Shown here: in pieces, positions 1 to 64,000 of the stretch | Numbering within the stretch: position 1 is the first letter of the stretch | Layout of the letters: the number at the start of each line of letters is the position of its first letter | Assembly (NCBI GenBank): GCA_964016885.1 | Contig: OZ024764.1 | Coordinates: forward strand, 20,336,001-20,400,000 | DNA: 64,000 nucleotides | Direction: 5' to 3' | Source: Eledone cirrhosa | Taxonomy: Eukaryota | Translations under genes and position numbers: made by a program | Notes under the pieces: model-generated | The model's database searches: none | Told to the model about the DNA's origin: nothing | What the model saw: the letters and a program-made list of their open reading frames with translations, nothing else

Positions 1-620
1 TGACACCATCTATCTGTCTTACTCCCCAACTAGCAAGAAGTCAATCTGTCTCATGTGCTCACCTGATTGGTAGGTTATTAGGTGGTTGGTAGGTTTCTTG
101 AAGTGTTGCAAATGGTTAGTTCACTTGCATCACAAAATACAAGAAGCCTCACTCCTTCTTCATTTCTTGAGCCATAACCATGACCACCATGTACCCCAGT
201 GTATCCATCCTGGAGCTGTCCAACATGACCATTGAAGTCCCCTGCTATTATAACTAGGTCTCTGTCATTGTGGTTATCTCTACTTATTCCTTTTCCACAT
301 TTGGAGCAGGGCCACTTTCCTGAAGGTGTCGGGGTCTTCTCTCCTATCCATTACCACTTTAGTTTTGGCTAAGTATATTCTCAGAACTTACCATTTCAAA
401 TTCTATATCTATAGTTGGTCATCTACATAGAGAAGTTTCCATAGACTGCCAGTCTTAAACCTCTCTGTTATGGTTTGGAGAACTATGATGAACAACAGTG
501 GGCTAAGAACTAAACCATGATGAACTCCTACCTGTACCTTCAATTCTTCACTAGACACACTTTACTGACATCTTCTCACAAGCCATTCTTCTACACCTAA
601 TTTCCTTAACCCTTTAGTAT
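1..620 (-). mobile_element. Decayed RTE-clade LINE fragment (endonuclease plus RT remnants), shared by all units
   Basis: Near-identical to 16200-16815, 35870-36490 and 57750-58370; the minus strand of the last copy reads IIAGDFNSHVG...GHGYGSRNEEGVRLL (APE endonuclease motif, ORF 57828-58025). Confidence 0.85.
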
Positions 621-681
621 ATAAACTGGCCATATCTGGCCAGAATTCTCCCACATCTTTCTGTTCAAACTGGCTGTAATT

Positions 682-2585
682 AAATAATAATAATAATAAT
701 GAAATTATTGTGTACAGTGCTCAGGTGCACTACATTTCATCAAAGGTGCATGTATAGTACATAGAATAATGTACAAATGTCAGGAAAATGAACAGTGCAT
801 GAGTCATGATATAATAACAATAATGAAGTATTGTGTATAGTTCCCAGGTGCACCACAACTCATCAAAAAAGTGCATGTACAGTACATAGGGCAATGCACA
901 AACATCAGTAAAATGAACAGTGCACGAGTCATGATACACACGTGTGCATGTGTATGGAAGGGGTACATCAGGTGTACTTTTGGCGTATTTCGGGAAGCTT
1001 GAGTGTCTTAAAGGATGCAGTGTCTCGGCAGCTAACAACTGACGCAGGCAGTTTGTTCCCTACTTCAGCAACTCTGAGCGTGAAAAAATGTCTACGAAAG
1101 TCATGGGAGCTGTGCTGTTTTCTGATCTTGTAGGCATGTCCACGTGTGTTAGACACATGGAGATCAAAGAGGCGCTCAGGGTTGCAATTGGCGAGATGGT
1201 TAAAAACTTTGTGGGTATTCACCAAGTCCATTGCCAGACGTCGGAGCTTCAATGAATTCATGCCCAGGGACGCAAGGCGTTCATAGTATGGTAGGTGTCT
1301 GATGGAGGGTATGTGCTTGGTTGCACGTCTCTGAACAATTTCCAGGAGGTCAATGTTCTGAGCAAGATGGGGGTTCCAGACTGATGATGCGAATTCCAAG
1401 TGTGGTCGTACCATAGCTGTATACAGTTTTAAATAGATGGCTGGAGAGCGGCTAACAAAGGTCTTGCTGAGTGATGCCAAGACACCCTCGGCCTTCTTGA
1501 CAATCTTAGAGACATGCTTTGTCCAACGCAAATCGTTGCTGACAGTAATGCCCAGGTCACGTTCACAAGAGGACTTTTTGATATCAGTGTTGTGGAGGGA
1601 GTATGTGGACGCTGGATTTTTCCTTCCAGAATGCATGGTGGTACACTTGTCCACAGCCAGCTTCAGTTGCCAGTCTGTGATCCATTGCTGCATTGTGTCC
1701 AGGTCTGATTGTAGGAAAGAGTTGTAAATTTCAGGATCAGTCCTTTGGATTTCAAGGTACAGCTTGATGTCATCTGCATATTTCAGTACCGTGGCATTCT
1801 GTAAGTTGGCATCTATGTCATTAATATATGCCACAAACAAAAGAGGACCAAGAACAGATCCCTGTGGTACACCAGATGACATCTCATATGGTGAAGAATG
1901 CTGTCCTAGAACCGTGACTACTTCTTTTCGGCTGAGAATGAAGGATTTCAACCAGTCGAAAAGATCATCCCTCACACCCATTGCAGAGAGTTTTGCCATA
2001 AGTCTTTTGTGTGGCACAGAATTAAAAGCCTTAGCAAAGTCAGCGTAAACAACATCCACCCATGAGCCGCTGTCAGTGATCCGGGTGATGTCCTCAAGGA
2101 ACTCGATAAGCTGATCACAGCAGCTGGAGTTAGGGATAAATCCAAACTGTGAGGGCCGGATGAGGCTGTGAGAGCTCCAGAAGTTCCAAAGTGTTTCTCT
2201 GACACAGGATTCCATCAGTTTGGCCATACAGCTAGTAAGACTGACTGGACGATAGTTGACAGGTGACATGCGGTTGCCCTTTTTGAACAGGGGAATGACA
2301 CTGGCAGTTTTCCACTGCTCCGGAGTAGCACCATTGTTGAGACAGTATTGAGAGAAGAAAGAAAGCTGGCGCAAAAGGAAATACCCGCCACATTTGAGAA
2401 GCAGGTATGTCACACCATCAAGACCAGGGGAGGCATAGTTGCGCTTATTCTTAAGGTGACGTCGCAACATTGTAGGTGTAAATTCCATAGTTGTTATGGA
2501 ATGAGATGGTGGAGATGGTACATTCTGGTTTTCAACAGTAAAAATACTTGCATAGCACTCAGCAACGAGTTCTGCGCATTACTTG
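682..2585 (-). mobile_element. 5'-truncated CR1/L2-group LINE insertion, private to unit 1
   Basis: Interrupts GTAATT|GGTCACT, which is contiguous at ~16878; (TTA)n-type tail at 683-700; internally duplicated 3' UTR (~713-810 vs ~830-935); contains an RT ORF. Confidence 0.88.
968..2488 (-). CDS. Reverse transcriptase of a CR1/L2-group LINE (no endonuclease; 5'-truncated)
   Basis: 506-aa uninterrupted ORF with NYRPVSLTS, QFGF, DFAKAF, GVPQGSVLGPLLF, YADD, RDLG and VRPHLEFASSVWNP; the frame stays open upstream (AELVAECYASIFT) to the insertion edge. Confidence 0.9.
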   Translation of the reverse strand: MEFTPTMLRRHLKNKRNYASPGLDGVTYLLLKCGGYFLLRQLSFFSQYCLNNGATPEQWKTASVIPLFKKGNRMSPVNYRPVSLTSCMAKLMESCVRETLWNFWSSHSLIRPSQFGFIPNSSCCDQLIEFLEDITRITDSGSWVDVVYADFAKAFNSVPHKRLMAKLSAMGVRDDLFDWLKSFILSRKEVVTVLGQHSSPYEMSSGVPQGSVLGPLLFVAYINDIDANLQNATVLKYADDIKLYLEIQRTDPEIYNSFLQSDLDTMQQWITDWQLKLAVDKCTTMHSGRKNPASTYSLHNTDIKKSSCERDLGITVSNDLRWTKHVSKIVKKAEGVLASLSKTFVSRSPAIYLKLYTAMVRPHLEFASSVWNPHLAQNIDLLEIVQRRATKHIPSIRHLPYYERLASLGMNSLKLRRLAMDLVNTHKVFNHLANCNPERLFDLHVSNTRGHAYKIRKQHSSHDFRRHFFTLRVAEVGNKLPASVVSCRDTASFKTLKLPEIRQKYT

Positions 2586-2726
2586 ATTGGTCACTTGTAC
2601 TTATGTTAAGGTATTGTTCTCAAAATAAATAACATGAAAATCTCATAGATTTGATATTATGAGAGATAAAGCATTTACTGTGAAAATATAATAGTAAATA
2701 TAGAGTAATGTGAATACTAAAGGGTT

Positions 2727-3530
2727 AATCTAATGTCACTAATAACTACTTTTATCAGTCAGTTTAATCTAATGCCACTAATAACTACTTTTATCAGTCA
2801 GTATAATTTAATGCCACTAATAACTACTTTTATCAGTCAGTATAATCTAATGCCACTAATAACTACTTTTATCAGTCAGTATAATCTAAAGTCACTAATA
2901 ACTACTTTTATCTGTCAGTATAATCTAATGTCACTAATAACTACTTTTATCAGTCAGTATAATCTAAAGTCACTAATAACTACTTTTATCTGTCAGTATA
3001 ATCTAATGTCACTAATAACTACTTTTATCAGTCAGTATAATCTAATGTCACTAATAACTACTTTTATCAGTCAGTATAATCTAATGTCACTAATAACTAC
3101 TTTTATCTGTCAGTATAATCTAATGTCACTAATAACTACTTTTATCAGTCAGTTTAATCTACTGCCACTAATAACTACTTTTATCAGTCAGTTTAATCTA
3201 AAGTCACTAATAACTACTTTTATCAGTCAGTATAATCTAATGTCACTAATAACTATTTTTATCAGTCAGTATAATCTAATGTCATTAATAACTACTTTTA
3301 TCAGTAAGTATAATCTACTGCCACTAATAACTACTTTTATCAGTCAGTTTAATCTAATGTCACTAATAACAACTTTTATCTGTCAGTTTAATCTACTGCC
3401 ACTAATAACTACTTTTATCAGTCAGTATAATCTAATGTCACTAATAACTACTTTTATCTGTCAGTTTAATCTAATCTCACTAATAACTACTTTTATCAGT
3501 CAGTATAATCTACTGCCACTAATAACTAAC
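2727..3530. repeat. 39-bp minisatellite (AATCTAATGTCACTAATAACTACTTTTATCAGTCAGTTT), about 20.5 copies
   Basis: Direct tandem repeat; 13-aa periodicity in the ORF track. Confidence 0.97.
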
Positions 3531-3654
3531 CTATGTTAGTCAGCACATTCTTCACCAAGGAAGGCCTTAGTATTTATTACAGTCCATTTATCAATATAGA
3601 AATATTATATGAAATTTTTACTGATGTATTACAAGTTTCTCAGTATCTTATAAT

Positions 3655-3883
3655 GTTCTTTTATTATTTCAGAATACCAGAGGAAATTGGCATTAAAGAG
3701 CACGTTACATCAGACATATCCTCAACATTAACCATTTCTAATGAAAGACACTACCCATCATTTTGAAATAATTTTGAAAACACTCAACACTTTGGACTTA
3801 TTTAGTAATATAACTAAATTTCTCAGTATTAAGCTGTGAATTATGTGAGAAACTGTGATGATTGATATCTTTTAGTAGGAGAT
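3655..3883 (+). other. Putative splice acceptor (TTCTTTTATTATTTCAG, AG 3671-3672) and 5' leader of the ZNF1 exon
   Basis: Strong T-rich acceptor conserved at the same position upstream of all four ZNF ORFs (AG at 17265, 37129, 59164). Confidence 0.65.
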
Positions 3884-5251
3884 ATGTCGAAAAATATAGT
3901 AAAATCACCATTCCACTGTGATATCTGTGGTAAATCATTCTCTCGTAGTAATCACCTAACTACTCACAGACGTATTCATACAGGAGAGAAGCCATTCCAC
4001 TGTGATATCTGTGGTAAATCATTCAGTCGCAGTAATACCTTAACTACTCACAAACGTATTCATACAGGAGAGAACCCATATCATTGTGATATCTGTGGTA
4101 AATCATTCACTTGTAGTCATCACCTAACTACTCACAAACGTATTCATACAGGAGAGAAGCCTTATAAGTGTGATATCTGTGGTAAATCATTCAGTTACAA
4201 TACTAGCGTCAGAGTTCACAAACAAATTCATACAGGAGAGAAGCCACATCACTGTGACATCTGTGGTAAATCATTCTCTTACAGTATTACCATAACTAGC
4301 CACAAACGTATTCATACAGGAGAGAAACCATATCACTGTGATATCTGTGGTAAAACATTCTCTGACAGAAGTAGCTTTGTTAAACACCAACGTATTCATA
4401 CAGGAGAGAAGCCATATCAGTGTGATATCTGTGGTAAATCATTCTCTTGTAGTAATCACCTAACTACTCACAAACGTATTCATACAGGAGAGAACCCATA
4501 TCACTGTGATATCTGTGGTAAATCATTCTCTGGCAGTAGTAGCTTAACTACTCACAAACATATTCATACAGGAGAGAAACCATATCACTGTGATATCTGT
4601 GGTAAAACGTTCTCTAAAAACAATTACCTAACTACTCACAAACGTATTCATACAGGGGAGAAGCCATATCAGTGTGATATCTGTGGTAAATCATTCAGTC
4701 AGAGTAGTACCTTAACTACTCACAAATGTATTCATACAGGAGAGAACCCATATCACTGTGATATCTGTGGTAAATCATTCTCTGGCAGTAGTAGCTTCAT
4801 TAAACACAAACGCATTCATACAGGAGAAGAGGCATATCAACGTGATATCTGTGGTAAATCATTTTCTCTTAGTAGTCACCTAACTACTCACAAACGTATT
4901 CATACGGGAGAGAAGCCATATCACTGTGACATCTGTGGTAAATCATTCAGTCATAGTAGTACCTTAACTACTCACAAACGTACTCATACAGGGGAGAAGC
5001 CATATCATTGTGACATCTGTGGTAAATCATTTGCTGACAGAAGTAGCTTAGCTACCCACAAACGTACTCATACAGGAGAGAAGCCATATCACTGTGACAT
5101 CTGTGGTAAATCATTCACTGATAGAAGTTGCTTAACTACTCACAAACGTACTCATACAGGAGAGAAGCCATATCACTGTGACATCTGTGATAAATCATTC
5201 CCTCAAAGTGGTAACTTCACCAAGCATGTGCGTCTTCATACAAAAGTTTAG
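3884..5251 (+). CDS. Tandem C2H2 zinc-finger protein ZNF1, 16 fingers (finger 12 has first Cys->Arg)
   Basis: 455 aa = 10-aa leader + 16 CxxC-12-HxxxH units, mostly TGEKP/TGENP linkers. Confidence 0.95.
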   Translation: MSKNIVKSPFHCDICGKSFSRSNHLTTHRRIHTGEKPFHCDICGKSFSRSNTLTTHKRIHTGENPYHCDICGKSFTCSHHLTTHKRIHTGEKPYKCDICGKSFSYNTSVRVHKQIHTGEKPHHCDICGKSFSYSITITSHKRIHTGEKPYHCDICGKTFSDRSSFVKHQRIHTGEKPYQCDICGKSFSCSNHLTTHKRIHTGENPYHCDICGKSFSGSSSLTTHKHIHTGEKPYHCDICGKTFSKNNYLTTHKRIHTGEKPYQCDICGKSFSQSSTLTTHKCIHTGENPYHCDICGKSFSGSSSFIKHKRIHTGEEAYQRDICGKSFSLSSHLTTHKRIHTGEKPYHCDICGKSFSHSSTLTTHKRTHTGEKPYHCDICGKSFADRSSLATHKRTHTGEKPYHCDICGKSFTDRSCLTTHKRTHTGEKPYHCDICDKSFPQSGNFTKHVRLHTKV

Positions 5252-5520
5252 CTGTATCAATATCAAACTCATTACATCATACTACAACAACAACAACAAT
5301 TGTGTAGATCCATCATCCTTGCTAAAACTGGTGTTAACCTTGTAGGTTTTACCTATGACAGGGATCATAAACACCAGGTTTCCATTTTTGAAGTAGTGTT
5401 TGAAGATTTTGTGTAAATTAAAGTTTTTCACATTAAACTTTCATTTATTATACTTTAACAGGTAAGATATATATTTGTATTTTTAGTAAAGGTTGGGAAC
5501 TTCTGTAATTTAAACCTGCC

Positions 5521-5545
5521 AATAAAATGAAAACTTTTGTTGTTG
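5521..5545 (+). terminator. Putative polyadenylation signal of ZNF1
   Basis: AATAAA 270 nt after the stop, followed by TTTTGTTGTTG; conserved at 19707 and 39491. Confidence 0.6.
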
Positions 5546-5679
5546 CTAGTCTGACATTGATATTAATTCTATTGTCCTGTACATTGTCTCAAAAATCACA
5601 GATTAAACAGATTTTAACAATAACAACAGAAATCAATAACTTGTAAGCCTAATATCTAGCTTCCATTTTAACTATTTGA

Positions 5680-6300
5680 TATTGTTGTTCCCCTCCTGTC
5701 TCTTCAGGTGTTTTAGATTTCAACTTCTATCTACAGTACTATTCCATCACCAAGGCAACATTCATCTGGCTGGCAGCTTACATCAACTCCAGATCTCATC
5801 AGTGGTTCACAACAGGCTGTCTGAAAGAAACTTCCAGATATCTTCTATGTCATAGCTATCAATCTCCTCCTCCTTATCATATGTATCATGTAGAACATCT
5901 CTGAATTTATATTTAAAGGGGGATCTTTTACCATCCCTACCCTTTTCTCTAGTTGTCTTGTACCAGTCTCACAGTCCCTCTATATCTTATATTTAACAGG
6001 GAGATCTTTTACTATCCCTACCCTTTTCTGTAGGTTGTCTTGTACCTCTCTTAAAGTCCCGGTAGATCTTATATTTAACAGGGAGATCTTTTACTTTCCA
6101 ACCCTTCTATCTCCAGATAGTCTTGTATCTGTCAGTCCCTCTAGATCTTACACCTAGTATCTAGTCTATGTTGAGTGGTACGTCCTTCTCCAGTAAAGGA
6201 GTTAATATTCCCAACCATCTGTCTATCCTGTTTTCTGATGAGAATGAAGTCAATCTAGTTTATCTCTTCACCTGATTGAAGTAACTAGATCAAGTAACTA
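5680..6300 (-). mobile_element. Old RTE LINE relic containing an ~82-bp tandem repeat (5907-6150, about 3 copies)
   Basis: Minus strand gives IDFILIRKQDR...TTQHRL and WNSTVD remnants, matching the RTE ORF at 42504-43664. Confidence 0.7.
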
Positions 6301-6440
6301 GATGTTTTCCTGTAAGTTAGTGTTGCAGTGTTTGTGTCACCATGTAAAGTTTATATCTATTAATATAGAGATGTAGTAAAGTTTTCACTGTTGTATCTCT
6401 ATTTTCTAAATATCTTAATAATGTTTCTCTACTATTTCAG

Positions 6441-6885
6441 AATATCACATGACCTTGACAGAAAAGAGTCTTTTAAAGACAACAGAAAGATGTTACATAC
6501 AAGTGATATAAACTTGTTTAGTCTGTGGTGAATTATGGTGAAATATTTCTTCTGAATTGAGATAAATAACAACATTTTCCTTTTTCACTGTCTGGAATAT
6601 TTACAAGATGATTTTACATTCTGATTAAACTTTGGATATTTACAAAGGCGTTTTCAAAATATTTGGATATTGACAAAGATGACATTTGGTAAAATTATGA
6701 ACAATAGAAATATTTACATCAACATAGGAATATTTTCCAAAAGAGATGGGAAAATCATTATACCACTGTAATATTTGTGGTAAAGTATTCTCTCTTCTTC
6801 ATATGTACAACATCTAACTAAACACTTTAACTAACAAACTATTGTGCTATAGAATTGACAAACTTGAAGAATGTTTAATAAATGT
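6441..6885 (+). pseudogene. Relic ZNF terminal exon (acceptor, leader, half finger MGKSLYHCNICGKVFS, stop, AATAAA)
   Basis: Acceptor TTTCTCTACTATTTCAG and upstream intron are homologous to those at 3590-3672; ATG at 6746. Confidence 0.65.
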
Positions 6886-6936
6886 TACAGATTTCTCCAA
6901 ACTGTCGTTTACTAACTTTAATTTGAAACTATATTA

Positions 6937-7211
6937 TCTATATACTACTAAAACTCTGTGATTGTGTCTTGTCTGTAATTTAATACAGCTAAAACAGTGC
7001 ATAATGGGGAAATACTTTGAAAAGAATAAAACAAGTTTTGTATAAATTGGAGCACGGATTCCCAAGATACGGGGGTTTCTGGGTACCTTCATAAATATAG
7101 GGAGAGAAGGAGATAGTGGTTGTGAGAGTGTGGATTGAAAAGGAGAGATAGAAGGAGATGGATGGAAAGGGGAAGAGAGAGAGAGAGAGCTGGTGGTGAT
7201 GTTTAATAAAA

Positions 7212-7258
<47 letters not shown>

Positions 7259-7365
7259 CTATATATATGTCTATTTTTTAACTGTTTGAAAATTATTTTT
7301 AATGGACATGATTTTAAAAAAATAGCTTTAACGGAACAAGACCCAACAGGTCCCGGGTGATCTAG
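6937..7365 (+). mobile_element. Non-autonomous Helitron
   Basis: A|TCTATATACTACTAAAA ... GACC-CAACA-GGTC hairpin ... CTAG|T, no TSD; internal GA and TA microsatellites. Confidence 0.75.
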
Positions 7366-7569
7366 TTTGTTACTAAATACTAGATATTAGAGGGTCATGT
7401 TGTTCTAGATGTGCTGGAAGAGCCATTCCATCTCGTGAGGCTCACACCAGCAGCTAGCCACCTCAGCACCTATGGTGGTATATTTATTATATTATTTATT
7501 CTTTATCATTAACATTAATATAAAAGATAATTATATATTTTTAGAGAAGAACCTCTAATTTCATATGGC

Positions 7570-7880
7570 ATGGGTTAGACGAGTTATCCTGTTGTAAGCA
7601 AGGCCAGGTCAGGTGATAATGTGTTGCTCCTATAGAACAGTGTGGACTGGGTACTTTTTGTTGTGACACCTACACGACCACTTTAAAGTTTGGGCTGGGT
7701 ACTTTTTGTTGTCACCTACATGACCACTTTACAGTGTGGGCTGGGTGCTTTTTGCTGTGACACCTACGCAACCGCTTTATAGTGTGGGCTGGTTTCTAAT
7801 GTTGACTGTGTGTTCTTAACAGTGTGGGCTGGGAGCTTTTTATCATATCTTCTACACAACCACTTTGCAGTGTGGGCAGT
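7570..7880 (-). repeat. RTE 3'-UTR remnant with ~48-bp tandem units
   Basis: Units TTTTGTTGTGACACCTACATGACCACTTTACAGTGTGGGCTGGGTAC match the RTE 3' UTR at ~31930-32025. Confidence 0.7.
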
Positions 7881-7889
7881 GAAATATCA

Positions 7890-8390
7890 GTAATCAGAAG
7901 AAGGGAGGTAGGCATAAAAGCCAAACTTGCTGTCTTCAATTAGGTTTTTGTGCCAACCCTTACCTATGGTCACATATCTTGGGTAATGACCAAAAGAATA
8001 TGATTGCAAATACAAATGGCAGATATGGGATTCCTCTGAAGGGTCTTTGAAGGAACTTTTCTCAATAAAGTGCATAGCTCTGAGATCAGAGAGTCACTCC
8101 AGGTGGAGCTGTTACCTCTCCGAATTGAGAGATTACAGCTGCAATACTATGGCCATGTGGTTAGAATGTCTGAGGAAAGAATCACCGGATAGATTTTACA
8201 GGCTAAACTAACCGGCAGGAGACCCAGGGGTAGACCTGAGCAAGATGGTCACATAACATCCATGAGCTTGGCTGGTCTCTGGGAGATCCAGCCACATAAG
8301 TTGGAGTGGGTTGCTTCTGACAGGACCTGTTGGAGGGAGTGTTTGAGGACTCTGCCCCCAAGACCCTCTCTGGAATAAGTGGGTTAATAA
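7890..8390 (+). mobile_element. Decayed C-terminus of an Expander/Rex3-like RTE LINE
   Basis: Reads FVPTLTYGH.SWVMT...IERLQLQYYGHVVRM...GRRPRGRP; paralogs at ~47380-47875 and, partially, 22215-22370. Confidence 0.7.
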
Positions 8391-8686
8391 GAAGGGGTTG
8401 AGGTTACATAATCAACATCAGATTTCCCTGCTAGCAAGGGTTTAATGAGTCTACTTCAACCAAGTAAGTACTGAAGTGAGGCTACTGATCTCCCAGACAG
8501 ACCAAGGATCTGAGACTTATTTACATAAGGTCTCATTTGCTACTGAGTGCACAGAAAAGGTTGTCATGTCTTTGTCATGATTGAAGGGTTCTCCGACACT
8601 ATTGTCGGGCAAGCTTTCTATGGCCAGATGTCCTTCACATGACCAACCACATTACAGCCTGTGTTGGGTGTGTTTATCATGTAGGT

Positions 8687-10731
8687 GAGACGTAACGAAC
8701 TGAGGGTTACCCAAGGACCACATAGGTCACATGTGTTGTCTGAGGGTTGCACAGTGCAACTAATTATGTACACAACAACTAATTAAAGTCATTTAATAAA
8801 TTATATTGCAGAAAGATTTGTTACTTAAATTTAGAAACATACAATGTACATACAAATGTTTTAGCAGCATTCATGAATACAAAGTAATGAAGTAGTTTGA
8901 CAAAAAACTAAAATTTAACATGTCAACATATACTTGCAGATTGTAACATCAACAAATACATTGTACACAAATAACAACAGTTGAAAACTGAACATTTATT
9001 TGCTACTATTCAACCATTTTTAGTGTTTTGTCCTGAGGCTTGACACTTCTTTCTGTTGACAATGTTTGGTATATCTGGCTGAAATGTCTACAGTTCCAAC
9101 TTTAATCAGAAATGACAAGTGTTGATCTGTCAGCCTTGTTCTCTGAGAAGTTTTTGTTAAGCAAAGTACAGACTCAGTATGGGCAGTGATTTTCAGCTCT
9201 TTGCACATAAGAAAATGAATTAAATTTTCATCTGACAATGGAGACTTCCATAAGCTAAGTCTTCTAATGAAGAACTTGATGTCATCATACAACTGAGTGA
9301 TGGGTTTGTTTTTACCTTGTAATTTCAAATTAAGATCAGTTAATTGTGCAGTAATATCCACAAATAAAGCCAGATGTTGGAGCCAACTTTCATCTTTTAT
9401 TTCACCTGTGTTTTGACCTTTCATCTCCAAAAACATAATTATTTCAACAAATAGAATCTTTTCAGCACTTTGTGACATGTCAACCAGCAGACTTCTGTGT
9501 AGAATGGAACTTCGGTGAACTGATTATCCATATCTTCCAACAACTGGCTGAACTGACGGTGGTTGAGAGCACAACCTCTGATTTAGTTCACTGTCTTTGT
9601 GACCAAGCTAAGCACATGATGCAATTTTAAAATCTTTGAACATAAATTTTGCTGATGAATAATACAGTGAAAATGTGCAAATGATGAATCTAGATATGAG
9701 TTTTCTATTTTTGTTTGTAACTTGGCAGCAACACCATTATGTCTACCAACCATATTTGCAGCACTGTCAGTAGATAAACATGCAAGTTTACTCAGATCAA
9801 AACCATGCAGACCCTGCTTGGCCTTCTCAAAGATGTCCTGGCTTGTTATAGTGTCATGCATGGGGACCAGTTCAATCAGTTCTTCATAAATATTAAATTC
9901 ACTGTCACAGGCGCTGATGAAGAATGCAAGCTGTACTATTCCAGTGATGTCAACAGTCTCATCAATAGCAATAGAAACATGTTCAAACCTTGATGATACA
10001 GCCTTTAACTGTTGTTTCAGATCACCTGACATTTCATTAATCTGTTCAGCAACAGTGTTCCTGGTTAATGAAATGTCTTTGAATAACTCTGCTTTCTCTG
10101 GACAATTTCAGCTGTTTTTACAAGACATTGCTTTACAAAATCTCCTTCACTCTAAGATTTCCCACTCATGGCAATCATTCGACTGAGTTCATAGCTTGCA
10201 GTAACGGAAGTGACATTCTCTTCCTGAATTAACATAAAAGAGGTCTATTGCTGTGTTAAGTTAGACTTCAATTCCTTGAGTCTTGAAACACACGTTGGGG
10301 CTTCATATTTATCCTAAGATCGAGGGTTTGTTTCATAATGTCTTTTTAAATTGTACTCTTTTGGCCTGGCGATGTAGTTGTTGCAAATTAAACAGTGTAT
10401 CTTTCTGTTCACCATTGGGCAAAAATACTGTAATTCCCACTTTTCTTGAAACACTTGCCCTTCTTCATTCAATTTCCTTTTTCTCTTAGCTGGAGGAGCA
10501 CTAACCATTTCAAAAACAAAATCTTTTGAAATTTTGAAAGAAAGTTTTCTGTTAATGAGCTGCACGTGATTAATGGAAGTTAAAAGTAGTTGACAAAAAT
10601 TGCACAAAAAAAATAATTGTATCGAAAAATGTTTAAATTTTATATTAGGAAAATGAAACATGCTCGCACTGTAAAAACCTTTGTGTGGGCCGCAGGTTTG
10701 CTTACAAAGGGCCGCATGTTTGACATGTCTG
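8687..10731 (-). mobile_element. Decayed hAT (Buster/Charlie/SPIN; GTF2IRD2-like) DNA transposon
   Basis: Fragmented ORFs with FQEKWELQYF, CLIC, KEYNLKRHYET, SIAIDETVDIT, STDSAANMVG, HCIIHQQNLC, LNLKLQG; TIR GTTTGACATGTCTG at right, degenerate TIR at left; 8-bp TSD ATGTAGGT at 8679-8686 and 10732-10739 (nnnTAnnn). Confidence 0.88.
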
Positions 10732-10869
10732 ATGTAGGTTACCAACACGAGGGAGGGCAGCATGTCCTTCAATGTCTTCTGCTACATTAACTACCAGGAG
10801 GTCACCACATGAGACAAAGACTACATTTCAAAGAAGGGTCACAAAAGAACTAAATACAAAAGTACCCAC

Positions 10870-11305
10870 AATTGAGCAAAAAGCAAATAATTGAGCTTTG
10901 GGTCTAGGTTAAGGGGCGTAAGTGCTGTGCCCTGTGGACAAGACTACAAAAGTATCCCCCCCCCCCCCTGGTCGATGGACAGTTACACCCACTGCAACAG
11001 CCACCCCAACCTCATGGGACACCCTCTTCAAAAGGGCCACCGACGTTCTGATCTTACAGAGGAGCTTGGCAGTATGGGGTCCAAGTACTTCTGAGGTCTC
11101 GATGGTGACCGGTGTGAAGAGACCTACAATTGATGTCATCCCAGTTATGTTGGACTGTAATATACTGGGGTATAGAGAGGCCTTAACCTGTCACAGCCGG
11201 GCCACCCAGGGTTGTGTCATCTAGGTACCAGACAGGGGTAACTAGACCATGTTGTCAACTGTCAGCACCAATAGGAGTGAGGCGAGTGGGTCCCCTTGCT
11301 AGACA
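10870..11305 (-). mobile_element. CRE-like (RLE-type) non-LTR retrotransposon C-terminal remnant
   Basis: FTPVTIETSEVLGP.TAKLL resembles the F.PVA.ET.G..G motif also seen at 15030-15090; paralog at ~50360-50775. Confidence 0.55.
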
Positions 11306-11829
11306 CCATATATTGCTAATTACTTTAATGAATAATTTGTTTCATACGTAATTATTACTTTTAACACAATAGGATTTTGTACACGTGTTTGTTTGAAAAC
11401 ATCTTTCAAAGAAGTATGAGACAGTCTTTTGCAGTCTTCTGGAGTTGCGACCGATAGATAGTATTAGCTATTGGAAAGACCAATGGAAACATTGTTTCCT
11501 CGGTCCGATTTGACTAAAAGTCGATCAATAAAAAAATATATATTTATATATATATAGAGAGAGAAACACACAAACGTACACTACTGTAAAACATATGTAA
11601 GGGTAGACAACTCTCGTTACCCCCCCCCTTCTTTTTGATATACGTCCTTTAAGTACGTTGTTCAATGGTACCTGCTTTATTTTGTGTCCTAAGTAGATTT
11701 CCGTTTAAGTATTTACGAGATTCACAATGATTCACGTAACCAAGTTACTTACATAGAGATATATTTCACATAGAATCACAACAAATGAAAATATTAAGTC
11801 AACACTCTGTCAATCAGTCTCACATCACA

Positions 11830-12010
11830 TGGGGTGCCGGAGTCTCCCTCTAATACTTTCTGAGACAGTCTTACCTCGAGTGATAGCAAGGCTAAGATGT
11901 TGGAACTACCAAACACCCTCATATGTATCACCTGACACCTCGGTAAGGAGAGCTGCCAACGATAACAAGAACCTCGTTGTCAGGGACCTATCTCCTCCAA
12001 ACTTCTCCAA
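11830..12010 (-). mobile_element. Short CRE-like C-terminal remnant (paralogs 27950-28140, 51518-51700)
   Basis: Homologous to the 62-bp repeat unit at 15648; minus strand reads VSGDTYEGVW*FQHLSLAITRG. Confidence 0.55.
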
Positions 12011-12549
12011 CACCACAGACTAGAATATTCTACTCTTTATTCCCTATCAAATATATTTCAGTCTAGTCATTTATCTTGTATCTTGTATATGTATTTTCAA
12101 AACTAACTGTCACATTTGTGAGACCCCAGTTAGTGATGTTTTTCTCTCCCTCCCACATCCTACATGCTGTAGTAAAAGTGAGGGTCACTGCTTCTGTAGA
12201 CGAACGAAATAAAAGCTAAACTACCAGTAATTATCAGCAAAGTATTTATTCCAGTCTGTGATGTTTGAGAAGCTGGGCTGCTGACAACGAAGTTGTTGTC
12301 ACTGTTGGCGGCTGGCTTTACCGAAGTACCCGATGACTCTTGTGAGGGTACTTAGCTTTTCTGGCAAATTAGCCCCCATATGACCCGATCTTACCGAAGT
12401 ACCCGGTGATCTCTGTAAGAGTACTTAGGTGTTCTATTTTAATTACATTTACTGTTTTCACCTTTATTTTTTTTTATTACAAACTTTAGATAATTTAATT
12501 CGGTAAAAATATTTTTACGTCTCAAAAAAACTTGACCTTTGACATTGAA

Positions 12550-12659
12550 GCATGCGCAGTGGTGCAGTTGTCGACTTCCTGTCCACGTGTTAGTCTTCCT
12601 ACAACATCATTTAGACAACATTTCTGTAAATACTAAACACCTGAGACTATAATGTAAGT
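12550..12659 (+). promoter_or_regulatory. Putative promoter and non-coding first exon of ZNF2
   Basis: GCATGCGCA (NRF1-like, 12550), ACTTCCTG (ETS-like, 12574), CACGTG (E-box, 12584) and donor AAT|GTAAGT (12654); near-identical at 28642-28751 and 53000-53109. Confidence 0.6.
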
Positions 12660-13639
12660 ATTATGTCTATTAATATTGTAGATTAAAGCTCACTTTTCAC
12701 ATCACAAATATATATTTTCTTGTTTGTTTCATTACTGGAAATATAAAATGTTATCGTAATTATCTATATTTTACCTACCTCTAATTAATTAAAGTGGAAA
12801 CTTTTGTTGTTGCTGAAAAATAAATTAACAAAACTAAATATTTAAATATTCTAAAGGTCGTTTTTATATTATGCGATGATATAATTAATATATTTTATTA
12901 CAATTGTATAAATTTACGGTAGAATAACGTTGTAGATATGTTTTAAATATATACATAAATAACACAAGTGTGTAAACAACATTATAACTTGCTGGCAATT
13001 CCTTGAGAAAGACATTACAAATATATTGTCTAAACTGTGTATAATAATATAATTTATTAAACAATAATGATAAAGGAAAGAAAAACACAGTGGGAGATGG
13101 CAATTGACCACCAAACGAGGTAAACATTTTCAACTTTCCCCCTTTTTTTGCTTTGTCCGAGACAACTCAAAATATTCTTCAAGGAACTGGATTTTCCATT
13201 CGGTTGGATCGAACGGATTTTACCATTTATAATCTACGGAGAGGAATAACAGATGTTCGGAGGAAAAAAGAATTGTTTGTGGCAACAACGTAGGGAACCA
13301 ACCTGGAGCAATTGTATCACACAATTATACTTTCCTCCTTAACATACACTTATAATTTTTCAAAATCAAACCCCCCAAATATAAAATATAAATAATTATA
13401 AATGGCGTGGAACCATCCCATCTCCCTCTTGAAATAACCTGAATCTATTTATAGTCAGGTGTGACTGAAAGGTCAATCCATACTTCCATTCTATTTCACA
13501 GAATTAGAAGCTTGGACCACTTGATAGAATTCAGGTCCAGTAATGTAATCACTCCGTAATTGTAAACATCTTGTATCACTATCATTCAGGTTTTGATTTT
13601 ACTTAAGTCTTGCCCATGTTTTTTTTTTTTTTTTTTTTT

Positions 13640-15550
13640 TTACACCAACTCACAATTTCGGTTTTTACTGCGGATTTACCCATGCGAACTATTACACAAA
13701 CTCACAGCCTTAGATTTTGTATTTCTAGCGTTTTTATTTTCCTTCTCTTTGCATGTTCAGTGCTCTTTCTCTCCCACTGTATTTATCTGCCTCTCACATG
13801 ACCACACTCCTCTCCACGTACTCATCATCTTCTCACTCCTTCTACACCTTCCAACGCTGGCCCTCTACTGCCGGCTGTTGCCAGCCCGCCACCTGATTGT
13901 GCCCTCTGTGCCTGCACTAACCAGTACTTAAAGACAATTAAATGTCACCTATGCCACGCAAGCTACCACAGAAGCATGTGTCAGCATCACCAAAGCTCAA
14001 GCCGAAAGGCTTCAACACTGGACCTGTCATAGGTGCCACTTCAGCTCCGTCTATTCCGTGGTTTTGACCAACACTCTACTGACGACTTTGCCACAGCCCC
14101 CCGGGGCTTCTCCAAATCAAAGCTCCTTAGGAGCCCCGATCACAGACCTGGCCTTCGAGTCAACCATCCAATCGAAGATGGTTGGCCTTGAGCAGCTGCT
14201 GAGGAATATTGAAGATATCGAACCCCATCAAGGTTTCTTCTTACTCAGGAACTACCTGTCTATTCCTAAGCTTCTGTATCTGCTCAGGGTCAGCCCCTCT
14301 CACAGATTTCCATCCTGCCTCCAATGCTTCGACGACCTAATCTTCGAGTGACTCGAGTGTCTGGTCAATGTTAGTAAGTGTTCGTCCCTCTCTCTCCCCT
14401 GCTTCCTTTCCTCCACCCAAGCTTGCAGCATCCTCTCCTCTCCAACACGGACTAGTTCCAACAGGGAGTTGTGTGAAGCTCTCCAGCAATGGAGTGAGTT
14501 GGGCTTGTCTCTTCCTGAGAAGGTGGAGGACAGTCGAAGTCAGAGAACTTGGGACAGGATACGTTGGAATGCCACCTTCGACTCCCTCTTCGTCCTCTCA
14601 GATCGGTTTACAAGGTGCCGCCTACCATCTGCCAGCGCCAAATACTCCGGTGACTGGGTCGATGCCTTACCCGTGGCCAACGTTGGAAGCCTACTCAGCC
14701 TGGATGAAGTTCGTGTCTCCATCACCCTCAGAGTGGGAGCTGACGTCTGCATGGGTTTGAGATGTGGCTAACTCCTCGACTCCACAGGCCCCCACGGTCT
14801 TTCTTGCTGCCTGAATGCCGGCCACTTTGCCCGTCACACGGAGCTAAACTTTATTCTGAAGAGAGCTTTGGCCCGGGCAAACATCCCCTTAGTCTTAATC
14901 CGGGACGTCACTGTTAGTGACTCCTTTGCTCTTTCCCACATCCTTGATGCTGCGGTAAGGACGAGAGCCACAGCTTCGGCAGCCGAGCGGAGTAAGACCC
15001 TCAAATATTCTGATCTGTCGGCCAGCTACATTTTTCAGCCTGTGGCTTTCGAGACGTTTGGGGGTGTCGGGCCGCTGACTGCGAGGTTCCTTTCCTCACT
15101 GGCGGCTCGCCTTATAGAGTTAACTGTCGAAATCGCGAGGGCGCTTGGCTGTTCCAGCACCTCAGCCTCGCTATCACCTGAGGTAACACTGCCAGTGTGC
15201 TGGCTTGCCTCAAAACTCATTAGAGAGGTTTCCCAGTACCCCTCGTTGCTGTCTTTTGCTCTGGTGTTGGCTCCGTTGTCCACCCCTTCCTTTACATTTT
15301 CTTTAATATTGCAACATTGAAGGAATTTATCTTTCATTGTATCATCCTTTATAGTGTTACCGAGGCATTTGTAATGTTATTTATATATTTAAAACATATT
15401 TGTTATGTTATTCTACTGTAAATTTATTTATATGCTCTGTTTATATTTTCATTCTGAAGGAACTTATCCACTTTTGTTGATATAAGTGATTCTATGACTT
15501 TCCTCTAAGCATTGTGTCATTATATATGTTATTATAAATGTGAATAAATT
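13640..15550 (+). mobile_element. Internally deleted CRE-like non-LTR retrotransposon, part of a private insertion (~13113-15559) in the ZNF2 intron
   Basis: PKLLYLLR, SGDWVDALP, LRVG..C..CG..D..G.HGLSC....H..RH..LN, DVT, KY..L...YIFQPVAFETFG, WLFQHLSLAIT.GN; AATAAA at ~15543. The empty site is seen at ~53563. Confidence 0.75.
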
Positions 15551-15604
15551 GAATTTACAGTGTGATAATAGGCCACACCTCACACCCTAGGGGTTAACTA
15601 CACA

Positions 15605-15810
15605 CTTTGAGGCAAGCCAACACACTGGCAGCATTACAACGGGTGATGGTGAGGCTAAGGTGTTGAAATAACAAGGTACCCTCACGGGTATCACTTAACA
15701 CCTCATTAAGGTGAGGCTAAGGTGCTGAGATAACCAGGTACTCTTACGGATATCACCTGACACCTCAGTAAGGTGAGGCTACGGTGCTGAAATAACCAGG
15801 TACCCTCACG
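15605..15810 (-). repeat. 62-bp minisatellite derived from a CRE-like C-terminus (about 2.7 copies)
   Basis: Unit GGTGAGGCTAAGGTGCTGAAATAACCAGGTACCCTCACGGGTATCACCTGACACCTCAGTAA; its reverse complement matches 15130-15215. Confidence 0.85.
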
Positions 15811-16175
15811 GAAACGACTAGATTTGTAGAAAAAGTAGGGTGAAAGTATACAAAGAGATGTAGTTTCACAGATCTACCCACACCTCACGTTGGGTGGGAA
15901 TAATTATTTTTCTTAGAATTCTTGCTATACCCCTTTTCCAGTATTTTTTCTCTGGACCCCTTAGATACTTGCAATAGACGTTTTATTTCCCAGTATTAGG
16001 ATTAGGGTTTCCGTTTTCAGTAAGAATAGTCGATTACAAACATCTAAGAGGTCTAGAAATAAAATTAAGGAAAGATAATTATTTCCCAGCCAACTGGAGA
16101 AGTGTGTAGCTCTTCTAAACTCCGATAATCCTGACTCCCACTTTTTATCTACAAATCTAGTCGTTTCCTGCTACT

Positions 16176-16815
16176 TTGTTCCCTGGGGTATGCCTTAGTA
16201 TTTGACACCATCTATCTGTCTTACTCCCTAACTAGAAAGAAGTCAATCTGTCTCATGTGCTCACCTGATTGGTAGGTTATTAGGTGGTTGGTAGGTTTCT
16301 TGAAGTGTTGCAAATGGTTAGTTCACTTGCATCACAAAATACAAGAAGCCTCACTCCTTCATCATTTCTTGAGACATAACCATGACCACCATGTACCCCA
16401 GTGTATCCATCCTGGAGCTGTCCAACATGACCATTGGAGTCCCCTGCTATTATAACTAGGTCTCTGTCATTGTGGTTATCTCTACTTATTCCTTTTCTAC
16501 ATATGGAGCAGGGCCACTTTCCTGAAGGGGTCAGGGTCTTCTCTCCTATCCATGACCACTTTAGTTTTGGCTAAGTATATTCTTAGAACTTACCATTTCA
16601 AATTCTATATCTATAGTTGGTCATCTACATAGAGATGTTTCCATAGACAGCCAGTCTTAAACCTCTCTGTTATGGCTTGGAGAACTATGATGAACAACAG
16701 TGGGCTAAGAACTAAACCATGATGAACTCCTACCTGTACCTTCAATTCCTCACTAAACACACTTTACTGACAGCTTCTCACAAGCCATTCTTCTACACCT
16801 AATTTCTTTAACCCT
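16176..16815 (-). mobile_element. Decayed RTE LINE fragment (unit 2 copy, shortened by deletion)
   Basis: Paralog of 1-620; at ~16176 the sequence jumps from the homolog of 30253 to the homolog of ~35848. Confidence 0.8.
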
Positions 16816-17021
16816 TTAGTATTTAAACTGGCCATATCTGGCCAGAATTGTCCCACATCTTTCTGTTCAAACTGGCCGTAATTGGTCACTTATACTTATG
16901 TTAAGGTATTGTTCTCAAAATAAGTAACATCAAATTCTCGTAGATTTGATATTATGTGAGATAAAGCATTTACTGTGAAAATATAATAGTAAATATAGAG
17001 TAATGTGAATACTAAAGGGTT

Positions 17022-17122
17022 AATCTAATGTCACTAGTAACTACTTTTATCAGTCAGTTTAATCTAATGTCACTAATAACTACTTTTATCAGTCAGTTTA
17101 ATCTTACGTCACTAATAACTAA
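17022..17122. repeat. 39-bp minisatellite, about 2.5 copies
   Basis: Same unit as 2727-3530. Confidence 0.9.
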
Positions 17123-17477
17123 CCTATGTTAGTCAGCACATTCTTGACCAAAGAAGGCCTTAGTATTTATTACAGTCCATTTATCAATATAGAAATATTA
17201 TATGAAATTTGTACTGATGTATTACAAGTTTCTGAGTATCTTATAAATGTTCTTTTATTATTTCAGAATACCAGAGGACATTGGCATTAAAGAGCACGTT
17301 ACATCAGACATATCCTCAATATTAACCATTTCTAATGAAAGACACTACCCATCATTTTCAAATAATTTTGAAAAAACTCAACACTTTGAAGGGATTTAGT
17401 AATATAACTAAATTTCTCAGTATTAAGCTGTGAATTATGTGAGAAACTGAGGTGATTGATATCTTTTAGTAGGAGAT

Positions 17478-19433
17478 ATGTCGAAAAATATAGTAAAATC
17501 ACCATTCCACTGTGATGTCTGTGGTAAATCATTCTCTAAAAATACTAAATTAACTAGGCACAAACTAAGTCACACAGAAGAGAAGCCATATCACTGTGAT
17601 ATATGTGGTAAATCATTCTCTAAAAATACTAAATTAACTAGACACAAACTAAGTCATACAGAAGAGAAGCCATATCACTGTGATATCTGTGGTAAATCAT
17701 TCTCTAAAAATACTAAATTAACTAGACACAAAGTAAGTCATACAGAAGAGAAGCCATATCACTGTGATATCTGTGGTAAATCATTCTCTAAAAATACTAA
17801 ATTAACTAGACATAAACTAAGTCATACAGAAGAGAAGCCATATCACTGTGATATCTGTGGTAAATCATTCTCTAAAAATACTAAATTAACTAGACACAAA
17901 CTAAGTCATACAGAAGAGAAGCCATATCACTGTGATATCTGTGGTAAATCATTCTCTAAAAATACTAAATTAACTAGACACAAACTAAGTCATACAGAAG
18001 AGAAGCCATATCACTGTGATATCCGTGGTAAATCATTCTCTAAAAATACTAAATTAACTAGACATAAACTAAGTCATACAGAAGAGAAGCCATATCACTG
18101 TGATATCTGTGGTAAATCATTCTCTAAAAATACTAAATTAACTAGACATAAACTAAGTCATACAGAAGAGAAGCCATATCACTGTGATATCTGTGGTATA
18201 TCATTCTCTAAAAATACTAAATTAACTAGACACAAACTAAGTCATACAGAAGAGAAGCCATATCACTGTGATATCTGTGGTAAATCATTCTCTAAAAATA
18301 CTAAATTAACTAGACACAAACTAAGTCATACAGAAGAGAAGCCATATCACTGTGATATCCGTGGTAAATCATTCTCTAAAAATACTAAATTAACTAGACA
18401 TAAACTAAGTCATACAGAAGAGAAGCCATATCACTGTGATATCTGTGGTAAATCATTCTCTAAAAATACTAAATTAACTAGACATAAACTAAGTCATACA
18501 GAAGAGAAGCCATATCACTGTGATATCTGTGGTAAATCATTCTCTAAAAATACTAAATTAACTAGACACAAACTAAATCATACAGAAGAGAAGCCATATC
18601 ACTGTGATATCCGTGATAAATCATTCTCTAAAAATAATAAATTAACTAGGCACAACTCTATTCATACAGGAGAGAAGCCACACCACTGTGACATCTGTGA
18701 TAAATCATTTACTCACAGTAGTACCTTAACTAGACACAAACGTATTCATACAGGAGAGAAGCCATATCACTGTGACATCTGTGATAAATCGTTTTCTGGC
18801 CGTAGTACCTTGACTATTCACCAACGTATTCATACAGGAGAGAGGCCATATCGCTGTGACATCTGTCATAAATCATTCTCTCAAAGTAGTACTTTCACTA
18901 ATCACCAACGTATTCATTCAGGAGAGAGGCCATATCACTGTGATATCTGTGGTAAATCATTCTCTGTTAATAATTACCTAATTGTTCATAAACGTATTCA
19001 TACAGGAGAGAAGAGATATCATTGTGATATCTGTGGTAAATCATTCACTCACAGTGGTACCTTAACTTATCACAAACGTGTTCATACAGGAGAGAAACCA
19101 TATCACTGTGATATCTGTGATAAATCATTCAGTCACAGTGGCACCTTAACTACTCACAAACGTACTCATACAGGAGAGAAGCCATATCACTGTGACGTAT
19201 GTAGTAAATCATTCTCTGTTAGTAATAGCCTAACTACTCACAAACGTATTCATACAGGAGAGAAACCATATCAGTGTGATATCTGTGATAAATCATTCTC
19301 TGATACTAGTAACTTAACTATTCACAAACGTACTCATACAGGTGAGAAACCATATCACTGTGACATCTGTGGTAAATCATTCTCGAAAAGTAGTAACTTA
19401 ACTCAGCATGTGCATATTCATACAGAAGTTTAG
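17478..19433 (+). CDS. Tandem C2H2 zinc-finger protein ZNF2, 23 fingers (1-14 near-identical; 7, 11 and 14 have second Cys->Arg)
   Basis: 651 aa = 10 + 22x28 + 25; thirteen KNTKLTR helices with TEEKP linkers, one KNNKLTR, then nine diverse fingers. Confidence 0.95.
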   Translation: MSKNIVKSPFHCDVCGKSFSKNTKLTRHKLSHTEEKPYHCDICGKSFSKNTKLTRHKLSHTEEKPYHCDICGKSFSKNTKLTRHKVSHTEEKPYHCDICGKSFSKNTKLTRHKLSHTEEKPYHCDICGKSFSKNTKLTRHKLSHTEEKPYHCDICGKSFSKNTKLTRHKLSHTEEKPYHCDIRGKSFSKNTKLTRHKLSHTEEKPYHCDICGKSFSKNTKLTRHKLSHTEEKPYHCDICGISFSKNTKLTRHKLSHTEEKPYHCDICGKSFSKNTKLTRHKLSHTEEKPYHCDIRGKSFSKNTKLTRHKLSHTEEKPYHCDICGKSFSKNTKLTRHKLSHTEEKPYHCDICGKSFSKNTKLTRHKLNHTEEKPYHCDIRDKSFSKNNKLTRHNSIHTGEKPHHCDICDKSFTHSSTLTRHKRIHTGEKPYHCDICDKSFSGRSTLTIHQRIHTGERPYRCDICHKSFSQSSTFTNHQRIHSGERPYHCDICGKSFSVNNYLIVHKRIHTGEKRYHCDICGKSFTHSGTLTYHKRVHTGEKPYHCDICDKSFSHSGTLTTHKRTHTGEKPYHCDVCSKSFSVSNSLTTHKRIHTGEKPYQCDICDKSFSDTSNLTIHKRTHTGEKPYHCDICGKSFSKSSNLTQHVHIHTEV

Positions 19434-20092
19434 CTGTATCAATATCAAACTCATTACATCATACAACAACAACAACAACAACAATTGTGTAGATCCATCA
19501 TCCTTGCTAAAACTGGGGTTAACCTTGTAGGTTTTACCTATGACGGGGATCATAAACACCAGGTTTCCATTTTTGAAGCAGTGTTTGAAGATTTTGTGTA
19601 AAGTAAAGTTTTTCACATTAAACTTTGATTTATTATACTTTAACAGGTAAGATATATATTTGTATTTTCAGTAAAGGTTTGGGAATTTCTGTAATTTAAA
19701 CCTGCCAATAAAATGAAAACTTTTGTTGTTGCTAGTCAGACATTGATATTAATTCTATTGTCCTGTACATCGTCTCACATATCACAGATTAAACAGATTT
19801 TAACAATAACAACAGAAATCAATAACTTGTAAGCCTAATATCTAGCTTCCATTTTAACTATTTGATATTGTTGTTCCCCTCCTGTCTCTTCAGGTCTTTT
19901 AGATTTCAACTTCTATCCACTGTACTATTCCATCACCAAGGCAACATTCATCTGGCTGGCAGCTTACATCAGCTACAGATCTCATCAGTGGTTCACAACA
20001 GGCTGTCTGAAAGAAACTTCCAGATATCTTCTATGTCATAGCTATCAATCTCCTCCTCCTTATCATATGTATCATGTAGAACATCTCTGAAT

Positions 20093-20575
20093 TTATATTT
20101 AACAGAGAGATCTTTTACTGTCCTTACCCTTTTCTCTAGATTGTCTTGTATCTCTTTCACAGTACCTCTAGATCTTATATTTAACAGGGAGATCTTTTAC
20201 TATCCCTACCCTTTTCTCTAGGTTGTCTTGTACCTCTCTCACAGTCCCTCTACATCTTATATTAAACAGGGAGATGTTTTACTGTCCCTACCTCTTTCTC
20301 TAGGTTGTCTTGTACAACCCTCACAGTCCCTCTAGATCTCATATTTAACAGGGAGATCTTTTACTGTCCCTACCCTTTTCTCTAGGTTGTCTCGTATCTC
20401 TCTCACAGTCCCTCTAGATCTTATATTTAACAGGGAGATCTTTTACTGTCCTACCCTTTTCTCTAGGTTGTCTTGTACCTCTCACAGTCCCTGTAGATCT
20501 TATATTTAACAGGGAGATCTTTTACTCTCCAACCCTTCTATCTCCAGATAGTCTTGTATTTGTCAGTCCCTCTAG
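20093..20575. repeat. ~82-bp minisatellite within an RTE relic, about 6 copies
   Basis: Unit TTATATTTAACAGGGAGATCTTTTACTGTCCCTACCCTTTTCTCTAGGTTGTCTTGTACCTCTCTCACAGTCCCTCTAGATC. Confidence 0.9.
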
Positions 20576-20851
20576 TCTATGTTGAGTGGTACGTCCTTCT
20601 CCAGTAAAGGAGTTAATATTCCCAACCATCTGTCTATCCTGTTTTCTGATGAGAATGAAGTCAATCTAGTTTATCTCTTCACCTGATTGAAGTAACTAGA
20701 TCAAGTAACTAGATGGTTTCCTGTAAGTTAGTGTTGCAGTGTTTGTGTCACCATGTAAGGTTTATATCTATTAATATAGAGATGTAGTAAAGTTTTCACT
20801 GTTGTATCTCTATTTTCTAAATATCTTAATAATGTTTCTCTACTATTTCAG

Positions 20852-21295
20852 AATATCACATAACCTTGACAGAAAAGAGTCTTTTAAAGACAACAGAAAG
20901 ATGTTACATTCAAGTGATATAAACTTGTTTAGTCTGTGGTGAATTATGGTAAAATATTTCTTCTGAATTGAGATAAATAACAACATTTTCCTTTTTCACT
21001 GTCTGGAATATTTACAAGATGATTTTACATTCTGATTAAACTTTGGATATTTAGAAAGGAGTTTTCAAAATATTTGGATATTGACAAAGATCACATTTGA
21101 TAAAATTATGAACAATAGAAATATTTACATCAACATAGGAATATTTTCCAGAAGAGATGGGAAAATCATTATACCACTGTAATATTTGTGGTAAAGTATT
21201 CTCTATTCTTCATATGTACAACATCTAACTAAACACTTTAACTAACAAACTATTGTGCTATAGAATTGACAAACTTGAACAATGTTTAATAAATG
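20852..21295 (+). pseudogene. Relic ZNF terminal exon, copy 2
   Basis: Paralog of 6441-6885. Confidence 0.65.
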
Positions 21296-21347
21296 TTACA
21301 GATTTCTCCAAACTGTCGTTTACTAACTTTAATTTGAAACTATATTA

Positions 21348-21739
21348 TCTATATACTACTAAAACTCTGTGATTGTGTCTTGTCTGTAATTTAATACAGC
21401 TAAAACAGTGCATAATGGGGAAATACTTTGAAAAGAATAAAACAAGTTTTGTATAAATTGGAGCACAGGTTCCCAAGATACGGGGTTTTCTGGGTACCTT
21501 CATAAATATAGGGAGAGAAAGAGATAGTGGTTGTGAGACTGTGGATTGAAAAGGAGATGGATGTAAAGGGGAAGAGAGAGAGAGCTGGTGGTGATGTTTA
21601 ATAAAATACGTGTGTATATATATGTGTCTATATATATATATGTCTATATTTTAACTATTTGAAAATTATTTTTAAGTGAACATGATTTAAAAAAAATAGT
21701 TTTAAGGGAACGTGACCCAACAGGTCCCGGGTGGTCTAG
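21348..21739 (+). mobile_element. Non-autonomous Helitron, copy 2
   Basis: A|TC...GTGACC-CAACA-GGTC hairpin...CTAG|T. Confidence 0.75.
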
Positions 21740-22665
21740 TTTGTTACTAAATACTAGATATTAGAGGGTCATGTTGTTCTAGATGTGCTGGAAGAGCCAT
21801 TCCATCTCGTGAGGTTCACACCAGCAGCTAGCCACCTCAGCACCTATGGTGGTATATTTATTATATTATTTATTCTTTATCATTAACATTAATATCAAAG
21901 ATAATTATATATTTTTAGAGAAGAACCTTTTTGTTGTGACACCTACAGAACTACTTTACAGTGTAGACTGGGTACTTTTTGTTGTGACACCTACATGACC
22001 AATTTACAGTTTGCACTGGGTACTTTTTGCTGTGACACCTACAAGACCACTTTAAAGTTTTGGCTGGGTTCTTTTTGTTGTCACCTACATGACCACTTTA
22101 CAGTGTGGGCTGGGTACTTTTTGTCGTAACATCTACATGACCACCTTATAATGTTGACTGTGTGTTCTTTACAGTGTGGGTTGGGTGCTTTTTGTCATAT
22201 CTCCTATATGACCAGCTCAAGATGGTCACATAACATCCATGAGCTTGGCTGGTCTCTCTGGGAGATCCAGCCAGATCAGTTGGAGTGGGTTGCTTCTGAC
22301 AGGACCTGTTGGAGGGAGTGTTTGAGGACTCTGCCCCCAAGACCCTCTCTGGAATAAGTGGGTTAATAAGAAGAGGTTGAGATTACATCATCAACATCAG
22401 ATTTCCCTGCTAGCAAGGGTTTAATGAGTCTACTTCAACCAAGTAAGTACTGAAGTGAGGCTACTGATCTCCTAGACAGACCAAGGATCTGAGACTTATT
22501 TACATAAGGTCTCATTTGCTACTGAGTGCACAGAAAAGGTTGTCATGTCTTTGTCATGATTGAAGGGTTCTCCGACACTATTGTCGGGCAAGCTTTCTAT
22601 GGCTAGATGTCCTTCACATGACCAACCACATTACAGCCTGTGTTGGGTGTGTTTATCATGTAGGT

Positions 22666-24315
22666 GAGGCATAACAAACTGAGGGTTCCCCAAGGGCCAC
22701 ATAGGTCACATGTGTTGTCTGAGGGTTGCACAGTGCAACTAATTATGTACATTACAACTAATTAAAGTCATTTAATAAAATATATTGCAGAAAGATTTGT
22801 TACTTAAATTTAGAAACATACAATGTACATACAAATGTTTTAGCAGCATTCATGAATACAAAGTAATGAAGTAGTTTGACAAAAAACTAGAATTTAACAT
22901 GTCAACATATACTTGCAGATTGTAACAGCAACAAATACATTGTACACAAATAACAACAGTTGAAAACTGAACATTTATTTGCTACTATTCAACCATTTTT
23001 AGTGTTTTGTCCTGAGGCTTGACACTTCTTTCTGTTGACAATTTTTGGTATATCTGGCTGAAATGTCTGTACAGTTCCAACTTTGATCAGAGATGACAAG
23101 TGTTGATCTGTCAACCTTGTTCTCTGAGAAGTTTTTGTTAAGCAAAGTACAGACTCAGTATGGGCAGTGATTTTCAGCTCTTTGCACATAAGAAAATGAA
23201 TTAAATTTTCATCTGACAACGGAGACTTCCATAAGCTAAGTCTTCTAATGAAGAACTTGATGTCATCATACAACTGAGTGATGGGTTTGTTTTTACCTTG
23301 TAATTTCAAATTAAGATCAGTTAATTGTGCAGTAATATCCACAACAAAAGCCAGATGTTGGAGCCAACTTTCATCTTTTATTTCATCTGTGTTTTGACTT
23401 TTCATCTCCAAAAACATAATTATTTCAGCACTTTGTGACATGTCAACCAGCAGACTTCTGTGTAGAATGGAACATCGGTGAACTGATTATCCATATCTTC
23501 CAACAACTGGCTGAACTGACGGTGGTTGAGAGCATGGCCTCTGATTTAGTTCACTGTCTTTGTGACCAAGCTAAGCACATGATGCAATTTTAAAATCTTT
23601 GAACATAAATTTTGCTTATGAATAATACAGTGAAAATGTGCAAATGATGAATCTAGATATGAGTTTTCTATTTTTGTTTGTAACTTGGCAGCAACACCAT
23701 TATGTCTACCAACCATATTTGCAGCACTGTCAGTAGATAAACATGCAAGTTTACTCAGATCAAAACCATGCAGACCCTGCTTGACCTTCTCAAAGATGTC
23801 CTGGCTTGTTATAGTGTTATGCATGGGGACCAGTTCAATCAGTTCTTCATAAATATTAAATTCACAGTCACAGGCCCTGGTGAAGAATGCAAGCTGTACT
23901 ATTCCAGTGATGTCAACAGTCTCTTCAATAGCAATAGAAACATGTTCAAACCTTGATGATACAGCCTTTAACTGTTGTTTCAGATCAACTGACATTTCAT
24001 TAATCTGTTCAGCAACAGTGTTCCTGGTTAATGAAATGTCTTTGAATAACGCTGCTTTCTCCGGACAGTTTCAGCTGTTTTTACAAGACATTGCTTTACA
24101 AAATCTCCTTCACTGTAAGATTTCCCACTCATGGCAATTATTCAACTGAGTTCATAGTTTGCAGTAACGGAAGTGACATCCTCTTCCTGAATTAACATAA
24201 AACAGGTCTGTTGCTGTGTCAAGTTAGACTTCAATTCCTTGAGTCTTGAAACACACATTGGGCCTTCATATTTATCGTAAGATCGATGGTTTGTTTCATA
24301 ATGTCTTTTTAAATT
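22666..24315 (-). mobile_element. Decayed Buster-type hAT, copy 2 (5' end lost by rearrangement)
   Basis: Paralog of 8687-10355; left TSD ATGTAGGT at 22658; homology breaks at ~24315. Confidence 0.85.
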
Positions 24316-24792
24316 TAAAAATTATTTTTAAATAACTTTAAAGATAATTTTAAGGCAACGTGACCCAACAGGTCGCGGGTGGTCTAGTTTGTTACTAAAT
24401 ACTAGATATTAGATGGTCTTGTTCTAGATGTGCTGGAAGAGCTATTCCATCTCGTGAGGCTCACACCAGCAGCTAGCCACCTCAGCACCTATGGTGGTAT
24501 ATTTATTATATTATTTATTCTTTATCATTAACATTAATATAAAAGATAATTATATATTTTTAGAGAAGAACCTCTAACTTCATATAGCTTAGGGCTTCAG
24601 TAGGTAAATGTCTGGCCCTGCTTGTCTTGTATTTTTTAGGGGAGAAGTTAGGGAATACGGTTATTGTGTGAAAGTTTTCTAAATCTTCTTCAGCCACTAA
24701 CATGGAGAAGATATTTCAGTAAGAAGGTTCACATCCTGACATCTATAGCTGTTAACAATGAGATTGGAATTCATTATTAAACAAATGTTATA

Positions 24793-25265
24793 TCATCATC
24801 ACTGTTTTACATCAGTTTTTCCACGCTGGCATGGGTTAGACGAGTTATCCTGTTGTAAGCAATGCCAGGTCAGGTGACCACGTGTTGCTCCTACAGAACC
24901 AATTTTGGTTTGGTTTCTACAGCTGGATGCCCTTCCTAGCACCAACCTTATTTACATTGAGTACTGGGTGCTTTTTACTATCTCACCAACTCGACCACTT
25001 CACAGTGTGGGCTGGGTACTTTTTTACTTTTTGTCATGGCACCTACATGACCACTTTACAGTGAGTACTGGGTACTTTTTATCGTGACACCTATGTGACC
25101 ACTTTACAGGGTGGACTGTGTACTTTTTGCCATGACACCAATGTGACCACTTTACAATGTGGATTGGGTACTTTTTGTCGTGACACCTACATGACCACTT
25201 TACAATGTGGAATGGGTACTTTTTGTCATGACACCTACACAACCTCTTTACAGTGTTGGCAGTGA
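24793..25265 (-). mobile_element. RTE 3' end with (CAT)n tail and ~48-bp tandem units
   Basis: TCATCATC tail, CTACAGCTGGATGCCCTTCCTA core, about 6 tandem units. Confidence 0.7.
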
Positions 25266-25337
25266 AATCTAATGCGCCAGCTTCAGTAATCAGAAGATAC
25301 ATATACACACACACAAACAGAAATATATATATATATT

Positions 25338-27400
25338 CAGTTGTACCTTGACTTACAAGTGTCCCAACTAATGAGTTTTTCGAGATACGAGCCCTCTTTC
25401 GGCTGATTTTTTGCGTTGAGTTCCAGAGTAAAATTCAGGTTACGAGTCAGCTTCAGATGCCCCGCCACTAGTTGGCATAGTGACCGCCACAGGCAATACC
25501 GTAACACCCGCCCGGCATCCCATGGCTTCGAAGAAAGTGAGGGCGAAGAACAGTTCTGAGAAGAAGAAGCAGATGATGTGTATTGAATTAAAGAAAGAAA
25601 TTATAGAAAAACATGACCAAGGTGTGTGTGTAGTGGACTTGGTGAAGTAGTACGAGCATAGCACTTCTATGATATGTACCATACTGAAGTAGAAGGACTT
25701 GATAAAGGCTATAACCCCAGCTAAGGGTGGTAAAATAATTTCTAAATAGCGGACATCTATCCATGAAAATATGGAAAAGCTGCTGATGGTGTGGTTGACG
25801 GAGAAGCAGCTCGCAAGAGATACTGTGATGAAGATTATAATATGTGAGAAGGCACGAGCTGTTTACGCTGATTTGCTGCAGCAGACCCCAGGTACTTCTA
25901 CGGATGAGGCATCGGCAAGCCCTTTAATGCCAGTCGGGGTTGGTTTGAGAATTTTAAAAAGAGGACGGGCATTCACTCCGTTGTCAGGCATGGTGAGGCA
26001 GCGAGCGCGGATATGAAGGCAGCTGAGGATTACCTCAAAACCTTTGTCAGAATTATAGCAGCCGAAGGATACATCCCTCAGCAAGTCTTTAACTGTGATG
26101 AAACAGGACTTTTTGGGAAGAAGATGCCAAGGAGGACTTATATAATGGCAGAGGAGAAGAGGATGCCTGGCCACAAACCCATGAAGGATAGGCTAACCCT
26201 CGCACTGTGTGCCACTGAGAGGTGACTGTAAGATTAAGTCGCTGCTCGTTTATCATTCAGAAAACTCCAGAACCTTTAAGTCACATAAGATTCTGAAAGA
26301 AAAACTGCAGGTTATGTGGAGGGCAAACCCGAGGTCATGGGTCTCCAGGCAGTTCTTTGTGGAGTGGGTGAATTTGGTCTTTGGTCCTGACGTTAAAAAA
26401 TATCTCCATGAAAATAACCTACCCCTGTAAACCCTTCTTGTCCTACATAATGCACCTTCTCACCCACCCACCCTCGAAGAGTTCAAGTTTATAAAGGTCC
26501 TCTACCTTTCACCAAACACCACCCCTATCCTACAGCCCAAGGACCAGCAGGTACTTTCTAATTTCAAGAAGCTCTTCACCAAGCACCTGTTCAGTCGCTG
26601 CTTTGAAGTGACGGAGAGCACAAACTTCACCCTTGAGAGGTCTGGAAGGACCATTATAACATCGTGATATGCCTCAGAATTATCGATATGACCTGGCAGG
26701 GTCTTACAAAGAGAACCTTGACCTCTACATGGAAGAAGCTGTGGCCTGAAGTTGTGTCTAAAACAGACTTTGAAAGACTCGAACCCGAATCGGCAGTGGT
26801 GGAGGAGATTGTACCCCTCGGTAAGTCCATGGGCCTGGACATGGATGAAGGTGACATCAACGAGCTCATCAAGGAGCACTCCGAGGAACTGACAACGAAG
26901 GAATTAAAGGTGCTACAGACACAGCAACACACGGAGGTTTTGCAGGAAATAGGTGACACAGAGGAGGTTATCTCAACAAGTGAGATGAAACAAACCTCAT
27001 CAGACAGGTTTTTATTGAAAATCTCTGCAGATAAAAGTGAGGAAAGTGTGGCGAAAAGGGGCAAAAATGAGCGAATAAGATTCAGTTCATCCTTTCTCCT
27101 CCGTCAACATCCTCAAGTCGTCTGATCTCCAAGATAGATGCTGTACATTATACTTCATAAAACCAGTTTGTTGCAGTACATTCTATTGTATTGTTTTTTT
27201 ATATACAATATCTGTTATTTATAAGTACATTTTTCTTATTTAAAAACACGTAACAAAACAAACTGTGGTTTTGCGGGGTCTGGAACGGATTAACGGCATT
27301 TTAATTTATTTCAGTGGGGAAAATTGATTTGACATACGAGTAATTTAAGTTACGAGGTCCTCCACGGAACAAATTAAACTCATAAGTCAAGGTACCACAG
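25338..27400 (+). mobile_element. Tigger (pogo/CENP-B family) DNA transposon with disrupted transposase, private to unit 2
   Basis: TIRs CAGTTGTACCTTGACTTACAAGT / ACTCATAAGTCAAGGTACCACAG; ATG 25522 MASKKV..IELKKEIIEKH, MEKLLMVWL, QVFNCDETGLF, GHKPMKDRLTL; stops and frameshifts. Confidence 0.9.
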
Positions 27401-27429
27401 TGTGTGTGTATATATATATATGAAGGAAC

Positions 27430-27598
27430 GATCGACTTTCATCAAATCGGACCGAGGAAGCAATGTTTCCATTGGTCTTTCCAATTGCTAGTACTAACGG
27501 TCGCAATTCCAGGTAGAAGGAACAACGTGAAATAAAGTGTCTTGCTCAAGGACATAACGCATCGCCTGGTCCAGGAAGCGAACTCACAACCTCAAGAT
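27430..27598 (-). mobile_element. tRNA-derived SINE
   Basis: Reverse complement of the SINE at 51024-51230. Confidence 0.7.
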
Positions 27599-28641
27599 AT
27601 ATATAGTTAAATATTAGACAGGAACAAAAAACAGAGGCAGTGCAGATGGTAGATTATACCGAGAGAGAGACAGACAAACACATCTAAACCTCTACTACTG
27701 TAAAACATAAAACATATGTAAGGAAAGAGAACTCTCGTTACATCCCCTCTTCTTTTTGATATACGTTCTTTAGATACTTTGTACAATGGAATCTACTTTA
27801 TTTTGTGTCCTAAGTAGATTTCTGTTTAAGTATTTACGAGATTCACAATGATTCACGTAACCAAGTTACTTACATAGAGATATATTCCAGATAGAATCAC
27901 AACAAATGAAAATATGAAGTCAACACTCTGTCAAACAGTCTCACATCACATGGGGTGCCGGAGTCTCCCTCTAATACTTTCTGAGACAGTCTTACCTCGA
28001 GTGATAGCAAGGCTAAGATGTTGGAACTACCAAACACCCTCATATGTATCATCTGACACCTCGGTAAGGAGAGCTGCCAACGATAACAAGAACCTCGTTG
28101 TCAGGGACCTATCTCCTCTAAACTTCTCCAACACCACAGACTAGAATATTCTACTCTTTATTCCCTATCAAATATATTTCAGTCTAGTCATTTGTCTTGT
28201 ATATGTATTTTCAAAACTAACTGTCACATTTGTGAGACCCCAGTTAGTGATGTTTTTGTCTCCCTCCCACATCTTACATGCTGTAGTAAAAGTGAGGGTC
28301 ACTGCTTCTGTAGACGAACGAAATAAAAGCTAAACTACCAGTAATTATCGGCAAAGTATTTATTCCAGTCTGTGATGTTTGAGAAGCTGGCCTGCTGACA
28401 ACGAAGTTGTGGTCACTGTTGGCAGCTGGCTTTACCGAAGGACCTGATGACTCTTGTGAGGGTACTTAGCTGTTCTGGTGGTTTAGCCTCCACATGACCC
28501 GATCTTACCGAGATACCCGGTGATCTCTGTAAGATTACTTAGCTGTTCTATTTTAATTACATTTACTGTTTTTAACTTCATTTTTTTATTACAAACTTTA
28601 CATAATTTAATTCTGTAAAAAAATTGACCTTTGACATTGAA

Positions 28642-28751
28642 GCATGCGCAGTGGTGCAGTTGTCGACTTCCTGTCCACGTGTTAGTCTTCCTACAACATC
28701 ATTTAGACAACATTTCTGTAAATACTAAACACCTAAGACTATAATGTAAGT
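28642..28751 (+). promoter_or_regulatory. Putative promoter and non-coding first exon of ZNF3
   Basis: Same NRF1/ETS/E-box cluster; donor GT at 28746. Confidence 0.6.
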
Positions 28752-28813
28752 ATTATGTCTATTAATATTGTAGATTTAAGCTCACTTTTCACATCACAAA
28801 TATATATTTTCTT

Positions 28814-29513
28814 TGCTCAACCTTAAGTCTCACGTCAGAAATGAAATTTATTTTCATTTTCGATTCATTAAAAACTATTGTTTATCTGAATACAAAAACT
28901 GGTTGGACGACTACGGGCTGGCACTACGTTAGTTGATGTTTTGGATGTAAATGACATCGTTAATGAGAATATTACACTAGTTACTCTTATACCTGTCATA
29001 CACGGTGACAATCTATGTTACAGTGGCTCGTAAGACGGCAGTGACAGTGTCAATTGTCCTGTTTATAATGAAACCTGCACATTAAACCATTATTCTGAGA
29101 CTCACAAGAAATGGAGATGGCGATGTAACCCCGACAATGTCTCCAAAGCAGTGCGACATAATTGTTTTTTTCAAGGAAGCCATGTGCCACTCGATCACCT
29201 TATTTTTATTTTATACACGTGGTGCTACAATTATACACAAGCTGAGATGATTCGAGAAACGGGAGTCTCCCAACCGACAATTATTGACTGGTGCAATTTT
29301 ATTCGAGAAATTTGCGAGCAATATTTGGGGGAAAATTGCCAACAACTTGGAGGCTTCGATGACAATGGTGAGTCCATCATTGTCGAGATCGACGAGAGCC
29401 AACATGGTACCAGAGCTGCTTTATTTCAATCTTATATTGCAGTCTTTGGCGACAGAGAGTTGGTGCCAACAAGTTTGGTGAGATGATAAACTGCATTGGA
29501 GCAATTGATATGG
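28814..29513 (+). mobile_element. Merlin/IS1595(ISXO2)-like transposase fragment, private insertion
   Basis: FFQGSH..., TIIDWCNFIREIC, LGG...IVEIDES motifs; absent at the paralogous sites ~12722 and ~53172. Confidence 0.7.
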
Positions 29514-29589
29514 TGTTTCATTACTGGAAATATAAGATGTTATGGTAATTATCTATATTTTACCTCACACCTTAGGGGTTAACTACACA

Positions 29590-29920
29590 CTTTGAGGCAA
29601 GCCAACACACTGGCAGCAATAACACGGGTGATGGTGAGGCTAAGGTGCTTAAATAACCAGGTACCCACACGGGTATCACCTAACACCTCAGTAAGCTGAG
29701 GCTAAGGTGCTGAAATAACCAGGTACCCTCACGGGTATCACCTGACACCTCAGTAAGGTGAGGCTAAGGTGCTGAAATAACCAGGTACCCTCACGGGTAT
29801 CACCTGACACCTCAGTAAGGTGAGGCTAAGGTGCTGAAATAACCAGGTACCCTCACGGGTATCACCTGACACGTCAGTAAGGTGAGTCTAAGGGGCTGAA
29901 ATAACCAGGTACTCTCACGG
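29590..29920 (-). repeat. 62-bp CRE-derived minisatellite, about 4.7 copies
   Basis: Same unit as 15648-15810. Confidence 0.88.
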
Positions 29921-30791
29921 AAATGACTAGATTTGTAGAAAAAGTAGGGTGAAAGTATACGAAGAGATGTAGTTTCACAGATCTACTCACACCTCACGTT
30001 GGGTGGGAAATAATTATTTTTCTTAGATTTTTTTCTAGACCCCTTTTCAATATTTTCACTGAACCCCTTAGATACTTGCAATAGACGTTTTATTCGCCAG
30101 TATTAGGGATGCAAACATCTAAGAGGTCGAGAAATAAAAATAGGGAAAGATAATTATTTCCCAGCCAACTGGAGAAGTGTGTAGCTCTTCTAAACTCCGA
30201 TAATCCTGTCTCCCACTTCTTTATCTACAAATCTAGTCGTTTCCTGCTACTTTGAAGGCCCTATTTATTGATAACACCACTTGTAAATCTTTGTCAACTT
30301 TTCATACGTAAATTGTGAATCAGTTATTTTTAAACAAACTATCAAAGAAGTGATCTCACAGTAACTGTGTTTGATTTAATCAACTTATTCCCCCCAAACA
30401 TTGTCGACCTTGTGTCTAAATCAGAAACTATTATTAGATCTTAAATCAACCCCGTAAAGATGAAGGGCAAAGCTAACCTCGGCGGGATTTCAACCGTTTA
30501 TGTTATGAGTTCAAATCCCACCAAAGTTAACTTTGTCTTTCATTCTAACGGGGTGGATAAATTAAAGTTCCAGTTATCTACTGGGGTCTAAGATATTAAC
30601 GTTTGAGTAGATTCTATCTTTTTGTGTGTTTGTATTTATAATCTTACTAGAATACCTGTGACCTGTTGGGTCACGTTCCCTTTAAAAATAATTTTTAAAT
30701 AATTAAAATATACACAGACATGTATATAATGTAAAATGAAATTATTAGGCCCATATATATATAATTATATATATGCGTGTGTGTGTATATA

Positions 30792-31642
30792 CAGGGTGTG
30801 AACGATATTTGTTCACAATTTTCAACTGCTAAATTTATGCAAATTTTTTTTACTTCCGTTGTCACTCTTGTCTTCATAAAAACAGTGACTATATTTCCAT
30901 TATTTATTTTCCGAATAATTGATTATGAATAATTTTGAACCTCCAAATTTGTGGAAGAGACAGAGTTCCTCTTGGAATCCGCGCCTGGAGGACAAATAAG
31001 GACCAGAAGATCAACTCCCAGAACAACAGGTGGTTCGCTGTCTCATCCAAAGACCTGCCCAGAGTCATGCAGACAAAGTTTCCAGCGACAACATTGGTCT
31101 TTGGTGTCATCAGCAGTCAAGGTGACGTCAAGCCACCTCCCTTCTTCCCTGAGGACCTCAAGCTGAACACCGATGGCTACATCCACGTTCTGAGCGAGGT
31201 AGTAAAGCCCTGGATCGACCAGGTAGCTGCAGGTAGGCTGTACGTGTGGCAGCAAGACCCAAGCCTGGCTGTCAGAGAACTTCGTCGACCACACTTCACC
31301 TGACATCTGGCCTCCCAGCTCGCCTGACTGCAACCCCCTCAACTTCTTTGTGTGGGGCGCAGTGGAACGAGACACCAACAGATGTAGCTGCAATACGAAA
31401 GACGATCTGAAGGCCAGGATCACAAGTGCCTTTAGGGGCCTAAGTCGGGGGACAGTGACGAAGGCCTGTAGCTGGTTCCGAGGCCGTCATCAAAGCCAAT
31501 GGCGGGTTTATGGAGTGAGATCGAAAGAACAAGTCATGAAGACAAACTGACACAAGTTTGATAAATATATCTTAAAAAATAAAACTACTGTCTTATTTTT
31601 TCCTAGACAGTAATCTTGCGAACAAATATCGTCCGCACTCTG
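30792..31642 (+). mobile_element. Internally deleted Tc1/mariner-superfamily (DD37D/maT-like) transposon
   Basis: TA TSD; TIRs CAGGGTGTGAACGATATTTGTTCACAA / TTGCGAACAAATATCGTCCGCACTCTG; VFGVISSQG, YVWQQD, WPPSSPDCNPLNFFVWG. Confidence 0.88.
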
Positions 31643-31768
31643 TATATGTGTGTGTGTGTCTGTGGCCTTAATACCCTAGTCACAGACACACTCATACACA
31701 CACACACACACACACAAGTAATAATTTTGTTCAACAACACCACCAGCTCTCTCTCTATATATATATAT

Positions 31769-33160
31769 CATCATCATCATCACCGTTTTACGTCCCTTCT
31801 TCCATGCTAGCATGGGTCGGACAGGTTGTCCTGTTTTGGGCAGTGTCTGGTCAGCTGACCTTGTCTTGCTCATAAGGGAACTGATTCTGGCTTGATTTCT
31901 ACAGCTGGATGCCCTTCCTAACACCAACCTCATTTACAGTGAGTGCTGGGTGCTTTTTTTCCGTGGTGCCTACATGTCCACTTTACAGTGTGGGCTGGGT
32001 GCTTTTTTGCCGTGGCACCTCCACGAGGGCGTGGGGGCATATTGTCTATATGCTTCAGCTTCAGCTTGTACCCGTGGGGTGGTCGGTCTTCTTTATTACT
32101 GCATGACGCCAGAGGTCACGGTCGTGTGTCATCGCCTTTGAGAGGTGTAATTGGGTAAGGTCGGCTTTTATCACCTCATCCCAGGTCTTCTTGGGTCTCC
32201 CCACCCCACGGCTTCCATTGACTTCTAGTGCTCTGCACCTTTTTATGCAGCTGTCATCCTTCATACGCATCACATGTCCATACCAGCGCAACCGCCTCTC
32301 CTACACACAACATTTGATTCCTCTTATGCTCAGTCTCAGTCTCAATTCGTTTATGCTTTGCCGTTCACGTATATTACTATTACACATCCAACAGAGCATG
32401 CAGGCTTCGTTTCTTTCTAATCTACGTAAGTCTTCTACCTTCAGCGCCCAGGTCTCACTACCATGTAACATTGCTGTTTGTATGCACGCATCATACAGTC
32501 ATGAACTTCTTCCATCCCGTTCTTACCCTAGTCATTGTACTTTCCGAACACCCACCACCGCTCCTAATTCGGTCACCTAGGTAACAGAAGCTGTCTACTG
32601 TTTCTACAGAGCCCTCCCAGAGATTGGTGGTACTTATTTCCTGTGGCTGTTTGCTGCTTGCTGTCCCAGCACAACTGCTACATGTGAAGCATGCTACATT
32701 CTTAATTAAGCTTCCTGAGATCCCGCTACATCTCTTGTGTACCCATTGTTTGTATTTGGGGCAGAGGATGGAGTTCCTACCTACACCTTTCCCACATACT
32801 AAGCAAGGCCATTTCCCTGAGGGAATCTGGGTTCTGCTTTCTCGTCTACTTACAAGGACCTTAGTCTTTGTCAGGTTGACTTTGAGACCCTTTCTTTCTA
32901 GTCCCTGCTTCCAAGTTTGGAATTTCTTCTCTAGTTCTACCATAGAGTCAGCTATAAGTGCGAGGTCATCTGCATACAGGAGTTCCCATGGGCATCCGGT
33001 CTTAAACTCTTCCGTTATTGCCTGCAGAACTATGATGAACAGGAGACGGCTAAGAACAGAGCCCTGGTGGACACTGACCCGTATGCTAAATTCCTTTCTC
33101 TAGTCATTGCTAATGCTAACTCTGCTGACTGCTTCCCTATACATGGTTGGTACAGCTTTC
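31769..33160 (-). mobile_element. 5'-truncated RTE LINE (RT end, PHD-like Cys cluster, C-terminus, 3' UTR, (GAT)n tail)
   Basis: ORFs 32491-32943 and 32061-32291 match the RTE at 43468-45462; tail abuts (TA)n. Confidence 0.9.
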
Positions 33161-33309
33161 ACATTTCGGGGTCAACTTCCTTTCAAACTATTTTCCCATT
33201 ATGCCCCGTTTTAGCTGTATTACATTACAGACAAGACACAATCACAGAGTTTTAGGTTTATAATGTTATAGTATCATGATAGGGTAATACAGTTATTTAT
33301 AGACCTGTG

Positions 33310-33415
33310 GTAAATGTTGGTTCAATTCACCCTGGGGGTGTTAGTGTTGGTTCAGTCCATCCTGGGGGATGTAAGTGTTGGTTCAGTCCACCCTGGGGGG
33401 TGTAAGTGTTGGTCA
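33310..33415. repeat. ~31-bp minisatellite (GTAAGTGTTGGTTCAGTCCACCCTGGGGGGT), about 3.5 copies; about 4.5 copies at 55182-55320
   Basis: Direct tandem repeat. Confidence 0.8.
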
Positions 33416-33419
33416 ACTA

Positions 33420-33830
33420 GAGGCTTGTTGGTGAGGACAAGCTGGAAGTGGTGACATCTTTCTGCTACCTGTGTGACATGTCAGCTGGAAGTGGAGCCAA
33501 GTTCACTGCCATCGTGCTGTGCCACTCCACAGGTAACAAATTTAGGCAGCTTCTCCTAATCTTCAAGACATGCTGGCTACCATTACACACCATGGGGCAG
33601 ATTTATAACACCTGTGGGAGAAGTGTGTTGTTTCATGCCAGCGAGACCTGGGCCATGTTATCTGACTGTCTGAATTGACTCTGAAGAAATGACAGCTATG
33701 ATCCACTGGATGTGTAGTGTGACCATTGAGGATGATGTCAGCTCAACTGAGCTCTTAAAAAAACTGCTGATCGACAACCTCAAGGATGTGTTTCACAGGA
33801 GACACATGCACTGGTATGGCCATGTTGTGC
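33420..33830 (+). mobile_element. Decayed RTE fragment (paralog 55340-55748)
   Basis: LEVVTSFCYL, HASETWA, WMC and HWYGHV motifs. Confidence 0.75.
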
Positions 33831-33834
33831 ATTC

Positions 33835-36490
33835 TCTCTCAACTCATCTATGCTTGGTCGTTGATGCACATTGACATTGCACATCCAACGGAGCATACTT
33901 GCTTCATTTCTCTCCAGCCATCGCATATCCTCCACAGTTGCTGTCCATGTCTCACTACCATGCAGCATCACACATCTCACGCAGGCATCACCAGCCATTC
34001 GTTCTTAGAGAGAAACCCTTCTTTGTCAACAGAGCAAGCAGCTCCCTAAACGTCTTCCAACCTGTCCTTATTCTAGATACTATGGCCTCTGAGCACCCTC
34101 CTCCCATGCTAATCTGATCACCTAGGTATCGGAAGCTATCAACCACCTCTGTAGATCCTACCTGCATTTGAAAAATGTGTCTATCAATGCGACTTCTACT
34201 GTCAAATTTCCCTGTACATCTACTGCATATGTAGTTTTCCCTACCTGTTAGTTTGCCTGCTATCCCACTACATTTCTTGTGTACCCAAAATCTGCATTGT
34301 GTACATTATAGAATTTATGCCAGTTCCTTTTCTACATATTGAAAAATGCCATTTCCCTGATGGAATGACAGTTTTCTCCTCTTTTCTACTCATCAACACT
34401 TTTGTCTTAGCTAGGTTCACTCTCAGTCCTCTTGCTTCCAACTGCTGTTTCAATAGCCAGAATTTATGCTCTAGCTCCTCTACTGATTCTGCTATAAGAA
34501 CCAGATCGTCAGCCTAGAGAAGTTCCCATGGGCAGCCAGTCTTAAACTCCTCTTTTATGGCTGGAGGCCTATAATGAACAATAGCTGGCTGAGGACCGAC
34601 CCTGATGTACTCCTACTTGTATCTGGAATTCCTTATTAAACTCCATTCCTACCCTCACTTTACTGACACCACCTCTGTACATAGCTTGCATTGTCCTCAC
34701 AAACTATTCCTCTACACCTAGTTTCCTTAGGGACCACCAGATGACAGATTGGGGTACTCTATCAAAGGCCTTTTCTAGGTGAACAAAAGCTAAGTATAGT
34801 GGTTTATTCTTCTCTAAGAACCTCTCTTGTAGTTGTCTCACTAAGAAGAGGGCATCTGTTTGACCCTTTCTCTAAGTTGCGCTAGTATTCTTTCTGTCAC
34901 TTTCATAACCTGATCCATCAGTTTTATACCCCTATAATTACTCCCCTCCAGAACATCTCCTTTATCTTTACCTCAATTTATGAGAATACTGCTGCACCAA
35001 TCTTTGGGTATGACACCACCATATATAGCCTGATTAATGATGCATGCAACCAGTTTAATTCCTACTTCTCCTGATGCCTTTTGCATCTCAGCAACTATCC
35101 CCAACAGTCCAGCAGACCTCCATTTTTCCTTTCCTTAATTACCTTTTGGACCCTATAGTCGTCAATCTCAATAGCTGGTCCTTCTGTCGGGTCTACTGAA
35201 GGTAGTTTCTCTCCTCTACATTCTCCACATTCATCAGTCTCTCATAATGACATTTCCAGACCTTCTTTTTCTGATCATTCGTGACACTAAGTACACCGGC
35301 ATCATCCCGGACACATTTATCTCCAACAACATCCTGATTTGCACTGACACACTGCCTTGCAATGTGGAACACTGCACGCCTCTGATCTTCCCGTCGCAGA
35401 ACATTGGCAAACCTCCTACTCTCAGCCTCCCTGCGTGCTAAGTAGACCTGACATCTAGCTTCTCTCTTAGTGGCTGTGTATCGGTCTCTACCCCTACAAT
35501 TTTTCCAAACATTCCATGCTAGTCTTTTGTCTCTAATGGCTCTATCTACCGTGCTGTTCCACCACCAGGTCACCCTCTGTCTGGTTGGAGCTCTGCTCCA
35601 GCCACAAGTTTCTTCAGTAACCTGCAGTAAGTTGTCACGTAAGAAATTCCAGTTATCATCTATGGCATACGATGCTAAATCGTCTTCTTTTTCGTCATAC
35701 ACATCTTGAAGGTCTTGCCTAAAGGGCTTGCCTGTGAAAGGTCTTTTAGTTTCCAGACCTTCCTTTTTCACACCTTCTTGTATGTCTCACTTTGTCTCTT
35801 GCTTACTGAGATGTCACTAACGACTAACCTATGTTGGGGGGTTACATTGTTCCCTGGGATATGCCTTAGTATTTAACACCATCTGTCTGTCTTGCTGCTT
35901 AACTAGCAAGAAGTCAATCTGTCTCATGTGCTCGCCTGATTGGTAGGTTATTAGGTGGTTGGTAGGTTTCTTGAAGTATTGCAAATGGTTAGTTCACTTG
36001 CATCTAAAAATACAAGAAGTCTCACTCCTTCTTCGTTTCTTGAGCCATAACCATGACCACCATGTACCCCAGTGTATCCATCCTGGAGCTGTCCAACATG
36101 ACCATGGAAGTCCCCTGCTATTATAACTAGGTCTCTGTCATTGTGGTTATCTCTACTTATTCCTTTTCTACATATGGAGCAGGGCCACTTTCCTGAAGGT
36201 GTCAGGGTCTTCTCTCCTATCCATTAGCACTTTAGTTTTGGCTAAGTATATTCTCAGAACTTACTATTTCAAATTCTATATCTATAGCTGGTCATCTACA
36301 TAGAGAAGTTTCCATAGACAGCCAGTCTTAAACCTCTCTGTTATGGCTTGGAGAACTATGATGAACAACAGTGGGCTAAGAACTAAACCATGATGAACTC
36401 CTACCTGTACCTTCAATTCCTCACTAAACACACTTTACTGACAGCTTCTCACAAGTCATTCTTCTACACCAATTTCTTTAACCATTTAGT
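33835..36490 (-). mobile_element. Decayed long RTE LINE in the ZNF3 intron
   Basis: Fragments VTWWWNSTVD, VNLAKTKVL, LHGSETW with many stops and deletions. Confidence 0.88.
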
Positions 36491-36691
36491 ATATAAACTG
36501 GCCATATCTGGCCAGACTTCTCCCACATCTTTCTGTTCAAACTGGCCGTAACTGGTCACTTCTACTTATGTTAAGGTATTGTTCTCAAAATAAGTAACAT
36601 CAAAATCTCATAGATTTGATATTATGTGAGATAAAGAATTTACTGTGAAAATGTAATAGTAAATATAGAGTAATGTGAATACTAAAGGGTT

Positions 36692-36988
36692 AATCTGATG
36701 TCACTAATAACTACTTTTATCTGTCAGTATAATCTAATGTCACTAATAACTACTTTTATCAGTCAGTTTAATCTAATGCCACTAATAACTACTTTTATCA
36801 GTCAGTTTAATCTAATGTCACTAATAACTACTTTTATCAGTCAGTTTAATCTAATGTCACTAATAACTACTTTTATCAGTCAGTTTAATCTAATGTCACT
36901 AATAACTACTTTTATCAGTCAGTTTAATCTACTGCCACTAATAACTACTTTTATCAGTCAGTTTAATCTACTGCCACTAATAACTAAC
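36692..36988. repeat. 39-bp minisatellite, about 7.5 copies
   Basis: Same unit as 2727-3530. Confidence 0.95.
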
Positions 36989-37946
36989 CTATGTTAGGCA
37001 GCACATTCTTCACCAAGGAAGGCCTTAGTATTTATTACAGTCCATTTATCAATATAGAAATATTATATGAAATTTGTACTGATGTATTACAAGTTTCTCA
37101 GTATCTTATAATGTTCTTTTATTATTTCAGAATACCAGAGGACATTGGCATTAAAGAGCACGTTACATCAGACATATCCTCAACATTAACCATTTCTAAT
37201 GAAAGACACTACCCATCATTTTCAAATAATTTTGAAAACACTCAACACTTTGAAGGGATTTAGTAATATAACTAAAGTTCTCAGTATTAAGCTGCTATTT
37301 GGAACATAACTTTGCAGAATTTCATGAAGTTATAATGGAAAGTTTTTAGATACATATAAAGACTGATATGAAAAGGATAAAACACTTTTATATAAGTTGT
37401 TTCATCAACACTATTATTTTAAGACTAAAGGAAGCTGTTAGACATAACAGATACAACCTTGTTTATATAAATCTATGGGAGAAATACTGTGAAATATTTC
37501 TTGTAAACTCAATACCACTTCTATTCTTTGCTGTCTGGAATATGTAGAAGATACAAAATAAAGCTGAAGAAATTCACAAATGATTTTGTAAGATCTTCAT
37601 ATATTGACAAAGTTGATAGTAGATGGAACTACAGGAGTAGAAATATTTCCATTATTACAGGAATAACTAATCAAATGAAGACCAGAAAAATTAGATTCTT
37701 CACTGTCTGGAATATGTACAAGAGGATTTTATATGTATATTAAACTTGAAGAGATCTACAAAACAGTTTGTATCATCTTTAAATATAAAGAAAGACCAAA
37801 GTTGATGTAAATATATCTGGAGGATTATGTTTTAAGAATAATATTATAAACATAAAGAAGAAAAATATCCATATATTGACAGGAGAAAAATATTAAAACT
37901 GAATTAAGTGAGAAACTGAGGTGATTGATATCTTTTAGTAGGAGAT

Positions 37947-39221
37947 ATGTCGAAAAATATAGTAAAATCACCATTCCACTGTGATGTCTGTGGTAAATCA
38001 TTCTCTAAAAATAATAAATTAACTAGACACAAACTAAGTCATACAGAAGAGAAGATATATCACTGTGATATCTGTGGTAAATCATTCTCTAAAAATAATA
38101 AATTAACTAGACACAAACGTATTCATACAGGAGAGAAACTATATCAGTGTGATATCTGTGATAAGTCATTTTCTCAAACTTATACCTTAAATATTCATAA
38201 GTGTATTGGTACAGGAGAGGAGCCATATCACTGTGGTATATGTAGTAAATCATTCTCTTACAGAAGTAGCTTTGTTAAACACCAACGTATTCATACAGGA
38301 GAGAAACCATATCACTGTGATATCTGTAGTAAATCATTCTCTGACAGAAGTAGGTTTGTTAAACACCAACGTATTCATACAGGAGAGAAGCCATATCACT
38401 GTGATATCTGTGATAAATCATTCTCTCAGAGTAATCACTTAACTACTCACAAACGTATTCATACAGGAGAGAAACCATATCACTGTGATATCTGTGGTAA
38501 AACGTTCTCTAAAAATAATAACCTAACTACTCACAAACGTATTCATACAGGAGAGAACCCATATCATTGTGATATCTGTGGTAAATCATTCACTTGTAGT
38601 CATCACCTAACTACTCACAAACGTATTCATACAGGAGAGAAGCCATCTCAATGTGATATCTGTGATAAATCATTCAGTGACAGTAGTAGCTTCAGAGTTC
38701 ACAAACAAATTCATACAGGAGAGAAGCCACATCACTTTGACATCTGTGGTAAATCATTCAGTCACAATAATACCTTAACTAAACACCATCGTATTCATAC
38801 AGAAGAGCAGCCATATCACTGTGATATCTGTGGTAAATCATTCTCTCAGAGTAATCACCTAACTACTCACAAACGTATTCATACAGGAGTGAAACCATAT
38901 CACTGTGATATCTGTGGTAAAACGTTCTCTAAAAATAATAACCTAACTACTCACAAACGTATTCATACAGGAGAGAAACCATATCACTGTGATAAAACGT
39001 TCTCTAAAAACAATAACCTAACTACTCACAAACGTATTCATACAGGAGAGAACCCATATCATTGTGATATCTGTGGTAAATCATTCACTTGTAGTCATCA
39101 CCTAACTACTCACAAACGTATTCATACAGGAGAAAAGCCATATCACTGTGACATCTGTGGTAAATCATTCTCTTGTAGTGGTAACTTAACCAAGCATGTG
39201 CGTATTCATACAGAAGTTTAG
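37947..39221 (+). CDS. Tandem C2H2 zinc-finger protein ZNF3, 15 fingers (3, 10 and 13 defective)
   Basis: 424 aa; finger 3 second His->Gly, finger 10 Cys->Phe, finger 13 in-frame 9-bp deletion (HCDKTF). Confidence 0.93.
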   Translation: MSKNIVKSPFHCDVCGKSFSKNNKLTRHKLSHTEEKIYHCDICGKSFSKNNKLTRHKRIHTGEKLYQCDICDKSFSQTYTLNIHKCIGTGEEPYHCGICSKSFSYRSSFVKHQRIHTGEKPYHCDICSKSFSDRSRFVKHQRIHTGEKPYHCDICDKSFSQSNHLTTHKRIHTGEKPYHCDICGKTFSKNNNLTTHKRIHTGENPYHCDICGKSFTCSHHLTTHKRIHTGEKPSQCDICDKSFSDSSSFRVHKQIHTGEKPHHFDICGKSFSHNNTLTKHHRIHTEEQPYHCDICGKSFSQSNHLTTHKRIHTGVKPYHCDICGKTFSKNNNLTTHKRIHTGEKPYHCDKTFSKNNNLTTHKRIHTGENPYHCDICGKSFTCSHHLTTHKRIHTGEKPYHCDICGKSFSCSGNLTKHVRIHTEV

Positions 39222-39854
39222 CTGTATCAATATCAAACTCATTACATCATACTACAACAACAACAACAATTGTGTAGATCCATCATCCTTGCTAAAACTG
39301 GGGTTAACCTTGTAGGTTTTACCTATGACAGGGATCATAAACACCAGGTTTCCATTTTTGAAGTAGTGTTTGAAGATTTTGTGTAAATTGAAGTTTTTCA
39401 CATTAAACTTTGATTTATTATACTTTAACAGGTAAGATATATATTTGTATTTTTAGTAAAGGTTGGGAACTTCTGTAATTTAAACCTGCCAATAAAATGA
39501 AAGCTTTTGTTGTTGTTAGTCAGACATTGATATTAATTCTATTGTCCTGTACATTGTCTCAAATATCACAGATTAAACAGATTTTAACAATATCAAGAGA
39601 AATCAATAACTTGTAAGCCTAATATCTAGCTTCCATTTTAACTATTTGATATTGTTGTTCCCCTCCTGTCTATTCAGGTCTTTTAGATTTCAACTTCTAT
39701 CTACTGTACTATTCCATCACCAAGGCAACATTCATCTGGCTGGCAGCTTACATCAACTACAGATCTCATCAGTGGTTCACAAGAGGCTGTCTGAAAGAAA
39801 CTTGCAGATATCTTCTATGTCATAGCTATCAATATCCTCCTCCTTATCATATGT

Positions 39855-40510
39855 ACCACTCTCACAGTCCCTCTAGATCTTATATTTAACAGGGAGATCT
39901 TTTACTGTCCCTACCCTTTTCTCTAGATTGTCTTGTACCTCTCTTACAGTCCCTATATATATCTTCTATTTAACAGGGAGATCTTTTACTGTCCCTACCC
40001 TTTTCTCTAGGTTGTCTTGTATCTCTCACAGGCCCTCTATATCTTATATTTAACAGAGAGATCTTTTACTATCCCTACCCTTTTCTCTAGGTCGTTTTGT
40101 ACCTCTTTCACAGTCCCTCTAGATCTTATATATAACACGGAGATCTTTTACTATCCCTACCCTTTTCTCTAGGTATCCCTCTAGATCTTATATTTAACAG
40201 GGAGATCTTTTACTGTCCCTACCCTTTTCTCTAGATTGTCTTGTATCTCTTTCACAGTACCTCTAGATCTTATATTTAACAGGGAGATCTTTTACTAGCC
40301 CTACCCTTTTCTCTAGGTTTTCTGTTACCTCTCTCACAGTCCCTCTAGATCTTATATTTAACAGGGAGATCTTTTACTGTCCCTACCCTTTTCTCTAGGT
40401 TGTCTTGTACCATCTCACAGTCCCTCTAGATCTTATATTTAACAGGGAGATCTTTTACTCTCCAACCCTTCTACAGATAGTTTTGTATCTGTCAGTCCCT
40501 CTAGATCTTA
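39855..40510. repeat. ~82-bp minisatellite within an RTE relic, about 8 copies
   Basis: Same unit as 20093-20575. Confidence 0.9.
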
Positions 40511-40800
40511 CACCTAGTATCTAGTCTATGTTGAGTGGTACGTCCTTCTCCAGTAAAGGAGTTAATATTCCCAACCATCTGTCTATCCTGTTTTCTGATG
40601 AGAATGAAGTCAATCTAGTTTATCTCTTCACCTGATTGAAGTAACTAGATCAAGTAACTAGATGAATTCCTGTAAGTTAGTGTTGCAGTGTTTGTGCCAC
40701 CATGTAAGGTTTATATCTATTAATATAGAGATGTAGTAAAGTTTTCACTGTTGTATCTCTATTTTCTAAATATCTTAATAATGTTTCTCTACTATTTCAG

Positions 40801-41245
40801 AATATCACATGACCTTGACAGAAAAGAGTCTTTTAAAGACAACAGAAAGATGTTACATACCAGTGATATAAACTTGTTTAGTCTGTGGTGAATTATGGTG
40901 AAATATTTCTTCTGAATTGAGATAAATAACAACATTTTCCTTTTTCTCTGTCTGGAATATTTACAAGATGATTTTACATTCTGATTAAATTTTAGATATT
41001 TACAAAGGAGTTTTCAAAATATTTGGATATTGACAAAGATCACATTTGATAAAATTATGAACAATAGAAATATTTACATCAACATAGGAATATTTTCCAG
41101 AAGAGATGGGAAAATCATTATACCACAGTAATATTTGTGGTAAAGTATTCTCTCTTCTTTATATGTAGAACATCTAACTAAACACTTTAATTAACAAACT
41201 ATTGTGCTATAGAATTGACAAACTTGAGCAATGTTTAATAAATGT
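40801..41245 (+). pseudogene. Relic ZNF terminal exon, copy 3
   Basis: Paralog of 6441-6885; first Cys further mutated (CAC AGT). Confidence 0.65.
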
Positions 41246-41296
41246 TACAGATTTCTCCAAACTGTCGTTTACTAACTTTAATTTGAAGCTATATTA

Positions 41297-41649
41297 TCTA
41301 TATACTACTAAAACTCTGTGATTGTGTCTTGTCTGTAATTTAATACAGCTAAAACAGTGCATAATGGGGAAATACTTTGAAAAGAATAAAAGAAGTTTTG
41401 TATAAATTGGAGCACAGGTTCCCAAGATACGGGGATTTCTGGGTACCTTGATAAATATAGGGAGAGAAAGAGATAGTGGTTGTGAGAGTGAGGAGACAGA
41501 TGGAAGAGAGAGTGAGAGCTGGTGGTGTTTAATAAAATGTGTGTGTGTGTATATATATATATACGTATGTGTATATTTTAACTATTTTAAAATGATTTTT
41601 AAAAAATAGTTTTAAGGCAACGTGACCCAACAGGTCCCGGGTGGTCTAG
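41297..41649 (+). mobile_element. Non-autonomous Helitron, copy 3; a second partial copy spans ~41708-46315 and is split by RTE insertions
   Basis: A|TC...hairpin...CTAG|T; second CTAG|T end at 46312-46315. Confidence 0.75.
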
Positions 41650-41860
41650 TTTGTTACTAAATACTAGATGGTTTCCTGTAAGTTAGTGTTGCAGTGTTTG
41701 TGTCACCAAGTTTTGTATAAAATGGAGCACAGGTTCCCAAGATACGGGGTTTTCTGGGTACCTTCATAAATATAGGGAGAGAAAGAGATAGTGGTTGTGA
41801 GAGAGAGAGGGAGCTGATGGTGTTGTTAAATAAAATATATATGTGTATATATATATATAC

Positions 41861-44800
41861 ACTCTCTCTAACATATAAGTCCCTCTCGCTCTCCCTAATA
41901 TAAATAAGAATGTTACGAAGGACAGAACCTCAGAATTTGTCAACCCTTATTAAATGGTCAGTCGATTCTACGAAAATGTAATGTATTATAGAACATTTTC
42001 TTCTTGTCTCCTTAAAACCTGGTTCATTCATCCATATATATCTACAATCGTTGCTATCCTTGCCCTAAATTAATCTTCTCCACGCTTGTTCTAAATAATC
42101 TCTCTCTTTGCTAACTACCCCATATCCCTCCCTCCCGCCCCCACTCTCCACCTTTACTATTTGGACCAATCACAAGTCAACGGCCTATGCTATCACTACT
42201 GGCTGATTTTCGATATGATGGATGGACTAAGGAATTTCTGGAGAGTCTGAAGAATCTGGACACTCGATGACAATGCCAAAGATAACGACAAATTCACCTC
42301 ATGCTGGCGGACGAAAGGGCAAGGCCCCCCCCCCTCTTTGTTTCGGCCGCGGATGGCCAACATAACCCCAAACTCATTCCCCTCACCCCTCCCCGCGCCC
42401 CATCCTCAAAACACAATCCAAAACTTCAGAGTTGGTACCATGAACGTAGGCACCTTAAAAGGCCGCTCTAACGAGGTTGTAGAAATGCCTGAACGTAAGG
42501 AGGTTGATGTTTGCTGTATCCAAGAGACCAGGTGGAGGGGCGGGTCTGCTAGATTCATTGTGGGTAAAAAAACGTTGCTATAAGCTTTTCTGGGTGGGGA
42601 ATGACAATGGGATAGGTGGGGTAGGAATCATGTTAGCAGAAAAATGGGTGGATAAGATAATAGATGTAAATAGAGTGAATAACAGAATAATTAAAATAAG
42701 ACTTGTTCTAAACAGAACTTCTGTGACAGTAATATCTGCATACGCGCCCAAATCCGGACTGCCTGGCGCTATAAAAGACAGATTCTATGAGACACTGATG
42801 CTCACTACCTCCCAAATAACCGACAGTGACTATATAATTATTGCTGGCGACCTAAATGGCCACGTTGGACAACATTGTGACGGCTATGACGGAATCCACG
42901 GAGGCTATGGGTTTGGTACTAGAAGCGAGGAAGGCTCCAGAATCCTGGAATTCTGTGATGCAAATAACCTAACAATCTGTAACACTAACTTCAAAAAACG
43001 AGACAATCACTTGATCACCTACAGATCAGGGGAACATACCAGCCAGGTAGATTATATCCTTACCAGAAGACGTGACAGAGTGTCTGTTGTAAACACTAAA
43101 TCCCTCCCCCATGAAGAATGCACCTCCCAACATAGACTGATAATTAGCGACCTCATAGTCAGGACGAGACGTACTAGACAGCAGAAGAGGACTATCCTCA
43201 GGAGAAAAATATGGAAGCTAAAGGATCCCACAGCCAGAAATAAATTTCAAAGCATATTACTTGATGCTTTCGACAGTAAGGAAGAGCAATTAGAGTCGTA
43301 CAAGGTAGAGGAACAGTGGGAATTCCTGAAAGCAAACCTGCTGATGGCGGCAGACGAAGTCTGTGGCTGGAGCAGGCCTGTAGGCAGGAGGAGAGTAACA
43401 TGGTGGTGGAACAGTAAGGTGGAGGGGTCAATCAAGGCCAAAAAGCAGGCTTGGAAAGCATGGCGGGATGGGGGAAGTAGAGAAGACTATCAAGTGGCCA
43501 GGAGGGAAGCTAGGAGACAAGTGTACTTCGCAAGAAGGGAAGCAGAGGAAAAAAAGTTCAAGCATGTTCTACAACGCGAGGACCAAAAACGTGAGGTGTT
43601 CAGGATTGCTAGGCAATGTGTCAAGGAAAACCGTGATATTGGTCGGGGAGAAGTGTGTACTTAACGATGATGGCGTACTTGCCATCACTGACGCTGATAA
43701 GAAGGTAGCTTGGAAGTGTCACTACGAAAGGCTACAAAATGAGGAGAATAAATGGGAGAAAGACAGTCTCCCCCACATCGACCCAATAGAGGGACCAGCA
43801 GTGTTAGTCGAAGGTAGTATAATAAGTAAGGCAATCAAAGATATGAAGACGGGTAAGGCGGCTGGGCCTTCGGAAATAGTTGCTGAGATGCTGAAAGCCT
43901 CTGGTACGGTGGGACACACCATGGTCACCCGGATAGTAAACCAAGTCATACAGAATGGGGTTGTTCCGAAGGACTGGCGTAGCAGCATCATCGTTAACTG
44001 TTACAAGGGTAAAGGAGACGCCCTAGATAGGAGTAACTATAGAGGTATTAAATTAATCGACCAGGTCATGAAGGTCATGGAAAAAGTAATAGCGCAACTA
44101 ATCAGAGAGAGAATTGATCTAGATGAAATGCAGTTTGGGTTTGTGTCAGGCAAAAGTACCACAGACGCTCTTTTCATTGAACGACAACTACAGGAGAAGT
44201 ACCTAGCTAAAAGTAAACCCCTATACTTAGCTTTTGTCGACTTGGAGAAACCCTTCGACAGAGTCCCCCGTTCCATTATCTGGTGGGCTCTAAGAAAACT
44301 AGGTGTTGACGAATGGCTTGTGAGAGCTATACAAGCCATGTATAAAGAAACAGCCAGCAAGGTTAGAATTAACAACGAATATAGTGAAGAGTTTAGCGTA
44401 AAAGTTGGTGTCCATCAGGGCTCTGTTCTTAGCCCCCTACTATTTATTATTGCCCTTCAGGCTATAACAGAGGAGTTCAAGACCGGCTGCCCATGGGAAC
44501 TCCTATACGCAGATGATCTAACGCTCATAGCTGAATCAATGGCCGAGCTAGAGAAGAAATTCCAAACATGGAAGCACGGCCTAGAATCAAAAGTCCTTAA
44601 AATTAACCTGGCTAAGACTAAAGTTCTAGTTTGTAGGAAAGAAAATAAGGCGCCGGTCCCTTCCGGGAAATGGCCATGCTCAGTGTGTAGGAAAGGCGTA
44701 GGTAGAAACTCCATTTTATGTCCCAAATGCAAAGTATGGGTGCATAAAAGATGTAGTGGGATCACAGGTAAGCTAACTAAGAACACAGATTTTACATGTG

Positions 44801-45848
44801 GCCGGTGCTCTGGTGCAATAAGTAGCAGCAAGTGCCCACAAAATACTAACTCTTTCAATTGCGCAGAGGGTTCTATAGCAATAGTGGACAGCTTCCGTTA
44901 CCTGGGTGACAACATCAGCAGTGGGGGAGGGTGCTCTGAAAGTACAGTAGCTAGAGTCAGAACTGGATGGAAAAAGTTCAGAGAGCTTATAACACTATTA
45001 GCCACTAAAGGGTTGTCCCTAAAAATGAAAGGCAGGTTATATGATGCCTGCATACGAACAGCAATGTTGCATGGCAGTGAGACCTGGGCATTGTGTGCAG
45101 AGGATATACGCAGACTAGAGAGGAACGAAGCTTGCATGCTCCGCTGGATGTGTAATAGTAATATACGTGAACAGCAAAGCATAAACGAACTAAGGAAAAA
45201 ATTAGAAATAAGAGGGATCAGATGTTGTTTACTCGAGAGAAGACTACGTTGGTATGGTCACGTGATGCGCATGAAAGACGACAGCTGTATAACAAAGTGC
45301 AGGGCAATAAAGATAGATGGTAGCCACGGAGTAGGCAGACCCAGAAAAACCTGGGACGAGCTGATAAATCCCGACCTCACACACTTACACCTCTCCAAGA
45401 CAATGTCACTGGACCGAGACCTTTGGCGGTACTCAGTAACAGAGAAGACCCGCCCTACCTAAATACAAAGTAAAACCTACTACAGTCAGTAGGCATCTCT
45501 AACAAAATACACCCCCGTCCCACCACCCCCACCCCATCCACACCGCCCCTTTCAATGTAAAGTTATGTTGGTGCCACAACATCCAGGCCGAAACAAATGA
45601 GATCGTGTAGGTGTCACGACAAAAAACACACAGTCCACGCTGTAATGTGGCCGTGTAGGCAACACGTTAAAAACCTCCCAGTCCCACACTGTAAATGTGA
45701 TTGGTGTTAGGAAGGGCATCCAGCCGAAGAAAACCCGCCAGACAGTCTTATGTGAGCAAGACAACCACTCTTGCCTCAAGTGGGAAAACTCCCGTCCAAA
45801 CCCATGCAAGCGTGGAACATGGACATTAAACGATGATGATGATGATGA
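41861..45848 (+). mobile_element. Apparently full-length (~4 kb) RTE-clade LINE
   Basis: 5' UTR, EN-RT-PHD-like ORF, 3' UTR and (GAT)n tail; flanked by a probable TSD ATATATATATATAC within a TA microsatellite. Confidence 0.92.
42338..45462 (+). pseudogene. RTE ORF (APE endonuclease + RT + PHD-like C4HC3 cluster) split by two +1 frameshifts
   Basis: GTMNVGTL/CIQETRW, SAYAP, GDLNGHVG, VDYIL, QHRLI, NYRGIKL, QFGF, HQGSVLSP, YADD, CSVC..CPKC..WVH..C..CGRC; shifts at ~42570 (A7 run) and ~43641. Confidence 0.92.
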
Positions 45849-45908
45849 TATATATATATATATACGTATGTGCATATATACGTATCTGTATATATATATA
45901 CGTATAAA

Positions 45909-46209
45909 GCATATAGACAATATGCCCCCACACCTCCCACTGCAAGGTGGTCGTGGAGGTGCCACGGCAAAAACGCACCCAGGCCACACTGTAAAGTGGA
46001 CGTGTAGGCGCCACGAAAAAGCACCCAGCACTCACTGTAAATGAGGTTGGTGTTAGGAAGGGCATCATGCTGTAGAAATCAAGCCAAATCAGTTCCTGTA
46101 TGAGCAAGGCATGGTCAGCCGACCAGACGCTGCCCACAAAAGGACAACCCGTCTAACCCATGCTAGCGTGGAAGAACGGACGTAAAACGGTGATGACGAT
46201 GATGATGAT
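45909..46209 (+). mobile_element. 5'-truncated RTE 3' UTR (same subfamily as 31769-32055)
   Basis: Matches the reverse complement of 31769-32053; (GAT)n tail; probable TSD ATATATATATACGTAT. Confidence 0.85.
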
Positions 46210-46714
46210 ATATATATATACGTATGTGTATATTTTAACTGTTTAAAAATTATTTTAAATGACTTTAAAAAATAGTGATAAAGGAACGTGACCCAACAGG
46301 TCGCGGGTGGTCTAGTTTGTTACTAAATACTAGATATTAGAGGGTCATGTTCTAGATGTGCTGGAAGAGCCATTCCATCTCGTGAGGCTCACACCAGCAG
46401 CTAGCCACCTCAGCACCTATGGTGGTATATTTATTATATTATTTATTCTTTATCATTAACATTAATATAAAAGATAATTATATATTTTTAGAGAAGAACC
46501 TCTAACTTCATATAGCTTAGGGCTTCAGTAGGTAAAAGTCTGGCCCTGCTTGTCTTATATTTTTTAGGGTAGAAGTTAGGGAATACTGTTATTGTGTGAA
46601 AGTTTTCTAAATCTTCTTCAACCACTAACATGGAGAAGATATTTCAGTAAAAAGGTTCACATCCTGACATCTATAGCTGTTAACAAGGAGATTGGAATTC
46701 ATTATTAAACAAAT

Positions 46715-47340
46715 CAGTTTTTCCACGCTGGCATGGGTTAGACGAGTTATCCTGTTATAAGCAATGCCAGGTCAGGTGACCATGTCTGGCTCCTACAGAA
46801 CAAATTTTGGTTTGGTTTCTACAGCTGGATGCCCTTCCTAACACCAACCTTATTTATATTGAGTACTGGGTGCATTTTACCATCACGACCACTTTCCAGT
46901 CTGGACTGGGTACTTTTTGTTGTGACACCTACATGACCTCTTTACAGTTTGGACTGGGTGCTTTTTGTGGTGACACCTACATGACCACTTTATAGTGTGG
47001 ACTGGGTACTTTTTGTTGTGACACCAACATGACCACTTTAAAGTTTTGGCTGGGTACTTTTTGTGGTCACCTACATGACCACTTTACAGTGTGGGCTGGG
47101 TGCTTTTTGCCGTTACACCTACATGACCGCTTTACAGTGTGTGCTGGTTTCTTTTTGTCATATCACCTACATGACCACCTTATAATGTTGGCTGTGTGTT
47201 CTTTGCAGTGTGGGCTGGTTTCTTTTTGTCATATCACCTACATGACCACCTTATAATGTTGACTGTGTGTTCTTTGCAGTGTGGGTTGGGTGCTTTTTGT
47301 CATATCTCCTACCCAACCACTTTGCAGTGTGGGCAGTGAA
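46715..47340 (-). repeat. RTE 3'-UTR remnant with expanded ~48-bp tandem units
   Basis: Paralog of 24810-25265 with more units. Confidence 0.75.
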
Positions 47341-48168
47341 ATATCAGTAATGCACCAGCTCCAACATTCAGTAATCAGAAGAAGGGAGGTAGGCATAAAA
47401 GTCAAACTTGCTGTCTTCAATTAGGTTTTTGTGCCAACCCTTACCTATGGTCACATATCTTGGGTAATGACCAAAAGAATATGATTGCGAATACAAGTGG
47501 CAGATATGGGATTCCTCTGAAGGGTCTTTGAAGGACTTTTCTCAATAAAGTGCATAGCTCTGAGATCAGAGAGTCACTCCAGGTGGAGCTGTTACTTCTC
47601 CTAATTGAGAGATCACAGCTGCAATACTATGGCCATGTGGTTAGAATGTCTGAGGAAAGAATCACTGGATAGATTTTACCGGCTAAACTAACCGGCAGGA
47701 GACCCAGGGGTAGACCTGAGCAAGATGGTCACATAACATCCATGAGCTTGGCTGGTCTCTTTGGGAGATCCAGCCACATAAGTTGGAGTGGGTTGCTTCT
47801 GACAGGACCCGTTGAAGGGAGTGTTTGAGGACTCTGCCCCCAAGACCCTCTCTGGAATAAGTGGGTTAATAAGAAGAGGTTGAGGTTACATCATCAACAT
47901 CAGATTTCCCTGCTAGCAAAGGTTTAATGAGTCTACTTCAACCAAGTAAGTACTGAAGTGTGGCTACTGATCTCCCAGACAGACCAAGGATCTGAGACTT
48001 ATTTACATAAGGTCTCATTTGCTACTGAGTGCACAGAAAAGGTTGTCAAGTCTTTGTCATGATTGAAGGGTTCTCCGACACTATTGTCGGGCAAGCTTTC
48101 TATGGCTAGATGTCCTTCACATGACCAACCACATTACAACCTGTGTTGGGTGTGTTTATCATGTAGGT

Positions 48169-50212
48169 GAGACATAACAAACTGAGGGTTCCCCAAGGTC
48201 CACATAGGTCACATGTGTTGTCTGAGGGTTGCACAGTGCAACTAATTATGTACACAACAACTAATTAAAGTCATTTAATAAAATATATTGCAGAAAGATT
48301 TGTTACTTAAATTTAGAAATATACAACGTACATACAAATGTTTTAGCAGCATTCATGAATACAAAGTAATGAAGTAGTTTGACAAAAAACTAAAATTTAA
48401 CATGTCAACATATACTTGCAGATTGTAACAGCAACAAATACATTGTACACAAATAACAACAGTTGAAAACTGAACATTTATTTGCTACTATTCAACCATT
48501 TTTAGTGTTTTGTCCTGAGGCTTGACACTTCTTTCTGTTGACAATGTTTGGTATATCTGGCTGAAATGTCTGTACAGTTCCAACTTTAATCAGAGATGAC
48601 AAGTGTTGATCTGTCAGCCTTGTTCTCTGAGAAGTTTTTGTTAAGCAAAGTACAGACTCAGTATGGGCAGTGATTTTCAGCTCTTTGCACATAAGAAAAT
48701 GAATTAAATTTTCATCTGACAACGGAGACTTCCATGAGCTAAGTTTTCTAATGAAGAACTTGATGTCATCATACAACTGAGTGATGGGTTTATTTTTACC
48801 TTGTAATTTCAAATTAAGATCAGTTAATTGTGCAGTAATATCCACAACAAAAGCCAGATGTTGGAGCCAACTTTCATCTTTTATCTCATCTGTGTTTTGA
48901 CCTTTCATCTCCAAAAACATAATTATTTCAACAAATAGAATCTTTTCAGCACTTTGTGACATGTCAACCAGCAGACTTCTGTGTAGAATGGAACATCGGT
49001 GAACTGATTATCCATATCTTCCAACAACTGGCTGAACTGACGGTGGTTGAGAGCACGGCCTCTGATTTAGTTCACTGTCTTTGTGACCAAGCTAAGCACA
49101 TGATGCAATTTTAAAATCTTTGAACATAAATTTTGCTGATGAATAATAGTGAAAATGTGCAAATGATGAATCTAGATATGAGTTTTCTATTTTTGTTTGT
49201 AACTTGGCAGCAACACCATTATGTCTACCAACCATATTTGCAGCACTGTCAGTAGATAAACATGCAAGTTTACTCAGATCAAAACCATGCAGACCCTGCT
49301 TGACCTTCTCAAAGATGTTCTGGCTTGTTATAGTGTCATGCTTGGGGACCAGTTCAATCAGTTCTTCATAAATATTAAATTCACTGTCACAGGCCTTGAT
49401 AAAGAATGCAAGCTGTACTGTTCCAGTGATGTCAACAGTCTCTTCAATAGCAATAGAAACATGTTCAAACCTTGATGATACAGCCTTTAACTGTTGTTTC
49501 AGATCACCTGACATTTCATTAATCTGTTCAGCAACAGTGTTCCTGGTTAATGAAATGTCTTTGAATAACTCTGCTTTCTCTGGACAATTTCAGCTGTTTT
49601 TACAAGACATTGCTTTACAAAATCTCCTTCACTGTAAGATTTCCCACTCATGGCAATCATTCGACTGAGTTCATAGCTTGCAGTAACGGAAGTGACATCC
49701 TCTTCCTGAATTAACATAAAACAGATCTGTTGCTGTGTCAAGTTAACCTTCAATTCCTTGAGTCTTGAAACACACATTGGGCCTTCATATTTATCGTAAG
49801 ATCGAGGGTTTGTTTCATGATGTCTTTTTGAATTGTACTCTTTTGGCCTAGCGATGTAGTTGTTGCAAATTAAACAGTGTATCTTTCTGTTCACCATTGG
49901 GCAAAAATACTGTAATTCCCACTTTTCTTGAAACACTTGCCCTTCTTCGTTCAATTTCCTTTTTCTCTTAGCTGGAGGAGCACTAACCATTTCAAAAACG
50001 AAATCTTTTGAAATTTTGAAAGAAAGTTTTCTGTTAATGAGCTGCACGTGATTAATGGCAGTTAAAAGTAGTTGACAAAATTTGCAAAAAAAAATAATTG
50101 TATCGAAAATGTTTTAAATTTTATATTACGAAAATGAAACATGCTCGCACTGTAAAAACCTTAGTGTGGGCCGCAGATTTGCTTGCCAAGGGCCGCATGT
50201 TTGACATGTCTG
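48169..50212 (-). mobile_element. Decayed Buster-type hAT, copy 3
   Basis: Paralog of 8687-10731; TSD ATGTAGGT/ATGTAAGT; left TIR GAGACATAACAAAC vs expected CAGACATGTCAAAC. Confidence 0.88.
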
Positions 50213-51023
50213 ATGTAAGTTACCAACACTAGGGAGGGCAGCATGTCCATCAGTGTCTTCTGCTACATTAACTACCAGGAGATCACCACATGACACAAAG
50301 ACTACATTTCAAAGAAGGGTTATAAAAGAACTAAATACGAAAGTACCCACAGCAACAAGCAAATAATTGAGCTTTGGGTCTAGGTCAAGGGGCAGAAGTG
50401 CTGCGCCCTGTGGATAAGACTGCAAAAGTATTCGCCCCGGGCGATGGACAGTGACACCCACTGCAACAGCCACCCCAACCTCATGGGACTCCCTCTTCAG
50501 AAGGGCCACCAACGTTCTGATCTTACAGAGGAGCTTGGCAGTACGGGGTCCAAGTACTTCTGAGGTCTCGATGGTGACCAGTGTGAAGAGACCTACAATT
50601 GATGTCATCCCAGTTATGTTGGACTGTAATATACTGGGGTATAGAGAGGCCTTAACCTGTCTCAGCCGGGCCACCCAGGGTTGTGTCATCTAGATACCAG
50701 ACAGGGGTGACTAGACCATGTTGTCAACTGTCAGCACCAATAGGAGTGAGGCGAGTGGGTCCCCTTGCTAGACACCATATATAAAACGTATTTGCTAATT
50801 ACTTTAGTGAATAATTTGTTTCATACGTAATTATTACTTTTAACACAATAGGATTTTGTACACGTGTTTGTTTGAAAACAGCTTTCAAAGAAGTATGAGA
50901 CAGTCTTTTGTAGTGTTTATTATAATAAATTACTGTATGTTGAGCTGTTTTAACTTCTCCACCTTCTATTATTTCATATTGTTTTTGTAAAAAAACGTTA
51001 TCTTTTTCATATATATATATGAA

Positions 51024-51230
51024 GGCGTGTGGCTGAGTGGTTAGAGAATTGTGAGGTTGTGAGTTCGATTCTCAGACTAGGCGATGCGTTATGTCCTTGA
51101 GCAAGACACTGCTCCTTCTACCTAGTGTTGCTCCTTCTACCTGGAGTTGCGACAGATAGATAGTATTAGCAATTGGAAAGACCAATGGAAACATTGTTTC
51201 CTCGGTCCGATTTGACGAAAAGTCGATCAT
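51024..51230 (+). mobile_element. tRNA-derived SINE
   Basis: Box A TGGCTGAGTGG, box B GAGTTCGATTC, core TGTCCTTGAGCAAGACACT; related copies at 11440-11527, 27430-27598, 62720-62850 and 63480-63603. Confidence 0.75.
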
Positions 51231-52002
51231 AAAAAATATACATAAATATATATATATAGAGAGAAACATACACTACTTTTTAACATGTAAGGGGAGACAA
51301 CTCTCGTTACATTCCCTCTTCTTTTTTTATATACGTTCTTCAAATACTTTGTTCAAAGGAATCTGTTTTATTTTGTCCTAAGTAGATTTCTGTTTAAGTA
51401 TTTACGTGATTCACAATGATTCACATAACCAAGTTCCTTACATAGAGATATATTTCACATAGAATCACAACAAATGAAAATATTAAGTCAACACTGTGTC
51501 AATCAGTCTCACATCACATGGGGTGCTGGAGTCTCCCTCTAATACTTTCTGAGACAGTCTTACCTCGAGTGATAGCAAGGCTAAGATGTTGGAACTACCA
51601 AACACCCTCATATGTATCACCTGACACCTCGGTAAGGAGAGCTGCCAACGATAACAAGAACCTCGTTGTCAGGGACTCCTCCAAACTTCTCCAACACCAC
51701 AGACTAGAATATTCTACTCTTTATTCCCTATCAAATATATTTCAGTCTAGTCATTTGTCTTGTATCTTGTATATGTATTTTCAAAACTAACTGTCACATT
51801 TGTGAGACCCCAGTTAGTGATGTTTTTCTCTCCCTCCCACATCCTACATGCTGTAGTAAAAGTGAGGGTCACTGCTTCTGTAGACGAACGAAATAAAAAG
51901 TTAAACTACCAGTAATTATCGGCAAAGTATTTATTCCAGTCTGTGATGTTTGAGAAGCTGGGCTGCTGACAACGAAGTCGTGGTCACTGTTGGCAGCTGG
52001 CT

Positions 52003-52259
52003 TTACCGAAGTACCCGATGCCTCTTGTGAGGGTACTTAGCTGTTTGGGTGGTTTAGCCTCCATGACATGATTTTACTGAGATACCCGGTGATCTCTGTC
52101 AGGGTACTTAGCTGTTCTGGCGGTTTAGCCTCCATATGACCCGATCTTACCGAGATACCCGGTGATCTCTGTCAGGGTACTTAGCTGTTCTGGCAACTTA
52201 GCCCCCATATGACCCGATTTACCGAAGTACCCGGTGATCTCTGTAAGAGTACTTAGCTG
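52003..52259. repeat. ~72-bp tandem repeat upstream of the promoter (about 3.5 copies; about 1.5 at 12318-12430 and 28432-28545)
   Basis: TTACCGAAGTACCCGGTGATCTCTGT... recurs at ~52003, 52074, 52147 and 52219. Confidence 0.8.
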
Positions 52260-52888
52260 GGCATAGGTTAAGTTTTACGTCCTCGAAAATGAAACTAGGT
52301 TTTCTGACAAGTGAATGTGTTTTTTGTTTTTTTTACAATGAAATTTACGATACACTCTTTGTTTATTTACAACAGGTCTCTATAGTGATATGGTGTTAAT
52401 TAGTATTGCGTGTGTGATTATTTTCTCTTATATATATATGTGTGGGTGTGTATATGTGTGTCTGTATGTATATATATGTGTTTGTATATATATATGTGTT
52501 TGTGTCATCATCATCGTTTACATGTTTTTACCCAAATCCCTTATCATCCTCTGTCCTTCCTATGACCCGGCCTTAATTTGTTTATAGTTGGTGCCAACTT
52601 TGGCAAGATATTACAAAAACATCTAAACGATGATGATGACACAAACTCATATATATATACAAACACACATATATATATACATACAGACACACATATACAC
52701 ACCCACACATATATATATAAGAAATAATAATCACACACGCAATACTAATTAACACCATATCACTATAGAGACCTGTTGTAAATAAACAAAGAGTGTATCG
52801 TAAATTTCATTGTAAAAAAAACAAAAAACACATTCACTTGTCAGAAAACCTAGTTTCATTTTCGAGGACGTAAAACTTAACCTATGCC
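52260..52888. mobile_element. 629-bp palindromic MITE (~270-bp arms, 85-bp spacer, 8-bp TSD CTTAGCTG), possibly Merlin-type
   Basis: GGCATAGGTTAAG...CTTAACCTATGCC; TSD at 52252-52259 and 52889-52896; single CTTAGCTG at the empty paralogous site ~28538. Confidence 0.9.
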
Positions 52889-52999
52889 CTTAGCTGTTCT
52901 ATTTTAATTACATTTACTGATTTCAACTTTCATTTTTTATTACAAACTTTACATAATTTAATTCCGTAAAAATATTTTACGTCACAAAAAAACATTGAA

Positions 53000-53109
53000 G
53001 CATGCGCAGTGGTGCAGTTGTCGACTTCCTGTCCACGTGTTAGTCTTCCTACAACAACATTTAGAAGACATTTCTGTAAATACTAAACACCTGAGACTAT
53101 AATGTAAGT
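53000..53109 (+). promoter_or_regulatory. Putative promoter and non-coding first exon of ZNF4
   Basis: Same NRF1/ETS/E-box cluster; donor GT at 53104. Confidence 0.6.
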
Positions 53110-53609
53110 ATTATGTCTATTAATATTGTAGATTTAAGCTCACTCGTCATATCACAAATATATATTTTCTTGTTTGTTTCATTACTGGAAATATAAAATG
53201 TTATCGTAATTATCTATATTTTACCTACCTCTAATTAATTAAAGTGAAAACTTTTGTTGTTGCTGAAAAATAAATTAACAAAACTAAATATTTAAATATT
53301 CTAAAGGTCGTTTTTATATTATGTGATGATATAATTAATATATTTTATTACAATTGTATAAATTTACAGTAGAATAACGTTGTAAATATGTTTTAAATAT
53401 ATACATAAATAACATAGGTGTGTAAATAACATTATAAATTGCTGGCAATTCCTTGAGAAAGACATTACAAATATATTGTCTAAACTGTGTATAATAATAT
53501 AATTTATTGAACAATAATGATAAAGGTAAGAAAAACACAGTGGGAGATGGCAATTCACCACCAGGTGTGATAATAGGCCACACCTCACACCTTAGGGGTT
53601 AACTACACA

Positions 53610-53921
53610 CTTTGAGGCAAGCCAACACACTGGCAGCATTACTAAGGTGTTGAAATAACCAGGTACCCTCACGGGTATCACCTGGTACCTCAGTAAGGTG
53701 AGGCTAAGGTGCTGAAATAACCAGGTACCCTCACGGGTATCACCTAACACCTCGGTAAGGTGAGGCTAAGGATCTGAAATAACCAGGTACACTCACGGGT
53801 ATCACCTGACACCTCGATAAGGTGAGGCTAAGGGGCTGAAATAACCAGGTACCCTCACGGGTATCACCTGACACCTTGGTAAGGTGAGTCTAAGGGGCTG
53901 AAATAACCAGGTACCCTCACG
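53610..53921 (-). repeat. 62-bp CRE-derived minisatellite, about 4.5 copies
   Basis: Same unit as 15648-15810. Confidence 0.88.
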
Positions 53922-54680
53922 GAAACGACTAGATTTGTAGAAAAAGTAGGGTAAAAGTATACGAAGAGATGTAGTTTCACAGATCTACTCACACCTCACG
54001 TTGGGTGGGAAATAATTATTTTTCTGAGATTTTTTTCTAGACCCCTTTTCAATATTTTCTCTGAACCCCTTAGATACTTGCAATAGACGTTTTATTCCCC
54101 AGTATTAGGGTTAGGGTTTCCATTTTCAGGAAGAAAAGTCGATTGCAAACATCTAAGCGGTCGAGAAATAAAATTAAGGAAAGATAATTATTTCCCAGCC
54201 AACTGGAGAAGTGTGTAGCTCTTCTAAATTCTGATAATCCTGTCTCCCACTTCTTTATCTACAAATCTAGTCGTTTCCTGCTACTTTGAAGGCCCTATTT
54301 ATTGATAACACCACTTGTAAATCTTTGTCAACTTTTCATACGTAAATTGTGAATCAGTTATTTTAAAACAAACTATCAAAGAAGTGATCTCACAGTAACT
54401 GTGTTTGATTCAATCAACTTATTCCCCCCAAACATTGTCGACCTTGTGTCTAAATCAGAAACTATTATAAGATCTTAAATCAACCTCGTAAAGATGAAGG
54501 GCAAAGCTAACCTCGGCGGGATTTCAACCCTTTATGTTATGAGTTCAAATCCCACCAAAGTTAACTTTGTCTTTCATTCTAAAGGAGTGGATAAATTAAA
54601 GTTCCAGTAATCTAATGGGGTCTGAGATATTAAGGTTTGAGTAGATTCTATCTTTTTGTGTGTTTGTATTTATAATCTTA

Positions 54681-54811
54681 CTAGAAACCCTGTGACCTGT
54701 TGGGTCACGTTCCCTTTAAAAATAATATTTAAATAATTAAAATGTACACAGACATGTATATAATGTAAAATGAAATTAGTAGGCCCATGTATATATATAT
54801 GCGTGTGTGTT

Positions 54812-54859
<48 letters not shown>

Positions 54860-55136
54860 CACACACGTCACTTGTTATAATTTTATAACTTTGTTCAACA
54901 GCACCACCAGCTATCTCTCTCACACACACCCATTATCTTTCTCTCTCTATTTATAAAGGTACCAGAAGAACCCCATATCTCGGGAACCTGTGCATTGATT
55001 TACGTGAAACTTATTTTATCCCATCTGTATTCCCATTTCAGGGTCAACTTCCTTTCAAACTATTTTCCCGTTATGCCCCGTTTTAGCTGTATTACATTAC
55101 AGACAAGACACAATCACAAAGTTTTAGGTTTATAAT
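54681..55136 (-). mobile_element. Non-autonomous Helitron (empty of the insertions seen at 30647)
   Basis: A|CTAG plus hairpin; reverse-complement homology to 6945-7365; 5' end degenerate. Confidence 0.65.
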
Positions 55137-55752
55137 GTTATAGTATCATGATAGGGTAATACAGTTATTTATAGACCTGTGGTAAATGTTGGTTCAGTCC
55201 ACCCTGGGGGGTGTTAGTGTTGGTTCAGTCCACTCTGGGGGGTGTAAGTGTTGGTTCATTCCACCCTGGGGGGTGTAAGTGTTGGTTCAGTCTACCCTGA
55301 GGGGTGTCAGTGTTGGTCAATGATAACCTTTATAACTAGAGGCCTGTTGGTGAGGACAAGCTGGAAGTGGTGACATCTTTCTGCTACCTGTGTGACATGT
55401 CAGCTGGAAGTGGAGCCAAGTTCACTGCCATCGTGCTGTGCCACTCCACAGGTAACAAGTTTAGGCAGCTTCTCCTAATCCTCAAGACATGCTGGCTACC
55501 ATTAGTCACCATGGGGCAGATTTATAACACCTGTGGGAGAAGTGTGTTTCATGCCAGCGAGACCTGGGCCATGTTATCTGACTGTCTGAATTGACTCTGA
55601 AGAAATGACAGAGCTATGATCCACTGGATGTGTAGTGTGACCATTGAGGATGATGTCAGCTCAACTGAGCTCCTAAAAAAACTGCTGATCGACAACCTCA
55701 AGGATGTGTTTCACAGGAAACACATGCACTGGTATGGCCATGTTGTGCATTC

Positions 55753-58375
55753 TCTCTCAACTCATCTATGCTTGGTCGTTGATGCACATTGACATTGCAC
55801 ATCCAACGGAGCATACTTGCTTCATTTCTCTCCAGCCATCGCATATCCTCCACAGTTGCTGTCCATGTCTCACTACCGTACAGCATCACACATCTCACGC
55901 AGGCATCACCAGCCATTCGTTCTTAGGGAGAAACCCTTCTTTGTCAACAGAGCAAGCAGCTCCCTAAACGTCTCCCAACCCGTCCTTATTCTATATACTA
56001 TGGCCTCTGAGCACCCTCCTCCCATGCTAATCTGATCACCTAGGTATCGGAAGCTATCAACCACCTCTGTAGATCCTTCCTGCACTTGAAAAATGTGTCT
56101 ATCAATGCGACTTCTACTGTCAAATTTCCCTGTACCTCTACTGCATATGTAGTTTTCCCTACCTGTTAGTTTGCCTGCTATCCCACTACATTTCTTGTGT
56201 ACCCAAAATCTGCATTGTGTACATTATAGAATTTATGCCAGTTCCTTTTCTACATATCGAACAAGGCCATTTCCCTGATGGAATGACAGTTTTGTCCTCT
56301 TTTCTACTCAACACATTTGTCTTAGCTAGGTTCACTCTCAGTCCTCTTGCTTCCAACTGCTGTTTCCATAGCCAGAATTTATGCTCTAGCTCCGCTACTG
56401 ATTCTGCTATAAGAACCACATCGTCAGCCTAGAGAAGTTCCCATGGGCAGCCAGTCTTAAACTCCTCTTTTATGGCTTGGAGGCCTATAATAAACAAGGG
56501 CGGGCTGAGGACCGACCCTGATGTACTCCTACTTGTATCTGGAATTCCTTATTAAACTCCATTCCTACCCTCACTTTACTGACACCACCTCTGTACATAG
56601 CTTGCATTGTCCTCACAAACTATTCCTCTACACCTAGTTTCCTTAGGGACCACCAGATGACAGATTGGGGTACTCTATCAAAGGCCTTTTCTAGGTGAAC
56701 AAAAGCTAAGTATAGTGGTTTATTCTTCTCTAAGAACCTCTCTAGTAGTTGTCTCACTAAGAAGAGGGGATCTGTTTGACCCTTTCTCTAAGTTGCGCTA
56801 GTATTCTTTCTGTCACTTTCATAACCTGATCCATCAGTTTTATACCCCTATAATTACTCCCCTCCAGAACATCCTCTTTACCTTTACCTCAATTTATGAG
56901 AATACTGCTGCACCAGTCTTTGGGTATGACACCACCATATATAGCTTGATTAATGATGCATGCAACCAGTTTACTTCCTACATCCCCTGATGCCTTCAGC
57001 ATCTCAGCAACTATCCCCAACAGTCCAGCAGACCTCCATTTTTCCTTTCCTTAATTACTCTTGGACCCTATAGTCGTCAATCTCAATAGCTGGTCCTTCT
57101 GTCGGGTCTACCTTCAGTAGACCCGACATTTCCAGGCCTCCCTTTTTTGATCATTCGTGACACTAAGTACATCGGCATCATCCCGGACACATTTATCTCC
57201 AACAACATCCTGATTTGCACTGACACACTGCCTTGCAATGTGGAACACTGCACGCCTCTGATCTTCCCGTCGCAGAACATTGGCAAACCTCCTACTCTCG
57301 GCCTCCCTGCGTGCTAAGTAGACCTGACATCTAGCTTCTCTCTTAGTGGCTGTGTATCGGTCTCTACCCCTACAATTTTTCCAAACATTCCATGCTAGTC
57401 TTTTGTCTCTAATGGCTCTATCTACCGTGCTGTTCCACCACCAGGTCACTCTCTGTCTGGTTGGAGCTCTGCTCCAGCCACAAGTTTTATGAGTAACCTG
57501 CAGTAAGTTGTCACGTAAGAAATTCCAGTTATCATCTATGTCATACGACGCTAAAACGTCTTCTTTTTCATCATACACATCTTGAAGGGCTTGCCTAAAT
57601 TTATATTTTAGTGAAAGGTCTTTTAGTTTCTAGACCTTCCTTTTTCACACCTTCTTGTATGTCTCTCTTTGTCTCTTGCTTACTGAGATGTCACTAACGA
57701 CTAACCTATGTTGGGGGGTTACATTGTTCCCTGTGGTATGCCTTAGTATTTGACACCATCTATCTGTCTTACTCCCTAACTAGCAAGAAGTCAATCTGTC
57801 TCATGTGCTCACCTGATTGGTAGGTTATTAGGTGGTTGGTAGGTTTCTTAAAGTGTTGCAAATGGTTAGTTCACTTGCATCACAAAATACAAGAAGCCTC
57901 ACTCCTTCTTCATTTCTTGAGCCATAACCATGACCTCCATGTACCCCAGTGTATCCATCCTGGAGCTGTCCAACATGACTATTGAAGTCCCCTGCTATTA
58001 TAACTAGATCTCTGTCCTCTGTCATTGTGGTTATCTCTACTTATTCCTTTTCTACATATGGAGCAGGGCCACTTTCCTGAAGGGGTCAGGGTCTTCTCTC
58101 CTATCCATTACCACTTTAGTTTTGGCTAAGTATATTCTCAGAACTTACCATTTCAAATTCTATATCTATAGCTGGTCATCTACATAGAGAAGTTTCCATA
58201 GACAGCCAGTCTTAAACCTCTCTGTTATGGCTTGGAGAACTATGATGAAAAACAGTGGGCTAAGAACTAAACCATGATGAACTCCTACCTGTACATTCAA
58301 TTCCTCACTAAACACACTTTACTGACAGCTTCTCACAAGCCATTCTTCTACACCTAATTTCCTTAACCCTTTAGT
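55753..58375 (-). mobile_element. Decayed long RTE LINE in the ZNF4 intron
   Basis: Paralog of 33835-36490. Confidence 0.88.
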
Positions 58376-58453
58376 ATATAAACTGGCCAGAGATAAAGCA
58401 TTTACTGTGAAAATATAATAGTAAATATAGAGTAATGTGAATACTAAAGGGTT

Positions 58454-59022
58454 AATCTAATGTCACTAATAACTACTTTTATCAGTCAGTATAATATAAT
58501 GTCACTAATAACTACTTTTATCAGTCAGTATAATATAATGTCACTAATAACTACTTTTATCAGTCAGTTTAATCTAATGTCACTAATAACTACTTTTATC
58601 AGTCAGTTTAATCTAATGTCACTAATAACTACTTTTATCAGTCAGTTTAATCTAATGTCACTAATAACTACTTTTATCAGTCAGTTTAATCTAATGTCAC
58701 TAATAACTACTTTTATCAGTCAGTTTAATCTAATGTCACTAATAATTACTTTTATCAGTCAGTTTAATCTAATGTCACTAATAACTACTTTTATCAGTCA
58801 GTTTAATCTAATGTCACTAATAACTACTTTTATCAGTCAGTTTAATCTAATGTCACTAATAACTACTTTTATCAGTCAGTTTAATCTAATGTCACTAATA
58901 ACTACTTTTATCAGTCAGTTTAATCTAATGTCACTAATAACTACTTTTATCAGTCAGTTTAATCTAATCTCACTAATAACTACTTTTATCAGTCAGTTTA
59001 ATCTACTGCCACTAATAACTAA
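58454..59022. repeat. 39-bp minisatellite, about 14.5 copies
   Basis: Same unit as 2727-3530. Confidence 0.96.
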
Positions 59023-59981
59023 CCTATGTTAGGCAGCACATTCTTCACTAAGGAAGGCCTTAGTATTTATTACAGTCCATTTATCAATATAGAAATATTA
59101 TATGAAATTTGTACTGATGTATTACAAGTTTCTGAGTATCTTATAATGTTCTTTTATTATTTCAGAATACCAGATGACATTGGCATTAAAGAGCACGTTA
59201 CATCAGACATATCCTCAACATTAACCATTTCCAATGAAAGACACTACCCATCATTTTCAAATAATTTTGAAAACACTCCACACTTTGAAGGGATTTAGTA
59301 ATATAACTAAATTTCTCAGTATTAAGCTGCTATTTGGAACATAACTTTGCACAATTTCATGAAGTTATAATGGAAAGTTTTTAGATAAATATAAAGACTG
59401 ATATGAAAAGGATAAAACACTTTTATATCAGTTGTTTCATCAACACCATTTTTTAAAGACTAAAGGAAGCTGTTATACAGAACAGATACAACCTTGTTTA
59501 TATAAATCTATGGGAGAAATACTGGGAAATATTTCTTGTAAACTCAATAACACTTCTATTCTTTGCTGTCTGGAATATGTAGAAGATACAAAATAAAGCT
59601 GAAGAAATTTACACATGATTTTGTAAGATCTTCATATATTGATAAAGATGATTGTAGATGGAACTACAGGAGTAGAAATATTTCCATTATTACAGGAATA
59701 ACTAATCAAATGAAGACCAGAAAAATTAGATTCTTCACTGTCTGGAATATGTACAAGATGATTTTATATGTATATTAAACTTGAAGAGATCTACAAAACA
59801 GTTTGTATCATCTTTAAATATAAAGAAAGACCAAAGTTGATGGAAATATATCTGGAGGAATATGTTTTAGGAATAATATTATAAACATAAAGAAGAAAAA
59901 TATCCATATATTGACAGGAGAAAAATATTAAAACTGAATTATGTGAGAAACTGAGGTAATTGATATCTTTTAGTAGGAGAT

Positions 59982-60884
59982 ATGTCGAAAAATATAGTAA
60001 AATCACCATTCCACTGTGATATCTGTGGTAAATCATTCAATAAACGTAGTACCTTAACTACTCACAAAGTTATACATACAGGAGACAAGCCATATCACTG
60101 TGATATCTGTGGTAAAACATTCCCTCGAAGTGATGCGTTAACTAGCCACAAACGTACCCATACAGGAGAGAAGCCATATCACTGTGATATCTGTGGTAAA
60201 TCATTCTCTCAAAGTAGTACCTTAACTGGACACAAACGTACCCATACAAGAGACAAGCCATATCACTGTGATATCTGTGGTATATCATTCTCTGTAAGTG
60301 GTACCTTAACTACCCACAAACGAATACATACAGGAGACAAGCCATATCACTGTGATATCTGTGGTAGAACATTCCCTCAAAGTGATGCATTAACTAGCCA
60401 CAAACATACCCATACAGGAGACAAGCCATATCACTGTGATATCTGTGGTAAATCATTCTCTCAAAGTAGTACCTTAACTAAACACAAACGTACCCATACA
60501 AGAGACAAGCCATATCACTGTGATATCTGTGGTATATCATTCTCTGTAAGTGGTACCTTAACTAAACACAAACGTATACATACAGGAGACAAGCCATATC
60601 ACTGTGATATCTGTGGTAAATCATTCTCTCTAAGTAGTACCTTAACTAGCCACAAACTTACCCATACAGGAGACAAGCCATACCACTGTGATATCTGTGG
60701 TAAATCATTCTCTCAAAGTAGTAACTTAACTCGCCACAAACGTACCCATATAGGAGAGAAGCCATATCACTGTGATATCTGTGGTATATCATTCTCTGGG
60801 AAAAGTAGCCTAACTAGTCACAACCATTTACATACAGGTGACAAGCCATACCACTGTGATCATCATCATCATCATCAGGTTTAG
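59982..60884 (+). CDS. Tandem C2H2 zinc-finger protein ZNF4, 10 intact fingers, truncated by an RTE insertion
   Basis: 300 aa = 10 + 10x28 + [10 protein letters not shown]; mostly TGDKP/TRDKP linkers; fingers 2-4 duplicated as 5-7. Confidence 0.88.
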
Positions 60885-61156
60885 CGTCCGTGTTCCACGC
60901 TTGCATGGGTTTGGATGGGGGTTTTCCCACTTGAGGCAAGAGTGGTTGTCTTGCTCGCATAGGACTGTCTGGCGGGTTTTCTACAGTTGGATGCCCTTCC
61001 TAACACCAACCACATTTACAGTGTGGGGCTGGGAGGTTTTTACCGTGTTGCCTACACGGCTACATTTACAGCGTGGACTGTGTGTTTTTTTGTTGTGACA
61101 CCTACACGATCTCATTTGTTTCGGCCTGGATGTTGTGGGACCAACATAACTTTACA
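60861..61156 (-). mobile_element. 5'-truncated RTE 3'-UTR insertion with TSD TGTGAT
   Basis: Reverse complement of ~45557-45848; TGTGAT at 60855-60860 and 61157-61162. Confidence 0.92.
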
Positions 61157-61530
61157 TGTGATATCTGTGGTAAATCATTCTCTGTAAATAGTACCATAAC
61201 TAGACACAAACTTATATACAGGAGACAAGCCATACCACTGTGACATCTGTGGTAAATCATTCTCTCAAAGTAGTCACTTAACTTCCCAAAAACTTATACA
61301 TACAGGAGACAAGCCATTTCAATGTGATATCTGTAGTAAATCATTCTCTAATAGTAGTACCCTAACTAGACACAAACGTTCCCATAGAGGAGAAAAGCCA
61401 TACCACTGTGATATCTGTGGTAAATCATTCTCTCGAAGTGGTACCTTAACTAGCCACAAACGTACCCATACAGGAGACAAGCCATATCATACATGTTTGG
61501 AAAATATATCTTTTAATGCAGCAATTTAAC
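61157..61530 (+). pseudogene. Orphaned distal fingers of ZNF4 (about 4)
   Basis: Finger frame resumes after the TSD; 2-bp deletion at ~61215 and His->Gln at ~61286. Confidence 0.85.
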
Positions 61531-61558
61531 TTAATATATGCATAGATGTGGGAAACCA

Positions 61559-61715
61559 TATCATCATCATCATCATCATCATTTTACGACCGCCTTTTCC
61601 TGCTTTCAAGGGTGGGATGGGTCCTATTCAGCAACGCATCTCTCCACATGTCGCGGTCCTTCATCATCTCCACCGTGAGCTTCAAACGTCTGCTCTCGCC
61701 ACCTCCACCCATGTA
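61559..61715 (-). mobile_element. Short (GAT)n-tailed RTE-type 3' fragment
   Basis: (CAT)7 TTTACGACCGC..., similar to 62511-62570. Confidence 0.6.
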
Positions 61716-61759
61716 AATTATTTTCTAATTTTGGTTTCACTAAACACTAACATATACCT

Positions 61760-62300
61760 GAGAGGAACCAGATCATTAACTACACATAAACATATACATA
61801 CAGCTGGGATGCCATTTCACATTGATATATTTGGTAAATCCTTCTCTAAATGTTGTGGCTTCACTACACACTAACATACAGGATAGGAACTATATCACTG
61901 TGATGTCTGTGCTAAATAATTCTCTAAATGTTGTGGCTTCCCTACACACTAACATACAGGAAAGGAACTATATCACCGTGATGTCTGTGCTAAATAATTC
62001 TCTAAATGTTGTGGCTTCCCTACACACTAACATACAGGAAAGGAACTATATCACCGTGATGTCTGTGCTAAATAATTCTCTAAATGTTGTGGCTTCACTA
62101 CACATTAACACATACAGGAGAGGAACTATATCACTGTGGTGTCTGTGCTAAATAATTCTCTAAATGTTGTGGCTTCCCTACACAGTAACACATACAGGAG
62201 AGGAACTATATCACTGTGGTGTCTGTGATAAATAATTCTCTTGTAAAGGTTACTTGATGCAACTCAAACACAATCAGACAAGATAAAAACCATGTCACTC
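61760..62300 (+). pseudogene. Degenerate zinc-finger repeats amplified as a ~78-80-bp tandem array
   Basis: CAC TGT GAT GTC TGT GCT AAA TAA TTC TCT repeated with a shared stop; 26-aa periodicity in another frame. Confidence 0.8.
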
Positions 62301-62510
62301 ACCTAAAATAGTGCCACCAATGTTGTTAATATCTTGAATAAAACTGTTTTACTAAGAAATTATTCTCCTTTCATTTTATTTGTAGAAATTTTAACCAAGA
62401 CTTGTGCTGACAAAACTGTATTGTTCAGAATTGACATACGTTATATATATGTGAATGTTTGTGTGTAGAAATTTGTGTCCATGTGTATGTTTGTATATAA
62501 GTATCTGCAT

Positions 62511-63430
62511 ATCATCATCATCATCATCATTTTACGTCCGCTTTTCCCTGCTTGCAAGGGTGGGAGTGAACTGATTCTGGCTTGATTTCTACAGCTGGAT
62601 GCCCTTCCTAACACCAACCTCATTTACAGAGAGTGCTGTGTGCTTTTTTGCCGTGGCACCTCCACGACCAATTTGCAGTGGAATGATATGGACCCCAGTC
62701 CCTATCATCTCATTTCTACAGCTGAGTAAATGGGAGCAATGTGAAATAAAGTGTCTTGCTCAACGAAACAACACATCACACTGTGTGAGAATTGAACTCA
62801 CAACCTTTCGATTGCAAGGCCAATGCTCTAACCACTAAGCCATGTGCCTCCACTGTGCATATTTGTATTTGATTTATTTATTATGTATGTGTGTATATGT
62901 ACGTCATCTTCATCAACATCATCACTGTTTTTATGTCTGTTTTTCTATGCTTCCTTGGGTTGGACATGTCCTTCTCAACATGGCATCTTTCAACTTCTCG
63001 TGTTCCTTTGTCATCTCCTCTGTGAGAGTCAATCATTTGAAGTCAGTTCACACAGCCTCTGTCCAGGTCTTTCTTGGTCTACCTCTACTATGGCTTCCTT
63101 CTACTGGGATGTCCTGGCACTTGTTCACCCAGCTGTCATTATCCATGTGTATCACATGTCCATACCAATGCAGTCTTCTCTCTTACACATCTCTTAAGAT
63201 CCCTCTTAAACCCAGGTTCTCCCTCAACTTGTCCAAGCTCTGCCTTTCTCTCACACTTAAATGGCACATCCAATGAAGCATGGTTGCTTCATTTCTCTCC
63301 AGTCTACACTTTTTTTCTGCTGTCACAACCCTTGTTTCACTACCATGCAGCATCATATTTTATTGGCAGGTGTTATACAGTCATCCTCCACTGCTAATTA
63401 AGTCACAGAAGCTATCAACCACTTCTATGT
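62511..63430 (-). mobile_element. Cluster of RTE 3' fragment (62511-62680), tRNA-SINE (62720-62850) and decayed RTE C-terminus (62905-63430)
   Basis: (CAT)n tails; GATGCCCTTCCTAACACC core; minus-strand WYGHV and GRPRKTW remnants; SINE box A/B on the minus strand. Confidence 0.7.
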
Positions 63431-63623
63431 GTGTATAATTACTTGTGTATCCTTATGTGTTTGCTAATACTATCTATAGGTCACAACTCCAGGTAGAAGG
63501 AGCAACGTGAAATAAAGTATCTTGCTCAAGGACACATCACCCGGTCCAAGAATTGAACTCACAACCTTTCAATTACAAGCCCAATGCTCTAACCACTGAG
63601 CCATATATATTATATATATATTA

Positions 63624-63817
63624 CTAGCAGAATGGCCTGGAGATCGCTAAATCACCTAATGCGGTCCCTAAGGCATTGAAAATTTGAAATTGTTTTTTCT
63701 CAAAACACTCACAGGACCATAAGTATTATATGTGTAAAGGTTAAAAACAGTCGGTTGGGTGGTTCTTGAGTTTTAGGTAGTCAGACAGACATACATTCTC
63801 TGTTTTAGATATATAGA
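63624..63817 (-). mobile_element. Short non-autonomous Helitron of a second family
   Basis: Minus strand A|TCTATATATCTAAAA...GTCTGTCTG...CTGCTAG|T, inserted in a TA-rich tract. Confidence 0.6.
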
Positions 63818-63897
63818 TATATATATTATATTATATGATATATATATATTATATTATATATATATATATTATATATAATATATATTGTATATATATC

Positions 63898-64000
63898 AAC
63901 CCACTCTGTAAAGTGGACATGTAGGCAGCACGGAAGAAAAGTACCCAGCACCCACTGTAAATGAGGTTGGTGTTAGGAAGGGCATCCAGCTGTAGAAATC
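63898..64000 (+). mobile_element. RTE 3'-UTR fragment running off the window
   Basis: Matches 45985-46080. Confidence 0.7.

Follow-up and report, generated by a model that had tools for sequence, protein, structure and literature searches.

The window analysed here is a stretch of 64,000 nucleotides from Eledone cirrhosa, and all coordinates are positions in it. It contains four tandem genes for C2H2 zinc-finger proteins. Their ATGs are located at 3884, 17478, 37947, and 59982, with gaps of 13,594, 20,469, and 22,035 bp, in agreement with an earlier note that described four copies of a unit spaced 13.6, 20.5, and 22.0 kb apart. All four open reading frames start with the residues MSKNIVKSP, the conserved N-terminus claimed in that note, and continue as tandem CX2CX12HX3H fingers with TGEKP-type linkers. 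The four frames hold 64 fingers, with 16, 23, 15, and 10 complete fingers in genes 1 to 4. The Pfam match of gene 1 is zf-H2C2_2 (E=2.8e-129). The parts of the genes are as follows.

3673..3883, plus strand: exon 2 leader of gene 1, short form with a 605-nt deletion; its acceptor is homologous to the spliced one
3884..5251, plus strand: coding sequence of gene 1, 9 amino acids and 16 C2H2 fingers; Cys>Arg in finger 12
12550..12653, plus strand: CpG-rich block of promoter-like motifs in gene 2, with its non-coding exon 1 (donor GT at 12654)
17267..17477, plus strand: exon 2 leader of gene 2, short form, with two upstream ATGs
17478..19433, plus strand: coding sequence of gene 2, 23 fingers; Cys>Arg in fingers 7, 11, and 14
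28642..28745, plus strand: promoter-like block and exon 1 copy of gene 3, predicted by homology
37131..37946, plus strand: exon 2 leader of gene 3, long form, containing a decayed finger-like stretch
37947..39221, plus strand: coding sequence of gene 3, 15 fingers, three of them minus a zinc ligand; tracts in common with genes 1 and 2
53000..53103, plus strand: promoter-like block and exon 1 copy of gene 4, predicted by homology
59166..59981, plus strand: exon 2 leader of gene 4, long form
59982..60884, plus strand: coding sequence of gene 4, 10 complete fingers, ending within an insertion
60866..61156, no strand: insertion of about 300 bp in finger 11 of gene 4, with a (CAT)n end and a 6-bp target duplication
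61157..61489, plus strand: remnant of gene 4, four cut-off fingers with a 2-bp frameshift

The conserved frame that had been described for the unit is found in genes 1-3 but not in gene 4, which is cut in finger 11 by the insertion and has a frameshifted tail. The insertion is probably SINE-like, and a 93% copy of it lies at 45557-45847. Variants specific to gene 4 are spread across 4-8 of its 10 fingers, and the gene is likely a chimera. In gene 2, fingers 1-13 are a single finger that was amplified with a TEEKP linker; copies 2-13 are 0-2 nt from copy 5.

The genes are embedded in a duplicated unit, with these further features.

2726..3528, no strand: intronic 39-bp minisatellite, 20.6 copies; 2.6, 7.6, and 14.6 copies at 17020, 36690, and 58452
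5252..5881, plus strand: 3' region of gene 1; copies at 19434-20067 and 39222-39851, 2.5-3.0% apart (genes 1-3)
5907..6127, no strand: 82-bp minisatellite, 2.7 copies; also at 20093-20559 and 39852-40510
6441..6800, plus strand: decayed zinc-finger exon within the unit, 65-74% similar to the long leader; further copies at 20852 and 40801
8241..10352, minus strand: dead DNA-transposon-like block copied with the unit, also at 22218-24315 and 47721-49834; 2.3-2.5% apart

Over seven aligned flank blocks, 499 of 18,012 pooled pairwise sites differ (2.8%), plus 29 indels, so that the high similarity of the flanks noted earlier by eye holds when counted. The same is true of the 3' UTR, which is common to genes 1-3 only; the 3' region of gene 4 is non-homologous. 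The units are mosaics: they have unit-specific insertions, and the leaders of genes 1 and 2 lack 605 nt. LINE insertions are unit-specific and younger than the duplication, and one has a 536-aa open RT frame. A frame neighbouring the DNA-transposon-like block has a weak, below-cutoff match to the Spin-doc zinc-finger family of Pfam. The only Rfam match in the window is a tRNA-like stretch at 62785-62842, unrelated to the zinc-finger genes. In run X1, contig depth is near 2,000 on pieces of the unit and 5-11 on pieces of diverged transposons, which is a hint and not a copy number.

Evidence for the exon structure comes from a GT..AG joint, 12653>17267, between non-coding exon 1 and the exon that holds the fingers. 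The joint was seen in one contig of run X4 and not in X1; the contig has 30 nt on its short side, the run is not recorded as RNA, and any paralog may be the source. Exon 1 has no coverage in runs X7 and X13, a gap that proves nothing. The promoter-like block of gene 2 has a CpG o/e of 1.2, compared with 0.38 for the whole window. Exon 1 of gene 1 would fall upstream of the window start. An in-frame stop lies seven codons upstream of each ATG, and a minor isoform may use the AG immediately before the ATG.

Going by this joint, the proteins likely consist of nine residues and fingers, with no effector. Among the best 25 of 36 Pfam families matched by gene 1, neither KRAB nor another effector is present, and the matches are finger-type or incidental. 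No N-terminal KRAB is encoded on upstream exons, the sole upstream exon seen being non-coding. Likewise, no PR/SET region (with KRAB and SSXRD) precedes the arrays, and no FiNZ-type or other conserved N-terminal accessory domain is in frame. The genes can thus be called KRAB-independent, as had been proposed. The idea that the leader is left over from an N-terminal coding domain gave one candidate with no match and no usable Atlas match, and the decayed leader found no match by tblastn among 355 fetched proteins; these are weak negatives, with close paralogs outside the proteins compared.

None of the four proteins is itself in the protein collection. In the searches for close relatives, long vertebrate arrays dominate the matches listed, and no close octopus paralog is among them. 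The best whole-protein identity is about 57% among the best 120 of 5176 matches. A second search gave one octopus protein among the best 120 of 3606 matches, and a third gave identities of at most 56% among the best 150 of 199,720. The finger framework suggests an octopod origin. Of 356 proteins, the single octopus one fetched (P0205, O. bimaculoides) has the most copies of the finger-start motif of the window, with two. Part of the last fingers and 3' UTR of gene 2 was found in 20 of the 24 runs listed and half of it in none (best share 0.38), a comparison that is uninformative on polymorphism.

The finger arrays behave differently from the flanks. Among 60 full-length fingers there are 42 distinct signatures (helix positions -1, 2, 3, and 6), of which two recur between genes. 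When a finger is paired with its closest counterpart in a different gene, the median difference is 6-11 nt out of 84 (7-13%), against 2.8% in the flanks. The locus is therefore a recent segmental duplication with an array less conserved than its flanks, as in young KZFP-like clusters.

The earlier statement that finger number, order, and helix residues differ almost completely agrees with the signatures but not with the underlying DNA. Genes 1 and 3, and likewise genes 2 and 3, have near-identical tracts in common that lie out of register, and fingers were thus re-sorted rather than all replaced. The tracts of genes 1 and 3 end mid-finger: two are identical over 121 bp and 115 bp, and another has 10 mismatches in 218 bp. 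Duplications within genes span 169 bp and 295 bp, with 3 and 10 mismatches respectively. No long tract is common to genes 1 and 2. Genes 1-3 retain homologous first-finger starts and last fingers, and gene 4 has no finger within 9 nt of any in genes 1-3. Of 820 informative site pairs, 393 show all four gametes, equally at every distance, and the consistency index is 0.44.

The non-coding minisatellites of the unit provide a neutral control for repeat turnover. The 39-bp repeat has between 2 and 20 units depending on the gene, with 42 of 43 units within 0-2 nt of another gene's, and copy-number change in the adjoining minisatellites is as large as in the finger arrays. A neutral simulation took the fingers of gene 1 (Z1) as ancestor and mutated them at the flank rate, with 25 replicates per setting; with 4-8 conversion tracts per finger it gave best-match medians of 6.7-9.0, where 6-9 were observed. 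Divergence between fingers inside the arrays is already high (pS about 0.2). Together, the out-of-register tracts, the minisatellites, and the simulation indicate that the arrays need no faster mutation. An array diverging more than its flanks is consequently not the unusual feature it had been taken for. Turnover of old fingers as tandem repeats predicts it, and it has been described for mouse KZFP paralogs (Kauzlaric 2017; PMC5363842).

Amino-acid change is in excess at the DNA-contact positions, as the earlier note had anticipated. In 49 of 64 fingers, contact pN over all-codon pS is 2.3-2.8 (bootstrap 2.5-3.2), and the non-contact ratio is 0.54-0.65. Between close fingers (37 spanning-tree edges, at most 8 nt) the contact ratio is 2.2 (p=7e-5). 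For pairs at most 5 nt apart it is 1.7 (p=0.16), and a codon model on the all-site tree gives an omega of 1.88 (2dlnL 4.3, 2 df, p about 0.12), neither being significant. Overall, the estimates run from 1.7 to 2.8 and most tests are significant, the two strictest not, but all assume no recombination, an assumption that recombination violates (PMC5519329). Selection is likely, with statistical support that recombination weakens.

Synonymous third positions differ in 157 of 3150 pairs in the helix and in 1983 of 18,686 in the framework; they are equally uniform in both, so no mutation hotspot lies in the helix. Gene-private contact-codon alleles, corrected for saturation, number 8 against 1.0 expected; the uncorrected count (8 of 52, p=0.47), which shows no enrichment, was set aside for the corrected one. 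Non-contact private alleles are also excessive (44 against 25.6 expected), so part of the signal is old or imported diversity and not new selection. Against a set of 202 fetched arrays, biased by similarity and drawn mainly from vertebrates, the contact-site share of array diversity ranks at the 68th-79th percentile. Within that set it is ordinary for poly-zinc-finger genes and not of the PRDM9-like extreme.

The model that probably accounts for the locus is one in which the arrays of four tandem effector-less genes, likely of two exons, were remade once the unit had duplicated, through unequal crossing-over and short conversion, with contact variety selected. In this model, a 14-22 kb unit was first copied as a whole, comprising promoter and intron, the finger exon, and dead elements of the flanks. 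The fingers within each array were already far more diverged among themselves than the flanks. Out-of-register exchange would then move, duplicate, delete, and splice fingers, and new signatures would therefore appear without faster point mutation. An array from a more distant paralog may have been taken up by gene 4 and, in part, perhaps by gene 2. Selection would have favoured amino-acid variety at helix positions -1, 2, 3, and 6 and constrained the framework, at least historically. Signatures probably diverge amid surroundings about 97% identical because 84-base finger repeats recombine like minisatellites. The products would likely read DNA in a sequence-specific way, either occupying sites themselves or bringing in partners by means of their fingers; repeats or transposons are the leading guess for their targets, and a tentative one.

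A different model supposes relaxed selection, in which arrays churn neutrally as the unit multiplies, contact variety is left over from an older functional family, and copies drift to pseudogenes. It is unlikely, though several features suit it. Zinc ligands are lost in 7 of 64 fingers (about 5-6 events, with about 5 expected without selection), and a broken finger was spread within the gene 2 expansion. Gene 4 is truncated, and beside the decayed finger exons at 6441, 20852, and 40801 there is a further one at 61776-62299. The predicted spliced leaders hold 13 upstream ATGs in gene 3 and 17 in gene 4, and the youngest finger pairs are not significant. However, genes 1-3 have no stops or frameshifts where 3.7-5.2 would be expected (P=0.006-0.026), a spliced form is present, and non-contact pN/pS in the closest pairs is 0.51 (p=0.046). 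Import of whole arrays or long tracts, in which young flank copies swapped arrays with distant family members elsewhere and the compared arrays are therefore not orthologous, is improbable as the whole account but likely contributes beside rebuilding in place. It fits the private variants, the isolated fingers, and the foreign 3' end of gene 4, the lack of a long tract common to genes 1 and 2, and a best-match non-contact pS of 0.08-0.14 against 0.028 in the flanks; against it stand the homologous first-finger starts and last fingers of genes 1-3, and conversion within arrays alone reproduces the medians.

Fast adaptive point substitution, replacing fingers in an arms race against young transposons of the locus, is very unlikely. 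The contact-site excess, the young LINE insertions with their open RT frame, and family-level enrichment of predicted motifs in octopus transposons (PMC10547256) speak for it. Private alleles per finger lineage, at 0.9-1.6, match the flank-clock value of 1.2 before correction; new signatures mostly reuse common alleles, with just nine private contact residues in the four genes; the contact-site share is unexceptional; and no link connects these fingers with local elements. That misjoined or inflated repeats in the assembly produced the pattern is scarcely credible: the arrays are seen in assembly sequence, but the copies are evenly about 3% apart with private insertions, variants among the amplified fingers of gene 2 reappear in phase at a spacing of four units, and DNA contigs include versions of a unit with and without one of its insertions. 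A more far-reaching extension of rebuilding by exchange is doubtful. Here the unit would seed a very recent high-copy burst of effector-free genes, with inter-finger conversion as a PRDM9-style combinatorial diversifier across the family; a per-individual repertoire of repeat readers would silence or stabilise young transposons via a finger-recruited corepressor, the ancestral N-terminal region having been shed and its ruin left in the leader.

The locus clearly adds one more case of a process familiar from mammals and fish. In young mouse KRAB-ZFP clusters, as described in two reports (PMC5363842, bioRxiv 2025.02.26.640358), gene and flanking elements are also segmentally duplicated and the array is least conserved; signatures are copied singly or in blocks, arrays are mostly unique, and pseudogenes are interspersed. 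The mouse genes differ in having a KRAB exon and targets demonstrated by ChIP, whereas here exon 1 is non-coding and the genes are known from sequence. PRDM9 has the same 84-bp units, turnover by conversion and duplication, and diversity concentrated at contact residues, but carries a KRAB/SSXRD/SET region that these multiple genes lack (PMC5519329). The share of diversity at positions -1, 3, and 6 is 0.25-0.32 here, 0.38-0.47 in three of four fetched PRDM9 or PRDM9-like proteins, and 0.20 in the fourth. Zebrafish FiNZ-ZNFs and poly-ZF expansions are likewise KRAB-independent, with positive selection at contact residues and gain and loss of fingers between paralogs (PMC10547256, PMC2604467). 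FiNZ genes have an N-terminal domain and demonstrated transposon repression (PMC10547256), in contrast to the nine residues before the first finger here.

Octopod C2H2 expansions also consist of clustered, tandem, lineage-specific poly-C2H2 genes; their literature, in the sections on these genes, covers gene counts, trees, and expression (PMC12513265, PMC9068888, PMC9795677), to which finger-level exchange and exon structure are added here. Transposon targeting by octopus zinc fingers was proposed earlier from predicted motifs (Wells 2023; PMC10547256), an idea also found, on the same basis, in PMC12988792. Transposon density in such clusters can arise from duplication itself (bioRxiv 2025.02.26.640358).

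The locus gives a base-level view, with its neutral control built in, of poly-zinc-finger paralogs that come to differ in predicted specificity at a neutral divergence of about 3%. Its probable two-exon gene structure with no effector sharpens the question of what, in the absence of KRAB, would let the zinc-finger expansions of invertebrates act on transposons. The common promoter, leader, and 3' UTR are handles by which the entire subfamily can be counted and knocked down.

MSKNIVKSP opens four same-strand open reading frames, at 3884, 17478, 37947 and 59982, which hold 16, 23, 15 and 10 complete C2H2 fingers (genes 1 to 4). A masked self-BLAST (arrays and tandem repeats excluded) finds the unit surroundings repeated, mostly at 90-97%. 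Pooled over pairs, 18,012 sites in seven aligned flank blocks show 499 differences (2.8%), and the history of these blocks is essentially star-like. The signatures, that is, the residues at helix positions -1/2/3/6, take 42 distinct forms among 60 full 84-nt fingers, and 2 of the 42 are common to more than one gene. The claim of similar flanks with diverged finger arrays across four units is therefore right, with corrections. The four-gene unit with diverged arrays is a real feature, and its mechanism is largely explained. Its recurring parts are as follows.

12550-12653, 28642-28745 and 53000-53103, plus strand: CpG-rich, promoter-like block with splice donor; CpG observed/expected 1.2, against 0.38 in the whole window
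3673, 17267, 37131 and 59166, plus strand: matching splice acceptors
6441-6800, 20852-21211 and 40801-41160: decayed zinc-finger exon in the 3' flank
3' end of gene 4: foreign compared with the other units

The fingers long predate the unit: across 49 of them, with 11 near-identical gene 2 copies, one shortened finger and three terminal ones set aside, pairwise pS is 0.19-0.23. Matching fingers by their number in the array thus pairs non-orthologous units. The best between-gene matches lie a median of 6-11 of 84 nt apart, with non-contact pS of 0.08-0.14.

The arrays also show exchange. Genes 1 and 3 have common tracts of 121 and 115 bp with 0 mismatches and of 218 bp with 10, in shifted positions and ending inside fingers. 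Two- and three-finger duplications occur within genes 3 and 4, and one finger has been amplified 13 times in gene 2. All four gametes are found in 393 of 820 site pairs, independent of distance, and the finger tree has a consistency index of 0.44. The copy number of a non-coding 39-bp minisatellite in the unit varies between 2.6 and 20.6, which makes repeat turnover a general feature here; 42 of 43 of its repeats are within 0-2 nt of another gene's, because they started alike.

Short conversion among old, diverse fingers would suffice for array divergence at the flank mutation rate. Neutral simulations at that rate, with 4-8 conversion tracts per finger, give best-match medians of 6.7-9.0 (observed 6-9), and 1.6 without conversion; they take gene 1 as ancestor and leave out copy-number change and selection, and so show the sufficiency of conversion and nothing more. 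Gene 4 has no long tract in common with the other genes, and its private variants are spread over 4-8 of 10 fingers. It is probably a chimera, joining the 5' part of this unit to the array of an older paralog.

The linker of the amplified gene 2 finger (17505-18680) is TEEKP rather than TGEKP, and a cysteine has been lost from 3 of 14 copies. Such a run of identical fingers would be predicted to read a simple repeat or, in view of the linker, may bind weakly.

Estimates of dN/dS at the helix positions range from 1.7 to 2.8, most of them significant, though not those of the two strictest tests. In the 49 fingers, the ratio of contact pN to all-codon pS is 2.3-2.8 (non-contact 0.54-0.65). In 37 close finger pairs it is 2.2 (p=7e-5; non-contact 0.59), and in the 20 closest 1.7 (p=0.16). 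Codon-model omega at contact sites is 1.88 or 2.57 depending on the tree, against 0.56, the lower value not being significant (2dlnL 4.3, 2 df, chi-square reading). Conversion violates the single-tree assumption of such tests, according to PMC5519329. Private contact alleles number 8 against 1.0 expected after saturation correction and are enriched over non-contact ones (p=0.0008); the raw count at contact codons is flat (8/52), and non-contact private alleles are likewise 1.7-fold high. Within the helix, synonymous positions vary no more than those of the framework. Genes 1-3 are without stops or frameshifts where 3.7-5.2 are expected, assuming that 70% of indels shift the frame, and a zinc ligand is lost in 7 of 64 fingers, close to a rough neutral expectation. 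Measured by the PMC5519329 statistic, the share of diversity at contact sites ranks between the 68th and 79th percentile among 202 fetched arrays, most of them from vertebrates. Unlike PRDM9, then, genes 1-4 show ordinary poly-zinc-finger behaviour. We read diversifying selection at contact residues as real but partly historical, with single fingers under relaxed constraint.

The description of these genes as effector-less is well supported but not proven. Exon 1 offers no ATG that could be used, each of the four frames has an in-frame stop 7 codons upstream of its ATG, and the main product therefore likely consists of 9 residues followed by fingers; an unseen coding exon could still join at an AG directly before the ATG. 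Four public runs were aligned to window positions 12300-17500 in search of splice joints. One contig (depth 170) of X4, a run with no record as RNA, contains a GT..AG joint between 12653 and 17267, precisely the predicted sites, with 30 nt on its short side; it is among the strongest joints, with 251 weaker ones beyond these. The joint is absent from the large DNA-like run X1, which has the same organism label. The spliced contig may come from any paralog. Motifs in the CpG-rich block are presumably NRF1-, ETS- and E-box-like.

The leader is 605 nt longer in genes 3 and 4, with 13 and 17 upstream ATGs, against 3 in gene 1 (exon 2 part only) and 2 in gene 2. The long leader of these two genes (37417-37813 and 59452-59848) contains two copies of a segment resembling the decayed zinc-finger exon at 65-74%. 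In the flank, this exon stays in frame across five stops and then reaches a methionine and a finger; the splice acceptors of the two are also homologous. The segment may represent an old 5' UTR, or else an N-terminal coding region that was lost; protein searches with it, one of them a tblastn against 355 fetched proteins, found no relatives.

Single units carry private LINE insertions (682-2586 in unit 1, about 42.5-45.5 kb in unit 3), which means that elements were active after the duplication. The one in unit 1, a 5'-truncated LINE whose reverse-transcriptase frame is open over 536 aa, is absent from the other units and therefore younger than the duplication. The one in unit 3 (42483-45462) is a near full-length endonuclease and reverse-transcriptase (and PHD-like) LINE in two overlapping frames, with decayed relatives at 32085-33163, 33849-35606 and 55767-57014. 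A unit-specific insertion at 13114-15559, filled and empty in different X1 contigs, has a decayed frame without a Pfam match, which we take to resemble a restriction-like-endonuclease LINE. Near-identical X1 contigs on unit sequence (12660-12917, 17157-17373) reach a depth of about 2,000, and diverged transposon pieces 5-11; this hints at a high copy number of the unit without measuring it.

Other repeats were observed as well. A decayed finger-derived tandem repeat (61776-62299; 78-bp period, 5.2 copies at 95%) indicates that finger units continued amplifying after frame loss. An insertion at 52260-52888, immediately 5' of the gene 4 promoter, has by eye long terminal inverted repeats flanking (TA/TG)n tracts. 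An intronic 62-bp minisatellite with donor-like motifs (15648-15812, 29633-29920, 53642-53922; 2.7, 4.6 and 4.5 copies) has a partial inverse relative upstream of the promoter. A tRNA-like Rfam match on the minus strand (62785-62842, 37.4 bits) is likely a SINE head.

Octopod C2H2 expansions are well described (PMC12513265, PMC9068888, PMC9795677, PMC13218726). The finger framework suggests an octopod origin for genes 1-4, for which P0205, an O. bimaculoides protein with 2 copies of their finger-start motif, the most among 356 proteins, gives weak support. PMC10547256 reports predicted transposon binding by octopus fingers, a prediction also reviewed in PMC12988792. PMC2604467 describes fingers gained and lost among paralogs, with selection at contact sites, and in PMC5363842 the array is the segment of duplicated mouse genes that is conserved least. 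In mouse, transposon density in such clusters is also a product of duplication, according to bioRxiv 2025.02.26.640358. Searches of a literature with few subscription papers and without supplements (which may cover domain content) turned up neither a finger-level study nor an exon-structure account of a cephalopod cluster.

The process is of a known kind, and genes 1-4 are a further case of it. Tandem C2H2 arrays read DNA through helix positions -1/2/3/6. We commit to the products as candidate sequence-specific readers without an effector of their own, and repeats, as their putative targets, are the leading but still a minority guess.

Follow-up and report, generated by a model that had tools for sequence, protein, structure and literature searches.

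A homogenised block of 13 near-identical zinc fingers in a tandem C2H2 gene cluster

Why should one member of a zinc-finger gene cluster carry 13 nearly identical fingers in a row: do they read a periodic DNA target, as the original prediction supposed, or has an 84-bp coding unit multiplied and simply been tolerated? The window analysed here, 64 kb of DNA free of N, consists of four tandem segmental copies with flanks 94-97% identical, each with a finger gene (ZNF1 to ZNF4), common tandem repeats and transposon fragments. The block lies in the second of these genes.

Architecture of the ZNF2 array

The open reading frame of ZNF2 divides as follows:

17478..19433, plus strand: ZNF2 ORF, ATG at 17478 and stop at 19433, 651 aa, 23 C2H2 units, no effector domain
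17508..18599, plus strand: homogenised block, 13 in-frame 84-bp KNTKLTR/TEEKP fingers, units 7 and 11 without the second Cys
18600..18683, plus strand: finger 14, a KNNKLTR unit with Cys>Arg, closest to ZNF3 finger 2
18684..19433, plus strand: fingers 15-23, nine ordinary and diverse fingers, all four zinc ligands intact in 9 of 9

The frame is open across 1.95 kb without an indel, and from the domain scan it encodes fingers and nothing else; the units match PF00096/PF13465 as repeated C-x2-C-x12-H-x3-H, with all four ligands in 20 of the 23. Linkers read TEEKP after units 1-13 and are TGEKP-like after units 14-22. The predicted fingerprint KNTKLTR (Lys at -1, Thr at +2, Lys at +3, Arg at +6) with TEEKP linkers is seen in every one of units 1-13; the proposed extent of 13-14 fingers stands for 13 but not for finger 14, which has 12 differences, KNNKLTR and TGEKP. 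Units 1-13 depart from the majority unit by 3, 1, 1, 1, 0, 0, 2, 1, 1, 0, 2, 1 and 1 of 84 bases, respectively, and units 2-13 differ from one another by 1.5/84 on average, or 1.8%. Two variants fall where they had been described: Cys>Arg (TGT>CGT) at 18024, 18360 and 18612, i.e. in units 7, 11 and 14, and a silent CAC>CAT state in units 4, 7, 8, 11 and 12. The dead units split the block into intact-finger runs of 6, 3 and 2.

The block lies far beyond background, since in 240 of 240 fetched zinc-finger proteins, a sample biased by the search, no run of neighbouring fingers at most 2 aa apart exceeds 4, and the K-1/K+3/R+6 combination occurs in 0 of the 2596 fingers of those homologues. A homologue search with the block returned generic long arrays at 32-57% identity, none of them homogenised, with a longest same-fingerprint run of 3 (120 of 120); an identical ZNF2 protein had no match in the protein collection searched; and a PDB search gave generic C2H2 arrays only, the best being ZFP568, with no matching helix among the three alignments listed. 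A single-sequence AlphaFold model of units 6-9 reached a pLDDT of 41.6 and was discarded.

The finger framework is closest to octopod sequences: 5 of the top 7 scored homologues are from Octopus and one is from Acipenser, and the best (P0225, Octopus sinensis) scores 0.89, a measure of similarity and not a phylogeny with named octopus genes. Large lineage-specific C2H2 clusters have been described in coleoids, and the present cluster resembles them, as far as the accessible text of those reports goes, in its tandem, lineage-specific multi-finger genes (PMC12513265, PMC9068888); it differs from them in having one member with 13 near-identical fingers and an upstream linker that is non-coding. 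The block is genuinely present in the sequence and is unusual within an otherwise known kind of gene cluster. No description of a homogenised finger block in cephalopods was found in the literature searched, most subscription papers lying outside the reach of that search.

Ancestry, growth and selection

Three further features bear on the origin of the block:

37977..38144, plus strand: ZNF3 fingers 1 and 2, corresponding to the block unit and to finger 14 but not amplified
17760..18515, plus strand: stretch with a likely four-unit (336-bp) period, CAT in units 4/8/12 and CGT plus CAT in units 7/11
61835..62241, plus strand: internal control, a finger-derived 78-bp unit containing stop codons and repeated in tandem about 5 times, with no difference between units 2 and 3

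ZNF3 finger 1 is 4 of 84 bases away from the majority unit. In a tree of 72 columns, in which many forks are open, the block units cluster with that finger (support 99/98) and finger 14 lies closest to ZNF3 finger 2, so that what has been amplified is the gene's atypical first finger. That ZNF3 has only two fingers of this type is right in so far as both of its first fingers are KNNKLTR, but the KLSH/TEEK tail is in finger 1 only. An Asn>Thr change at +2 is common to 13 of 13 block copies, the later mutations are nested inside the block, and the units carry no indels; the suggestion of an 84-bp coding minisatellite is borne out, with growth by tandem duplication. Divergence is 1.8% inside the block versus 2.6-3.9% between the paralog flanks, on which ground amplification or homogenisation would be later than the segmental duplications. 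ZNF2 as a whole is a mosaic, sharing a 605-bp leader deletion with ZNF1 and its first finger with ZNF3.

A higher-order duplication of four fingers was also proposed, and the evidence for it is mixed: a permutation test on units 2-13 gives p = 0.0097 at lag 4, which rises to 0.12 once the choice among six lags is taken into account, and including unit 14 gives 0.017, or 0.17 corrected. The period is carried by two sites (units 4/8/12 and units 7/11), and the Cys>Arg of finger 14 is off the 336-bp period because only 3 units, where 4 are needed, separate it from unit 11. We regard the four-finger period as suggestive, that is, likely rather than established.

Local turnover is high, as seen in the copy variation of a 39-bp repeat, in a 252-bp period in ZNF4 and in ZNF3 fingers that recur identically. 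The 39-bp repeat is intronic and has 20.6, 2.6, 7.6 and 14.6 copies at 2726-3528, 17020-17121, 36690-36986 and 58452-59021, respectively; 82-, 62- and 48-bp repeats likewise differ in copy number between the cluster units. The 252-bp period of ZNF4 comprises three fingers (60012-60884 and 60859-61160), and the ZNF4 frame is broken by an insertion starting with (ATC)6, beyond which broken fingers continue. One finger sequence recurs without a difference across 72 bases in ZNF1 unit 3 (4082) and in two ZNF3 units (38565, 39060), pointing to probable exchange between paralogs.

Does the identity of the fingers reflect selection on what they bind? A possible but rather unlikely alternative to neutral growth is that the block is a selected periodic reader, predicted to bind G-rich triplet repeats (GGG/GGT, possibly GTT) with avidity, finger number tuning that avidity for a microsatellite, a satellite or a transposon tail. 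Its contact residues are invariant in 13 of 13 units of an open frame, but with six distinct mutations in units 2-13, 0 of 6 falling at contact positions, such invariance has a chance probability of 0.48. Four of the six are non-synonymous (dN/dS 0.47, p = 0.32 against neutrality), and one of the six removes a zinc ligand and is present in two units, 7 and 11, so that ligand loss has spread inside the block, which speaks against a selected reader. Among the 45 non-block fingers a crude count gives a framework pN/pS of 0.48 (p = 0.013) and a helix value of 2.43 (p = 0.28), and the finger family looks constrained. The block's value matches this framework, so that selection on the block may have acted, although the test has almost no power; the block is compatible with neutrality and with family constraint alike, and six mutations cannot separate them.

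The argument that identical fingers imply a periodic target thus fails on the chance expectation above and on the internal control, in which a stop-ridden finger unit was also amplified about 5-fold; finger amplification at this locus has no need of protein function. Nor is there support for dead fingers as spacers: they are common in the cluster, ZNF1 having 1 among its 16 units and ZNF3 having 3 among its 15.

We accordingly favour, at a probability of roughly 55%, an amplification by unequal crossing-over of an atypical, probably weak-binding first finger that has likely been tolerated and not selected, its binding properties being predictions. Unequal crossing-over in a recombination-prone cluster would recently have multiplied the first finger of ZNF2, by single-unit amplification at first and later by a four-unit duplication that would have copied a zinc-ligand loss. 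The gene may tolerate a block that binds G-rich DNA weakly or serves as a tether ahead of nine ordinary fingers; the protein would be an effector-less array in which those nine C-terminal fingers likely set DNA specificity.

Leader, promoter and public sequencing runs

Two features lie upstream of the ZNF2 ATG:

12550..12653, plus strand: putative promoter and non-coding exon 1, with GCATGCGCAG, ACTTCCTG and CACGTG motifs; GTAAGT donor after 12653
17267..17477, plus strand: exon-2 leader of 211 nt, closed in every frame, with 2 upstream ATGs; acceptor at 17267

The promoter-like block and its donor are nearly invariant in three cluster units (12550-12653, 28642-28745, 53000-53103), and its motifs are ones that we take to be NRF1, ETS and E-box sites. 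We infer that 12550..12653 is an exon; it has no ATG. The old coding linker, now the leader, has stops in every frame in each of the four paralogs, and translation would therefore begin at the ORF's own ATG. The 605-bp deletion lies at 3836/3837 in ZNF1 and at 17430/17431 in ZNF2, and leaves 2-3 upstream ATGs, compared with 13-17 in leaders without it; this loss would favour translation and, like the indel-free open frame, counts against the favoured reading. A 43-aa leader peptide has no credible homologue, the one match being a low-complexity beetle sequence judged to be chance. An AATAAA signal lies at 19707, 3' of ZNF2, and there is no SbfI, PstI, EcoRI or MspI site within 16.3-20.5 kb. 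Elsewhere in the window are a self-inverted element of about 630 bp (52259-52889, arms 89% identical) and LINE-like remnants, namely an RVT_1 with a PHD finger at 43399-45462 within 42483-45462 on the plus strand and an RVT_1 at 968-2578 on the minus strand.

Of 24 public runs none contained as much as half of the sampled words, the best reaching 0.42, and four were aligned to 17130-17620; the alignments are of contigs, whose depth is no copy number and which show presence, not absence, and drop rare alleles. Run X1, which is DNA-like, has leader contigs at depth 1821-2628 (17130-17531) and a contig with three differences, at depth 737, that reads from the distance columns as the type of units 4/8/12; the share of the CAT-type unit at 17561 is 36%, versus 5/13 or 5/14 in the window, and the unit-to-leader depth is about 1. 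Run X4 is another sample with the same organism label. It has no cover over 17198-17248, and one contig aligns from exactly 17267 with 30 foreign letters before it; because this contig begins at the acceptor and 17198-17248 is uncovered, X4 looks like spliced RNA, its library and tissue not being on record. In X4 the deletion junction has depth 71.8 and the CAT unit of the 4/8/12 type depth 67.5, and units of this type outnumber leader sequence by about 2:1. The presence of the unit in an RNA-like run speaks for a selected reader and, with its excess there, against the favoured reading.

These data bear on how many units and genes there are. In organism A the leader reaches a depth of about 2000, whereas B gives a single contig at 4.9 and D almost nothing, a pattern that suggests a burst of this subfamily restricted to one lineage and of uncalibrated size. 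A single-copy depth of about 147 would fit the window, with 5 CAT units and about 13 genes; one of about 10-17 would mean more than 100 genes and 43-74 CAT units. Run X5 has a single leader contig, at depth 4.9, which runs across the 605-bp deletion junction, and the KLSH/TEEK unit is found in none of the contigs of X5 or X8, which are presence-only data.

The count of 13 comes from the assembly and from the nested, indel-free variants. Could the locus really hold just 1-3 such fingers, expanded in assembly? Aligned reads reach 17620, where the aligned stretch ended, none of them spanning the block or joining two KNTKLTR units; the best runs hold 0.42 of the sampled words; and a unit-to-leader depth near 1 in X1 is what one unit per gene across many genes could give. 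Assembly expansion is nevertheless very unlikely given the nested substitutions between units, the lack of indels, the depth of the 4/8/12-type contig in both X1 and X4, and the closeness of the CAT share to that of the window.

The same upstream features raise the question of whether ZNF2 is a young pseudogene, transcribed or silent, and the block a plain minisatellite in untranslated DNA. Such a reading gains from the stops in the old coding linker of all four paralogs, from a putative exon 1 without ATG together with two upstream ATGs, from the interruption of ZNF4, and from T17320, private to ZNF2 but not seen in the X4 contigs (C at depth 170/170). Against this, rare alleles are lost from contigs and X4 stems from a different sample. 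The pseudogene reading also has to contend with an open 651-aa frame, tail fingers intact in 9 of 9, the pN/pS of the family framework, and a conserved promoter, donor, acceptor and polyA signal, and we hold it to be unlikely.

Predicted binding and parallels with known arrays

From its Lys and Arg contacts, the predicted target triplet of the block is G-G-G/T. Its linker and helix end differ from those of its neighbours: the glycine of TGEKP, replaced in the block's TEEKP, is kept in 39 of 42 other window fingers, and +9, which is Leu or Val in the block, is Arg in 33 of those 42. The linker glycine caps the helix, and the +9 Arg has a role in zinc-finger binding. As the block lacks both and its dead units cut the array, it is predicted to bind weakly, and G-rich DNA if anything.

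Published pairings, as given in the accessible parts of the sources, put Lys at +3 with a middle guanine (10.1101/774158) and Arg or Lys with G and Asn with A (PMC12978192). On these pairings the (GAT)n target of the original prediction is unlikely, and its (GTT)n target would fit only with a degenerate reading of G-G-G/T. At the linker glycine position, G>R lowers KLF1 affinity about 4-fold (PMC11327367), G>E not being among the changes tested in that paper. TEEKP is not unique to the block, being found in 58 of 2596 fingers of the fetched homologues.

This wider use of TEEKP counts against the favoured reading, as does the point that thirteen copies could make up for weak single fingers. For a selected periodic reader, the guanine-directed contacts are favourable, and satellites are named among KZNF targets in the accessible text of PMC10547256, in which Octopus ZNFs are also among those tested for predicted transposon binding. 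The linker itself, the missing effector domain and (GAT)n lying off the code weigh on the other side. A candidate target lies close by:

19463..19483, plus strand: (ACA)7 tract after the ZNF2 stop, reading (GTT)6 on the minus strand

Within the window no stretch of G[GT][GT] exceeds 6 triplets, in a count without a shuffle control, and that maximum is this (GTT)6 just after the ZNF2 stop; so short a maximum, for the window only, tells against a selected reader, whereas in its favour three paralogs have (GTT)n just past their stops, ZNF2 having the longest tract. We treat the tract as a lead only. The (ACA)n copies just past the stops number 5 at 5284 (ZNF1), 7 at 19463 (ZNF2) and 5 at 39254 (ZNF3). 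A telomere-repeat target was considered and rejected, its period being 6 and its only tract in the window having 2 copies.

The closest formal parallel is PRDM9, likewise an 84-bp coding tandem array homogenised by recombination and evolving in concert, on the accessible text of PMC5519329 and PMC8925151. The likeness stops at the minisatellite: the contact-residue diversity statistic is 0.0 in units 1-13 and 0.39 in units 15-22, compared with 0.667-0.684 for PRDM9 in the top-ranked bovid rows of Table 1 of PMC5519329. No PR/SET, KRAB or SSXRD domain was found by Pfam in the ORF or in frames of at least 40 codons within 5260-17480, and 0 of 61 plus-strand frames of at least 40 aa between ZNF1 and ZNF2 match any Pfam family. 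An N-terminal effector on an upstream exon, as in KRAB-ZFP and FiNZ-ZNF repressors, is also not found, the leader being closed and giving no Pfam match in a scan that did not include FiNZ. ZNF2 differs further in its TEEKP linkers, in the dead fingers inside the array, and in being homogenised in part only. That the block belongs to a PRDM9-like specifier of recombination hotspots is extremely improbable: a whale PRDM9 without diversity between fingers does exist (accessible part of PMC5519329), but here the ORF holds fingers only, contact positions show no diversity at all, and the gene sits in a multi-copy cluster.

Two other systems share aspects of its growth. Young mouse KRAB-ZFP clusters share growth by segmental duplication, common and private fingerprints, and transposon-rich intergenic DNA; unlike them the present cluster has no KRAB, and the accessible text of PMC12575710 concerns whole-gene duplication and not runs of a single finger. 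Concerted evolution of domain repeats is described in PMC5100051, as far as its accessible text goes, as rare, lineage-specific and limited to single family members, with high-purity repeats ascribed to unequal crossing-over, all of which resembles the amplification favoured here; that paper differs in that its case study is C tripleX, and the arms-race cause is its own hypothesis, not shown for ZNF2.

Were the array instead a natural homopolymer, its 13 identical fingers reading G-rich triplet repeats in an octopod protein without an effector, and its finger number varying as in a VNTR and tuning avidity, which seems doubtful, then the repeats read would include tracts beside its own gene family, with a subfamily burst in one lineage, and it would be a non-PRDM9 coding minisatellite selected for repeat binding in an invertebrate. 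If the block is neutral, homogenised finger arrays alone are no evidence of PRDM9-like function. The binding targets of the cephalopod C2H2 expansions are an open question (PMC12513265, accessible text), and an array of identical fingers offers an unusually simple substrate for a target test, with a period-3, G-rich target as the prediction. Within a few percent of divergence the locus displays single-finger amplification, a likely higher-order duplication, dead fingers that have spread, and mosaic exchange among the paralogs; the block catches, in progress, the finger-level turnover that builds cephalopod zinc-finger repertoires.
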